A stretch of DNA of 64,000 nt from Isurus oxyrinchus. Taxonomy: Eukaryota. Position 1 is the first letter of the stretch; the number at the start of each line of letters is the position of its first letter. The notes beneath the pieces are model-generated. The model searched no databases. It was not told where the DNA came from and saw nothing but the letters and a program-made list of their open reading frames with translations. This document shows positions 1 to 64,000 of this stretch, in pieces. A program made the translations under genes and the position numbers. The DNA is taken from positions 5,022,001 to 5,086,000 of the forward strand of contig JANJGN010000013.1 in the NCBI GenBank assembly GCA_026770705.1, written 5' to 3'.

Positions 1-461
1 AATACAAAAACATAAAGCTCCTAATGTCACTGAACAAGGCACAGGATCCACCGTTGTGCTTTCTTAAACTTTTGAGATAATTTTTCACAAACACATTCAA
101 AGATGCCCAAATGACCATATTGAATTAATTGCAGTAACCAGTTAATGTGCATTACCTATGTAGACAAATATAAAGAACAAAATAAACCTTTTTTCTCTTG
201 TTGTGTGCAATAATTTAAATGCCCATTGGAAATTTATCAATATAATTTTGATCAGTATTATGAAAACAATACACCAGGTTAAAATGAATGGGATAAATTT
301 TGGGAATGGTTTGGAGGTTAGAAAAGAGAGATTATCCTTGACTTTTAGATTATTTTGTTCACTCAAAAACTCTCTTTACTATCAAATTAAACACATCATC
401 ATGGCTCACTACCTCTTTTGTTACCAGCCTCCTTGAAGTAATCATGTCTGAATATGTAACA

Positions 462-1220
462 GTGTCAGCTGTGACTCAAGTGGTAGCACTCTTCGTCTCT
501 TGAATCATAAGGTTTAGGGTTCAAGTCCCATTTCAGAACTTGAACAAAAAAATCATGGCTGACAAGTACATCAAACACTGAGGGAACTATAACTAGGGGT
601 CACTGTTTAAAAATAAGGGGTTATCTAAGACAGAGATGAGGAGAATTTTTTTCTCTGAGGGAAGTGAGTCTTTGGAACTCCCTTCCTCAAAAGGCACTGG
701 AAGCAGAATCTTTGAATGTTTTCAAGGCAGAGTTAGATAGATTTGTGATAAATAAGAGAGTGATGGGTTACTGGGGGTAGGCAGGGGGTTACAGTCATGA
801 TCTTATTGAATGGTGGAGCAGGCTCGAAGGGCTGAGTGCCTACTCCTGCTCCTGGTTCGTATGCTCGTATGGGAACGCTGCACTGTCAGGGGTGCTGTTT
901 CTCATGAGACTTTAATCCGAGGACCCATCTGCCTTCAAAAGGCGAATGTAAAACATCCCATGGCACCATTTCAAGGAAGATTAGGGGAGTTCTCCTAGGT
1001 GTCCAGATAAATATTTATCCCTCAATCAACATCACAAAAATTGATTATTTGGTCATTATCACATTGCTGTTTGTGGGAGTTTGCTGTGTACAAAATTGTC
1101 TGCCACATTTCCTACAACAGTGGCTACACTTTAAAAAAAAGTACTTCATTGGTTGTAAAGTGCTTTGAGATGTCTGGTGGTTATGAAAAGTGCCACATAA
1201 ATGCAAGTCTTTCTTTCTTT
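462..1220 (+). mobile_element. tRNA-headed Deu-domain SINE (SacSINE1/AmnSINE1-like), interrupted by a CR1 3' fragment
   Basis: The head has A/B-box-like motifs (gtggtagcac...ggttcaagtccc). The core matches the Deu domain as I recall it (atcccatggcac...atttatccctcaa...ggtcattatcacattgctgtttgtggga). The L2-type tail ends taaatgcaag(tctt)n. Confidence 0.8.
588..870 (+). mobile_element. CR1 LINE 3' fragment nested in the SINE
   Basis: It has the same 3' end as the CR1 copies at 59455-60120 and 7394-7868, and a short repeat tail (ttcgtatg/ctcgtatg). It is flanked by gggaac at 582-587 and 871-876, a candidate TSD. Confidence 0.8.
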
Positions 1221-1659
1221 CAGTTTTCACCTTGTAGCACAACATTCAAAACATGGCAGGTCAATGGAAGCATTATAAATAAAGTCAAGATGGAGGAAGT
1301 ATCCCACAGAGCCTTGTAAGCAAGGCACTGCTAATAATATAGTGGTGCATGTGTGAGATGCATAGGCCAATACAACGTGAAAAGGCTTCAATTCCCTTTG
1401 GTGCTATGAAAATGGTGACAAGAAACTGCGGCGCTCTTATGGACCTTACTTTCACAGCACAAATATTCCAGTATGTAACACCTTCCAAACTAAATTGAGT
1501 AAAGTAGCCACATTAGAAAACTATGAAAGATTGACATGATATACAGATTTAAAATATTTCTGCACTATTTGGTTATTAGGCTATTGTTTATGGATTAGTT
1601 CCTGGTCATTTTGGTGGCACAAACCAACATTAGGTTCTTCTCCCCTCAACAAGATGTTG

Positions 1660-1870
1660 ACTATTACTGTAGTGCAGTACCATGAGTTCTGCTGGTCTCT
1701 CCTGTGTTTTGCCTATTCTTCATGAGCAAGACTAGTATAAACAGGCCATGCAACCAGAGAGGGCATCATTACTCAACCCAATCCTGACCTCACCCAGCAT
1801 TCACATTTTCAAGCAGGTGTCACATAATATAGGACAGAAGCAGGGAATTTGGCTGGAATGTTTCCCTCAT
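1660..1870 (-). mobile_element. Highly decayed AmnSINE2-like SINE fragment
   Basis: The segment gggcatcattactcaacccaatcctgacctcaccc resembles the family at 6335-6680 and 52680-53150. Confidence 0.4.
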
Positions 1871-4800
1871 TACTCAGCGTTGCAGAGGCCAGTTCTAGCA
1901 GCCCTAATATTAGGTGGTGACATGGGCAGAGTTGTTTCCCATTGTTAAATAGCCTGTTCACATTTACACAAGATGACCGACTGGGCAAGGTACAGGAGGT
2001 CAGAACCATATCCCAGTGAGGCATTTCAGGATAGGAAGGGAGAAATGTAAAAAGACAAGCAGGTGAACACCTCTGTAATATTGGCTTTGCTGAAGCATAT
2101 TTATTGTGTGCCTCTCTTAAACAGGTCTATAAAGACGGTAGGTAATTTGTGATAAGACCAATTAATTTTAATAGGAAGACAGTTCGTTAGTCTAGTTGTC
2201 TATTTTTGTGTTTTTTCAGTAAAGTGGACAATATCATAATTGATGCATGTTTGTTCAGTTCTCGGCTGTAACACCCATTAGTAACAGTAATGGGTATCTT
2301 ATGGATGCTGCAAAGACCCAGGAGTTTAATTTAACGTGATAAATTTCCTACCAGCTTTCCACAGCAAAGTCCAATAGATCAACACAACATACACTCATCA
2401 CCTACAATAATATCTGACTTTGGTAACCTTCAACATGAAGATTCTTCACCTAAATTATTGAATTTGCATAAGCTTATTTAGATTCTATAATTAACAAGAG
2501 CAAAAGAGGGGACAAGTTAAATGTAAGGAGGTTTCAGGAGGACAAAGAAAATCTTACACTTAGCTAAACATAAAACACATAAAACTTATATTTACATCAC
2601 ATTTCAATTATTTTATAAGTGCTAGGGTCAAAGCAAATTATTGTAATTGTATATTTTAATTAAGTTACACTGAGTCTTCTTTGCCTAACAACCATAATAT
2701 CTTAACTAAGACTATGGGCGATTAACCAAGTTCAGAAACGTGCAATATTTTCCTGGCATGGTTTCCACTTCCAAATTCACTAAGAAATGGTTATCAGAAT
2801 CTGACAAATGTGAACTTACTAGTGCAAATTACAATTATTTTCAATATATTAGCAGTACTGCTATATATTAAATGCAGCCGTGAGTAAGATTAGATTCTCT
2901 CATTGAACCGTACCAATATGTAACCAGGCAACTGAGCAACAGAATATGTCAGTGCTATAATTTGACATCACCAAACAGCTGTCCTTCTTGTGCCCCTCAT
3001 GGCTGGACTTCACAATGTTTTGAGGTCTGCATTAGGGTAAGTGGTGCTGACCTCCAACCCCATTAAATAAATCACCACAATTGTCCTCCAAAAACTTATA
3101 ACGAAAAAGTGGTCTAAGTTCAATCACAAATGCATGAAACACACACTAGTACAACGTGCTCTTCAATTCATTGGTAACAACAATCACAACTCTCAGGTTT
3201 ATAAATGTTCAGAAATTCTATAAGCCTCAAACGTAACTGATGTGATAACTAGCTCTGGTTTAAAAAGCTTCTAACAACTGTGGCAGTGTGACAACATCAG
3301 AGCACACAGGAGTGTCATTATCATTTTTATTTTCATTGTGGTGAATTAGGTCTTGGGAGAGAAAGAAAAATTTCCCTGGAATAAATCAATCTGTGTACCT
3401 ACACACTTGAGGATATACAAAAAGACTTTATTCAGAAGAAGAGTGTCACGGGCAAAGCTACCCAACCATTATACGTCAGGGGTGTTTCCATGCTGACTTC
3501 TGTGGACATGAACATTAAAAAAAAAATCAAGCAAGCAACCTCTTTTGGTTTGATAAATGAAACAGGAACTTGTGTGGCTAGCTTTAGATTACAGACAAAC
3601 AGAGAACACAAAGAGACAGCTGTAATAAAAGACATTTAGCTAGATAAAAAATGTTTGAAAACCAGAATTTAATAGGACAATTCAGCTTCTGTAGAAACAT
3701 TGTTAACCATCTTTTTCCTTTGCTATTGAAAAGGCAAAGAAAGGACCCTGAATCAAGGAAATAAAAGAAGGAAAATCGAAACTGCAGTTCTGTTGTGCAG
3801 TAGTCCAAATGTATAATTAAGTAATGGGAGAGACTTCAAACTGACCCCAAGAGTTCACAGAAGTCTCTTGAGAATATTTTTTGAGGTATTCAAAAGGAGT
3901 GAACAAAACTGGTACTGTCAAAACTGGTGTAAGTCAGACGACTAATTTCTGCTCAGCACTGCCAAAAGAATGTTAACACTGAAGAAAGAGGCCGGCCTTC
4001 ACCTCCCACGCAGCCCTTGTCAGTTGGACAAAGGCTCGTGTCAAAATAAGAAGTTGAAGAAATCTAAAGAATGGCAACTGTTGACAGCTATGGTGCTTGT
4101 TGAAAGATAAAGGGCTCTATTACCTGGAGTTTCCTCCCACTGTTAACACCTGCTCTAACACAAAACTGTAAACAGATCATTGTGCTCGTTGCAGTTCTGT
4201 CTACATAGAGGCTAGTAGGGGATCATTTACTTAGTTGTGCCAATTGCCTTCTAATTCTTTAAGGAATGTTAGCAAAATAGGCTCTAATTATGTGTTGCGG
4301 CAACATTTTCCTCCCATGAAGATTTCAGGAGGAAGCAACCTCGAGAAAAGATGAGCGAAGAGTGTTTTTGTGACACGATCAGACTGAAAACCCACTAATG
4401 GGACTGATTTAGGGCAAGAGGGGGAAAGAGTATTTTATTTACTAAATATTCCAGTTAATGGGATCTAGGTTAAGAGAGTTCTATGCACCACACATGCTGA
4501 CAGAAAATCCTGCTAATGGAACTTGGAACATATGGAGAAGAAAAGTGCCAAAATAATAGGCTACCATGAAAAAGTGCATTGAAAGCAACTGATTTATCAG
4601 AGAGATTTCAGCAATGTCCTTTATAAATTTCCTCAAGTCTTATCACACTAATAGAGGCAAGCACACGCGTGTGGTAACCTATCAAGGGGAAGGAGTTTTC
4701 AAAATTCTGTTTCCTCTCCTGCCCTTTTCAACCACAAAGGCATTTGAATGGAAGGAAATAGAATGTTGACTTGAACTTGCCCCAGGCTAAAATAAGAGGG

Positions 4801-6334
4801 TTGTCTCAGCTTCACTGGGTCTTAGACAGTTTGATGAAACGTGCAGTGGCTTCCCTAAGGTCTGGCCAGCAGACAGCCAATGCTGAGATAGCAATGTAAG
4901 AAACAGATTGAGCCTCAGGGCAGCACTCTGTTTTCTACTCTCTGGGGGTTTAACCAGCACTACAGATGTAGATGGCGAGTTTTTTCGTGCTTTATGTGTA
5001 TGTGCAAGCAGCAAGAAGAGTATATTAGTTATGGCAACCGAATATAGCCAAAGGCATCTGAATTAATTCTGAGGGGGGGCAATGATGCGTCCTACAGTCC
5101 CCTAGCACATCAGTCAGAAGGGACCCCCTGTCGTGGTATGACAGTTAAGGGACATTTTGTTAAGTGACCATAAAAAGCTGTCATCTGTAGGCATATAAAT
5201 GAATATTTGTACCATGAGGGCAGTTTATACGAAGCTTGGACTCAGCTTTAGCCTTGTACCATATGAAAAACTTTGTTTTTATAGCTCTCATGAATATATA
5301 AAGAAGACATAAGACAACTAATTGTCTGCAGCACAACATGAAAGAAACTCCTGCGAGAGAACAGAGCAGATCTATCAGAATTGCAAAGGAGAGAATAAAA
5401 CAACCTATTTGATTCCAAGATAAAAGCTTTGGGACTATGCTCACTGCTTATAGCCTAACTCCAAATAAATAATGTAGACAACATCATGAAAAGAGAGACA
5501 GAGAGATGGGGGGGGGGCGGTGGCGGTGGGGGGAAACACAGAATATGTAACTCAAGGGCTAACTACTGCTGAGGCCCAATGCACCAAGCTTTATAAAAGA
5601 AGAATTCATCAGGGGAGCAAATAGCAGATGGTCGTGGAAACCGACTCAGAGCACTTCCTATGAAACGTTTAAGGTCACCAGCTTCTGTATGGTCTGCCAG
5701 CCCAGATGGGCCGACCATCAGCAGACACCCTTTGGGGCTTCGTTAGTGCCTCCCATGAATTGGCCCCATTCTTCTGCGTACTCAGATTTGTAATGACGAC
5801 CACATGTGGACAATCTAACAAAGTTGGCATTAACAGGTCGCAGTCTAAATTTGTTTGCAATCCTACTCCTGACTGACCTCGTAAAACAAACTGCTAACCC
5901 AGGTCACCCATGCTGTCATTGTGCTAAGATGATCTAAGGCAATTACTTCTAACTGAGATTGTCCTGTTCCACAGAATGTTGTTGCCTGCCAGCATCACAG
6001 AAAATGTCACTTAAGCCCAAAAGGCCAGCAGAAACACAAATGCTATAATTCTGAGATCCCTTCAGATTTCTTTTATTTTCTATTTCCTGTCATGTGACAG
6101 GAGAGAGGGAACAGAATAACAATATTTTTATCATTAGAAAGTTTTTTTTTAAAGCACAGCTTTTCAGTCAAAACACTCAGCCATTATACAATTTATTTAA
6201 AATTTGAACAAAGGCAGCAGCTAATAATTTCTAGGTCTTAATTCATGGAATGTAACTATAAAACCATTTTAATTAATTTTTCATACCTTTTTGTTTAGAG
6301 ATTCAATACATTGGATTTTTTTTGCTATGCTAAT

Positions 6335-6680
6335 TTTCCCCCTTCATCTTTTCTTGAAGGCACTAACTTCTGCTGCAGCATGATTTCAAAGGACATATCT
6401 ACCTCTGGTACTTTGCTGAAATAGCCATTCTTCATTTGTGAGCCAACTTGCTGAGTACTGGGTGGTTTTCTCAGTGAGGGACATAACAGCTGATCTCAAT
6501 CCTATCCTTAACTGAGCTCCACACACTTGAAGCATATCAAATTGGGAGCAAGAGCTAATGCTGAGGTAAAATTGTGATTAAATTGTCACCTCAGGTAAAA
6601 TCAGCACAAACCTAGACCTTCTTGTCTGCATGTCTCAGTTATACATTGCCTTGGCCAGCTGAGCCATCAGGAGAGCCAAC
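6335..6680 (-). mobile_element. Ancient AmnSINE2-like tRNA SINE
   Basis: The minus strand begins ggctctcctgatggctcagctgg. It includes ggctcacaaatgaagaatggctat...aagtaccagagg, matching the recalled AmnSINE2 core and other copies in the window. Confidence 0.55.
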
Positions 6681-6924
6681 TTAACATTGCAACCAATAAC
6701 ACAATATTTACACCTGTGCAGCTATGTCAGAAGTGGAACCTGTTAAGGAGGAGCACCCAGCTAAGCACTGCATAATCTTTGAGTGTGCTATTCTAACTTT
6801 AACAATTATAAAATTTAGACTAAAAGCAAAATACTGCAGATGCTGGAAATCTGAAACAAAAACAAAAACAAAAATCGCTGGAAAAACTCAGCAGGTCTGA
6901 CAGCATCCGTGGAGACGAAGACAG

Positions 6925-6963
6925 AGTTAACGTTTCGAGTCTGTACGACTCTTAATCAGAACT
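6925..6963 (-). ncRNA. Minimal type I hammerhead ribozyme motif (G8 mutated)
   Basis: The minus strand reads agtt-CTGATTA-a-gagtc-gtaca-gactc-GAAA-cgTT-aact. Confidence 0.6.
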
Positions 6964-7210
6964 AAAGAGGAATAAAAATGTGGTGAAATATAAGCTGTTT
7001 AAGGTGGGGGGGACAGGTGGAGCTGGATAGAGGGCCAGTGATAGGTGGAGGCAAAGGAGAGATTGCCAAAGAAATTGTCAACATCCCTTTGTCTATGACA
7101 TCTTTGGCAATCTCTTCTTTGCCTCCACCTAACACTGGCCCTCTATCCAGCTCCACCTGTCCCACCCCCCCTTAAACAGCTTATATTTCACCACATTTTT
7201 ATTCCTCTTT

Positions 7211-7248
7211 ACTTCTGAAGAAGAGTCATACGGACTTGAAATGTTAAC
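7211..7248 (+). ncRNA. Minimal type I hammerhead ribozyme motif (canonical CUGANGA)
   Basis: The sequence reads CTGAAGA-a-gagtc-atacg-gactt-GAAA-tgTT-aac. Confidence 0.7.
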
Positions 7249-7393
7249 GCTGTCTTCCTCTCCACGGATGCTGTCAGACATGCTGAGTTTTTCCAGCGAT
7301 TTTTGTTTTTGTATAAAATTTAGACTGTTTTCTTTCTCTGTCTCTTCCATCCCATTTCTTTTTCAGCCACACCTTTTGCCATTTCTGTCAACG

Positions 7394-7868
7394 AATTAGG
7401 AGCCCTTAGCCCCTCGAGTCTGCTCCACCATTCAATAAAATCATGGCAAATCCAATTTTAACCTCAACTCCACATTCCTACTTGCTCCCGATAACCTTTC
7501 AGCCCCCTGGTTATTAAGAATCTATCTACCTCTGCCTTAAAAATATTCAAAGACTCTGCCCTCCACTGGCTTTTGAGGAAGGGAGTTCCAAAGACGCATA
7601 ACCCTCAGAAAATTTTTTTTCCTCACCTCTGTCTTAAATGGACGACCCCTTATTTTTAAACAGTGACCCTTAGTTCTAGATTCTCCCACAAGAGGAAACA
7701 TTCTTTCCACATCCACCCTGCCAAGATACCTCAGCATCTTATATGTTTCAATTAAGTTGCCTCTTGCTCTTCTAAACCCCAGCGGATAGAAGCCTAGTCT
7801 GTCCAGCCTTTCCAAGACAACCCGTCCATTCCAGGTTTTAGTCTAGTAAGCCTCTTCTGAACTGTTTC
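7394..7868 (-). mobile_element. CR1 LINE 3' fragment
   Basis: ORF 7537-7815 (RLDRLGFYPLGFRRARGNLIETYKML...LWNSLP) is the CR1 ORF2 C-terminus, followed by the CR1 3' UTR. Confidence 0.9.
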
Positions 7869-7902
7869 TAATTCATGGTGAATACATAAGCAGTGGGCAC
7901 TA

Positions 7903-8079
7903 GGGGGTAGAAATTTGTCTCAGGTGGTGGCACAAAATGGATGATATTGAATTGGCTGCCTGTTATAGGCAACATCTGATATCCGCTGCCATTGCAGTCA
8001 TCGAAGTTCAGTGCTGTGTGTAACAGGCAGCCAAGCCAATAATGCCCATTTTGAACCACTGCTGACTAATTTCTACCCT
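7903..8079. mobile_element. Short MITE, PIF/Harbinger-like
   Basis: The terminal inverted repeats are gggtagaaatttgtc and gactaatttctaccc. The flanks are cta and tta. Confidence 0.55.
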
Positions 8080-11000
8080 TAGATTTATGCACTTTAAGGA
8101 CTGGAATATCTTACAGATCACTTTAATCATTGGTCACTATAAATTCAACCTTAGCAGCTGATGATTTTTGTTATGGGGGTTCAGACCAATTCAGATTGTG
8201 TTTCGACCTTGAGAATAGAATCATACCAATGTGAAAATGGAACAGTATAAAGCATACGATTTGGAGTGAATCTGAATGAGGCACTAGGCTATTATACTGT
8301 CGCCCTTTGATGACTGAGGCAGCAATTTCCCGCCTCTCAGAAAATAAAAATCTAAGTACATATATTTTACATTTATTCTTAAGATGAGGAATTAATATTG
8401 CCATCTGAATGATATTAAGATATTTTGAAATCAGTGAATAATGCCACAAATGCAGGGAGGGGCACAGAGAATGCTTTCTTCCCCCCCACAGCCCTTAGAA
8501 GCCCTCTCCCACCTACCCAACATTAGAAATTCACAGAAAATGATTTATACAGCACATACACTTTGAAAGCTATAATAAAAATTTATTACTCAAAGGCTAC
8601 AGAAGTGAGCAATACTTCTGAAAAGCTGTACAAATAGTATAAGCTCCTTAATGGACTTTATTTCTCAATTTGTGCTTGCTAAGATGCAAATATCACAAGA
8701 TGATGTGATAAGGAATTACTCCTATTCACTATACACAAGTCTGGGGAAACTGAAGACTGCTCATTGTTAATTAAAGCTAGACCCAATCTGAAGCAGAATG
8801 CCTGCCATCACATTTTAAAATTTACATTAAAAATGAAGCCCTGACAAGACAGACGCTTATTTTGTCCCTCTTCATTATAACTGTCAAGTTCTTTTATTTT
8901 ATACTCACTCCAATATCACACATTGTGTCATTCATTTCCTTTTCATTAAGCAGACCTTGGGCTAGTTGTGTGCAGCCTAGATATGGTGCCTATTATTCCA
9001 GAGCTTGCATTGAAATTCCACACAGCACTTGCAATTATGGTCCTCTCATCTTAAATGAATTATATTTCTGAAAATAAATCTTCTGAACTACAGACTTGGC
9101 TATCTGGCATCAGTCAGGCACATACATTACTGGTTTTTAAATGTTTAACTGCACTTGATTAATATAGGTAATCAAATTATATTGCCTTCAATTCCACTTT
9201 CGAATTCATGACTATGATGTCTTCAATGACAAAGCTGGAAGCATTATACGGAAATGCACTTCTTGCCACACTAGGCAGTTATTACAGCAGTAAAACTGCT
9301 ATATACCCATCTAAGAATCGTATTTAATAAAAATCTAATTTTTTTTTTGCTGAAATTAACCCTCAACTTTCTGCAACACATCAAAAAGATTAGGCAGAGC
9401 TGTCTGATAGGTCAGGCAACAGGTCACTGGATTCCCAACATTAAAAAACAGTCTTTGGCTACCAAATAAAGTTTAATATCTTATTAAGCAAGTTTTACTA
9501 ATTAGTCAGTTTGCTACATGCATCACCATATAGATGGCAAAGAAACACCACCTTGGGAGGGGAAAAGATAAAGTGGAGAAGAGTACCTCTTGTCATTCAG
9601 TCATATTAAATAGTATCAAATTAAACAAAGTTATATAGATCTCACAGGCAAAGAGAAAGTGGGGCAGCAAATATCCAACAAGAGCCTCAAATCCATTAGC
9701 TATCATCCATGTTCCTTTCTCACTTCAAATGCTGGACCATTCTGATGCAGTATGAGATTCTTCCCATTCTGTACTTTAGCTTTCTTTTACATTTTTCAAA
9801 GTTATTCAGAATTTGTAGTTGCTGATTAAATTAAGGGCATGGACCATACAGTATTCACTAATAATTGTGAAATTACAAATATAAGAATAAATTCCCTCTC
9901 ATGTTACTGGAAAAAATATCTTCCATGGGAAGATGATTGAGTTCAAGGTGTTGCAAGTAGCTTGGTCTGTACCACTGGCTTCTGCGAGCCAATTGTGCAT
10001 CCATCCTGATACCATACTTTTGCAGGTGGAACAACCACCTAATGACCTTTTGTCAAAGGCAACCTTTAGTATCACATTTATTAATATTAAGTCATTGACA
10101 GTATTTTCTCATGCATATGCCAAAGGGTCAGCCATTTGAAATAATGAATGTCTATTTTCTCTAATCTCTGGCTTGCTACACAATGTTGATCCACCAAACT
10201 TTGACCTACTGGGGACAATCTTGTATGGCCACATGTCTGTGTTGTGCCTGATAACTGGACAACCAGAAGGTAAAAATTGCCTGAGTCAATTTCAGGCAGG
10301 CCTTTAATTGGGCACAAAACCTTCAGGAGATTGTTTAAATGTGATTCAGGGTCTTATGAGTTGTAGGGCCTCTACTCCCATTTGGATATGGAAATTAGTG
10401 GCTTGGACACTGAGCATTTTAGATGTAGTTTTACCAAATGCTGAATGGCCTAACCATCATTCCTTAATGAAACTACCGGACGCTGCTCCAAAAATGGGGC
10501 ATATAGGAACAGGAGTCAGACAGCATCCAATTAGGACATTATATTGTGACAAGGCCTGCATCAAGTACTGAAGCTGCCTTTTTGATGGACCATGTGAGCA
10601 GCATCCAGAAGCCAGTGTGTGTTGCATGGTTGAATCTGTGTGAAACATGAAAGACTCTATTCCAATAAATCTATTCCTAGGAATTTGGATGTCTAACTAC
10701 ACAGCAATATGGGCATATTCTTCATCTTCTACTTCAGTCTCACAAGCAATGGTCAGATTCAAGTCCTGTGGTCCTTGCTGACTAAGCTGGTGGTGATCAT
10801 AGAATTACTGTTGGCTACAACATCCCGGAGCTTTTGCAAGCAACAACTCTTATCAACTTTAAAGAAGAATTTATTGATGGAACTAAGGAATCTTTCATGA
10901 GCTGGAACAATGGTAGGCAGACAGCTGAGTAGGGAAGTTTCTGTAGGAACACATTAAGATTTAAAAGGGCAGCATCCCTAAGTGCTTTGTCCTTACAAAT

Positions 11001-14000
11001 AGGTAGAATACACAACATCTACCTCAAGACAGACAATGGAAAAGATGCAGCTAATTATTCCTCCTTCCTGGGAGAAACACATTTAAAAAGGTCACATTCT
11101 CTTACAAAGCCTAAAGTGGTAACCAAATATAAATTCCAAGCTTGCTTTGATATTGCATAAAATGCAGCTTTTAAATCAAAAGATGTGGAACATCATTTTG
11201 GTGAGTTTTAAACCACTCTATAGGACACCAAAACACACACTGACAATTTTTAAACAAATATTAGCATAACTGTAGGTGAACACATGTAAGCGGAGAGCAC
11301 AGCAGCATTTTACCAGGCAGAACATTCCGTGCAGTGTTGTCTGTCCATATAATGAAAGATACAAGCTGACCTAAGCCAAGTCTGCATTTATATTATTTAA
11401 ATAAATGATCACAGATAAATTTCAGCATACACTATGAATCCATTAAGCTGTCTCTTTATCTTTAGACAGCCATACTGGCTACAAGTAGACTGAGTACTGG
11501 CTTCATAACATCCTGAAATAAAATTAGCGGCTTCATGGCATTCTCACATCATAAACTCCAATATAAATTGTCAATACACAGTACATTTAGAATATGAAAT
11601 GTCTACATTATATTGAAACATAGACCTCTTCCAAAAATAACAGCAGCACAAGTAGTGTCCATAAGGGAATTTGAAGATTATTTTGCATGAAGTTGGAGAC
11701 CTGCACCTTCTATGAATGCAGGTTTGAATACTGCTTTGTGGAATTAAACTGCTGCAAAACAAATGTTACCAGTTTTCAGGCAAAAGCTGATGGCATATCT
11801 TCCTCAACTGACAAAATTCCAGATCTACACTTGAATCAAGTCAAGGTTTGAATACCCATCAATTATGATCTGAAATGAATCAGCACAATCTAAACTGCCC
11901 GTTATTTGAGCTAAAATATCACCGAATTAGTGAAATTCCATGGTATCCAAATTTTAAGCCTGACATGTCCCAAAGGTGTGGACAGAACAAATATCTGAAT
12001 CTCAAAATGGCACATAAAATCATATAATCATCAGCAGAGTGAAGAACGTCAGTCTTCAAATCAAGCAAACCTGCTCATTTAAATTTAACAGGTCAAGAGA
12101 ACGGAATTTTAATCAAGTTATAGGCGCACTCCAAGGTTCCGAGCTCCTCATTTGCAATTGCATTCAATCCAAATTGCATTGATTTGTACCACTTGGAACA
12201 GTGGAATTTGATTCAACTGGAAATGACTCTACAACCAGGTGATGGACATTATACCTTTGTGTCATCAGTACAGTCTATGCATGAGCATTAAGTGTCCAGA
12301 CTGAAATTGTTTAGCTGCTTACAATCCACCAGAAAGAAATTCCTGGGCCTCAGCCTATGGCTGGCGCGGATATCAGTAAGCTATTGCCACAATACTTATT
12401 CCCTGTCCCAAAGAGATTACACCATGTTTCTAAAGTGATAGTATAATAAAACATCTATGTCAGGAATATTATACTGGTCCAGATGTACACCTGTGGTAGA
12501 GATCATTACATCCTAATTGAACTATTCCCAAGTCATTTTATAAAAACATTCTGGATATTACTTTAGGTCCATAGCAATCTAGTTTAAATTTATGTAATAG
12601 AGATAGTAGAGTTATTATTAATTGAAGGCATCCATAGACAGACAAGGCATTGTACAGTGAGTCCTTAGAGAACCTTTTTAAAATAGTTGAGGTTCCTTTG
12701 TTGTTCAGTGCTAGTAACAAGCAATCTTGTAGATCTTTTTCTTGTCTGCTATAGGTAACTGCCTGACAGTTCTTTCCATTTGAAAACATATGTAATAGAG
12801 TACATGCCAAAGTAGGAATGGCAAACAAAAGCTATTTACATTTTAAAAGATCAGATACTTAAAATATCTTAAATACGAGGGACTAAATCAAGAACTGATG
12901 CATTAGGATTTTTTCACAACTAAAATTAATTTTATTAACATCAGCAAGTTTGAACAGCAAGCTTCAGAGGGGATCATTGCACCCTGCCACCCCAAACCAC
13001 ACCCCTACCCCACTCCCTAGGAGAAATTGTGGTTCTTGGATCTCAGTTTTCCAAAATAAATTACACCGATTAAATGATAAAAATATCAGCACTTCCAGTT
13101 GCTGCTTTTTAATTGAAGCTTTCAATATGTTAAACAGCATGTTACTGATAACACATCCACAGATATGTCTCCAAAGTCAAAACAGTCCAATACAGTTAGC
13201 GAAACATTGTGCTACCATAGTTGTAATGTTTCATATGGCTTTATGAGACATCTCTTTGTCCCAAGTTACTGAGTCATGGAAAGTGAGCATACCTATTTAT
13301 ACTCTTTGGCAGTGATATTTAACCCTCTTTTGGGATAGAAAACGAGGTGAAAATCATGGAAAGAGGCACCATATAACATCTTCCATGTTGTTGTCAAGAG
13401 CAAAAATAATGGCAAGAAAAAACAGTTTTACATTTTCTACTTTCAGATAAGCACTCTCCGATCAGATCTGAAGCAGTGTCCTTTCATAAACTGCTGCTGA
13501 TGCACACCTGTCTTACCCTGAAAGCACTACCATTTGACACATCTATTTGGACGATCTCAAGAGTGAGATTACAGCCTCAGTAGGAGGGCTAAATTGATTT
13601 TCTGTTATGGAAATGTATTTTCATTATTGTATAAAAATGGCTAATGCCACTGATGACATCATTAGTTTACAGTTTCTACAAGTGTCTGTGAACTGTGTCT
13701 GGAAAAAAAAAGAGTTCTTTGGACTAAGATTACTGGGGTTAATAAGAATTTATTTCAGTAAGATGGAAATTTTTCTACTGGTGAATGGAACATATTTACA
13801 ATTTGTGCAACTAACATCAGCACCAATCACTCCAAGCCAAGGCCTGCACTGGTATACCGTTCTCTCTACCCTGTCCTAACTGTGTATGATAGATAAAACT
13901 TCAGAACTTCACACACATTGTGGAGTTAATAAAATAACAAACTTTGCCAAGGCACGCCAAATCTCCAAAGTTTCAAACTCTTGGCCTGCCACAAGCTGCA

Positions 14001-14055
14001 TTGATGCTGTTCAAATTAATTTTTTTTAAACCTCTCAGGCAGTAGAGGATGATCA

Positions 14056-14183
14056 GAGAATCATTGAGCAAAGAAAGAGGCCATTCAGCCTGTCATCCCT
14101 GTGCCAGCTTTTGACAGAACTGTATAGTTAGTCTCAAGTTCCCTCCCCTTTCCCAACAGACTTACATTTTTTCCTCTTTCAAG
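14056..14183 (-). mobile_element. CR1 3' tail remnant
   Basis: The segment gaggccattcagcctgtcatccctgtgccagct is similar to 24305-24555 and to the reverse complement of 50940-51075. Confidence 0.55.
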
Positions 14184-15522
14184 AGAAACTCTGTTAAGAA
14201 CAAAGTAGAATCGAAGAGTGGTGTTTATGCATATTTATAATTTATTCGATAGCTTTCCTGGTATACAGTACCATCAACCTTCAGCTACTGCGTTATACCA
14301 GCAGCTGCAGACATTTCAAGGGCTGTCATTGCGCGAAAGCTGATAACCAAAGTTCTCTGTGTCTTATCAGTGGCCAACCTTATTTCCAAAAGTTGAAGCC
14401 ATTCAAATTCATTAAAATAAATACACAAACAAATGACATAATTGAATTTGGCAAAGTAAAGAACAGGGATATAACTCATATGAGCCTTTGTGCTAACTCT
14501 GATTAATTCAAATTGTTTTGAAATTTTCCATTCATATATAGGCAAAATCATAATTCTGCCTTATTAAGTATGGCTTTTCCCTAGTCGTATTTCTTTTAAG
14601 ATCAATTTCCTTTCCTCTCCACCTCCCATGGTTCTGTGATGACTGGTGGGGTGGGGCATAATGCAACTTTTGAAAGTGAACAAAAGCAGCCCCCAAATTA
14701 TTTAATCCCATTCTGTTCCTTTCACACTAACTAAATTTAACAGGTATACGTCTCCCAACAGCAACTTCATTCAGAGAAAAAAGTCACCTCCCCCACGTTT
14801 GACTCTTTAACAACCTCTGAAGTAGCTGAACAAATCACTCAGTGGTTAAAAAAAAATTGCTATGGAGCAAAATTAAGGCCATCAGCATTTTCACTGCACA
14901 ACTAGAGTTTGGGAGTACAGCTTCGCCAACTTTGACTACACCCAGAAAACTAATTTTATAAACTGTCTGTCTGAGCAAATGTTATCATGTGACAGACAAG
15001 TACTGAGCTGCGTGTGAAGAGGTTTTCATATTGAACCAGAAGGCAAGGGGAAATGAATAATAGATAAGAAAACAGGTCTTCTTGGTTTGTTGTTTTGAAG
15101 TTATGCAATGCAGTGCTTATTTCCAATTTACTGAGCTTTTTTCAAACCATGACGTGCACTTCATGCAGCAACATAAACGGGGCAATTATAGGTTCTGTAT
15201 TCCAGCATCAGTTTGTTGAAATTCAAGATGCAATAGGTATACTCTTAATTTCTATCTGGTCAGGCTCAAGTGAAAGGTCTGGTTAAAATATGCAAATATA
15301 TTGCTGAATTACTGTGCTTTTTGGATTAAAATTCAAAATGGCACTGCACTCTCCATAACAAATCAAAACCTGATTTTAAAAGCCCAGCAGTTTTTCTCTT
15401 TCTGTTCCTGTAAAACTTGAATACTGGCTAAGGCATTCTTTGCTTGTCAGTTAGCCACAGGTGAAAAACAGACCATAAGGGTATGGCACCATTTTCTTTT
15501 CCCTTTAGAACTGCAATATAAT

Positions 15523-16012
15523 GGGCAGAATTTTAGCTTATTTTATCCTGAGTGACCAACAGCAGGTCAAGAACGTAAAAGATATTGGAGCGGGTTATTC
15601 TGTGACTCTTTAACTCAGTCACAGCATGAATATTCCACTTTCAGGTTTCACAGCCAATTGGAATAAGTGGCCGGGCATGATCACAGCCCATACCTGATTG
15701 TTGAAACCCCGTCAAATCCCACTGTGCTTTCACCTTGTTGACCGTGGCAGGCCTGGAAGGCCTGCGTGCTGGCATTTAAAGTCAGAATGCATGGTTAAAT
15801 CTTCAGACAACTGCCTTTCCTCCTGTCCTACGAAGGTTCCCTGAGCACCTGAAGAGGCACGCGCACTGGTTTATTGTTGAAGACAGCGAGTTCATGTTGA
15901 ACCCCTGACACGCCATTTGTTTTTTCTTCTTGAAGTTGCATCTCCTCCCACCCGGCACGCACCTAGCTCTGCACCCATCCCACACCCAGTCTTGCAGATT
16001 AAAATTCCCTCC
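15523..16012. mobile_element. Decayed Harbinger-like MITE
   Basis: The ends are gggcagaattttag and ttaaaattccctcc. The left terminus matches that of the 17730 element, and the interior is GC-richer. Confidence 0.45.
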
Positions 16013-16049
16013 ATCATTTCATGCATGCTTGCCTTTCTTTAGTGCCTCA

Positions 16050-16330
16050 TCCATGAGGCCACTTTTCACACGAGTCAAGGTATAAATTGTTGACAGGCTG
16101 TTCAATTTTCTGCTTCTACAGCCAAGTCAGGTGCTTTTACCACCTGATTCCTACAAATGCACACTTTCCAGCAAGGGTTACTGGATGTTAATCAGGCATG
16201 GAGCCATTGCTAATTTTCTCCCTCGAGCAGAAGGTACTGAGGCCAACTTCAGCATCTCTTGGCCTGGCTGAGAAGAACAGGTACCAGAGATTGAACTTGG
16301 GATACTCCTCTTCTGCATGCCTCTATATCA
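16050..16330 (-). mobile_element. AmnSINE2-like SINE remnant
   Basis: The segments gcacactttccagcaagggttactggat and gtactgaggccaact are reverse complements of the family core. Confidence 0.5.
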
Positions 16331-16351
16331 CTAGAGAAAGCACATCATGCA

Positions 16352-16503
16352 ACGGTTTAGCATTTCATCCAACAGCGGAGCACTCTCTCAGTACTGTCCA
16401 TAAATGTCTGCCGAGATTATGTGCTCAATTCTATGCAATGGGACTTGAATCTATGACCTTCTGGTCTCGGAGGTCAGCATGCTACCAGTGAGCTAAGGTT
16501 GAC
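16352..16503 (-). mobile_element. 5' head of a Deu-domain SINE
   Basis: The minus strand gtcaaccttagctcactggtagc...gattcaagtccca...gtactgagagagtgct aligns with 462-590. Confidence 0.6.
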
Positions 16504-17729
16504 ATGAGTAAATTTAACATAGATAGATACCAAGTTTTGATTTATTTTATGCAATTCAGCATATTATACATTTTGGTAGTTGAAATATGCTTGTGCGCTG
16601 TAATGTTCATAGATATTTCAGCACTGAGGGGATATGATCCAATTTCATTTCTCTCTCTTTCTTGACTAAAGACTGGAATCTTAAATAACTAAATATCTGT
16701 AGTTTTAAAGATGCTGGTGCTGTTATTAAATGGAAGCAAGTTGAACAGGAATGTAAGTGAATACATTATTGTTAAATTCTTCCACTAAATTATTGCTTAA
16801 TTGTGCAGCCATCCTAAAACGGAAAAGGCAATTACTCAGAAGAAAAGCCACATCTGTCAAGATTTTGAATGTGTCTGGTGAAATGACCTTCGAAACATCT
16901 CTGCTGACTAAAGCACACCACCCACCATTTGACAGTGCTGATAATGAAGCGAGAAAAAAGTGAAGGGAAAGTTTAGTCAGTACAACCAACAACTCACTTT
17001 CAGTGCGAGTCATGCAGGAAACACCTTCATCTGCCACAACAGTGCTCTAACCTTTTGTGTCATCACATCTCAAGGGACCAAAGAAAGGAGAACTTCAAAT
17101 CAACTTCCTGGGCCACATAGAATTTGTGAAATCAACAAATTATACTATTAATTTATTAATTAAATTTATTAAAATAATTTATATTCTTTCATTTCTTGAT
17201 TAATTTGACTCACTTTCATGGTTCTCTAACTTGTTACAATCATTGGGGGCTATGAATAACTTGTTTAAACCAAACAAGTGAAGCCAGGCTGCAAACACTA
17301 GAAGTGCAACACGTTAAAAAGTATTAATAAAGAGAAATACGAGCACTAAGATTTCTTGACTCAGCAAGTCATGAGTGATACTAGCTCAACTAGGTTGCTT
17401 GAGCTCAGTTGCTCTCAGCTAGGCTGTTGGGTGGAACACTACTATTTCAGAGGGGAGTAGAGGTGGAGGTGGATAAGCTGACACAGGTCAATCTGCACTA
17501 CTGAATCTTGCTTGCTGCTAACCAATTATGAAGCAGCTACATCAGCGGGTGGAAAACCCTCGGATCCACAATCTTCTGCTCTCTTGTTTGTAGTGGGCTG
17601 GGTCATTGGTTAGCAGTACAGTTGTATGAACAAGAAAATCAGAAAATTAAAGGATAGTAAAAGGGGAGAAGAATTCTGTGCATACAGCTTATTTTTCCTT
17701 CCTTCCGTAACTGCAGGTCTTATTGAAAA

Positions 17730-18385
17730 GGGCAGAATTTTCCATTTGGCTTGTGGGCGCACAGCCGGCATGCCGGAACGGTAAATGACACGTGATGACG
17801 TTGGGCATGCATCCCGACGTCATCGCGAAGTTGCGCGATAATTCGTTCAGCGGATGTGTGCCAGAGTCAGCTGCAGGGTCACCGATAATTGATAGGCCTA
17901 TTAAGGCCATTAACCAGTTAATTAACATGAATTTTATGCTGCCCGTCCAACCTTGAGGTTGGCAGGCAGGCGAAAATGCCGAGCGGCCTTTACGTTTTTT
18001 TAGGAAACCTCATCCATGAGCAGGATGAGGTTTCCTAATGCTTTCACAAGTTAAATAAAAGCTTGTTTTGAAAAATAAAAACAGGTCCCATCTCATGTGA
18101 CACAGTCATTTCATTACATTTTTGTTGTATTTACTTATTTTTTTAAAAAGCGCTCTAAACTCCGAGGCAGCTCCGTGCCTCAGGGAGACAGAAGCGCTCT
18201 TTTGTGCACAGGCCGGACCCGACTCTCCCTCCTCCCCTGCCCGCACAGGTAGCGCTCTACCGCTTGCGATCTACATGATTGGCCCACCCGTGTGAAATCG
18301 CATTGTGGAGCTGATCGCAGGTAGGGCTCAGCTCTGTGGCCGCCCCCTCCCGCCGAGCCCACCCGACAAATGGAAAATCCTGACC
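17730..18385. mobile_element. Non-autonomous PIF/Harbinger-like DNA transposon, CpG-rich
   Basis: The 18-bp TIRs are gggcagaattttccattt and aaatggaaaatcctgacc (2 mismatches). The flanks are aaa and taa, close to a TWA-type TSD. There is a local CpG excess. Confidence 0.7.
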
Positions 18386-18865
18386 TAAGTTTTCTTGAGG
18401 ATCATCATCTTTCAAATTTACTTAAAAAAAAGTAGTTGTGTCAGAAGATTCTAGATATATCACAGGAACGAGATAGTACACTTGCAGTTATTCATAGCAT
18501 GTGTAAAACATTTCTTGGTGGACTGTTGCGCTGTCAAAGCTTTTGAGGAGTGCTGACTTCATCACTTTCCCATAGATATACTGAATTTCTATGCACAGCA
18601 CCATTATACCACCAGCAGTCTAACTATATTCTTCACCACATACCTAAAAACACTTTGAGTGAAAATTTAAATGGTTTTAGGAATAGAAATTTGTAGCTCA
18701 GAAGGAGACCACTCTAGCCTTGTGCTGAGTTTAGGCCCCTCACAAAAGTTTAATTTTACACGGTACCATTTGTAGAAATAGAGTTTTCAGCTACCCAAGA
18801 TTTTTATGTTGAAATTAGTCAGAAATGTTCCAAAAGCTTATGAAATATTTGCACTCATCTGAACA

Positions 18866-18928
18866 CATGTGTACCTGATGTTGCAACCATGCATCATTGT
18901 AATCCAGGTCTAAAGGGATGGGGTGGGG
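18866..18928 (+). repeat. 63-bp dispersed direct repeat, copy 1
   Basis: It is 61/63 identical to 19730-19792. Confidence 0.9.
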
Positions 18929-19729
18929 TAAGGTTCTTGAACATAATGCTAATTTCACATCACTTGGACGGGGGCTCCCAATCTTAACTAAAGAGCCTCA
19001 GTTTCATTCATTATCCAGACCCTACGGAATGCAGTCTTTTCTGAGGTCGAAATATCATACCTGTCGAAATGTCTAGCCAGTCTACATTTCAAGCTGATAG
19101 ATGAGAATGGAACAACACTAAGCACGTGAGGTTATAGAAGAATTTGCCTCTCGTCTGTCAAGAGAGTAGCAGCATCCACAATGATGAGTAAAAAAAAGAG
19201 CTGGGAGAATAAAAATGAAGATCTTTTGTCCAATTAAAGAATGATGCAACCTCAAAGACATTAGAAGATTCTCTTTTGAATATCATAGTAATTCTGTAAA
19301 TTGAGCTCATTGGTATAAGTCTGCAACCTCAGTCTGTAAATATACTTGACATTTTAATTTATCAATTGCTACACAAGTCATAGAATTAATGGCCCTAGTT
19401 TGAAAGCTACAAGACTCCAAAGTTCAGCATCATTCATGTACAGCTTCAGTGTATCCACAGTATCACCTAACAGCCAGCATGCCTAATTGACCCAATTTTG
19501 TACACAGTAATGTTTTGAAAGAAATTCACATTAAAAAAGCAACAAACCAATTAAGACTGAAGAGAAAAAGACAGATCTGTTGCGACAAGTATAGTAATTA
19601 ATAAAGCATTCTAAAGGACAGAAGCTTTTTTGTTAAATGCTGACTTTGCTGGCAAAGCATTGGAGAAGCCGGGATGGGGGCAAGCCGAAACACTCAACAC
19701 CCTCCACCACCTCCCCAACCACAAAGCTG

Positions 19730-19792
19730 CATGTGGACCTGATGTTGCAACCATGCATCATTGTAATCCAGGTCTAAACGGATGGGGTGGGG
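19730..19792 (+). repeat. 63-bp dispersed direct repeat, copy 2
   Basis: It is 61/63 identical to 18866-18928. Confidence 0.9.
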
Positions 19793-20154
19793 GGAAATGG
19801 TTGAGAGGGAGATTGTCATCACATGGGAAAGTGGATCACGTTTTCTTCTCTCTGTTGCGCACTGTCTTTCCTCCACCCCGCGCCCTCCCTACCCCCAACC
19901 ACCACCTTCTTTATGACTATGCCATGATCTCCCTCTCCTCTCCTCCACCAGATTTGGATCATACTCTTGACCAATAACATCAATGAGTTGATTTATCAGA
20001 AAGCTTGGTAATGTGTGTGCAGCAAGAGACATCGTTAGACTGGGCGAAACTCAGAAATCATAATACTATCATTCTTAACTCCTGTGACATAAAGGGAGAT
20101 TTCCCCAGCCCCCACACTTAAACTGGTTAACAATCTTTGGCCCGCACACAATGC

Positions 20155-20430
20155 CTGATTTATTCTTGGGATGTGAGTGTTGCTGGTAAGGGCACCATTT
20201 ATTGTCCATCCCTAAATGCCCTCAAGAAGGTGATGGTGAGTCAGCCTCTTGAACCACTGCAGTCCATGAGGTGTAGGTACACCCACAGTGCTATTAGGGA
20301 GGGAGTTCCAGGATTTTGACCCAGTGACAAATAAGTCAGGATGACAACTGGCTTGGAAGGGAAACTTGCAGGTGGTGGGTGCTTATGTGTCTGCTGCCCT
20401 GTTCTAAGTGGTAGAAGTCAGGGTTTGGAA
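20155..20430 (-). mobile_element. 3' fragment of a second CR1/L2-group LINE family (family B)
   Basis: It is collinear with 60851-61130 and 36934-37230 (gaaggtgatggtgag...cttgaaccactgcagtccat). Confidence 0.8.
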
Positions 20431-21966
20431 TTAGTTACCACAGATCACAACCAGAGTGTTTCGTTTGATGGAGTGATAAGAGCCAATGTGGGTAATTACA
20501 GTCTTTGATCCGTAATGCCATCCTGCACCTGAATAAGGCCTCTTGATGATACTACAAATCTGCAACTCCATTAATGTCACTAACAATGACTTTATACTCA
20601 CCCGTTCCCGTTGAATAAAATTCAGTGGATGATCCATCTCAGTCTCCTTCTGAGGTCCACAATATCATAGATGTCTGCAGTCAATTTTGTTCACTTCACA
20701 TGACATCAAAAAATAGTTTACTACACTGGATACAGCAAAGGCTATAGAACCCAACAATATCTGGCCGTACTGCTGAACACCTGTGCTCCAGAACTAACCA
20801 CACCTCTTGCCAAGCTGTCCCAGTGCGACTACTGGCACCTACCCAACAAATGGAAAACTGCCCAGGTATACCCTATTCACAAAAAGCAGGACAAGTCGGT
20901 TAAGGCCAACTACCACCATGTCAGCATACTCTCAAAGGTCAACAAAGTGGTGCACGGTGTCATCGACAGGACTATTAGATGGCAATTACTCATGATGCTC
21001 AATTTGGATTTTTCCAGCACTTCTCAGCTTCAGAACCCATTGCAAACTTGATCTAAACAAGGAGAAAAGAGCTGAATTCCAGAGGTTAGCTGAGAATGAC
21101 TGCCCTTGCCATCACAATGGTTTTTTTGACCAAATGTGGCACCAAGGAGTACTAGTAAAACTGAATTCAGTGGGAATCGGGGGAAAAACTCTCCATTAGA
21201 TGAAGTCATACCTAGCACAAAGGGGATGATTGTGGTTGATGGACACCAACCATGTCAGCTTCAGGGCACCAGTGCAGGAGTTCCCTAGGCCAGTGTCTGA
21301 GGCTCAACCATCTTAAGCTACTTCATCAATGAACTTTCCTCCATCATTACATCAGAAGTGGGAATGTTCGCTGATGATTGCACAGTGTTCAGTATCATTC
21401 ATAATTCTATGGATAATGAAGTAGTCTGTGCTCACAAGCAAGATCTGGTCAACATCAAGGCTTGGGCTGATAAATAACAAGTAACATTTGTGCCACATTT
21501 GGCAAACAAAGATGCTTTCTCGTTGGAGATGATCAAAGAATCTCCCCTTGAACTTCAACAGCACTACCATTGCCAAATCCACACCATCAACATCCTGGGT
21601 GGGGGGATGGTTTCCATTGACCAGAAACTGTACCAAGCACATAAACACAGTTGTTATAAAGGCAGATCAGAGGTTGCATATTTTGTGGTGTGACTCACCT
21701 CTGAACACTCCAAAGCTTTTTCACTACCTACAAAACACAAGGCAGACGTCTGATAGAAAACATTGCACCTGTCTGGATAAGTTCAGCTCGAGCAGCTGGC
21801 TTGACTGGCACACTACCTACCACCTTAAGCATTCACTCCCTCCCACAATGTTGTACCAACTACAATATGCAGCAAATTGTCAAGCCTTCCTCAACAGCAC
21901 CTCGCAAACCTGTGACTTCTACCACCAAGACAGACAAGGTCAGTAGGCACAAAGGAACAGTACCTC

Positions 21967-22728
21967 GTTGCTCCCAATGTGATCTCCTCTACATTGGAGA
22001 GACCAAACGTAAACTGGGCGACCGCTTTGCAGAACACCTGCGGTCTGTCCGCAAGAATGACCCAAACCTCCCTGTCGCTTGCCATTTTAACACTCCACCC
22101 TGCTCTCTTGCCCACATGTCTGTCCTTGGCTTGCTGCATTGTTCCAGTGAAGCCCAACGCAAACTGGAGGAACAACACCTCATCTTCCGACTAGGCACCT
22201 TACAGCCTTCCGGTCTGAATATTGAATTCAACAACTTTAGGTCGTGAGCTCCCTCCCCCATCCCCACCCCCTTTCTGCTTCCCCCTTTTCCCCCTTTTTT
22301 TTTCCCTATAAATTATATAGATTTTTCTTTTCCCACCTATTTCCATTATTTTTAAATATTTTAAAATCTTTTATGCTCCCCCCATCCCCACTAGAGCTGT
22401 ACCTTGAGCGCCCTACCATCCATTCTTAATTAGCACATCCGTTTAGATAATATCACCAACTTTAACTTTAACACCTATGTGTTCTTTTGTACCATTGTCA
22501 CTGACATCTTTTGATGATCTGCTTGTTTGTCTACACAACCCACCTCTCTCTCTCTATCTCTCTGCCCCCCCACACACACACCTTAAACCAGCTTATATTT
22601 CAACTCTTTCTTGGACTCGAAATCAAGTTCTGTCGAAGGGTCAGGAGGACTCGAAACGTCAACTCTTTTCTTCTCCACCGATGCTGCCAGACCTGCTGAG
22701 TTTTTCCAGGTAATTCTGTTTTTGTTTT
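21967..22728 (+). mobile_element. 5'-truncated young Neptune PLE (GIY-YIG C-part, 3' UTR, hammerhead)
   Basis: It encodes RCSQCDLLYIGETKR...GLNIEFNNFRS* (to 22247) and is near-identical to 40253-41016. There is an exact 12-bp TSD, gaacagtacctc, at 21955-21966 and 22729-22740. Confidence 0.93.
22626..22664 (+). ncRNA. Minimal hammerhead motif, variant core CUGUCGA
   Basis: The sequence reads agtt-CTGTCGA-a-gggtc-aggag-gactc-GAAA-cGTC-aact. Confidence 0.7.
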
Positions 22729-23064
22729 GAACAGTACCTCCAAGTTCACTCCAAATCACATCAGTCTGACTAGGACACATATTGTCATTCCCACATTGTC
22801 AATTGGTCAAAATCCTGGAACTTCCTATCTAATAGCTGTGGGGGAGGACCTTCACCACACGGACTGCAGTGGTTCAAGAAGGTACCACCTTCTCAAGGGT
22901 AATTAGGAATGGGTAATAAATGTTCGATTTGCCTGCATCTTGAGAATTAATAGATACATTTTTAAAAAATGACAGCATATTCTATGTTGCTTTCACCAAC
23001 ATACACACCAGCATTACATTTGTGATATTTGCCAGACGACTATTCCAGAATTCTCATGGCCAGC

Positions 23065-23230
23065 TTCTAATGAAAGGGAGTTCATCCTAAACTCTGCTGC
23101 CCCTATCTTCACTTGTAGTAAATGCCACTCACCTGTCACTGCCATGCTGTTTGACCGACACCTTGATTTTAAAATTCTCATCTGTATGTTAAATTCCTCC
23201 ATGGTTTCAACCTTTCCTATCAGAACTCCA
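23065..23230 (+). mobile_element. L2 LINE remnant
   Basis: The segments atcctaaactctgctgccc and ccttgattttaaaattctcatc (NSAA...DFKIL) are typical of the L2 ORF2 C-terminus. Confidence 0.5.
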
Positions 23231-23240
23231 GAATAGAGAT

Positions 23241-23353
23241 GCTGTGTATTCTCTGAACTCAGCACCGAGTCCTTTGTGTTCTCTGAAGTTGGGTGCGAGT
23301 GCTGTGCATTCCCTGAACTCGGCAGTGTCAGTACTGTGCCTTGTCAGAACTCT
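23241..23353 (+). repeat. Degenerate minisatellite of about 30 bp, roughly 4 units
   Basis: The units are tgctgtgtattctctgaactcagcaccgag, tcctttgtgttctctgaagttgggtgcgag, tgctgtgcattccctgaactcggcagtgtcag and tactgtgccttgtcagaactctg. Confidence 0.7.
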
Positions 23354-24304
23354 GTAGCCTGCCTCTGTAGTCAATGTCTGGATCAAATTACACTGGCAAA
23401 AAACACAATCTACATCAGACATGATCAAATTACATATCCCACACAAACTAGTGGGTGTGCCTTGTTCTTCAAAGGGACCAATCAGAAATCTGGTCCAGTC
23501 CACTAATGTCGCAAATAGATACAGCCTTTTATTTTAAGTTGTGTGGCACGTTTCCAGTGGAACCATGAAAATTCATGAAAAGACAAGATCACCACAATGA
23601 ACTCTACAATCCTTCCTGTTTGGCAGTCCAAATTAATACAGGAAGCTGTCACCTATAGATCCTCTGATTTGTCAGATGAGAAGCCAGTGCCTCAAGCAAT
23701 CATATAAACATTATACAATAAATTTGATTAAGGTCCTAGCTGCACTAGTAAAAACCCTACAGAATATTATGTCACCAATATCCTTTACTGAAGTATGCTC
23801 AGTTTGAAGCACAGGCTGTGTTTTGCTGTATTCTGCTACCAGGATATCAAAGTACACCTGTTAGAAATGATGAAAACTCATCTTACTTTACCATTTTTAA
23901 AAGTGCACAAACACTCTGGAATCAGCAAAGATATAAGAGAGCAACTGATCAGACAGAATTTTCTGAGAAGGGTTTAGGTACCTCACTTCATACAACTGGA
24001 GTAGAGTGCTTTGCTGAAAAGCAGCCAGAGATTCTCAATTGTGGCAGGCTCCAGGAGATATCACATGTTATCATATAAAGTTGAATGATTTTCAGGAAAC
24101 AAAATTAAAGCAATGGACCAGTGACAATGTGCCATAAGATATTTTCTTTCTTCCTACTGCTATAAATTGAAGTTTGCTCATTGGAGGTTACCGAAAGGTC
24201 AAAGATCATTATTTTTTTCTCATCCCAACCTAAAGATGAGGCTATTAAACACGGGATTTAAAGCACCAACAGTGAATATCATTGTTATGATTTGAATAAT
24301 TGGA

Positions 24305-24555
24305 TCATAGGATAGTTACAGCACAGAAGGAGGCTATTTGGCCAGTCATGTCTGTGCCGGCTCTCTGCAAGAGAGCTAGTGCCACTCCCCTCCTTTCCAC
24401 GCATGCCCTGCAAATTTTCTCTCTCATAATGATCCAGTTCCCTTTTGAAAGTCACCACTGAATTTGCCTCCAACTCAGGCACTACATACTGGATCCTAAC
24501 CATTCACTTTGTAAAAAAGCTGTTCCTCATGTTGCCTGTGGCTCTTTTACCAGTC
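24305..24555 (-). mobile_element. CR1 3' fragment
   Basis: It is the reverse complement of the 3' end at 50820-51075. ORF 24285-24503 contains FKRELD. Confidence 0.75.
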
Positions 24556-25399
24556 ATTTTTGATTGTTTAATGAGGGGTAAAGTGGCATATCCCAGCACC
24601 CTCCCCCCAACTCAATCCCAACAACCCCCTTCTGCTTTCCATGTGCGACCACGCCCCCCCTCCTGCCCCCTCTCCCACCCCCCACCCTCTGATTTTTTTC
24701 TAATCTAATCTGTATGAACATTGTTTAAGGACAGTGCTGAGGAGGGAGACTCCCCACTGCAGAGTGAGTGAAGGGTGTTTCTGGCAGGAGGGCAACTTGC
24801 ATAGAGAGACCAATTTTCCAATGAAACAAATACATTCTGAGAGTGAGATAACAGACCACATGACTAAACATCATTCCTCAACTGTGGCATATTGCACCGG
24901 AGGTTATGTGGGATACCAGCGATGTTATCCAAACAGTCATAAACGCCATACCATTATTTCCAGATAGAAACGATTTAGACAGCTAATTTACAACTAAGAT
25001 TTTGCTTTGTTGTGATTTTCACTTGTATTTCTCACATGCTGATCATGTACAAAACTGATGAAAGAGACTGCTGTACTTTTCTCAAAAGCTGATATACAAG
25101 GGTGATTTGAAACTCCAGTCCAATGCAAAGAGCTCACCTGTCAATTATATTAAACAAAGTTGAACAGTTAGGCCAATGGCTTTTTGTCAATATAAATCTT
25201 TCATGGCACAGTTGTTACTCTTAAGGTATTAACATCCTCCCTCTTAACTATATGTCGAAGAGTCAGTTATTAAAAATAACAAATTCTTCCTCCAGACTGT
25301 GACCTGCCATTTATTAGGTTTGTTTTTAAGAAAAGCCGCCTAACAAACTATTACCAAATGAGTGAGACTGTAGCATGTTTGCTGGAGACACCTAGCCTT

Positions 25400-26095
25400 A
25401 ACTCACTACCATCTCTCTCAGCTCCTCCACTGTTGCTAAATTATCAGGCTGCTTGTCTGACATTCAGTACTGGATAAGCAGAAATTTCCTTAAATATTAA
25501 GATCGGATCAACTGTTTTTGGTCCCTGCTACAAACCCCATTCCCTAGTAACTGACTACATCACTTCCCCTGGCAACTGTAGGGCAAGTTGTTCATAACCT
25601 TGGTGTCATATGTGACACTCAGATGAGGTTCCAACCACATATATGTACCATCAATAAGACTGCCTTTTTCCATCTCTTTAACACTGCCAGGCTCCACCGC
25701 TGCCTCAGTTCACCTGCTGCTGAAACCCTCATCCATGCCTTTGTTACCACTATACTTAACTATTCCAATGCACTCCTGGCCACCTTCCCACTTTCTACCC
25801 GCCAAGAATATCTGTGCTCATTTAATTCTGTCTTCTTCAGCATCCTCAACTTCAATTGCACCACCATCGGGGGTCATGCCTTTAAATATCTAGCTCCTAA
25901 GCTTTGGAGTTCCCTTCCTAATTCTCTCCACCTCTCTTTTCTCCTTTAAAATGTTCCTTAATACTTGCCTCTTTGACTAAATTTTTGACCACCTGCCCTA
26001 ATATTGCCTTATGTGGCTCAGTGTCAAAATTTGCTTTATGATACACCTTGGGACGTTTTATTATGTTAAAGGCACCACATAAATACAAAAACACG
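25400..26095 (+). mobile_element. L2 LINE 3' fragment
   Basis: ORF 25623-25949 (KTAFFHL...AAETLIHAFVT..LNYSNALLA...APKLWSSLP) matches L2 ORF2. An L2 tail follows. Confidence 0.85.
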
Positions 26096-27799
26096 CCACG
26101 GCAGCAACAAGAAATGTATTTAAAATTGTAAATGTATCTGACCAGTTCCATTTAATGGTACCACCTACTGACACAGAGGCAAAGGATTCTCTAGCTATAG
26201 ATGTTCAAAGCCATTAACATAATTTAGGCCTGTCTGTCTAAATTAAAACAAAACAAATAAATACATTTTCAATACTGAATCTGGTTCCATCATGTGATGT
26301 GTTAATGTTCTCATGAAAAAAAGCTAAGACCCTATCTTTTAATTAAAAAGGAAGTGCAACCTGATTCTTTTGCAAAATAGATCTGATTCACTTTAAACTG
26401 TGATGATCTCATATGTCTAGCATTTCTACTGCACCAATGCCTCAATCTAGGAAACATCTAAAACAGAATCGAATTACAGAGACTTGTAAAGTGGATAAAA
26501 GTGCAGCATAATAACAAGTAGACTACTGTGTAAGTGCTGGTATGGGCTCTACGCACTACTTTTCTGTGAAAGCTGTAGATGCTGCTACAAAATAAAGAGT
26601 TTATTTTTTGTCATTCCTCTACACCAAGGCATTCACGAGCCCATATCCTCCATTAGCTGCAAACATGTAATAGCTTGGGCCAATGACATCTCCTTGTGCC
26701 ATCTTCAATGCTGCTGTGTGATTAGCCAAAAGGAACATGATCCAGATGGGACCAAGCCAGGCAATTCATTTTTCTGTCGTTTCGGAAGGAATAAGTCACT
26801 TTCCTGTGGCATCTTGGTTGCTCCTGACACTGGTTGAAACTCATTTATTCAAATCCTTCAGTGAGGGCCATAAAATTAGGAGTCATATTAAAGTTGGGGG
26901 GAAAAAAACAGCTTTTGGTGTAGCTAATAATAGAAATCAGTGATCAACTGGATTTTCAGTAGACGTGGAGTCGCTGAGTGAAGTCTTTATTAAAGTATTC
27001 TTGTGGTTTGTTGTGGCATCTGTTTTTTGTGTGTTGACTCCAGACTGTCTATGTTGCAAAACCAATGAAATTAATGATTGCTAGTAATGTTTATATTTAT
27101 AACTGGAATGCTCCTATTCACATTCTTGTGAATGACAAAGTGCCTTTCAATTCATAGTATATTGGTAATATGAAATAATTTGTAGCATATTACTATTATG
27201 CTTGGGTACAACAAAACAGCTTTAAAGATCAAAATCATTTTTTATTTACAACAATTAAAATGATTTTACTAATTGAAATCTTCTAGATGTCTTCATATTT
27301 GATTCTTGTGTGCTTAAATTAGGCAGTAAAGAGTGGCAACAGACTACTGAAGTTGTAGTGGATATGTTAACACACAGTAGATGAGTTAACTGGGAATCCT
27401 TACTGAGAATGAATGGAGATTGGTAAGGATAGAAGTGATAGATGTATTGGAGGGGACTTGGTCTGCAGAATTCCATATTAGATGAGGTTTGTGATAGGTG
27501 AAGGAAAGAGATCTTCAAGGAAAGCATTTGAACAATCGATTCAAGATGATGGAAGGCATTCATAGGGATCAGCAGATATGGGAGCCTATTTTCTACAAGA
27601 ATAACAAATTTTAGTGAAACCAACACTTCGAAGAATATTAAATTGGTTACTTACAATGGAACTACTTAGAGAGCCATGTCCAACCTTGCATCACAATTCT
27701 GAGAACGAAATGCTAAAAGACTTCCTATAAAAACAGACAGCCTAAAAAGTTCCTAGCTGACATAAGCAGTAGTCTGTTCATACAAATGGTTTGCCTTTA

Positions 27800-28085
27800 G
27801 AGAGGCAAAAAAGAACAGCCCCAAGGTCCTGTTCATGATCTCTATTTAGTGACTCTTGTTGAATAGTGAGATATTTAGATGCTGGATGGGAGCAGGGTTG
27901 AGCTCTGCTGAGATCCTCTCCTCCTTCCTTCAAGGCCATTACTGAACAGATAATCATTGACCAGCCTCACACAGGGAGAATGGCCTCTTAGGAATGGTAA
28001 TGGAGGGTTGCTGATGCTGGTGGAACCATTTCAGTACTCACCCAATCATGGGTCATTGTCATTAGTTACACGAGGAGAGAAAATT
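27800..28085 (+). mobile_element. AmnSINE2-like SINE remnant
   Basis: The segment gcctcacacagggagaatggcc...ggagggttgctgatgctggtggaacc matches the family core. Confidence 0.45.
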
Positions 28086-28541
28086 GAAAGGGAATAAGTC
28101 CAAGTTCACCAAAGAATTGAGTACTTGCAGTCCCTTTGCCTTATAAAATATATCCTAATTCCCCATGTTGTATGAAAAGCAGAGATGAAAATCTAACTTA
28201 TCTTACTAATTGTCATGTTTAAGGGGAAGCTAGCCACATACAGGAGAGGAAAAGAATAGGATATGTTGATAGGCTGAGACCCTCACACCTCCCTGACTAA
28301 AACCTCAAACTTGTGCTGGGGCAGAAGCAGCCAGTGATTATTAGAAGGTTTGGTCAAGGCCAATCACCACTCTCACTTAACAGATACCATTTTTTTAAGC
28401 TGAGGTCTGCAGATAACAATTAAGAATAAAAAACTTTTCAAATGTATTTTTCTTGCTGATCTTTACGGGTTAAGATAAAAATCAAATTCTAGGGTAAATT
28501 GTTGCTGATTTGGCTGAGATTAACTAATAGCATAGAACAGG

Positions 28542-28640
28542 TTCTGTCGAAGGGTCATGAGGACTCAAAACGTCAACTCTTTCCTTCTCCGCCGATGCTG
28601 CCAGACCTGCTGAGTTTTTCCAGGTAATTCTGTTTTTGTT
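28542..28640 (+). mobile_element. 99-bp PLE mini-insertion: hammerhead motif plus 3' terminus (young family)
   Basis: It is near-identical to 40916-41014. There is an exact 14-bp TSD, tagcatagaacagg, at 28528-28541 and 28641-28654. The GAAA is mutated to AAAA. Confidence 0.92.
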
Positions 28641-28681
28641 TAGCATAGAACAGGGGTTGGCTTAATTGGACCTAATCTTAA

Positions 28682-28884
28682 GTCAAAATACTGTAGATAA
28701 CAAATAAAAACAGAAAATGCTGGAAATGCTCAACCGGTTATAGCAGTGTTTGTGAGAGAAATAGAGTTAATGTTTCAGGTCAATGTCCTTTCATCAAGGG
28801 TCACTGACCTGAAACATTAATTCTGTTTCACTCCACAGACACTGCCATCACCTGCTGAGCATTTCCAGCATTTTCTGTTCTTAT
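28682..28884. mobile_element. Old fold-back PLE mini-element centred on hammerhead motifs
   Basis: The ends acagaaaatgctggaaatgctca and tgagcatttccagcattttctgt are inverted. The centre reads ttaatgtttcaggtca...tgacctgaaacattaa. The minus strand reads TTGATGA...GAAAcaTT. Confidence 0.75.
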
Positions 28885-29335
28885 ACTGGCTTCGACCCTA
28901 CTGGTCTGTGTTCCATAGTACTATAATCGGCAGTGCATTTAATACATTGAGCCTACAATCCAACTGAAGTGAAGCGCTTGTGTGTAATTCATGTAAGTCA
29001 CCTGCCGAGGAACATTTCTGCATTTAGGTCACTGCTTTCGCAGGGTTTAACAGTTAACAGCAAATAAAGTGAAATTCGATAGCCCTCCAAAAACTCAGTC
29101 ATATTCTGCACCCAATAATATATATACAGTATGAGTTAATAATCCAGGTGGTCAAACATGAGCCGTTCTTACAAGAACACCCTGGCTTTCTCTTTCACAA
29201 ACTTGAGTAACTACATTCCAAATTCCTCGCGGCACCATTCACTTGACAATGGTACAGTATTAGGTTATTTTCACTTGCTAGCAGAGGGAGACAAAAAGGA
29301 CTTTATCAATCTGTAACAGCTGGCCAATTTTAACT

Positions 29336-30570
29336 CAAATCCCTCTACACCTCCATCTCCCACCAGGATGGTCTGAGGGCTCTCTGCTTCTTCCTTGAAC
29401 AGAGGGCTGAAACAATCCCCATCCACCACCGTCACTACTCTCCTCTGTCTGTCTGAACTTGTTCTCTCACTGAAAAATTTCCCCTTAAACTTGTCCCACT
29501 TCCTTCAAATAAAAGGTGAGGCTATGGGTGCCCACATGGGCCTCAGTTATGCCTGTCTCTTTATGGGGTATGTGGAATATTCCTTGTTCCAGTCCTACAC
29601 AGGCCCCCTCCCTCAACACTTCTTTTGGTACATCGATGACTGTTTTGGTGCCGCTTCATGCTCTCACCTGGACCTGGAAATTTTTTTTTTTATCAATTTT
29701 GATTCCAATTTTCACCCCTCCATCACTTTCACGTGGTCCATCTCCGACAACTTCCCTTCCCTTCCTTGACCTCTTTGTCTCTATCTCTGGTGATAAACTG
29801 TCCACCAATATTCATTACAAGCCCACCGACTCCCATAGCTACCTCGACTACAGCTCCTCACACCCTGCTTCCTGTAAGGACTCCGTCCCATTCTCTCAGT
29901 ACCTTTGCCTCTGTCGCAACAGCACCTCATCTTCTGATTAGGCACTTTATACAGCCTTCCAGACTTAACATTGAGTTCAACAACTTCAGACTATAAACTC
30001 TCTCTCCATCCCCACCCCTTTTTGATCCCCTTTTCTCTATATTCATTTTTAATTTTTTTCCCCCACTTATTTTCATTATTATTTTTTAAATTTATTTCCA
30101 TTTTGATTTATTTTTTTTATTCCCAGCTTTAGCCTATTTTCGATCTTTCTTCCTACCACTGTCCCCTCCCCCGACCTTACCCCCACTAGGGCCATGTGTC
30201 ATTTTCCAGGGTGCTTACTCTGGTCCGGCCATTATCATATTCTGCTTTCCGCTCTTAATGTCACCATTAGCACCTCCTTTAGCCAGTACCACCACTAATA
30301 ATGACCCTTTGACCTTTTGTTTATGACATCTTTTGCAATCTCTCCTTTGCCTCCATCTATCACTGGCCTTCTATCTAGCTTCATCTGTTCCATCCCCCCT
30401 TTAACAGTATATATTTTACCACATTTCTACTTCCCTTTAGCTCAGAAGAGTCAAATGGACTCGAAACGTTAACTCTGTCTTTCCACAGATACTGTTAGAC
30501 CTGCTGAGTTTTTCCAGCATTTTTTGTTTTTGTTTCAGACTTCCAGCATCCACAGTATTTTGCCGTTATC
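29336..30570 (+). mobile_element. Older Neptune PLE copy, 5'-truncated and internally deleted
   Basis: RT motifs include KGEAMGAHMGLSYA, WYIDD and HYKPTDSHSYL. They are joined at 29917/29918 to the EN C-terminus (LNIEFNNFRL*). A 3' UTR, a degenerate hammerhead (30439-30474) and the tail follow. Confidence 0.88.
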
Positions 30571-32239
30571 TTATGTTGTTATTGACTGAAAAAAGGTTGC
30601 CTTTACTGATACAAATCTGGACATCTAAGAAATTGAAATAGTTCACATCAGCTGATTGATCAGCAATAGCTCCTAGTCCGAACGTAAACAAGACTATCTG
30701 CATTATCAAATGGTACCAACATCATCTGAGAAGCAGTTAGAGTTTGACATGGACACTCCTTCAGGCTATTAACATACCATGCCAATGACTTTTTTGGAAA
30801 CTGAGGGAACATTTAAAGAAGGCCAGCTCTGCTTGAGGTGTTTTTCATTGTTTCCACAACAAAGTAAAAGGCTTTACAGTCAATCCCAAAATGCAGACTT
30901 TATTATTTATAGCAGCTGCTGTGTGTCTGTAAGATTAAAGATTTTGCAACTAAATTGCTGATATAGTTCCACAGAATGAGTCATTTCTTAACCATGAAAC
31001 CACTTTTGATTTTAAACCAGTTGTAGATTTTGCACGTCTTAATATAGAAAAACCAAACTGACCAAGTACCCAAAGGGAATTTGTACTTTTGTGATTGAGT
31101 AACTGATGATTCTTAATGAATGTACATGCCAAAGTGACCACAATTTGATTCTCTATCCCACATCCTTTAAACAGCATTTACACAAGGGGAGCTACTCCAT
31201 TTGACAGCAGGCCTACTCTTTTTCCCACTTACAATACCACAGATTGGGGACTTCAGACTACAGTGTTATACTATTACTGTACACTATAGTACCTTGTAAC
31301 AGGAAATGTGTAGCATATATTGCAACCAGGAATCAGAAGTGATTGTGGTACCCATTTTCACGAAGGCAAGAAACTGGGATTGAATTCTTTGATAGTGGAG
31401 TGTGTCCTAAGGACTAACCTTATTGTTCTTTCAGGGTGTTGAATGAAACCATCTGTTAACGAACATAGAGTGGTGTCTTAAATAAGGATAGACCAGGTTG
31501 CTGAATTTAACTTTTTCTCAATGGAAATTCAGTCATTTCTGAAGTCTACAGGGACCTTCTCTATTGATATTACAAAGCCAAATGGTCATTTAAATCATGA
31601 GTTTTCCATAGCTTTCAACAACTTTAAAACTGGAAATATGTTGTGCATGCTTCTTCAAGACCTGAAGCAAATGATCTCAGAGTGAAAAAAGAATTGGCAC
31701 AACCATCACATCATTTCCCCTGCTTTGAGGAATAATATTAATTATTCACACAGTTAGGTAGAGGATGGTAAAATACGGGCAAGGCCCTAGAATTGTGTGA
31801 TTAGTGGCATCAGAATCTCTAGCTCAGTATTTCCAAGGACCCTTATGGTTGTAAGGAAAAGAAGCCTGAATAGTGTCAGTTGTCACCAATCTTCTAATTG
31901 CCACTGATTTGCAGTTTGTTACTCCACATGCATTTCACTCCTTGAATCAATTAAATCATTGCTAGGCAGCCCACTCAATCATCTAACTCCATTCATCCCA
32001 GCTCTTCAATCAGCTGGTTTTGCAGAAGTTGGGCCTTCAGCCTCTGAGCACCTGATTCTTTACTCAGCTTATTTTTAAATATTAGTGATGGTAGCATTTA
32101 CAAGTCTTATCTTCTCACGTAACAAATATAGTTTCAGCATTACATTCAGACAACCCTCTTAGCTTGGTATATTTCTTTACATCCCTGTAAAGCATCTTGG
32201 GATGTTTATATAGTACCTTTAATGTAGGCAAAAAGCCAG

Positions 32240-32473
32240 AGTCTATATGAGGAAAACATTTTTTATTCAATGAGTGGTTAGGATTTGGAATGCATGACCT
32301 GATAGGGTGGTGGGTACAGATTTAAAGTAGCCTTCAAAAGGGAATTGGTAAATACTTGAAAGAGAAAAATGCAGGGATATGGAGAAAGAGCGGAGGACTA
32401 AGACTAAAGGATTGGTCTTCGAAAGAGCTGGTGTAGACTTGGTAGGCCAAATGGCCTCTTTTCTGTGTTCTGT
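32240..32473 (+). mobile_element. CR1 3' fragment, following a short L2 tail at about 32170-32230
   Basis: The segments atgaggaaaacattttttatt, ttcaaaagggaattgg and ggccaaatggcctc match CR1 3' ends in the window. Confidence 0.7.
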
Positions 32474-34109
32474 AGGTTAAGGGAAATCGGAAGGTAAGGG
32501 GCTGTGACTTCTCATGTAGGTCATGGTCAGGTGATGCCTCAACTGCCATTTATTAATCAAGGTAATGCTCAATATCAACAATGTAAGAGGTCCTGCTTCA
32601 TACTCCAGTCTCAATTGCTATTCACACTTCCAAAGATCAAGCTGCACAATGCTTAACTGTGGGGAAAACAGGCAAATCTGACCTACTGGTCAAGCACATC
32701 TCCTTCAGAATCAACTAAGGAGTCGCACAGAGACAATGGAGAATTTTCAGGCTCCCTCTCCATCCTTTCAGGCAGCAGGATGGATTTAAGGGAGGTGGAA
32801 GAGAGGGAGTCTCTTTCAATAACTCAGTACAATAACTTATCCTGAAAATGGAGCAAATTAGTTTTCATTGCAAAGACAATTGTTAAAAATAAAAGTTATA
32901 CTGTTGACAGATGAAAAGCTTTTTTTTCAAAAAATCTTTACTGTTTAATTGGAATTGAAATGTTTTCTCCTTTAAGTTAGCTCACTGTCACTTACTGTCA
33001 TCACCTTTTTGAGCAGTTTTTACTGTTCTTTCAGGAAATATAAGTGATACATTTGACTGGACATTCAATGTGGTTGAGATTCTAGACATGAAGTGCATTG
33101 GGAATGACATCATCCAGTCCAATTACTGTACCTCACCTAACTGAAATAAGTCACCAAAAAACCTCGTTACACTTCATGTTTTGGCTAATTTGACAGCCAG
33201 ATTGTCTGTAAAACAATCATATAACCTTTTCACGACCAAATTTATCTGTCAGTTTCACATGAGAAACATGCTTTTTGTGCAACATCTACAAAAGTGGCAG
33301 TGAAGACAATGGTAGAACGCAGAAGACATAATTTTTCAAGAGGTGAGCTTCTGATTTCAGTCAGAGCAAGGTGCAGCCCACAGACAGGTTTGAGGCAGAG
33401 GAGATATTCAATGACCACTCAATGGCATTGACAGAGGGGTCAACAAGACAGCTAGAATAATAAAAAAAACTTTTAAAAATATGGTCTAAATGCTGTGTTG
33501 GAGCTCAGGGTTAATGATCCACATGGTAATTCATGAACTATCTACAATATCAACAGATCAGCACACAAAATAGTTAAAACACTTTTAATGCTGTATATAT
33601 AATCACAAATTATAAATTGAGAGAATGAACTCTTTAATTGCTTTCTAGACTTGAATTCCTTTCTTACTGCACTATTCATTAATGTTATGACTTACGCAAA
33701 TAAGACAAAGCCATGCATGGTCAAAAATGCTGTACAATTTCCACACCCAGTTTTACTTTTGGTTTAAAATGTAGTTGCTTATCTCAGTAATCCCGTGACT
33801 GATGGCTTGTTGCTATATGCCATTGGTTAATTACACCATCATGGTTCTATGGCAGTTGTCTGATTCACAATGGTGGGAGGTAACAGGCAACTCAGCAAAA
33901 GCTTATTCAGTGTCATTGATATTAAAGTAGGGAAGCTCAGCTCCAGCATTAACAAGTATTTCAGCAAAGACCAAATCTAGTTTTTCTGCCCCAGTTTGCC
34001 AAGCTCAACAAAGAGGAATTTTGATGGAGGGAAATTTTATAAAGCTCATTGCAGACATTATTAAGGGTTGCTTTGAAGATTCAATGGACAAACACTCTGT
34101 AGTGTGGTA

Positions 34110-34338
34110 AAAACAAAAAACTGCGGATGCTGGAAATCCAAAACAAAAACAGAATTACCTGGAAAAACTCAGCAGGTCTGGCAGCATCGGCGGAGAAGAA
34201 AAGAGTTAACGTTTCGAGTCCTCATGACCCTTCGACAGAACAGTTCTGTCGAAGGGTCATGAGGACTCGAAACGTCAACTCTTTTCTTCTCCGCCGATGC
34301 TGCCAGACCTGCTGAGTTTTTCCAGGTAATTCTGTTTT
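34110..34338. mobile_element. 229-bp near-perfect palindromic PLE mini-element (young family)
   Basis: The 96-bp arms (34146-34241 and 34243-34338) have 1 mismatch and a 1-nt spacer. A 36-bp tail (34110-34145) is present on one side only. There is an exact 16-bp TSD, actctgtagtgtggta, at 34094-34109 and 34339-34354. Confidence 0.95.
34204..34280. ncRNA. Back-to-back hammerhead motifs, one per strand (CUGUCGA core)
   Basis: The minus motif at 34204-34241 ends GAAAcGTT. The plus motif at 34242-34280 ends GAAAcGTC. Confidence 0.7.
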
Positions 34339-34904
34339 ACTCTGTAGTGTGGTACTGAATCAAATACACCAGGAAAGTCTCGGGCCCAATCCTATTGTTA
34401 CAATTCAAGCACTCTCAAGATACCTTTTCCTCATGCTAAATCCAAAAGTCAGCTTCTACAATCAAATGCTCAATACCTATGAATCGAAGCATGAATTTAC
34501 ATGCGAAGCATTTGATAATGTAGCATGCCTGGGTGAATAATTAACCTTTGGTGCCCTTGATGAGCTCACCGAATATAATAGAAGATGACTCGTGATCTGT
34601 GGATCTTGCCAGATAAGACCAGTAAAACTTTGACAGGCCATAAGTCTGGTTATAAACTATCAATCAAATTTATTATTTAAAGAGAAGCAAGAGAAACATA
34701 GCAGGTTACTCAATTTCATTTGTCTCTCAAAACTATTTCAAATGTATGTGAAGGTTCTACATGAGATTAGGTATTTCCTTGAGAATTTCCACCATTCCCA
34801 GTTTGTCACCTGATGAAACAGGAATCACCTCAAGAAATCCCTAATTATAATGCTAAGGGTTGAATTGAGTCGAAGAAAGATCAAAAGATCAAATTATTTA
34901 CTAT

Positions 34905-35858
34905 ATATATATATATATAAATGACTTAGGTGAGGGAAGTGAATATACTTCTAAGTTTGCGGATGACACAAAAATAGGTTGGAAGGCAAGTGGTGAGGAT
35001 GACACAAGGAGTCTACAGAAGGATATAGACAGGTTAAGTGAGTGGTCTAAACCTTGCAAGATGGAATATAATGTGGGGAAATGTATGTTATACACTTTGG
35101 AAGGAAGAAAAGAGGCTGAATATTACTTAAATGGAGAAAGACTGCACAGAAGAATTTGGGAGTCCTTGTGCAAGAATCCCAAAAAGCTAACATACAAGTT
35201 TATCAGGTAATAGGGAAGGCAAATGGAATGTTGGCCTTTATTTCAAAGGGAATGGAGTATAAAAATAGGGAAGTGTTGCTAAAACTGTACAAGTGTGACT
35301 AGTTAGACCACACCTAGAATAATGTGAACAATTTTGGTCCCCTTATCTTATACTGGCATTGCAGGCAGTCCAGAGAAGGTTCACAAGTGTTGATCCTGGG
35401 TACGGAGGGATTTTCTTATGAGGAGAGTTGAGTAAGTTGGGCCTGTACTCATTGGAATTTAGAAGAATGAGAGGCAACCTTATTGAAACATATAAGATTC
35501 TTAGGGCACTTGACAGGGTAGATGCTGTGAGGTTGTTCCCACTTATGGGAGAGTCTAGGACCAGAGGGCATAATCTCTGAGTAAAAGGGTGCCCATTTAA
35601 AACAGAGATAAGGAAGAATTTCTCCTCTCAGAGGGTAGTCAATTTGTGGAATTCTTTACCACAGAGTGATGTAGAGGCTGGGTCGTTAAGTATATTCAAG
35701 GCTGAGATAGACAGATTTTTAATCAATAAGGGAATCAAAGGTTATGGGGAAAATGCAGGAAAGTGGAGTTGAAGATTATCAGATCAGTCATGATCTCATT
35801 GAATGGCGGAGCAGATTCGATGGGCCGAATGGCCTACTTCCGCTCCTACGTCTTATGG
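34905..35858 (+). mobile_element. 5'-truncated CR1 LINE
   Basis: It contains aagtttgcggatgacacaaaaatagg (KFADDTKIG) through the 3' UTR. A (TA)n expansion sits at the 5' edge. Confidence 0.9.
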
Positions 35859-35939
35859 TAAATGCCTTAACAACGAACAAAGCAGTCAGTTAAAAGAAGG
35901 TTCAAAGATGGCAAAGATATAAAATTTAGGTTGACACAA

Positions 35940-36402
35940 GCTGCTCTGTTGGAGAGGCCATCTTTGGTTAAAGTGAGGATCTGGCTGCCCTCTTTGGTAG
36001 ATTAAAAGATCCCATGACATTACTCAAAGAGCATGGTAAACACTGTCTTATGCTACATTTACTTCTCAGCCAACATCACAAACAGATTAATATAAAAGTA
36101 AAATTCTGTGGATGTTGGAAATCTGAAATAAAAACAGAAAATCTTGCAAAAACACAGCAGTGCTGACAGCATCTGTGGAGAGAAAAACAGAACTAGTGTT
36201 TCAAGTTCAATATGACTCTTTTGCAGAACAGATTATCTGGTAATTGTCTCATTGCTATGTGTGGGATCTTATGTGTCAACCGGCTGCTACATTTACTGTA
36301 TTACCACAGCAACTTCACTTCAAATGTACTTCATTGGCTATAAAGTGCTTTGGGACATCCTGAGGATGTGAAAAGGGCTATATTACTGCAAGTTCTTTCT
36401 TC
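35940..36402 (+). mobile_element. Deu-domain SINE interrupted by a PLE mini-insertion
   Basis: The segments aaaagatcccatgacatta, caacatcacaaacagatta|tctggtaattgtctcattgct and tacttcattggctataaagtgctttgggac align with 880-1220. Confidence 0.75.
36090..36226 (-). mobile_element. 137-bp old PLE mini-insertion (degenerate hammerhead plus tail)
   Basis: It aligns with 6822-6962. There is a 9-bp TSD, aacagatta, at 36081-36089 and 36227-36235. Confidence 0.8.
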
Positions 36403-36933
36403 GTCAGTCTGACAGGATTTCCTGGTACAATATTTACACGCATGAGACAAAACAACTCACACGCTGCAAGGTTAGATTCTTCACCCTTCTTGGGGGCTGT
36501 CAATTTCAATTGATTAACTATCTCTTCTCTTGCAGCTAGGCAATTAATATTAAGAATTTCTATATTTTAGCTGGTCACCAACTGTTTTTAAGACATACAC
36601 CTGGGACAGATCAAATCCTCTGCTCTTTCAAATGACTAACAATTAAGATAAAGTATGCATGCCAGTAGTCACACAAACAAAAATGGCCATTGGCTGGCTA
36701 GTTACCAAAACTCTATTAAAATAGAATTTATACTATTAGAAACAAGTCAGAACTTTAATCTGTCAAACCATTGTCTACGCAGAACTAGGATAACTTGGAA
36801 ACATAGTGCTGGGACACTACAATGTGTCATATGGGCCATATATTTGGCTGGAATGCACCCTGATGTATTCATTATTTTGTCACACCATTATCATGCACAA
36901 ATTAATTGGGCTACGTTTCAGATTTCAAATAGA

Positions 36934-37726
36934 TTTTTATTTGTTCATGGGATGTGGGCGTCACTGGCTGGGCCAGCATTTATTGCACATACTAACTGCC
37001 CTTGAAGATGGTGGTGAGCTGCCTTCTTGAACCGCTGCATCCCTGTGCTGTAGTTACTCCCAGAGTGCTGTAAGAGTGGGAGTTCCAGGATTTTGGCTAG
37101 CAACAGTGAAGGAATGGCCATGTTTTTCCAAGTTAGGATGATGAGTGGCTCAGAGGGAACTTCCAGGTGGTGGTGTTCATATGTGTCTGCTGTCCTTGTT
37201 CTTCAGATGGTAGTGGTCATGGGTATGGAAGATGCTGTCCAAGGTTCCTTGGTGAGTTCCTGCAGTGCATCTTGTAGATAGTAAACATTGCTGCCACTAC
37301 TTGTTGGTGGAGGGAGTGAATGTTTGTGGATGTGGTGCGATCAAGTGGGCTGCTTTTTACTGGATGGTGTCAAGCTTCTTGAGCGTTGTTGGAGCTGCAT
37401 TCATCCAAACAAGCAGACGGTATTCCATCACACTTTTGACTTGTGCCTTGTAGATGGTGGACAGGCTTTGGGGAGTCAGGACGTGAGTTACTCACTGCAG
37501 AATTCCCAGTCTCTGACCTGGTCTTGTAGCCACAGTATTTATATGGCTAGTCCAGTTCAGTTTCTGGTCAATGGTATGCCCCAAGATGTTGATAGTGGGG
37601 GTTTAGTGATGGTAATGCCATTGAATGTCAAGGGGCAAAGGTTCTTGTTGGAGATGGTCATTGCTTGGCACTTGAGAGCCCAAGCCTGGATATTGTCCAG
37701 GTGTGCTGCACTTGGACATGGACTGC
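36934..37726 (-). mobile_element. Family-B LINE 3' portion
   Basis: It is collinear with 60851-61665 and ends abruptly at the PLE boundary. Confidence 0.85.
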
Positions 37727-37794
37727 ATGTAAAACAAAAACAGAATTACCTGGAAAAACTCAGCAGGTCTGGCAGCATCGGCGGAGAAGAAAAG

Positions 37795-37833
37795 AGTTGA
37801 CGTTTCGAGTCCTCATGACCCTTCGACAGAACT
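37795..37833 (-). ncRNA. Minimal hammerhead motif, variant core CUGUCGA
   Basis: It is the exact reverse complement of 40914-40952. Confidence 0.72.
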
Positions 37834-38225
37834 TGAGTTCGAGTCCAAGAAAGAGTTGAAATATAAGCTGGTTTAAGGTGTGTGTGTGGGGGGGCGGAGA
37901 GATAGAGAGAGAGAGAGGTGCTTGTGTAGACAAGCAAGCAGTGATAGAAGCAGATCATCAAAAGATGTCAGTGACAATGGTACAAAAGAACACATAGGTG
38001 TTAAAGTTAAAGTTGGTGATATTATCTAAACGAATGTGCTAATTAAGAATGGATGGTAGGGCACTCAAGGTACAGCTCTAGTGGGGGTGGGGGGAGCATA
38101 AAAGATTTTAAAATATTTAAAAATAATGGAAATAGGTGGGAAAAGAAAAATCTATAAAATTTATAGGGAAAAAAAAGGGAAAAAGGGGGAAACAGAAAGG
38201 GGGTGGGGATGGGGGAGGGAGCTCA

Positions 38226-40053
38226 CTACCTAAAGTTGTTGAATTCAATATTCAGACCGGAAGGCTGTAAGGTGCCTAGTCGGAAGATGAGGTGTTGTTC
38301 CTCCAGTTTGCGTTGGGCTTCACTGGAACAATGCAGCAAGCCAAGGACAGACATGTGGGCAAGAGAGCAGGGTGGAGTGTTAAAATGGCAAGCGACAGGG
38401 AGGTTTGGGTCATTCTTGCGGACAGACCGCAGGTGTTCTGCAAAGCGGTCGCCCAGTTTACGTTTGGTCTCTCCAATGTAGAGGAGACCACATTGGGAGC
38501 AACGAATGCAGTAGACTAAGTTGGGGGAAATGCAAGTGAAATGCTGCTTCACTTGAAAGGAATGTTTGGGCCCTTGGATGGTGAGGAGAGAGGAAGTGAA
38601 GGGGCAGGTGTTACATCTTTTGCGTGGGCATGGGGTGGTGCCATAGGAGGGGGTTGAGGAGTAGGGGGTGATGGAGGAGTGGACCAGGGTGCCCCGGAGG
38701 GAGCGATCCCTACGGAATGCTGATAAGGGGGGTGAAGGGAAGATGTGTTTGGTGGTGGCATCATGCTGGAGTTGGCGGAAATGGCGGAGGATGATCCTTT
38801 GAATGCGGAGGCTGGTGGGGTGATAAGTGAGGACAAGGGGGACCCTATCATGTTTCTGGGAGGGAGGAGAAGGCGTGAGGGCGGATGCGCGGGAGATGGA
38901 CACAGTTGAGGGCCCTGTCAACGACCGTCGGTGGAAAACCTCGGTTAAGGAAGAAGGAGGACATGTCAGAGGAACCGTTTTTGAAGGTAGCATCATCGGA
39001 ACAGATGCGGCGAAGGAACTGGGAGAATGGGATGGAGTCCTTACAGGAAGCGGGGTGTGAGGAGCTGTAGTCGAGGTAGCTGTGGGAGTCGGTGGGTTTG
39101 AAATGGATATTGGTGGACAGTCTATCACCAGAGATTGAGACAGAGAGGTCAAGGAAGGGAAGGGAATTGTCACAGATGGACCACGTGAAAATGATGGAGG
39201 GGTGGAGATTGGAAGCAAAATTAATAAATTTTTCCAAGTCCCGACGAGAGCATGAAGCGGCACCGAAGTAATCATCGATGTACCGGAGAAAAAGTTGTGG
39301 AAGGGGGCCGGAGTAGGACTGCAACAAGGAACGTTCCACATACCCCATAAAGAGACAGGCATAGCTGGGGCCCATGCGGGTACCCATAGCCACACCTTTT
39401 ATTTGGAGAAAGTGAGAGGAGTTGAAGGAGAAATTGTTCAACGTGAGAACAAGTTCAGCCAGACGGAGGAGAGTAGTGGTGGATGGGGGTTGTTCGGGCC
39501 TCTGTTCGAGGAAGAAGCTAAGGGCCCTCAGACCATCCTGGTGGGGGATGGAGGTGTAGAGAGATTGGACGTCCATGGTGAAGAGGAAGCGGTTGGAGCC
39601 AGGGAACTGGAAATTGTTGATGTGACGTAAGGTGTCAGAGGAATCACGGTTGTAGGTGGGAAGGGACTGGACAAGGGGAGAGAGAAGGGAGTCAAGATAA
39701 CGAGAAATGAGTTCTGTGGGGCAGGAGCAAGCTGAGATGATCGGTCTACCGGGGCAGTTCTGTTTGTGGATTTTGGGTAGGAGATAGAAGCGGGCCGTCC
39801 GAGGTTGGGCGACTATCAGGTTGGAAGCTGTGGGAGGGAGATCCCCAGAGGAGATGAGGTCAGTGACAGTCCTGGAAACAATGGCTTGATGTTCAGTGGT
39901 GGGGTCATGGTCCAGGGAGAGGTAGGAGCAAGTGTCTGCGAGTTGACGCTCAGCCTCCGCGAGGTAGAGGTCAGTGCGCCAGACAACAACAGCACCACCC
40001 TTGTCAGCGGGTTTGATGACAATGTCAGGGTTGGACCTGAGAGAATGGATCGC
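38226..40053 (-). pseudogene. PLE polyprotein remnant: reverse transcriptase + Cys-rich linker + GIY-YIG endonuclease, with one frameshift near 38905
   Basis: ORF 38848-40077 has KPADKGG, YLLPKIHK, MDVQSLYTSIP, GVAMGTRMGPSYA, RYIDD and PFLD. ORF 38226-39395 continues with PCPRKRCNTC, NLVYCIRCSQCGLLYIGET and GLN. The N-terminus is missing. Confidence 0.93.
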
Positions 40054-40533
40054 TCCCTCTGGGACACCCTGGTCCACTCCTCCATCACCCCCTACTCCTC
40101 AACCCCCTCCTATGGCACCACCCCATGCCCACGCAAAAGATGTAACACCTGCCCCTTCACTTCCTCTCTCCTCACCGTCCAAGAGCCCAAACACTCCTTT
40201 CAAGTGAAGCAGCATTTCACTTGCATTTCCCCCAACTTAGTCTACTGCATTCGTTGCTCCCAATGTGGTCTCCTCTACATTGGAGAGACCAAACGTAAAC
40301 TGGGCGACCGCTTTGCAGAACACCTGCGGTCTGTCCGCAAGAATGACCCAAACCTCCCTGTCGCTTGCCATTTTAACACTCCACCCTGCTCTCTTGCCCA
40401 CATGTCTGTCCTTGGCTTGCTGCATTGTTCCAGTGAAGCCCAACGCAAACTGGAGGAACAACACCTCATCTTCCAACTAGGCACCTTACAGCCTTCCGGA
40501 CTGAATATTGAATTCAACAACTTTAGGTCGTGA
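40047..40533 (+). pseudogene. Inverted second copy of the PLE linker and GIY-YIG domain (open frame, no native start)
   Basis: The C-terminal part of ORF 39805-40533 reads DRSLWDTLVHS...LVYCIRC..CGLLYIGET...NNFRS*. Confidence 0.9.
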
Positions 40534-40913
40534 GCTCCCTCCCCCATCCCCACCCCATTTCTGTTTCCCCCTTTCTTTTTTTTCCAATAAATTATATAGA
40601 TTTTTCTTTTCCCACCTATTTCCATTATTTTTAAATATTTTAAAATCTTTTATGCTCTCCCCACCCCCATTAGAGCTATACCTTGAGTGCCCTACCATCC
40701 ATTCTTAATTAGCACATTCGTTTAGATAATATCACCAACTTTAACACCTATGTGTTCTATTGTACCATTGTCGCTGACATCTTTTGATGATCTGCTTCTA
40801 TCACTGCTTGTTTGTCCACACAACCACACCCCCCACCTCTCTCTCTATCTCTCCGCCCCCCACACACACCTTAAACCAGCTTATATTTCAACTCTTTCTT
40901 GGACTCGAACTCA

Positions 40914-40952
40914 AGTTCTGTCGAAGGGTCATGAGGACTCGAAACGTCAACT
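40914..40952 (+). ncRNA. Minimal type I hammerhead motif, variant core CUGUCGA
   Basis: Stem I is agtt/aact and the core is CTGTCGA plus an extra A. Stem II is gggtc/gactc, followed by GAAA and a loopless palindromic stem III (ACGT). The GUC triplet predicts cleavage after 40948. Confidence 0.72.
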
Positions 40953-41723
40953 CTTTTCTTCTCCGCCGATGCTGCCAGACCTGCTGAGTTTTTCCAGGTA
41001 ATTCTGTTTTTGTTTTGGATTTCCAGCATCCGCAGTTTTTTTGTTTTATAAAATGGCAAGGGTTCATCAAGCATGACCGACTGTCCAACACAGCCACTTG
41101 TGATTTAGAAACCAGCCACATGAACATGGGTCTTGCACAGTGTAAAAGTAAAGACTTAACTGAGTTGGCTTGATCAATTCTAGCTGAACTCTATCTAAAG
41201 GTGCACTTAGAGTGGTACTTATTTAATTAAGATCACAAAAAGCAGTACGTATGTCAAAAAAATGCTGCACTCATTGCAGAATCTAGCATGACAGCACAAC
41301 ATCAGTTAGTATTTCATGACATAAAACTGCCTCACAACAAGTGTTAGTTGTTTTACTGCTTATCACATTTATGTAGACGGGTTCTCATGGCTCTGAGTTG
41401 CTTTCAGGCCAGTCTGAAGTAGGAGCCCAATGTTTCTAATCAAACTATTCTTAAACACAAAAGGACAGACCCTGCCAGTATATCATGAAAGATTTAGCAT
41501 GTAAGGCAAGTACATACTTCCACACCTCACAACTGGAAATGGTTTCTGCAAGTTTGCTGTTTATCATTATGAAATGGGTGAGGGTATGGGTGTACTTTGA
41601 GTAAAAAGTACTCCTGAACTTATTCTCCTGTCATGAGCATTTCAATCTGACTTTTTCTCAAAAGCTGGCAAATGGGCCTATCCAAAAAGATTGGCTTCTT
41701 AGAGAGTTTTTAATGATTTTTAA

Positions 41724-42025
41724 TGGTGGAGGGAATCAATAACCAGGTGGCGTAGATTTAAGGTAAGGGGCAGAAGGTTTAGAGGGGATGTGAGGAAGAA
41801 TTTTTTCACCCAGAGGGTGGTGGGAATCTGGAACTCACTGTCTGAAAGGGTGGTAGAGGCAGAAACCCTCATAACATTTAAGAAGTGTTTGGATGTGCAC
41901 TTGTGATGCCATGGCATACAAGGCTATGGGCCTAGTGCTGGAAAATGGGATTAGAATAGTTAGGTACTTGTTTGACCAGTGCAGATTCGATGGGCTGAAG
42001 GGCCTTTTTCTGTGTAGACCTCTAT
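41724..42025 (+). mobile_element. CR1 3' fragment
   Basis: The segments gatgtgaggaagaattttttcacccagagggtggtgggaatctggaactc ([14 protein letters not shown]) and gatgggctgaagggcct are CR1 hallmarks. Confidence 0.85.
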
Positions 42026-42267
42026 AAAACCCTAGTAATGATCACAGATTGTTTTCACTATTGATCCTGTGCGCAGTCCCATTGCAACTTAATTTTATCA
42101 TTTTAATTTGCCATATGCAAGATGTGCATTGGAAAGCCAATTCACAAAAGAACATTTGCACACAAAGAATTCATATTTTATTAATATGCAAACATTTATA
42201 TCATACTTGACATGTTTATAGTTCCCTGGTATTTTGTAGTCTGATTAATGCTTTTGAATTAGAGCCC

Positions 42268-43145
42268 GCTGTGATCTTATCAAGTAGGCGTTTATTATGC
42301 CACAGCCGATGGATGGTAAATGCTGAGCTGCTCAAATCCCAAAGGGAAACTTGAAACAATTGCCACAACTGTTTTGCAATTTGTATAGTTTTTGAGATGC
42401 GTGCATTGAATTCAGTAGTGATAATGCCATTGAGTCTTTCAGGTTTCTTAGAAAACTAAAATTAAACTTTTATTAATACAAGAAATTATATTAAGTACAC
42501 ACCCACATCTATAAATTACTTTTACGATAACTTCTAAATCCCCTACTTAATCTAACTCCCAGTTATACTTTCATTAGGGCAACAGTAACACACATAGATT
42601 TAAGTAACACACAATATCCTGAAACAGTCGAATTCAAAATGAGTGTTCTTAACTTTAGTTCTTTGTAGACAGCAGCTTGAGGCTTAGATGCTGAAGGCTT
42701 TTCACACTTGTTAGATCTTAGAATTCCTTCCCTTGCACATAGCCTTCTCTCCTTTATCTATATTTTCCCTTTTCAATGCAAATTCCCATCGTTGCACTGT
42801 CTCTTTTGGACTTTACCTCTCTTAATAATAAAAATCTCTCATAGTACCAATTTTACCAGTAATCTTTGGGAAAAATAAACACTGTTTCTTAACTTCTCCT
42901 GGCTAAGTGAAACATTTCACCCCTCCTTTGAAATCAATCAAGTCTGGCTTATTTAAAAATACAAATGTTCCCTTTACACCTATGTTTACCTATTTAACAT
43001 TTCAAAGCTAGCTTATCTTCTGACACATCAAAGCCTCCAGACCAGCTGCCTTTAATTCAATTAAGTCTCACACATACACCCCACTATTACTCTACGTTAT
43101 AATAAATTCCGATAACATTATGAAAATTGATATATCTTCCTGACA
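42268..43145 (-). mobile_element. Possible solo LTR
   Basis: The minus strand starts TGTCA and ends near GATCACA, with AATAAA signals near 42470 and 42292. No clean TSD is visible. Confidence 0.35.
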
Positions 43146-43814
43146 AGTTCTACTGAAAACAAAAATATACTAGGAACTAACTGGCTCACCCAGAAAATCA
43201 ATAGGCGTTGCATTATAACCACTAATGAAAACAAAGCTTGAAAGGCTTACAACAAACTATTGGCTTAACTTACTTCCTTGGTCGCCTGCTTACAATATCA
43301 AAGTTAATATTTACATGTCCATACAAATTATCACTTCACTGAAGAAAAGTTTGTTTTACTACTGTAGTATTAGGTATTAGTTGCTGGCATTACCACCCAA
43401 AGGACTGTAGGTAAAAATCACAAGCAGTTTGTTAACACAATATTTATGGGTTTTAGCTCAAAAGATTTCCGGTAATGATACTCTTAGCTTTATAAAACTG
43501 CTTTGCTGTACAAGACAGTTAAACTCATTCCATGAGCAGTGATAATACTTTTGCAAGGGAAAGGGCATATTTATATACTCATAAGCTTTGTTAATCCCAG
43601 CCATATTTTGTATATACTTTCTTCCACATGGAAGTTCCTCCACAACAAACATCTTACATTTGTCTGCTGCGCTTTGTCTCATCTGCACCTTATACTGAGC
43701 AATCTCATGTCTTCTTTGATTCAGTGGCATAATGTAGTCTATTGTCAGAATTTTTTTTAAATGCTAGTACTTTGCCAAAAAATTATACTTTTAAAAAATA
43801 CCTGAATTATCACT

Positions 43815-44105
43815 GATGCACAGTCAATCCCCAGTGTGCATTGAGGTGACTGATTTCAGTTGGAATAGCAGTTGGAGAGTTACAACATGAACTTTGGGTG
43901 GGGGAGAGGAAATCAGACATTGTTCCTATTTCTAATTGGACTGTGCATGATCCATGTGGCTGTGCTCTTCCACTTAGTTAAATAGCATGCCTATGCAAGC
44001 TGCTGTTGGCTTATGCATAAAGACTGGCCACTGGGAGAAGTATCTGAGAGCTGCTGGCGCCCATGAAGCTATACTACAGCAAGTGTCAATGTTTTCCAGA
44101 AAGAA
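43815..44105 (+). mobile_element. AmnSINE2-like SINE
   Basis: The segments ggggagaggaaatcag and ggccactgggagaagtatctgagagctgctggcgcccatgaagct match the family core. Confidence 0.55.
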
Positions 44106-44604
44106 ATATTACCACCATTAAATATTTACTTTTTGATCAAGACAAATAAGGGCTTTGATTCTTCTGTCAGGGTCAAAGCTTCATTCCTGGCTGTACTACA
44201 TGTTCTTCTCATGCTGATCATGCTTCCTGAGTTGGTTTCTTCTGGCTCGACACATAGGCGCCCAGTGCTTCTAAGCTCTGGGATGCCTACCTATATACAA
44301 AACATTTTGTGTTGAGCACCATCTCTCACACTTTGGAGTGCCAAAAGGAAAGAACAATAATTTATTATAATAATTTCTTTCCTGATGATGATGACCTGAC
44401 TTTTCCCCATGACCAGCAGCTGAGAACACAAGACTGCTTCTTACAGTAAGTACCTGAGCAGTGGTCTTAAAGGAACAAGCCAGATTGAACAGCATCTTAA
44501 TTGTTGGACATCACAAATGTATAGAGATGTGAAACTTTATCCAAACAATTTGGTTGCAGAATTCACATGAAAAGAGAGCTTATCCACAGTGCATTGAACA
44601 CAGT

Positions 44605-45155
44605 ATCACAGTTACCAGCTTGTTATGGACTTCTCTGCTTCCTTTGACATAGGTCAACCATATTATACTCCTTCAATGCCATTCTCATCCAAGTTTGTGG
44701 ATTTTTACTTATCTAAGAATGGCATCCTCAATGGCTACTTTTCCTACCCCTGAACTGTCTTCTACAGAGTCCCCAAAGATTTATCTGTGGCCCCCTCCTC
44801 TTTCTCATCTATCTGCTACCCCTTGGCAACATCATCATAGACACAAAGTCAGCTTCCAGATGCATGAATTGACATTTTCCATCTTTCTACCCCTCCGTTG
44901 TCCCTGTGCTGACAGGTTACTTGTTGAACATCATCCAGCCTTTTATAAGCTGCAATTTGCTCCAGCTAAATTGGAAACCTGAAGTTATTAACTTTGGCTT
45001 GGCCACAAAGTCTACACCTTTGCCATCAACTTCATCTGACATCTCATCAACTGTCTTCGGTTCATCCAGAATGTTAGCAGCCTCTATTTGGTGATAATGA
45101 GCTTCTGACCCTATATCCTTCCCATCACAAAGACCTATTGCTTCTCTCTCTGTAG
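44605..45155 (+). mobile_element. Decayed L2 RT fragment
   Basis: It contains ggacttctctgcttcctttgacat (D.SA.FD), gtccccaaag...ggccccctcctcttt and ctccagctaaat. Confidence 0.65.
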
Positions 45156-46064
45156 CGGGTGAGATTCTAGGAAATTTGAGTCAGCAGCTTTAAACTCTCA
45201 ACAAGCTTTGTATAAAGATAAACTGTATGGTGGCCACTTGTAACTACTAGCACAAGAGCTCTCAGCTAATGCCAGGAACATTGCAATTATCAGTCCAGCC
45301 AGACAGATTTAGTGTATTTTAAAAAAATAATAGCTGCATGTATTTTCAGGTTTTGCGAGAGTAAGAATTGAAATCAATGAAGGTATAATGTACAGAGAAT
45401 CATATGGAAACACACAGAAAGGTTTGCATGAAAAAAATCAAAGATTTGCATATTGAGATTGTCAAGTTTATATACTTCTGTTTAATGACACCATCATCCT
45501 TTAGTACTGCTATTTTCCAAATTTCTGAGACCATATAGTGCTACATGGAATCTTCCACAGTGGGATGGCTCAGTGGTAACTGCAGTGACCAATGTTAACT
45601 ATACTCATGATGATGATGTCAACTCTTAGTGCCTAGCTAATTACTCAGTCGAAAACAATTGCTAAAATGTTCACAAAAAAGGGGGAAAAAACTCGTATGG
45701 ATCTAACAGCAATGACAGACATTGCATCAAGATAGTGCTTAGGCAATTTCAGCCCAGGTAACCCTGCAAGGCCCTCTGCACCGCTCTCTGCACCAATGTT
45801 TTGGGATCAGTAACCAAACTGAGAGAACTGTTCCACAGACTGGAGGGAAACAGGAAAGGATTGATCATTAATGCCAGCAGACACCTGCTCATCAATACGT
45901 ATTTCAGGTTCATAAGAACAGTAGGCCTTTTAGCCCCTCTAGTCTGCTCTGCCATTCAATTAGATTATGGCTTATGGTCAGAACCATGCAGCTCCAAGAC
46001 TTCATTGCCATTTCCAGACATGGCCACAAGAGCTCAAATCCAGCAGAGAAATTAGGGCTGCCCT

Positions 46065-47078
46065 CGATATCAGGGCAACCTTCTACTGAGTATGGTGACA
46101 ACTATGAAGTCAATGAGGGTCAAAGAGAAAACTTTTCAGTGGCTAAAGTCATAAAAAGAAAGATGATTGTGGCTGTTGAAGTCCTAGGACATCACAGAAG
46201 AAATCCCTCGGGGAAGTATAACCAGCCTAACCATTTTCAGATAACTGTCATAAGGTCAGGTGTGGGAATGCTTGCTTGAACGTTCATCTCCATGGACAAT
46301 TCCTCTGATAACAAAGCAATCCACGTCATGCGACATGAACAACACCAAGACTTCCGTTGACAGGTGGCAACTACATCTATGTTGGCAGGTAATCACCATC
46401 CGCGACTAGAGATAATCTAGCTAACTCTTCCTGACCTTCAATGGTATCACCATCACACAATCCCTCAGCATCAACAACTAATGGGTCATCACTGACTATG
46501 CATTTAACTGGATAAGCCATATTAACAGCATGACAACTACAAGTGGTTCACCTCCTGACCCCCTCAAAACTCTCCATAAAGCTCAGGTGAAAAATGTGAT
46601 GGAATACTCACTTGTCCGGAGGGGTGCAGCTGCAAAACTCAAGAAGGTTGACACCATCCATTTCAGAACCTGATCAGCACTGCTGCCAACGAACTCGATA
46701 TCAATGCCCCCACACCCATTGCCTATCACTAGCGTACTGTGGTTATAGTACAGTACATATGGTTTACAAGATAGACTGCTACAACTCACCAATGTTATTT
46801 CAACGGCACCTCCAAACCACTGTGACCTCTTCCACAGAGCAGGACAAAAGCAACAACGTCATGGGAACACCATCACCCCCAAAATTCAAATCACACACTA
46901 TCCTGGCTTAAATGTATACCGTCATTTCTTCATAGCTTCTGCAGTAATATCCTGGAATTCTCTCCCAGAATTACCCAGATACAGCAGTTCAAGGAGGAGA
47001 CCCACCACCACCTTCGCACAACTACGGATCAGCAATAAATGCAGCCTTGTCAGTGTGCCCACGGTGTGAGTTAAAAAA
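46065..47078 (+). mobile_element. Old family-B LINE fragment
   Basis: The segments gatgattgtggctgttg, gtgatggaatactcac and gcagttcaaggaggagacccaccaccac...caataaatgc are homologous to 21150-22950. Confidence 0.7.
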
Positions 47079-47194
47079 CTGAACCGTATAGGTCAAGAAG
47101 GTTACAATGCTGCTCCGTTGTTAGGTAATCTCAGTTAGGAGAACAGAGGCTTGCTCTAACTGGCCTCTGCAAGGGCTACATGAGGTCACATATT

Positions 47195-47407
47195 CTTGCA
47201 CTCTGGAATACTCTCCTAAAATTACCTCTGTCTTACCTCCTTCCTGCCTGCTCCTGTAAGCCTTTTTAAACTTAGCTCTTCATAAGCTCTTTCAACCCCA
47301 TCTCCTGATTCCGTTCCACTTGTTCTTTCCTCCCAATGAATACCCATTCTCCTCTCTCTAAAACACTCAGTTTGTCAACATAGAGAAGGCTAAATAAATG
47401 CAAGTTG
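47195..47407 (+). mobile_element. L2 3' tail remnant
   Basis: It runs from ctctggaatactctcc to aaggctaaataaatgcaagttg, an L2-type end. Confidence 0.4.
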
Positions 47408-47409
47408 AT

Positions 47410-47743
47410 GGGGAAGCGATGGCATAGTGGTATTGTCACTGGACTCATATTCCAAAGAGCTAGGGTAATGTTCTGGGGACTGGGGCTTGAATCCCACCAC
47501 AGCAGATAGTGAAATTTGAATTCAATAAAAATCTGGAATTAAAAATCTGATGATCACCACAAAACCATTGCCAATTGTCATAAAAACCTATCTGGTTCAT
47601 TAAAGTCCTTGAGGGAAAGAAATCTGCCATCTTTACCTGGTCTACATGTGACTCCAGACCCACAGCAATGTGTTTGATTCTTAAATGTTAGAGGAATGCT
47701 AGCCTAGCCAGCGACACCCAAACCCCATGAACGAATAAAAAAA
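47410..47743 (+). mobile_element. tRNA-derived SINE whose 3' tail matches LINE family B
   Basis: The A box is tggcatagtgg and the B-box-like motif is gcttgaatccc. Positions 47695-47741 match the reverse complement of 36934-36980 at 40/47 nt. Confidence 0.8.
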
Positions 47744-47754
47744 CATTTGGCAAA

Positions 47755-47960
47755 GAAAGGGAAACATCAGCCAGGGATCCTGCTGTTGCTCACTAACCAG
47801 TGCAAAGTGTGAATACCGTGAGGAATGAGGCTGTGATAAAGTAACTCACTGGCATTTGTTGTCTAGATTCAACTATGAAAGATTAGCCACTTTGTTGAAG
47901 TAACTGAGGATCCACCTGAACTGTTCCTCAACATGATTTAGTGCATTTGATGGTGAAGGA
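47755..47960 (+). mobile_element. AmnSINE2-like SINE fragment
   Basis: It contains atcagccagggatcctgctg, ggctgtgat and tagccactttgttgaagtaactgagg. Confidence 0.5.
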
Positions 47961-49904
47961 CAGCCATTAAAATAAACATTGTTCAGATTCTAATTTTTCC
48001 ATCTCACTCTTTTGGGTTCTTTTTACCCCAGCAACTGGAACAAGCAACTGAAACTTCAACCCATCCGTGATGTTTATCTTGGTGCTCCTTGGCTAGGTGA
48101 AGCAGAAACACAGCCAGGATATTTGGTCATGAATCCACCAATTTAGTTAAAAAACAAGGGTATCTGTCCACTTTGTACACCATGGGAAAAACAGTTGCGG
48201 AGAATGCCAAACTAACTATGAAGGTGGATTTTATTTAATTGGATATACAACAGACATTTTCTCAAATAAGCTCCAATTGGTCTGATGTCAGAGACAGGGA
48301 ACAGGCAAGCTTGGGCCAATTTGTTGATGAGGAGTTTGCTTTTATTTACCAAAAAACAGATATTGCACTTGTGTGAGATCACATTTGAATCCAATGCCAT
48401 TACTGTGACATCAAATGAGGTCTTTGTTCTATGGCTTTACATGATCTAGCTGGTTTGGTCCACAAAGGTGAGAAAGCAAATTAAAGACAGGACTGAATGA
48501 AATTAACTTGTCTGACTATATTGTGAAGGGTGCAACACAAGTAAAACATTGAATATGCCAAAAATTTTATATTAAAAATGAGATCCATATAGCATAATTT
48601 TCACTCAGCTCAAATGTTTCGCTAAGTTTTTTTTGGTAATGATTATACTGAAATCCCACATCACAGAAAACCTTCAGCCTAACATCTGAAATCTGCCGAA
48701 CCCACAATTAATTGAGAACATCATCAAAAAGGGGCATGTGATGTTGATTAGTGTATAGTACACATCAAGTTTGATGCACATATAGCGCAAGTCTCATGAT
48801 ACACAATCCACTATGGCAGCCACTACATTGCAATTTTCAAAACCAGATCAGTTTCAATCAGGCCAAAGCAATCAAAATCAGCTGTACTCAATTATGCATT
48901 TGGTTTTTTCATACCCGAGACATGTTAATTGATTACATTCTTTTTCCTTTAAGCTATTGCATTCTAGACAATTATTTGAGCAAGCAAGAAAATATGAAAG
49001 AAGTTATTTATAATTACACTTAAATATTGCAGATGAAACCACATGCTGACACAGAAGTGGCTGATGTGGAAGAATTACAAAAGTCTACTTCATCCATTTT
49101 GGGAAAGAAAACTTACATTTCATCCCTTTATCGTTCAAGGATTAAGCTTTTTAAAATTGTCATTGGATGACCAGATCACATGGACATTACAAACAGAACA
49201 ACCTTCAGGATATGAACTTCAAGTTCTTTTGATATGGAGGGCTAATTATTTACAACACTGGCTCATTTATGTAAGTGAGGAATTATATACAAAGGTTTTA
49301 GTGTAAGGTTTCTTAAGGTTTGTCAAACAGCCTCTGGTAGATGTCTTGTGATCATCATTTTCCATTTTTCTCCCCATTCATGAAGACTAATGGACTTACA
49401 TGAACCCAGAGTCACCAGCATCAGCAAAGCAAGTCAGATGCTTCTCTTTTACAGTTAACTAATGATGAACTGGACGCAGCCGGTTAGGACTCTGACCATC
49501 AGAGTGTGGGATCATCGGTATTTTGAAATATGATTCCACTCATTTATCAAGCAAGGTACGCACTCACCATATATTGGTCTATCATTCATGCTCTAGCAAA
49601 GGATTTTTCTTTACCAGAATTCTCCTCTATCCATTAAGTCCTTATTGCTGCCATGGTTTCCCTTTTAGCCAGAAGGACCAATGGGCCGAACTCCAGACTT
49701 CCTACTCCAAATTACACTATGTTGTGTCCAAACTGGAATTTAAACAGGACTGATAATGAGGCTGATTAAAAATCAAGAGAAAATATCATTCTATGGGATA
49801 GGATTGGGCCTGCTTGATTTCATCCACACTTGTTTACATGCTCTATCCTAAGTAAATGGCCTAGCCAAACACATGCTCATGAAGCGGGGTTGAGTATAAA
49901 TGAT

Positions 49905-51078
49905 GCTGATGCTGAGTTTGATGAAGTAACAGAGAGGACTGACAAGGTTGATTTGTGTAAATGGACTCCCAAAAGCTGTTTGATGAAGCAACATATAACA
50001 GGCTTGTCAGCAAAGTTGAAGCCCATGGACTAAAAGGGACAGTAGCAGCATGGATACAAAGTTGGCTTAGTGACAGGTAATAGAAAGTAGTCTTGAAGTT
50101 GTTTTTCAGAATGGAGGAAGGTGAGATTCCCCAGGGATTGGTATTAGGACTACAGATTTTCTTGATCTTTATTAATGACCTAGACTTAGGTGTACAGGCC
50201 ACAATTTCAAAAATTGTGGCTGACACAAAACTTTGGAAGTATTGTGAACTCTTAGAAGGATAGACTTCAAGAGGACATTGACAGGCTGGTGGAATGGGTG
50301 GGTATATGTGGCAGATGAAATTTAATGCATACATTTTGGTAGGAAGAATAAGGACAGGCAACATAAAATAAAGGATACAATTGTGGAGGAGATGCAGGAG
50401 CAGAGACACCGGGGGTTTATGTGCACAAATCAGTGAAGTTGACATGGCAGATTCATAAAACACATGGTATCCTGGGCTTTATATATGGAGGCATGGAATA
50501 TAAAAGCAAGTAAGTTATGCTGAACCTTTATAAAACACTGATTTATCTAAACTGGAGTAGTGTGACAAATTCTCCACACCACACTTTGGAAAGGATGTGA
50601 ACTTATTCGAGAGGGTGAAAATGAGATTTACAAGGAATTATTCCAGGGGTGATAAATTTCAGTTATGTGGATAGATTGGAGAAGCTGGTGCTGTTCTCCT
50701 TAGAAAAGCTTGAGAGGAGATTCTATAGAGGTGTTCAAAATCATTTGGGGTGTAGATAGAATAGATAGTGAGTAACTTCCAGTTGGTGGAAGGGTTGAGA
50801 ACCAATTTAAAGTGAATGGCAAAAGAACCAAAAGCTACATGAAGAAACATTTATTATGCAGTGAGTGGTTTGAATCTGGAATGCGCTGCCTAAGAGTGTG
50901 GTGGCAGAAGATTCAATCATAGCTTTCAAAGGAGACTGGTAATTATCTGAAGAGAAAAGAAATTGTAGGGCTACGGGTAAAAGACAGGGGAGTGGGACTA
51001 GCTGAGTTGCTCTTGCAGAGAGCTTGTACGGACACAACAGGCTGAATGGCCCTCGCAGCAACACTCTATGATTCTAAC
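49905..51078 (+). mobile_element. Decayed CR1 LINE (RT to 3' end)
   Basis: It contains attccccagggattggtattagga (PQG.VLG) and ggctgacacaaaactt, followed by a CR1 3' UTR ending tctatgattct. Confidence 0.85.
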
Positions 51079-52679
51079 CTTACACTCTCTGGGCAGAAAT
51101 CTAATCATCCACTACTGAAACTTTAATAGTTCTCAATTAAGTCACTGGGCAGGCTGAGAAATGTGAGAAAAACAAACATTATCAATCTAATTTCTTGGAG
51201 ATTCACCTCCTGTAATTTCATCCAGAGCACAACAGATGTGGAAACCTGAAGAAGAATGTGTTACTGTTCACCCTCCCAAATAGAAGATTAAGCTTATAGG
51301 AAATGAGGTGAAGGGAAGCCGTTCAGCATTTATATAAAGAGATATGACAGCATTTGCACGTACCATTATGCACATAGTCTTGCATGAAGACAAAAATGTC
51401 AGAATGCATTATGCAGATAAACGCCTACAGTAGTGTTAATGATTTCACATCTGAAGGCTTCTAGCTCCAAATGGCTGACAGTAAGTTGTTAAAGATAAAA
51501 ATTTCCTTCAAAACCTCACAGGTCTGGAGATTAGTTGAAATCCTACAACTATTAAAATCTTCAGGCACTGAAGAAAAAGCTGCATTTAGAAAAAGACAGA
51601 AATTCATCCAGAACTTTTGAACTATGACAGTTTAAAACCCAGTGGGTGCATATTTAACTTTACAAATTAGGCAAATTAAACCAGTTTAAATATTAAAAGC
51701 TTTCCTTTCCATGGAATTACACACAGCTTCACTAAAGGCCATTCACGATATGGTGAATTGGTTACAGTCAAGCTGGTTCATGAACAATGTGTGCAAAGCA
51801 CTTATTTGAAGTGCAGACAACTTATTCTGTTCAAAGGGAAAGGGTGAAAGGTGAAAAAGTGATGCTTTCAAACAATTTCTCTTTCTCAGAGTATCCTACA
51901 GATATTATGGTTGCTTAGTGAAGTACCACACTATGCAGAATAAGGATAACATGCTTAATGCCACCTTCAAGTTACATGTCTAAAGAACTTTAATCAACTC
52001 TTAATTATGCTTTTTCCCCCAATATCTTCAACACTGCACATTTATTTTAACAGCACTTTGGAAAATTCTCAGTATCCATGACAAAATGAAAACTGTACTA
52101 TTTGCATAAATACTCCAGTTGACTGTAACAGAGAGCTGCAGATTCTCTAACTCATTTCCAGCTGAGGATAACCAATACTACTAAGGCGTTAACCTTCATT
52201 TGTGCTCTTAATATTCAATTTGGGATGTAGACCACATACCAATTAAAAAGCTCTGCTAAAATAAGAAGGCCTTACATTGCCATCATATCTGCCTCCATCC
52301 CAAGGGGATTGTGGGTATCAGTCTTGGGAGATCAAATTTATTGAGTTTTCAATAATACTGTGAAAAATGTTCTTCTGGAAATCAAATTATAAGATTTTTT
52401 CAAATCTACAGTCATACTGAAAAGGTCACTTCTCATCATGTACTCCAACCTGAGTCATGTAGGTTACAACTGCTCAAATGTTCCAGTAACAAAATTTTTT
52501 TGGCAATCCTGTCAATGAAATTGCAGAAATATGGGGTCTGAGTAAAAATAGACGCTTGGTTGGCCCCAAGGCCAAGACCATAGATAGAATATTGGTGAAG
52601 GGGGCACAGAGGAAAAACAGCAAAAGCATAAACATCAGGGCAGGTTATGGAGAGCTTCCTTGTTGCAAGAGTACAGCAA

Positions 52680-53150
52680 GGACTGCCCTCCTCCAGAAGC
52701 ATTCAATACAAATTCAAAGACAGTGGTTGTCCTCCACGACCTTGTTTCAGGGGGCCATTCTTCTTCTGGGTGATCTTTGATAGGTTATCTGATCACAGAG
52801 TGGAATAGGGTAGGGGGCATTACAGCTTGATCTTTACTTGTTCACATGGATTAGCTGCTACCTCACATTAGTGGACATTTATCAGATGCAAGATGCTAAT
52901 CAGCTAAGGGGTTCTTCACATGTCCTATCCCAGTATCTATAAACACATCCACTTCTGTCCAGGTTCACTGGAGAACAACTGGGATTTGGAATCCTGGCCT
53001 GGGTTTTGCCTCCCTAGCCCAGGGTGCGGAGGTCAACTGCAGTGCCTAACTCTTGCCCTAGAGATCATCAGCTAAGTCAGTATATAATAGGAATGATGGC
53101 TCAGTACCACAACATTGGTCCATTTATCCATTAAGATATCAGGGGAGGCA
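52680..53150 (-). mobile_element. AmnSINE2-like SINE
   Basis: The minus strand reads gtggtactgagccat...ccctgggctagggaggc...ccaggccaggattcc...agaagaatggccc. Confidence 0.55.
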
Positions 53151-53404
53151 GAAAACTGAATTACGCACATATTACATTAAATTTTGTAGCCTAAATCTCA
53201 AAATGTCTTTTAGTCCTTAAAGACTCAATGATCAAGTTATGTGGATCTCGATTTAAAGACTAATTTGAAAGGTAGCAATTTCACACAAAATTGTTTCAAA
53301 ACTTGCCACAGTACATAATTATCAAAGACAAGTTATAAATTTGTATAATGCTTTTTTGAAACATTGACTTGGCACTGGGCAGCAGAAAAAAAGGTTTCAC
53401 TATT

Positions 53405-53715
53405 AGTGAAGTGTGGTTATGATAATAGACTAGCACTCAAGAAGACATGAGCCTAAATCCCACCATGGCAGGTTGTGAAACCGAATTCAATAAATTTCGT
53501 AATTACAAGCTAGCACTAGGAAAAATGATCAAAATCATCATAAAAAATCCAAACGACTTCACTAACCAGATCGGGCCTACAAACCCATAATTATTAATTG
53601 ACACTTAAACCACTCTGAAGTGGTGCAACTGTCACTACAGAACAGAATGATCACCGCTAATTTCTCAATAAACTTGACTAGAGTTGTCCACATCCCAAGA
53701 AGAATTAAATAAAAC
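53405..53715 (+). mobile_element. Older copy of the 47410 SINE family
   Basis: It contains aatcccaccatggcag, gaattcaataaa and the tail ccacatcccaagaagaatt. Confidence 0.6.
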
Positions 53716-54185
53716 TTATTAATTATACTATTTTAATCAACAGCAATAATTTCTATAATCAATGATACTCTACTAATATTTGCTTGTTGATGCATCTGAT
53801 GTATTGAAAGGAGGATTGGAAAGAGAAAGCTGGATCTTTTTCTTAATACTACCCATAAATATTAACTTATCACAAAATTTATTAGCCAACTTTGAAATTC
53901 ATCAGCCAGCCCATTAAATACAGTGCCAGGGTATCTATTCTCTAGATTATTAGCCAAATGAACATGTAAAGTCATATTAGCAATTAGTGAATGTCCAGCT
54001 TAGTCTCAGAGTTGCAATGAAGTATTGCAGAATCATGCATAATTAGCAGTTACCTATAATGTCAAGAAGCTTTCATGTGCACAACAGCTGTATTAGTAAG
54101 GGAATTATAGAAATGAACCAAACCAGATTTTCTACAGCATGGTTATTCATTCTAATTACATTTCTATGAATATAGCACAAGAATA

Positions 54186-57094
54186 GACTAGAAAGTTGGG
54201 GGGGAGGGAAGGGTAAAACTCCAAGAAGTATGACTAATGGGAAACAAAGCAGCAGGTTAGCATGTGTGGGGGGGGGGGTGGATTCAACTTCATGGAAAAT
54301 TATGAAAAAACTGAAAAGAAAGGAGAGCCCAGGAGAGGCTATTAAAGTCTCCAGAACACAAAATAGGACAGAGTGTTTGGAAAGGGCTAGGAATCTAACT
54401 TCAAGCACATCAGATAAAGGGACGACAATGAGAAAGGCGACGGGAAATACAGGACTGAAGGTGTTGTATCTGAATGCACGCAGTATACAAAATAAGGTAA
54501 ATGAGCTTGTGGCACAGAATGAAATTGGCAGCTATGATGTGGAGGGCATCACGGAGACATGGCTGCAAGGGGATCAGGACCGGGAGCTAATATCCAAGGA
54601 TATACATCCTATCGAAAAGATAGGCAGGTTGGCAGAGGGAGTGGGGTTGCTTTGTTCATAAGAAATGAAATTAAATCGATAGCAAGAAATGACGTAGGGT
54701 TAGATGATGTAGAATCTGTGCGGGTAGAGTTGAGGAACCGCAAAGGTAAAAAAACCATAATGGAAGTTATGTACAGGCCTCCGAACAGTAGTCAGGATGT
54801 GGGGCACAAAATACACCAGGAGATAGAAAAGGTGTGTAAGAAAGGCAAGGTTACAGTGATCATGGGGGATTTCATTATGCAGATAGACTGGGAAAGTCAG
54901 GTTGATAGTGGATCCCAAGAAAAGGAATTTGTGGAATGTCTATGAGATGGCTTTTTTGAGCAGCTTGTGATGCAGCCTACTAGGGAACAGGCAATTCTAG
55001 ATTTAGTGATGTGTAATGAGGCAGATTTGATAAGGGAGCTTAAGGTGAAGGAACCCTTAGGAGGAAGTGACCATAATATAATAGAATTTACCCTGCAATT
55101 TGAGAAGAAAAAGCTGGAATCAGATGTAACGGTATTACAGGTGAATAAAGGCCACTACAGAGGCATGAGGGAGGAACTGGCCAGAATTGACTGGGAGATG
55201 AGCCTTGCAGGAAAGACAGTGGAACAGCAATGGCAGGAGTTTCTGGGAGTAATTTGGGAGACACAGCAAAAATTCATCCCTAGGAAGAAGCATACTAAAG
55301 GGAGGAGGAGGCAACCATGGTTGACAAGGGAAGTCAGGGACAGCATAAAAACTAAAGAGAAAACATACAATGGCGGAGGAACTGAATAGGTACTTTGCGC
55401 CAGTCTTCATGGTGGAAGACACAAGTAACATCCCCAAAGTTCAAGAGAGTAGGGGGGCAGAGGTGAGTATGGTGGCCTTAACCAAGGACAAGGTGCTAGG
55501 AAAACTGAAAGGTCTGAAGGTGGATAAATCACCTGGACCAGATGGATTACACCCCAAAGTTCTGAAGGAGATAGCTGAAGCGATAGTGGAGGCATTTGTG
55601 GTGATCTTTCAGGAATCACTCGAGTCAGGGAGGGTCCCAGAGGACTAGAAAATCACTAATGTAACCCCCCTGTTTAAGAAGGTAGTGAGGCAAAAGGGAA
55701 ATTACAGGCCGATTAGCCTGACCTCGGTCGTTGGTAAGATTTTAGAGTCCATTATTAAGGATGAGATTTCAGAATACTTGGAAGTGCATGGTAAAATAGG
55801 GCAAAGTCAGCATGGTTTCATCAAGGGGAGGTCATGCCTGACAAATCTGTTACAATTCTTTGAGGGGATAACGAGTAGATTAGACAAAGGAGAGCCAATG
55901 GATGTTATCTACTTGGACTTCCAGAAGGCCTTTGACAAGGTGCCGCACAGGAGGCTGCTCAGTAAAGATAAGAGCCCATGGTGTTAGAGGCAAGGTACTA
56001 GCATGGATAGAAGATTGTCTGTCTGGCAAGAGGCAAAGAGTGGGGATAAGGGGGTCCTTCTCAGGATGGTGGCCGGTGACTAGTGGAGTTCCGCAGGGGT
56101 CAGTGTTGGGACCACAACTTTTCACTTTATACATTAATGATCTAGATGAAGGAGCTGAGGGCACCCTGGCTAAGTTTGCAGATGATACAAAGATAGGTGG
56201 AGGGACAGATAGTATTGAGGAGGTGGGGAGGCTGCAGAAGGATTTGGACAGGTTGGAGAATGGGCAAAGAAGTGGCAGATGGAATGCAATGTGGGTAAGT
56301 GTGATGTCATGCACTTTGGTAGGAAGAATAGAGGCATAGACTATTTTCTAAATGGGGAGAGAATTCAGAAATCTGGAGTGCAAAGGGACTTGGGAGTCCT
56401 AGTCCAGGATTCTCTTAAGGTTAACTTGCAGGTTGAGTCAGTAGTTAGGAAGGCAAATGCAATGTTGGCATTTATTTCAAGAAGACTAGAATATAAAAGG
56501 GATGTGCTGCTGAGGCTTTATAAGGCTCTGGTCAGACCACATTTAGAATATTCTGAGCAATTTTGGGCCCCGTATCTCAGGAAGGAGGTTCTGGCCTTGG
56601 AGAGGGTCCAGAGGAGGTTCACGAGAACGATCCCAGGCATGAAAGGCTTAACATATGAGGAACGTTTGAGGACTCTGGGTCTATACTCGATGGAGTTTAG
56701 AAGGATGAGGGGGGGATCTGATTGAAGCTTACAGAATATTGAAAGGCCCGGATAGAGTGGACGTGGGGAAGATGTTTCCATTAGTAGAAGAGGCTAGGAC
56801 CTGAGGGCACAGCCTCAGAGTGAAGGGAAGACCTTTTAGAATAGAGATGAGGAGAAACTTCTTTACCCAGAGACTGGTGAATCTACAGAATTCATAGCCA
56901 CAGAAGGCTGTGGAGGCCAGATCATTGAGTGTATTTAAGACTGAGATAGATAGGTTCTTGATTGGTAAGGGGATCAAAGGTTACGGGGAGAAGGTGGGCG
57001 AATGGGGTTGAGAAACTTATCAGCCATGATTGAATGGTGGAGCAGACTCGATGGGCCGAAGGGCCTAATTTCTGCTCCTATGTCTTATGGTCTT
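54186..57094 (+). mobile_element. Long 5'-truncated CR1 LINE: APE endonuclease + RT pseudogene + 3' UTR
   Basis: Several frames contain YLNARSI, GITETWL, YRPPN, MGDF, LDLV, SDHN, GPDG, NYRPISLTS, DFQKAFDKV, GVPQGSVLGP and FADDTK. The tail is (gtcttatg)n. A possible 7-bp TSD, aagaata, lies at 54179-54185 and 57095-57101. Confidence 0.95.
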
Positions 57095-57237
57095 AAGAAT
57101 AAGATAAGCACCATGTAGTTAAGTATAAGTATTTCACTTTTTTGTACAGTTGAGTACAAATGAGCTTCATATAACTGTTGTTATATTTGCTCTTTTTGTT
57201 TGAAAGTACAATTCTCGGTTTAAAACATCAAAATATA

Positions 57238-57816
57238 GGTTACAAGGCACTAGTTAAACCAAACCTAGAATACTGTGAACAAGTTTGGTCCCCTTATCTA
57301 AGGAAAGATACACTGGCATTGCAGGCAGTTCAGAGAAGGTTCACTAGGTTGATCCCAGGTATGAAGGGATTTTCTTATGAGGAGAGGTTGAGTAGGTTGG
57401 GCCTGTATTCATTGGAATTCAGAAGAATGCGAGGTGACCTTACTGAAACATAAGATTCTTCGGGGGCCTGACAGGATAGATGCTGAGAGGTTGTTTTCCA
57501 TAGTGGGAGAGTCTAGGACCAGAGGGCAGAATCTCAGAGTAAGGGGTCGCCCATTTAAGGCAGAGATGAGGAGGAATTTCTTCTCTCAGAGGGTAATCAA
57601 TCTGAGGAATTCTTTACCGCAGAGGGCGAATGAGACTGGATCGTTAAGTATAATCAAGGCTGAGATAGACAGATTTTTAATCAGTAAGGGGATCAAGGAT
57701 TATGGGGAAAAGGCAGGAAAGTGGAGTTGAGGATTATCAGATCAGCCATGATCTCATTGATTGGCAGAGCAGACTCAATGGGCTGAATGGCCAACTTATG
57801 CTTCTACGTCTTATGC
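57238..57816 (+). mobile_element. CR1 3' fragment (same subfamily as 34905)
   Basis: It encodes YKALVKPNLEYCEQVWSP...RRMRGDL, followed by the 3' UTR. Confidence 0.9.
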
Positions 57817-58132
57817 CTTAGCTCACTTCAGGATCTCTCAATCATCACTGTCTCCTATTCCAAAGTGCAGTTTGGATTATTAACATTTGCCAAAGTCAAT
57901 GAAGAATTTTTATGCTAAATAAAACACAACTACAGAAATTTTAAAAGGACCAACATACAGTTTGGATCAACAGACTTTTCTCAATAATCTCCATAGAAGT
58001 TGTGGAAGAAAAATTACACTTTGGATGCAATGGATAGGCCAACTGATATGTTGCACTCCTTCACTCCCAGAATGAGCCTTGGGAAACTGCACATTCCAAC
58101 CCATGGTGTTCGTTTAAACAATAAAAATTAAT

Positions 58133-58528
58133 GGCCTGAAAATCATGGGCTGGGGCAAGAAGTTACCCTAATATATGCTCCCGCTGTTTGCCAGCAGGAC
58201 TGAAGTGGAAAATGCTAGCTTTCATGAGTTCATGAGAACAATATTTCAGATGTGAGAAACAACTCATAACTAAGCCTGCGAATGGTGTTTCAGAAATCAT
58301 TAACAAAAACAGCTCAAGTTTCTAACTAAAACCTTGCAGCCAGTAAACACCTCAGCAGCGACAGGAACTTCCAGTCATTTCTTTACGTGTAAAAGACCAC
58401 CATAACTCTCTTGCCCCTGCAGCATTCATGAGTTATGGGTCTTTCACATTCATGAAAGAAATGCTGTAACTCACTGTCACTAGTGAGATATAACGAGGTT
58501 ATATAAAGGATATTTTTCATTTTCAGGC
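58133..58528. mobile_element. Possible MITE with an internal hairpin
   Basis: The ends are gcctgaaaat and attttcaggc. An internal inverted pair reads aaagaccaccataactc and gagttatgggtcttt. Confidence 0.35.
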
Positions 58529-58877
58529 AGAAATGCTATTGCAGACCTCAAAGGATTAACCCTCTGAGTATACAGCAATCACAGCTTCTGTGCTTGAACA
58601 TACTGGCTTGAAGAGCAGATGTCTTATTTCAAGTGTTGCCCATGTTACTGCAGCTATTAGTAAACAACTGCACCAAATGTGTACAATGTAGGTCGAATTG
58701 CAAATGCATTTTTTTTTAAACAGGTGGATTTGTACTAATATAACATTCTTGCTATACAGGAGTGAACCAGGAATTAATCTTTGCTGGAAAGCACAACTAG
58801 GTTCTGAAGAAGTATCCATTAATTTATTTTGGTATCATTTTAAATTGAGTTAGGCAAGCAAAAAACGTTTTAATATC

Positions 58878-59088
58878 AAAGCAAAATACTGCGGACGCTG
58901 GAAACCTGAAACAAAAACAGAAAATGCTGGAAAAGCTCAGGTCTAACAACATCTGTGGCGAGAAAGACAGAGTTAATGTTTCCAGTCCGTATGACTCTTC
59001 TTCAGTCTGGAGACTCTGAGACAGACTCAAAATGTTAACTCTGTCTTTCTCTCCACAGATGTTGTTAGACCTGCTGAGCTTTTCCAAC
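58878..59088. mobile_element. Fold-back PLE mini-element (older family)
   Basis: The left arm tgctggaaaagctcag...agaaagacagagttaa is inverted relative to ttaactctgtctttct...ctgagcttttccaaca. The minus strand has CTGAAGA-a-gagtc-atacg-gactg-GAAA. The tail is on one side only. Confidence 0.85.
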
Positions 59089-59454
59089 AAACTTTTAACT
59101 TTTATTCTATATTTTCAGTCTCAATTAGACTTACGTTTGCACAATATGAACTATTTTTCCAGTGTTGGAAAAACTTAGTACTTAAGATAATAGCCATTTG
59201 TCTGTAGGAATACCTCTGTGTTACATTAAACAATAATATAACATTGCCTTATTGTATCTAGTCTCCCTCTTTAGGGAGGTCCTGCCCAGTTACTAATGTT
59301 CATAGCAAATTCTGACTCCAGAAGAATTAATGATCTCCATCCATAATTCCAGAATAAATATCAATGAAATCATTTAATCAGTAAAGTGACAAATAATATT
59401 ACAGAAGTACAGTCATAAGGTTAAAATGAATTTGTAAGTCAGTATGCAAAGTTT

Positions 59455-60120
59455 ACTGTGGTGTATAGAAGATTGACTGGCTGGCAGAAAACAGAGAGTA
59501 TGCATAAACGGGTCTTTACAAAAGGAACTGAACATAAAAGTAAGGATGTTATGCATCAGTTATACAAGGCATTGGTGAGACCACATCTCGAATACTTTTG
59601 ATAGTTTTGATCTCCTTATTTAAGGAAGGATGGAAATGCATTGGAGGCAGTTCAGAAGAGGTTTATTAGATTGATACCTGGAATGAGGAAAGGTTGGACA
59701 GACTGGGCTTGTTTCCACTGGAGTTTAGAAGAGTGAGGGGTGATTTGATTGAAGTATACAAGATCCTGAATGGTCTTGACAAGGTGGATGTGGAAAGGAT
59801 GTTTCCTTTTGCGGGTAAGTCCAGAACTAGGGGGCACTGTTTTAAAATTAGGTGTCGCCCTTTTAGAACAGAGATGAGGAGAATTTTTTTCTCTCAGAGG
59901 GTTGTGAGACTTTAGAACTCTCTGCCTCAGAAGGCAGAGCCATTGAATATTTTTAAGGCAGAGGTAGTTAGATTCTTATTAAGCAAGGAAATCAAAGGTT
60001 ATCGGGATAGATGGGAATGTGGAATTCAAAACACAAACAGATCAGCCATGATCTTATTGAATGGCAGAGCAGGCTCGAGGGGTCAAATGGCCTACTCCTG
60101 ATCCTATTTCTTATGTTCTT
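59455..60120 (+). mobile_element. CR1 3' fragment with internal deletions
   Basis: ORF 59694-59915 (DRLGLFPLEFRRVRGDLIEVYKIL) is followed by the 3' UTR. Confidence 0.88.
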
Positions 60121-60424
60121 ACCATCCATTATGTGTTGCTTACACTTGAAGGACTTTATTCTCACAATAACTTGCTTAGTAACTTAAAAAATTGGCCATA
60201 GAATCAACAGCAAATTGAACAGACAATCTGACCTCATCCAGATTTGAGGAATTGGAATGAATTGAGTTAATTTGGACCATCCTCAATTTGACTTTGATTA
60301 TTTTCTAGATCATGGAAAAAGCTCTTAAATGCTTGAGGCTTCATGACACATTAATTAGCATAATCTTTTGAATAAACTAAAAAAACATTGTTTAAAAAAA
60401 AAACATAAAATGAAATCAACATAT

Positions 60425-60605
60425 GCTCCTAATGGAGAAGTTGTATATAGCTTCCTTTGCATATCTGAGTCATACAGGCCAGGAAGGTCCCAGGATTGAT
60501 CCATGTCTATACTGCTGATATAAGCAGGGGTGATTGAAGGTTGCTAAAATTTGTCTCAATGCTCCTGGCTAGGAAGTGGGGGTGGGGTTCAGAAATTAGC
60601 TTCTT
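60425..60605 (+). mobile_element. AmnSINE2-like SINE 5' part
   Basis: It contains ctgagtcatacaggccaggaaggtcccaggattgatcc and ctcctggctaggaagtgggg. Confidence 0.55.
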
Positions 60606-60850
60606 TTTCCCTCTTACAGATTGCATGAATGCAGGCTTTGGCAAAAACAGCAGGATTGGCTCAATCATGATGTCCAAAGTGGTCAAATACTGCTGCCTGA
60701 CAAAAGTTGAGTAAAGTAGCAAAGGATAGTTGGCACCTATGGATTCATAGCACAGCACGAGTCAATGACTTTAGGAGAGAAGAAAGGAAAACTGGGCAAC
60801 ACACAAAGTGGCAAAGTGTGGTCAGAATAACAACTAAAATTGTTTTTAAT

Positions 60851-61735
60851 ATTCATTCATGGGATGTGGGTTTTGCTGGCTGGGCCAGCATTAATTGCCC
60901 ATCCCTGTTTGCCCTTGAGAAGGTGGTGGTGAGCTGCCTTCTTGAACCACTGCAGTCCATGTGGTGTAGGTACACCCACAGTGCTGTTAAGAAGGGAATT
61001 CTAGGATTTTGACTTAGCGACAGTGAAGGAATGACGATATACTTCCAAATCAGGATGGTGAGTGGCTTGGAGGGGAATCTATCTGATGCCCTTGTCCTTC
61101 TAGGTGATAGTGGTCGTGGGTTTGGATGGTGCTCTCCAAGGAGCCTTGGTGAATTCCTGCAGTGCAGCTTGTAGATGGTACATGTTGCTGCTAATGTGCA
61201 GCAGGGGTGGAGGGAGTGAATGTTTGTGGATGTGGTGCCAATCAAGCGGGCTGCTTTGTCCTGGATGGTGTCCAGCTTCTTGAGTGTTGTGCGAGCTGCA
61301 CTCATCCAGGCAAGTGGGGAGTATTCCATCACACTCCTGACTTGTGCCTTGTAGATGGTGGGCAGGCTTTGGGGAGTTAATGAGGTGAGTTATTTGTCGC
61401 ACGATTCCTAGCCTCTGACCTGCTCTTGTAGCCACAGTATTTATATGGCTAGTCCAGTTCAATTTCTGGTTGATGGTAACCCCCTAGGATGTTGATAGTG
61501 GGGGATTCAGTGATGGTAATGCCATTGAACATCAAAGGGCAATGGTTGGATTGTCTCTTGCTGGGGATTGTCATTCCCTGGCACTTGTGTGGCATGAATG
61601 TTACTTGCCACTTGTTAGCCCAAGCCTGGATATTGTCCAGGTCTTGCTGCATTTGGACATGGACCGCTTCAGTATCTGGGGAGTCCCGAATGGTGAACAT
61701 TGTGCAATCATCAGCGAACATCCCCACATATGACA
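60851..61735 (-). mobile_element. Family-B LINE 3' portion (RT FADD motif to 3' end)
   Basis: The ORFs contain MFADDCTMF...QQDLDNIQAWANKWQVTF, WTSHINTVATRAGQRLG and MEYSPLAW...KKLDTIQDKAARLI. Confidence 0.9.
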
Positions 61736-63451
61736 TCAGTTTAACTGTTAAATCAGTTTAACCGCTAAACTGACAAAAGTTCAGCAGGAGAACAAAGCGA
61801 ACTTTGAAGGGAGAAGAGTGATAAATGTCACTGTGATCCACAACCAGCACAGTTCCTTCTGATTATGAGTGGACGCTAGTCTTTACCACCGAGTGGTAAT
61901 CTGGCCAATTTTCATTCCTTTGATCCTTTCCGCCAGGTGCCCAGACAATGAAGACAAAATTCTCGCCCCCCAGGATTACTAAGGTTTCCCTACTTGAGTC
62001 ACATGGCATTCTTCCACTTTCCTAAGAACAGGACAGTGCAGATTTTCACCATGAGAAAGTCTGCAACCACTCTGCCACACCCACCTCACCAACTCACACA
62101 ATTGTTTCCAACACCTGGATTTCCAGAAGCCCATAAAATTTTACTTTCTCTCCCCAAATCTTTGCTTGTAAATTTTAATGGTAAATGCTATAAAATTGTC
62201 AACTTCAAGAACTGATTATAGGAAGCAAATGTAAGCAATATTAGAGTAAGCAGCTGCTATATTGCTCAATTGCACATTAAATTACTGGATAGCTAGCTTA
62301 ACTTTTTTTGAACATTGTTATGCTATAAAAAAAATGGTTTCTATAAAACTAACTAAAGGCAGTTTTGTTTTGAAAAAATTGGGACCAACTTATTCTTTTG
62401 AAATAATAAAATGTCCACAATGACGTCAGTAATTTAGCTGAACAGATTTTTCTTGTTACTGCAGTATTTTAAGCATCTTCTTTCAATGTGAATCCAATTA
62501 CAGTATTTCATGTTCTGTGCCCATTTGGTTTGGTTTTAATCACCTGTCTGGAGAGGAGCTCGCCAAAACTTTCCCACTCCCAATAATGATTTTGGAAAGA
62601 TTCAAAGGTGGGGGCTGATAGTGTACGGCCCTCTGTTACATTTAGGCTTATGCCTCAATGCATGGATAGGTCCGGAAAGTGCAATAAATGATCAAGACAA
62701 GAAAAAAATTAAACAATTTTTCCCCTCCTTTTTTTTAATGATACTCAGCAATGAGTTGTGATTTCCCATCATTATGTGGTATATTTTTGGGGCTGGATGA
62801 ATTACAAGCTAAATAAATAGCCTTACTAAACAGCTGGAACCATACTAAGCTTCTAAAAATTTATTTCAGTGGGAACTTTCAGGCTACAGTTAAATACTCT
62901 AAAAGGCACATTTTCACTTTGGAATTGCACATTGTTAAGAGACGGGCAGGAAAAGGCAAGAATCCACCTTATTGCCAGAACTATTCCCTTACAGGTTGTT
63001 CAGACTTGGCTCCTTCCATTGTAAGTAATAACATGTTTTCTTTTAGACCTATAACTAACTTGGCATTTGAAGAGGAAGACCAAAGGATTATCTTTGTTTT
63101 TACATAAAAGATCAATTTAGTGTGGTCTCAAATGAAATAGGCACTCCCTCTCTTCAGATCTTTCTCAGTTTTATCTGTCACCATTTAGTGCAGGATAAAT
63201 CCAAAGTGATTCAGTTGTCAAATGATTTGCAATTTGCAATTGGTGAGTCCATATAAATTGAACAGTGACCAATAATTCAGTACTTTGTAGACAAAAACAA
63301 TTGTTGATTTGGTAGTTCATGTTATTAATAACAGAGAGTTCATATCATCCTGGTAAAACTGTGAAATTCAATTTCCTTCCATAAAACTAAAATCTTTAGT
63401 TCCCCTGAAAGCAGCATGCAGTGATCAGACGATCAACTTCAGCCAACAAAA

Positions 63452-63820
63452 ACTTGAATTTATATAGCACCATTACTGTTATAAAACATCCCAAGGTGCT
63501 TTACAAGAGTATTGTGTAGTGTGACAAAATCTGACACCTAGCCGTAGGAGGTGATATTAGGCCAGATGATCAAAGGCTGAGTTAAAGAGGTAGGTTTTAA
63601 GGAGCATCTTAAAGGAGGAAAGAGATGTGGAGAGATATAGGGAGCAAATTCCAGAGCTTAGGGCTTAGCCAGCTAAAAGGACTGCTGCCAAAAGTGCAGT
63701 GTTTGAAATCGGGAATGGTAAAGAGTCCAGAAATATCAGAATACAGAGAGCTATGGTGGGGCAGTAAGGCTGAAGGAGATTGGAGATAGGGAGGGGAGAG
63801 CGCATGAAAGAATTTGAAAA
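63452..63820 (-). mobile_element. L2 LINE 3' end
   Basis: The segments acttgaatttatatagcacc, aaaacatcccaaggtgctttaca and aaattccagagcttagggc are the reverse complement of the L2 tail at 25900-26095. Confidence 0.8.
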
Positions 63821-63821
63821 A

Positions 63822-64000
63822 AACTTGGCAGATGGAATATAATGTGGGAAAATGTGAGGTTATGCATTTTGGCAGGAAAAGGAAAGGAGCTGGATATTAT
63901 TTGAATGGAGAAAGACTACAGAAAGCTGCAGCACAGAGTCACAGCACAGCATAAATCAAGAAAAGCTAGCATACAAGTTCAGCAGGTACAAGGGAAGGAA
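63822..64000 (+). mobile_element. CR1 RT fragment (runs off the window)
   Basis: The segment tggcagatggaatataatgtgggaaaatgtgaggttatgcattttgg (WQMEYNVGKCEVMHFG) is homologous to 35055-35220. Confidence 0.85.

Follow-up and report, generated by a model that had tools for sequence, protein, structure and literature searches.

Penelope-like elements that carry an endonuclease (EN+) combine a reverse transcriptase (RT) with a C-terminal GIY-YIG domain and have a hammerhead motif in their terminal repeat (PMC8557442, PMC3846280; these and most of the other papers are cited here for the accessible part of their text). Their copies have head-to-head inverted arms, a tail on one arm (30–40 bp in known elements), and TSDs of 9–16 bp. 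In the Neptune and Nematis clades, a CX2-5CxxC linker lies between RT and EN (PMC8557442). For the green anole element Poseidon PAc, Frangieh 2024 (PMC11167929) describes internal initiation at two sites in the pLTR–ORF junction RNA, a product length set by the template's 5′ terminus, and a main substrate of uncleaved RNA, with RNA ends absent from the cut site. Both the copying cycle of these elements and the role of the hammerhead are stated as open questions (PMC11167929, PMC8557442).

The window, i.e., the whole stretch of 64,000 nucleotides analysed here, contains nine insertions (14 arms) of such an element, identified with a profile search at E < 1e-12. The same search revealed no shorter copies above the reversed-window control (best other match E 0.35, versus 0.57 in the control). 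The element matches the Pfam profile RVT_1 (E 6.7e-9, 36.2 bits for a cut-off of 29.6), and its GIY-YIG match (E 3.4e-4) scores 21.3 bits, slightly below the cut-off of 22.6, in a C-terminal region with a visible Cys/His pattern. The ORF at 38226–39398 includes a CX4CX2C linker, in agreement with the Neptune/Nematis pattern. Inverted 5′-truncated copies, one-arm tails, and TSDs, all features of EN+ elements, are present.

Our reference is the long right arm at 40047..41048 (+), which includes the endonuclease end and the full 3′ repeat with its tail; positions are given relative to the hammerhead core base C3, at 40918 of this young copy. The facing arm, at 37731..40049 (−), is a long 5′-truncated copy of subfamily A without a tail, in which Pfam identifies frameshifted RT and GIY-YIG coding pieces. 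Three further insertions served as controls: a larger palindrome of subfamily B (6822..7311, 15-bp TSD) with arms starting at about −120 and −130, a solo copy without tail cut off at −665 in the endonuclease region (21965..22728, +, 12-bp TSD), and an older long copy of subfamily C with a tail and an internal deletion (29335..30571, +). The 5′ ends of these four insertions lie at about −120/−130, −665, −1740, and −870/−2220.

The minimal type-I hammerhead motif, recognised in the sequence at 40914..40952 (+), has a stem I made of 40914–17 and 40949–52, a core from 40918, a stem II at 40926–40940, and GAAA at 40941–44. It has the type-I features listed in PMC4209133: a stem I of 4–5 bp, a stem II, the extra base after A9, G10.1–C11.1, GAAA, and the palindromic 15.2–16.2. 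The core reads CUGUCGA in all six aligned arms of subfamily A, and the copies at 7215 and 59005 have a CUGANGA core. We take the canonical core to have A6 where the young subfamily reads U. The alignment has 91% of cells paired, with covariation that does not exceed shuffles (64/500), and the monomer fold (−7.3 kcal/mol, z +0.49) is no better than shuffles. A search of Rfam with a limit of E 1 brought up only generic hairpins below the gathering score and nothing of the hammerhead type.

The 5′ ends of the mini-insertions

The clustering of mini-copy 5′ ends at the edge of the ribozyme is confirmed. A sequence-only reading of this DNA had claimed that five mini-insertions begin or fold back at the hammerhead, and we find their 5′ ends at about −4 to +6 of C3, whichever 3′ end they carry, in 5 of the 9 insertions (8 of the 14 arms), with one ambiguous right arm at 59010. 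Two are solo copies, whose starts at the motif were correctly read and are both accompanied by TSDs. The one at 28542..28640 (+), from the young subfamily A and without tail, is identical to the core 40918–41010 at 91/93 positions; it starts at −2, or at −3 given 1-nt microhomology, and has a 14-bp TSD (28528–28541/28641–28654). The other, at 36090..36226 (−), is tailed and from an older subfamily; it starts at 0, or at −3 given 3-nt microhomology, and has a 9-bp TSD (36081–36089/36227–36235).

The remaining three are palindromes. The young one consists of a tailed left arm starting at −3 (34110..34241, −) and an untailed right arm starting at −4 (34242..34338, +), within a 16-bp TSD (34094–34109/34339–34354). 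The old palindrome near 28795, centred at 28793/28794, has a left arm with a partly deleted tail that starts at +1 to +6 (28680..28793, −) and an untailed right arm that starts at +4 to +6 (28794..28885, +). In the other old palindrome, the tailed left arm (58874..59009, −) has the canonical CUGAAGA core and starts at 0 to −3; the right arm (59010..59100, +, right end approximate) is damaged in the 5′ half of the ribozyme, and its start is either about +15 or, if an internal deletion is allowed for, about −4. We found no TSD for either old palindrome. Hence, boundaries are fixed by TSDs in three mini-insertions (28542, 34242, and 36226).

These copies differ in age, as had been claimed: core identity to the young copy is 91–93/93 for 28542 and the arms of 34242, versus 65–80% for the other three mini-insertions. 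Identity between arms is 92/93 in the 34242 palindrome, 73/86 in the one at 28795, and 59/69 in the one at 59010. Because tailed arms (about 130–137 nt) and untailed arms (about 92–100 nt) stop at the same 5′ place, the 5′ ends are set by position, not by length. None of the mini arms of subfamily A extends beyond −4, a region in which three long copies show upstream sequence. The argument that random 5′ truncation would not obviously produce such a cluster holds under five smooth-truncation nulls (P 0.00005–0.009, i.e., 3 to 558 of 60,000 simulations of nine insertions, with rounded ends for the four long ones and the post hoc 12-nt window treated as a scan statistic). The predicted cut falls after 40948 (+30), and the mini-copies end about 25–35 nt upstream of it, on the 5′ border of stem I, within the 20–40 nt originally proposed.

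Breakpoints in reads of a related species

We judged breakpoints across many copies from the reads of a related species. Read depth doubles over 15 bases at the 5′ edge of the ribozyme; the slope of depth, small upstream of −7, reaches its maximum between −7 and +4. Loose 3′ ends occur at 41016 and at 41047/41049, and the copies fall into two 3′ end classes, untailed and tailed. The three opposite-strand joints listed in the raw DNA runs all have an arm at −4, with the support of 82/47, 74/41, and 39/14 reads in X23/X24, where X24 is whole-genome amplified, can hold chimeras, and counts only as a replicate of X23. The joint 40914/40915 (74 and 41 reads in the two runs) is of the same type as the 34242 junction of the window. 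Among the joints listed, the two commonest inverted ones are free of microhomology, and 8 of the 11 joints with inserted letters listed in X1 restart at −8 to +6 (post hoc binomial 2e-6).

In X17, 20 contigs have long flanks of low agreement at 40914, a number similar to the 22 and 26 at the true 3′ ends; these are contigs of an RNA-like run that may contain DNA, and they cannot reveal RNA starts. Contig depth in X17, which is no measure of expression and was set aside as evidence, rises about 17-fold downstream of the ribozyme, versus about 5-fold in DNA. Part of the read peak is an effect of subfamily homology and of the aligner. By a rough estimate from a depth model that ignores subfamily divergence, some 30% of the loose ends in X23/X24 resemble sites where the sequence of another subfamily simply runs on, and indels at 40907–40911 can heap clipped reads onto 40914. 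Taken together, the window and the reads support the earlier proposal of a preferred minimal unit made of the ribozyme and a terminus of about 62–100 nt. Separately, 37 metagenome loci with a 19-nt motif of the family were discarded as chance matches, because none aligned past about 37 nt around the motif.

Possible origins of the ends

The sequence-only reading offered three mechanisms, an RT stop, a template switch, and the 5′ end of a template RNA, of which the last fits best. We tentatively favour it, with a little less than even confidence: internally primed cDNA would run off the 5′ end of its template, predicted at −4 and probably a transcription start. Priming would take place at two internal positions, some 100 and 135 nt downstream; the two classes of 3′ end are the putative equivalents of the RT starts described for the anole element. 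The primed template may be the 5′ terminal-repeat copy within a transcript or a short transcript of that repeat; its predicted first nucleotide is the A four positions ahead of the core, where the cDNA would run off. A single cDNA of this kind would yield a solo copy, and two together a palindrome of head-to-head arms, one of them tailed; trimming at joining would spread the ends over a few bases on the downstream side of −4. The mini-copies would then be complete, “strong-stop”-like products and not random truncations.

A TATA-like (or branch-point-like) motif at 40882..40888 (+) lies 32 nt upstream of A40914. The spacing to the −4 A is 29–31 nt in subfamilies B and C, and thus 29–32 nt in 6/6 long copies of three subfamilies; these copies share ancestry, and the conservation of the motif is not independent evidence. 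The A at −4 is initiator-like and an ATG follows at about +56, although the exact initiator consensus is imperfectly matched in subfamilies A and C. The rotifer pLTR carries a TATA-plus-initiator motif (Arkhipova 2013, PMC3846280). Several observations count against a start, or a run-off, at −4: the start of Penelope in D. virilis lies about 121 nt upstream (PMC2377424), an intron ends at helix I in that species (PMC4209133), the pyrimidine-rich tract and AG at −4/−3 here resemble its acceptor, and one palindrome of the window ends at about −120/−130. The extra G expected from cap copying is absent at the listed junctions.

Cleavage by the ribozyme was rejected as the source of the ends because all five mini-insertions retain sequence 5′ of +30; no loose read ends occur at 40948/40949 among those listed. 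The hammerhead could also act as a protective 5′ boundary rather than as a cutter, if a 5′–3′ exonuclease shortened a longer transcript until it met the motif, folded or bound by protein. We consider this unlikely, although it accounts for all the evidence for run-off without a promoter at −4, the base with which the pairing of stem I begins in subfamilies A, B, and C. The anole ribozyme cleaves only with the element protein, suggesting protein-assisted folding (PMC11167929), but the protein-binding requirements mapped in that RNA lie downstream according to the accessible text. In addition, the monomer fold is weak, and trimming would make the TATA-like spacing a coincidence.

Snap-back or annealing of nascent cDNA, guided by inverted repeats at the border between stem I and the core, would cluster the centres of palindromes regardless of the RNA end, and junction palindromes were interpreted as self-priming by Arkhipova 2013 (PMC3846280). 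There is a 5-bp inverted repeat at 40907–40918 and a weak terminal hairpin at −3 in subfamily B, and the −4/+2 joint, with its 2-nt overlap, has the form of a hairpin closed by a 2-nt loop. This part of the template-switch proposal may therefore explain one class of junctions, but it leaves the solo copies 28542 and 36226 unexplained. The two commonest joints lack overlap, a loop-retaining product is absent among those listed, and in an energy scan of unconstrained folds (the pairing constraint was not enforced) the best fold leaves the cDNA end of subfamily A without a partner at −4 and −3, with stronger hairpins elsewhere. We therefore regard snap-back, too, as an improbable general cause.

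It is rather less plausible that the peak is largely ascertainment, because homology between subfamilies ends at the ribozyme edge or because a few pre-truncated masters were amplified as a non-autonomous family. The long copy C falsely seems to begin at +5 when compared with reference A and runs 1.1 kb further, and the agreement of loose ends (0.50) exceeds that at true 3′ ends (0.36–0.44). Yet it is 0.43 in X1 and 0.41 in X17, inverted joints require a match to the reference in both arms, the window boundaries are fixed by three TSDs and two mirror symmetries, and junctions vary among copies of three age classes.

Stalling or drop-off of the RT at the folded hammerhead is very doubtful, even though the ends coincide with the motif and a dimeric or protein-held fold could exceed the monomer prediction. 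A stop caused by structure should fall on the 3′ base of a helix (about +34 here), not after its unwinding. The enzyme reaches the 3′ side of the fold first, but it is the 5′ edge where the ends are found; the fold energy is not above shuffles, and long copies traverse the motif intact. The weak predicted fold thus argues against both cleavage and an RT stop. The cause may also be something other than the fold, since the same bases resemble an initiator and a splice acceptor, with a tract rich in pyrimidines (0.82 in subfamilies B and C) before AG at −4/−3. Splicing-related processing or a bound splicing factor at this acceptor, by analogy with the D. virilis intron, has very little to recommend it, as a cut would start copies at −2 and the common junctions retain −4 and −3, no GT..AG skip ends there among the listed joints, and lariat stops would fall near −30.

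Comparison with known systems

In LTR elements, priming of minus-strand strong-stop DNA near the RNA 5′ end yields a discrete short run-off cDNA. The likeness holds if the run-off model does, with the difference that the product here would be target-primed and directly inserted, with neither tRNA primer nor integrase. It is possible, if somewhat short of probable, that the hammerhead of vertebrate PLEs sits at the extreme 5′ end of the template RNA, with internal priming on the 5′ repeat giving, by run-off, a discrete strong-stop cDNA inserted singly or in head-to-head pairs. If true, it would account for solo minimal hammerheads being in excess genome-wide, for the inverted pLTR, and for a hotspot that persists in a subfamily with an altered catalytic core. 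An RNA starting at the ribozyme edge would expose a step of a poorly understood copying cycle. With a fixed 5′ breakpoint, the many stumps in the genome show where the template RNA ends, and internal initiation is tied to the inverted-repeat structure.

We found no title or abstract describing a positional 5′ hotspot, in a search outside of which most subscription papers fell; the accessible parts of PMC7561263 and PMC6765202 added nothing on breakpoints. For EN+ elements, frequent 5′ truncation and variable inverted repeats are reported (Craig 2021, Arkhipova 2013), and a fixed breakpoint at the ribozyme edge is not described in the accessible parts of these studies. Downstream of its hammerhead, Poseidon PAc of the anole likewise has a pair of 3′ ends separated by about 33 nt, and its copies likewise keep an uncleaved ribozyme (PMC11167929). 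That work maps the 3′ (initiation) ends and, in its accessible part, reports no 5′ hotspot, but its supplementary figure S2, on the coverage of anole copies, may already show such a 5′ step. The element described here differs from Poseidon PAc by its Neptune-type CX4CX2C linker. Scattered minimal hammerheads have the same type-I motif, and those standing alone or as opposite-strand pairs were ascribed to truncated PLEs (Cervera and de la Peña 2014, PMC4209133), without boundary mapping in the accessible text; the young subfamily of this window differs by the U at core position 6. Non-LTR retrozymes (bioRxiv 10.64898/2026.07.22.740005) are likewise short pLTR-derived hammerhead units, including dispersed monomers, but they are longer and consist of two or more units in tandem, whereas the copies here start upstream of the cut site and are solo or inverted, with no tandem hammerhead-bearing units in the window. 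The class of the element and its palindromic stumps are already known; what is new is the positional rule and the cause proposed for it.

The element and its hammerhead

The window is vertebrate-type DNA rich in retroelement fragments. It includes several mutually related 3' fragments of LINE-like elements (34913-35860, 55884-57815, 59563-60115), which carry ORFs resembling RT or endonuclease and which we take to be of CR1 type, and a repeat (35990-36400), split by the solo copy at 36226, that presumably resembles a shark SINE. The endonuclease-bearing Penelope-like element (PLE) under study has the linker pattern CX4CX2C, a Neptune-type motif as defined in the available sections of PMC8557442. 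In its young subfamily A (long copy 40047..41048), a minimal type-I hammerhead occupies 40914-40952 within the 3' repeat, with stem I starting at A40914, core base C3 at 40918 (from which signed positions are counted) and a predicted cut after 40948. This subfamily is abundant and its core is non-canonical: core position 6 is U in every one of its arms (40921-40922), and ~30% of reads show T at position 40922. Mutational data lead one to expect impaired cleavage from such a core.

Immediately 5' of the ribozyme, subfamily A has short stretches like the 3' strands of stems I and II plus GAA (40889-40909), absent from subfamilies B and C and possibly a rearranged partial duplication. On the 3' side, the frame from the ATG (40969-41003) runs for 10 codons to a stop in young subfamily A, which also has a donor-like CAG|GTAATT at 40998; in older copies the frame stays open through the terminus. 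An intron specific to the subfamily may be present here.

Clustering of 5' ends in the window

A profile search of the window recovered 9 insertions comprising 14 arms, with no shorter copies above control. Five of the nine start at -4 to +6, confirming the claim of the sequence-only reading that five mini-insertions begin or fold back at the hammerhead. They are two solo copies, at 28542 (-2/-3) and 36226 (0 to -3), and three head-to-head palindromes, centred near 28795 (both arms +1..+6), at 34242 (-3 and -4) and near 59010 (0 to -3 on the left arm; the start of the right arm is ambiguous). Target site duplications (TSDs) of 14, 16 and 9 bp pin three of these boundaries; a TSD search at the two old palindromes found none. 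The copies differ in age, as had been proposed: the young ones are identical to the long copy at 91-93 of 93 positions, the old ones at 65-80%. Tailed and untailed arms differ by ~35 nt in length and share a stopping place. Random truncation is indeed unlikely to produce such a cluster, since five smooth null models placed five of nine insertions inside a 12-nt window in 6, 3, 166, 558 and 94 of 60,000 simulations. Ribozyme cleavage does not account for the ends, since they lie ~25-35 nt upstream of the predicted cut and the young subfamily has the U at core position 6.

The remaining four insertions end at ~-120/-130, -665, -1740 and -870/-2220. The palindrome at 6822-7311, a single insertion, has arms ending at ~-120 and -130, near the start expected of a D. 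virilis-like element. AACAG lies near the start or middle of three of five TSDs (28528-28541, 21955-21966, 36081-36089).

Reads and contigs at the breakpoint

We placed two raw DNA runs from a related species (X23, X24) and two contig sets from another organism (X1, DNA; X17, probably RNA) on 40400-41059 at 90% likeness. Between 40907 and 40922, depth climbs from 10,541 to 21,249 (X23) and from 10,469 to 21,385 (X24), against an expected rise of 1.04-1.09 under toy smooth models. Position 40914 is the top 5' loose end among those listed in all four sets (3,828 and 4,444 reads in X23 and X24; 87 and 20 contigs in X1 and X17). Among the opposite-strand joints listed (459 more exist), three are supported by raw reads, and each of these has an arm at 40914: 40914/40914 (82 and 47 reads in X23 and X24), 40914/40915 (74 and 41), which is the junction of the 34242 palindrome, and 40914/40920 (39 and 14). 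Of the 11 listed X1 joints that contain inserted letters (140 more rows exist), 8 resume at 40910-40924. The hotspot is real, but the read test exaggerates its height and single-base sharpness. Clipped reads heap on one base because of indels at 40907-40911, unique flanks could be mimicked by several different subfamilies, and, against the A reference, the older long copy of subfamily C (29335..30571) falsely appears to start at +5. In the raw runs, loose-letter agreement reaches 0.50 at 40914, between true 3' ends (0.36-0.44) and subfamily edges (0.66-0.79), so that roughly 30% of these loose ends may be another subfamily continuing. A separate edge at 40869, the exact begin or end point of 955 and 916 reads in X23, is probably a subfamily boundary adjoining a CA repeat.

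Origin of the breakpoint and known systems

We tentatively favour, as the leading explanation, internally primed cDNA running off a template RNA that begins at -4. Priming at two internal sites would give discrete cDNAs of ~100 and ~135 nt; one run-off cDNA would yield a solo copy, and two a head-to-head palindrome with a tail on one arm, which is the anatomy of the mini-insertions. A TATA-like motif lies 29-32 nt upstream of the -4 A in six of six long copies from three subfamilies, and long copies have an ATG at ~+56. Exonuclease trimming of a longer RNA up to a protein-held ribozyme is unlikely, though pairing in stem I begins at that A, and trimming would therefore leave an identical DNA footprint. 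Snap-back directed by local inverted repeats, about equally unlikely, suits the -4/+2 joint but leaves the two overlap-free joints and the solo copies unexplained. Ascertainment, or amplification of a few mini masters, is improbable. The interpretation in the sequence-only reading is partly borne out: it had offered both a template 5' end, the part favoured here, and an RT stop at the fold. The latter is very improbable, because the motif is predicted to fold no more stably than shuffled sequences and the enzyme would reach the fold from its 3' side. A splice acceptor is just as doubtful: the tract and AG are of the expected kind, and in D. virilis, according to the available text, helix I is where an intron ends (PMC4209133) and the start lies ~121 nt upstream (PMC2377424), but the AG is retained in junctions and a matching splice joint is absent among those listed.

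Our literature search found no fixed 5' breakpoint at the ribozyme, although a supplementary image of Frangieh 2024 may bear on the point. The parts of the literature available already describe the element class, inverted arms, tail and TSDs (PMC8557442, PMC3846280) and scattered minimal hammerheads (PMC4209133). The two 3' end classes of our copies (~41010-41017 and ~41041-41050) agree with the 30-40 bp tail pattern given for PLEs in PMC8557442. A TATA-plus-initiator motif has been proposed in a rotifer terminal repeat (pLTR; Arkhipova 2013, PMC3846280). For the anole element, the accessible portion of Frangieh 2024 (PMC11167929) reports that reverse transcription begins at two internal sites of the pLTR-ORF junction RNA, that uncleaved RNA is used as template, and that 5'-shortened templates give shorter products.

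Follow-up and report, generated by a model that had tools for sequence, protein, structure and literature searches.

A putative hammerhead with U at core position 6 in an abundant Penelope-like element of Isurus oxyrinchus

The minimal type I hammerhead motif of a Penelope-like element (PLE) in Isurus oxyrinchus has U in place of A at core position 6, and this variant was carried by the active masters of the element. The 4.98-Gb genome was searched with an exact 28-mer, position 6 or 7 being varied while the rest of the 28-mer was fixed. The search yielded 65,012 copies with U6 and C7 and a further 20,222 with U6 and another base at position 7 (91 U, 8 G, and 1 A in the first 100 of the 20,222). 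These are 85,234 exact U6 copies in total, as against 171 exact copies with A6 and any base 7 in the same 28-mer context. Among copies with C7, 369 had a base other than U at position 6, and C was commoner in them than A and G; A6 is thus at the level of mutation background. The reversed-pattern control of the genome search gave 0 matches versus 65,012. An earlier note on this DNA had proposed a genome-wide count of U6 versus A6 and had placed the substitution in the active master element; the count agrees with that proposal. One further combination, C6-U7, is represented by 1,761 copies, about one-tenth of the U6-U7 number. Its loci share common upstream haplotypes which, together with this number, indicate that C6-U7 came from its own master or masters.

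A literature search found no natural U6 hammerhead, no U6 core fixed in a retroelement lineage, and no measurement of A6U in a hammerhead, the set of Lunse et al. 2017 being beyond its reach. It found no report of a PLE that combines shark and Neptune either. The prior natural loss of position 6 that it retrieved is a single phage A6C ribozyme.

The motif and its copies in the window

The window is the whole analysed stretch of 64,000 nucleotides of contig JANJGN010000013.1. The motif studied here is composed as follows.

40914..40952, + strand: minimal type I hammerhead motif in the terminal repeat of a PLE
40914-17/40949-52, + strand: stem I (AGUU/AACU)
40918 to 40924, + strand: core, C3 to A9 (C3 U4 G5 U6 C7 G8 A9), with U6 at 40921
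40925, + strand: extra A between core and stem II
40926-30/40936-40, + strand: stem II, 5 bp with one G-U pair and a 5-nt loop
40941-44, + strand: GAAA
40944-47, + strand: loopless stem III, ACGU
40948, + strand: C17, which closes the GUC site

The element that bears this motif and the other copies in the window occupy the following positions.

6925..7249, both strands: older inverted pair with A6 cores, 6925-6963 (-) and 7211-7249 (+)
21965..22729, + strand: 5'-truncated young copy with U6 motif 22626-22664
28540..28646, + strand: short young copy that begins at the motif 5' edge; G12>A
34108..34338, both strands: head-to-head pair of short young copies, motifs 34204-34242 (-) and 34242-34280 (+), inverted at the motif 5' edge
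37731..40098, - strand: partner unit with frameshifted RT and GIY-YIG, 3' UTR, U6 motif 37795-37833, and tail
40047..40533, + strand: C-terminal part of the ORF (Cys-rich linker and GIY-YIG) in the 5'-truncated, inverted unit bearing the 40914 motif
40534..40913, + strand: 3' UTR, at whose end lie a short repeat of GACTCGAA from the motif (40902-40909) and the stem I AG
40953..41048, + strand: tail 3' of the motif
58971..59009, - strand: older, decayed A6-A7 motif with an inverted partner

The pattern CTGTCGA-A-GGGTC-5 nt-GACTC, which the earlier note had read in six young motifs, was present in all six at the places given there (C3 at 22630+, 28544+, 34246+, 40918+, 37829-, and 34238- in the alignment). 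Five of them continue with GAAACGT(C/T), as had been noted, the exception being the 28540 copy with its G12>A change. In the two older copies (7215+ and 59005-), the CTGAAGA core had been described correctly, but a stem II 3' strand GACTC that stays paired had not: the 3' strands are GACTT (wobble) at 7215+ and GACTG at 59005-, where the mismatch at 10.1-11.1 means that the stem does not stay paired.

A minimal-hammerhead descriptor with positions 6 and 7 left free gave 5 matches in the window versus 0 in each of 100 Markov-resampled windows, so the motifs of the window are not chance occurrences. A similar descriptor applied to 1.87 Mb matched this PLE lineage only. The search of the window against Rfam at E<=5 returned 17 matches, none of which was a hammerhead. 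The motif displays the features of PLE minimal hammerheads, namely a three-way architecture, stems I and II, an extra base 9/10.1, a palindromic 15.2-16.2, and an NUH site. According to the exact-copy counts in the genome, it lacks the A6 of the canonical CUGANGA core. As anticipated in the earlier note, searches that require CUGANGA miss it, the core being CTGTCGA. In the unbiased 1.2-Mb sample (see below), C3, U4, G5, G8, A9, G12, A13, A14, and A15.1-U16.1 were each kept in 46-48 of 48 U6/C6 copies, a count whose selection needed 4/5 matches at -2..+2 and therefore favours C3-G5. Judged by its sequence, the motif is a putative descendant of the PLE minimal hammerheads that would work like them, while lacking A6.

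Two other kinds of repeat were observed in the window. Inverted PLE pairs at 6986-7188, 34146-34338, and 58949-59062 form long perfect hairpins with sub-threshold Rfam microRNA matches, and are possible sources of double-stranded RNA. Other LINE-like fragments, with endonuclease- or RT-like peptides and repeated 3' ends, are located at 54538-57815, 59563-60115, 35298-35857, and 60853-61487.

The element and the order of its subfamilies

The PLE identity claimed in the earlier note was borne out by RT and GIY-YIG fragments in the window, which form an inverted pair upstream of the motif, and by full-length open frames elsewhere. An open frame of 925-926 codons lies between two U6 motifs about 3.3 kb apart in three (L161, L163, and L169) of 10 fetched stretches, which had been chosen around close-lying motifs. 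Full-length copies with an open 918-aa RT/GIY-YIG frame thus have the motif at both ends, and their ORF begins about 170 nt past C3. The 918-aa protein (P0001) matched RVT_1 with E 3e-6 and GIY-YIG with E 0.002, the latter below the curated cut-off but with the motif and the CCHH residues visible. The 120 homologues listed for it were unnamed or uncharacterized proteins, and the nearest one from a named source is that of a bamboo shark, with 68% identity over 65% of the length. The C-X4-C-X2-C linker before the endonuclease conforms to CX2-5CxxC, and a linker of this kind between RT and EN is the Neptune/Nematis layout (PMC8557442; here and below, articles with PMC numbers are cited for their accessible parts). 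By this linker layout, as read from the predicted protein, the element is a Neptune-type PLE. Other characters of EN+ PLEs were found as well: a single ORF with RT plus a GIY-YIG endonuclease at its C-terminal end, partial tandems (pLTRs), inverted 5'-truncated partners, and an optional tail of 30-40 nt. Copies of the family terminate at two T-rich places, ~65-70 and ~100-105 nt past C17 and thus ~35 nt apart, which by analogy with PMC11167929 are likely to be the PLE tail with two RT start sites.

Several further observations concern the element itself. At L161:1711-8404 (G000:C1:462210-468903), two tandem units, 3353 and 3340 nt long and framed by three U6 motifs, are one substitution apart, while another full copy has 93 differences; this fits either copying of one RNA over more than a unit, through a circle or by template jumps, or local duplication at a later time. 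Several copies have an open frame of 286 codons in a different reading frame (L161:3450-4310, L161:6804-7664, L163:3327-4187, L167, and L169); it overlies the RT-thumb/linker region and may reflect C/T-rich composition only. A tail block of ~32 nt (window 40969-41000) is near-identical from the oldest A6 family to the young family and is a candidate RT-binding structure. In the youngest subfamilies, 9-10 nt of the motif, GGACTCGAA(A), are repeated directly upstream of stem I (window 40901-40913 and 22613-22625), where older subfamilies have a pyrimidine tract; this copy could pair with the stem II 5' strand or mark a template jump.

The element was present in RNA contigs of four organisms (assembled contigs only). 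In the contigs of other species, the 40 difference rows listed out of 82 include no change at position 6; in organism D, the motif is spanned by one contig, whose two differences apparently lie outside position 6. Half of the element's sampled words occurred in the coral-metagenome RNA run X14, likely as stray fish material, and a metagenome scan gave 0 matches.

An unbiased sample of 120 stretches of 10 kb at round coordinates (1.2 Mb), together with the window, contained 60 whole motifs: 31 U6-C7, 15 U6-U7, 8 A6-U7, 4 A6-A7, 1 U6-G7, and 1 C6-U7. When ranked by tail distance, these motifs grade from A6-A7 and A6-U7 into U6-U7 and U6-C7. The older loop context gave 6,575 matches, the first 100 of which comprised, by hand count, 57 U6-U7, 23 A6-U7, 17 A6-A7, and 3 others, with the same stem II and loop on either side of the A6 to U6 change. 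In a still older family with stem II AGGUC/GACCU, A6 was found in 85 of the first 100 of 144 matches (hand count), which identifies A6 as ancestral. The tree built from the 62-nt tail alone clusters the labels with no resolution of the branching, and the subfamily order A6 > U6-U7 > U6-C7 rests on diagnostic columns. Over 147 ORF bases, the oldest U6 copies diverge from each other by 6-8% and the young ones by 2-3%. Read from these sequences, U6 predates the young family. The earlier note had treated U6 as a trait of the young family; it is present there but is not exclusive to it. U6 originated earlier, in a CUGAUGA context, and was handed down through several subfamilies, one of which has C6.

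The families also permit a check of stem covariation, the absence of which the earlier note would have counted against a ribozyme. Two of the five stem II pairs have changed on both sides across families with all cells paired, these double-sided changes emerging from the comparison with the AGGUC/GACCU family, although the rows are related and the stem II changes therefore represent few events. No covariation across families was found in stem I.

Constraint on the motif and ends of inserted copies

Constraint after the loss of A6 was estimated from column majorities in 7 mid-age U6-U7 copies (3-7 per column) versus 4 young copies. Four of the 8 free positions have changed (N7, two loop II bases, and H17, which went from U to C and is still H), as against 1 of 18 stem positions (where an A-U pair became G-U and remains paired) and 0 of 12 other invariant positions. 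The contrast between free and all constrained positions (1/30 changed) gives a Fisher p=0.004, and that between free positions and the 12 invariants p=0.014, which implies that the fold has been maintained. When only the unpaired core is considered (4/8 versus 0/8, p=0.077), constraint is only suggestive at this level of sequence comparison. Background changes amount to 6/46 at third codon positions (13%), 52/287 in the 3' UTR (18%), 4/16 directly after the motif (25%), and 39% directly before it. At these rates, zero changes have a probability of 0.10-0.33 for 8 positions and 0.03-0.19 for 12 positions, while 1 change in 30 constrained positions has a probability of 0.002-0.08. The pattern suggests retained catalysis in the U6 lineage. 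The tail block +51..+99, however, is as conserved as the motif (2/49 changed, 4%), so something else may be preserving the entire region. Position 6 itself changed again, U>C, in the C6 side branch, which is to be expected if this base no longer matters.

The same figures bear on the view that hammerheads are passengers of PLEs and that A6U was the first hit, with too little time for more. The masters have diverged by only ~13-18% at weakly constrained sites since U6 arose, Naiads attain high copy numbers although they lack canonical hammerheads, and the authors of the same study raise the idea that hammerheads parasitise PLEs (PMC8557442). We regard such a neutral relic as unlikely given the rarity of change at the 30 constrained positions, the sole change being one that keeps its pair.

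The ends of inserted copies were surveyed in the 1.2-Mb sample. Of 54 young copies, 32 have their 5' end within -12..+10 of C3, 15 extend beyond 40 nt upstream of C3, and none starts within +26..+33, cut RNA being expected to begin at +31. Older copies also end inside the motif. Since no sampled copy starts at the cut site and copies run through into the tail, the inserted copies were made from RNA that was uncut there. These ends concern copied RNAs, and RNAs that were never copied may still be cut. The earlier note had pointed to RNA ends after 40948; genomic copies gave no sign of cleavage at this place.

In the genome-wide matches, purine-preceded starts exactly at the cut product were estimated at ~240 (16/30 loci read, of 448 matches), and those at four neighbouring positions at ~64 (7/30 of 273), ~70 (6/20 of 234), ~119 (7/20 of 341), and ~131 (4/20 of 653). 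A cleavage footprint was nevertheless rejected: 9 of 16 junctions share letters with the flank or inverted arm according to a script, and two more do so by eye. With most +31 junctions ambiguous, the excess at the cut site was not accepted. Starts at the cut site make up <1% of copies in any case.

These ends are well accommodated if the motif has been catalytically dead since the loss of A6 and is kept as a structural or protein-binding part of the terminal repeat together with the conserved tail, for example as a site where reverse transcription stops or switches template. Such a role would agree with the clustering of starts at the motif in young and older copies, with the equal conservation of the tail, with a constraint that is clearer in the stems than in the core, and with hammerhead knock-outs that leave PLE insertion in vitro unchanged (PMC11167929). 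A pure secondary-structure constraint does not predict, however, that the unpaired core remained unchanged while loop II, N7, and H17 changed, or that H17 remained U or C. We consider this possibility a substantial one, though second to a retained ribozyme. The pile-up of starts lies beyond the structure in the direction of reverse transcription; a structural stall would account for this less well than an RNA 5' end located a short way upstream of stem I.

Older copies (L098:8610-8645, L066:9766-9800 minus, and others) have a pyrimidine tract that ends in TTAG or CCAG at the stem I AG and resembles a splice acceptor and also an initiator. In D. virilis, an intron ends at the same place, the stem I AG (PMC4209133, PMC2377424). 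No GT-AG joint at the stem I AG was present among 15 of 16 joints from four RNA runs, and no common upstream exon among 28 foreign junctions of 165 copies; splicing at this site is not supported.

Expected activity and biological meaning

The PLE-linked hammerheads with short stem III of Lunse, Weinberg and Breaker 2017, which the present motif resembles in both respects, are described in a review (PMC6765202) and reportedly cleave as dimers. Among the metazoan minimal PLE hammerheads of Cervera and De la Pena 2014, A6 occurs in every row of the Fig. S3 alignment of 56 motifs, the descriptor requires A6, and U3-A8 is the only core change reported in the accessible text (PMC4209133). The motif shares with them the type I architecture, a location in both terminal repeats ~3.3 kb apart, an extra base between 9 and 10.1, G10.1-C11.1, a palindromic 15.2-16.2 without loop 3, a short stem I, a U-rich 5' flank, and solo and inverted copies; it differs in the replacement of A6 by U (or C) in the dominant lineage. 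A natural pyrimidine at position 6 is otherwise known from the phage Bcep176 A6C hammerhead, and the C6-U7 side branch has the CUGCUGA core tested in that work (PMC3088659, PMC7151607). In contrast to the single phage sequence, however, the lineage described here has more than 85,000 copies, is dominated by U6 instead of C6, and carries a loopless, dimer-dependent motif known from sequence alone. In the Poseidon element PAc of Anolis, 3' ends likewise fall at two places downstream of the hammerhead, the copies derive from uncut RNA, and no ends were seen at the cut site, although its hammerhead cuts; it needs the PLE protein to do so, and insertion draws mainly on uncut RNA (PMC11167929). The ORF of PAc starts in stem II, unlike the ORF with a Cys-rich linker ~170 nt past C3 in our element, and no position-6 change is mentioned in the accessible part of that source.

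The natural phage A6C hammerhead cleaves at <0.1/min (PMC3088659). A6C shifts the preferred metal to Mn2+, in which rates of 0.18-0.31/min were obtained; a mouse-gut ribozyme with A6C reached 3.55e-6/min in 0.3 mM Mg2+, and a >10,000-fold gap for this metal preference was reported in a second ribozyme (PMC7151607). The A6C cores on record are slow in Mg2+. Loss of position 6 is thus not necessarily lethal to the motif. A comprehensive mutational scan showed low activity for every mutant of the CUGA turn apart from the C3-G8 swap (PMC9901934). Among minimal PLE hammerheads, monomers show no activity and dimers little (PMC4209133); these motifs being slow already, the addition of U6 may mean no cutting. 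By analogy with these ribozymes, the U6 motif is likely to cut far slower than normal, if at all.

Folds were predicted for natural copies. With C7 and C17, A6 gives a perfect 5-bp rod extension of -11.3 kcal/mol, which U6 breaks (-7.3 kcal/mol). Older natural copies with A6-U7 or U6-U7 give similar values (-8.2, -8.3, and -6.8). In stability, monomer folds do not exceed those of shuffled sequences. A further idea, namely that an inactive rod is stabilised by U6, was dropped after the folding of natural copies. The earlier note had offered the U6A revertant as a refuting test; this is unsafe, since a young-background A6 copy has a predicted rod 4 kcal/mol more stable than that of U6, which makes the revertant a poor control.

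The weaker misfold of U6 once C7 and C17 are present and the shift of A6C to Mn2+ would both accord with a U6 core that is fully competent under the right conditions, for instance with Mn2+ or in the presence of the element's protein, and that C7 and C17 tuned later. We consider this highly improbable: U6 arose before C7 and C17, the older copies fold near-equally, no compensating base is visible, and fast cutting would remove the tail that is present in inserted copies.

The explanation that we place first, tentatively and with slightly less than even confidence, is read from the sequences as a ribozyme that is crippled yet retained, and tolerated since the template is uncut RNA; it ranks ahead of a dead structural element, a neutral relic, and a fully active variant. 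The motif would be the terminal-repeat hammerhead of an autonomous PLE whose master lineage swapped A6 for U and kept multiplying. It would likely still fold and cut after C17, only slowly, as a two-copy (dimer) ribozyme and probably with the aid of the element's protein. Slow cutting could be tolerated or even useful, since cutting of the 3' copy would remove the tail where reverse transcription begins and cutting of the 5' copy would remove an RNA leader. Residual cutting might trim read-through transcripts or make circles, and would explain why the other core bases have been kept.

A bolder and improbable extension is that the lineage gained by detuning its hammerhead, with the mostly uncut motif and tail serving as a terminal redundancy for strong-stop-like transfer. 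Reverse transcription would be primed at the tail copy in the 5' UTR, run to the RNA end just upstream of stem I, and then either jump to the 3' copy, giving long and tandem copies, or abort, giving the ~60% of copies that start at the motif 5' edge. Such a step would be comparable to retroviral strong-stop transfer, and the U6 core would still permit rare cuts gated by protein or metal.

The role of PLE hammerheads is an open question in the accessible parts of PMC4209133, PMC8557442, and PMC11167929. Here, an autonomous lineage altered a core base deemed important in mutational studies and then reached its present copy number, so that the family is a natural test of whether PLEs need to cut their own RNA. 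The A6 ancestors and the C6 and G7 side branches in the same genome constitute a ready assay series. Should U6 cut, natural hammerheads have a wider core than descriptors admit, and large sets of motifs are being missed; otherwise, PLEs are able to thrive with no cleavage and still keep the fold.
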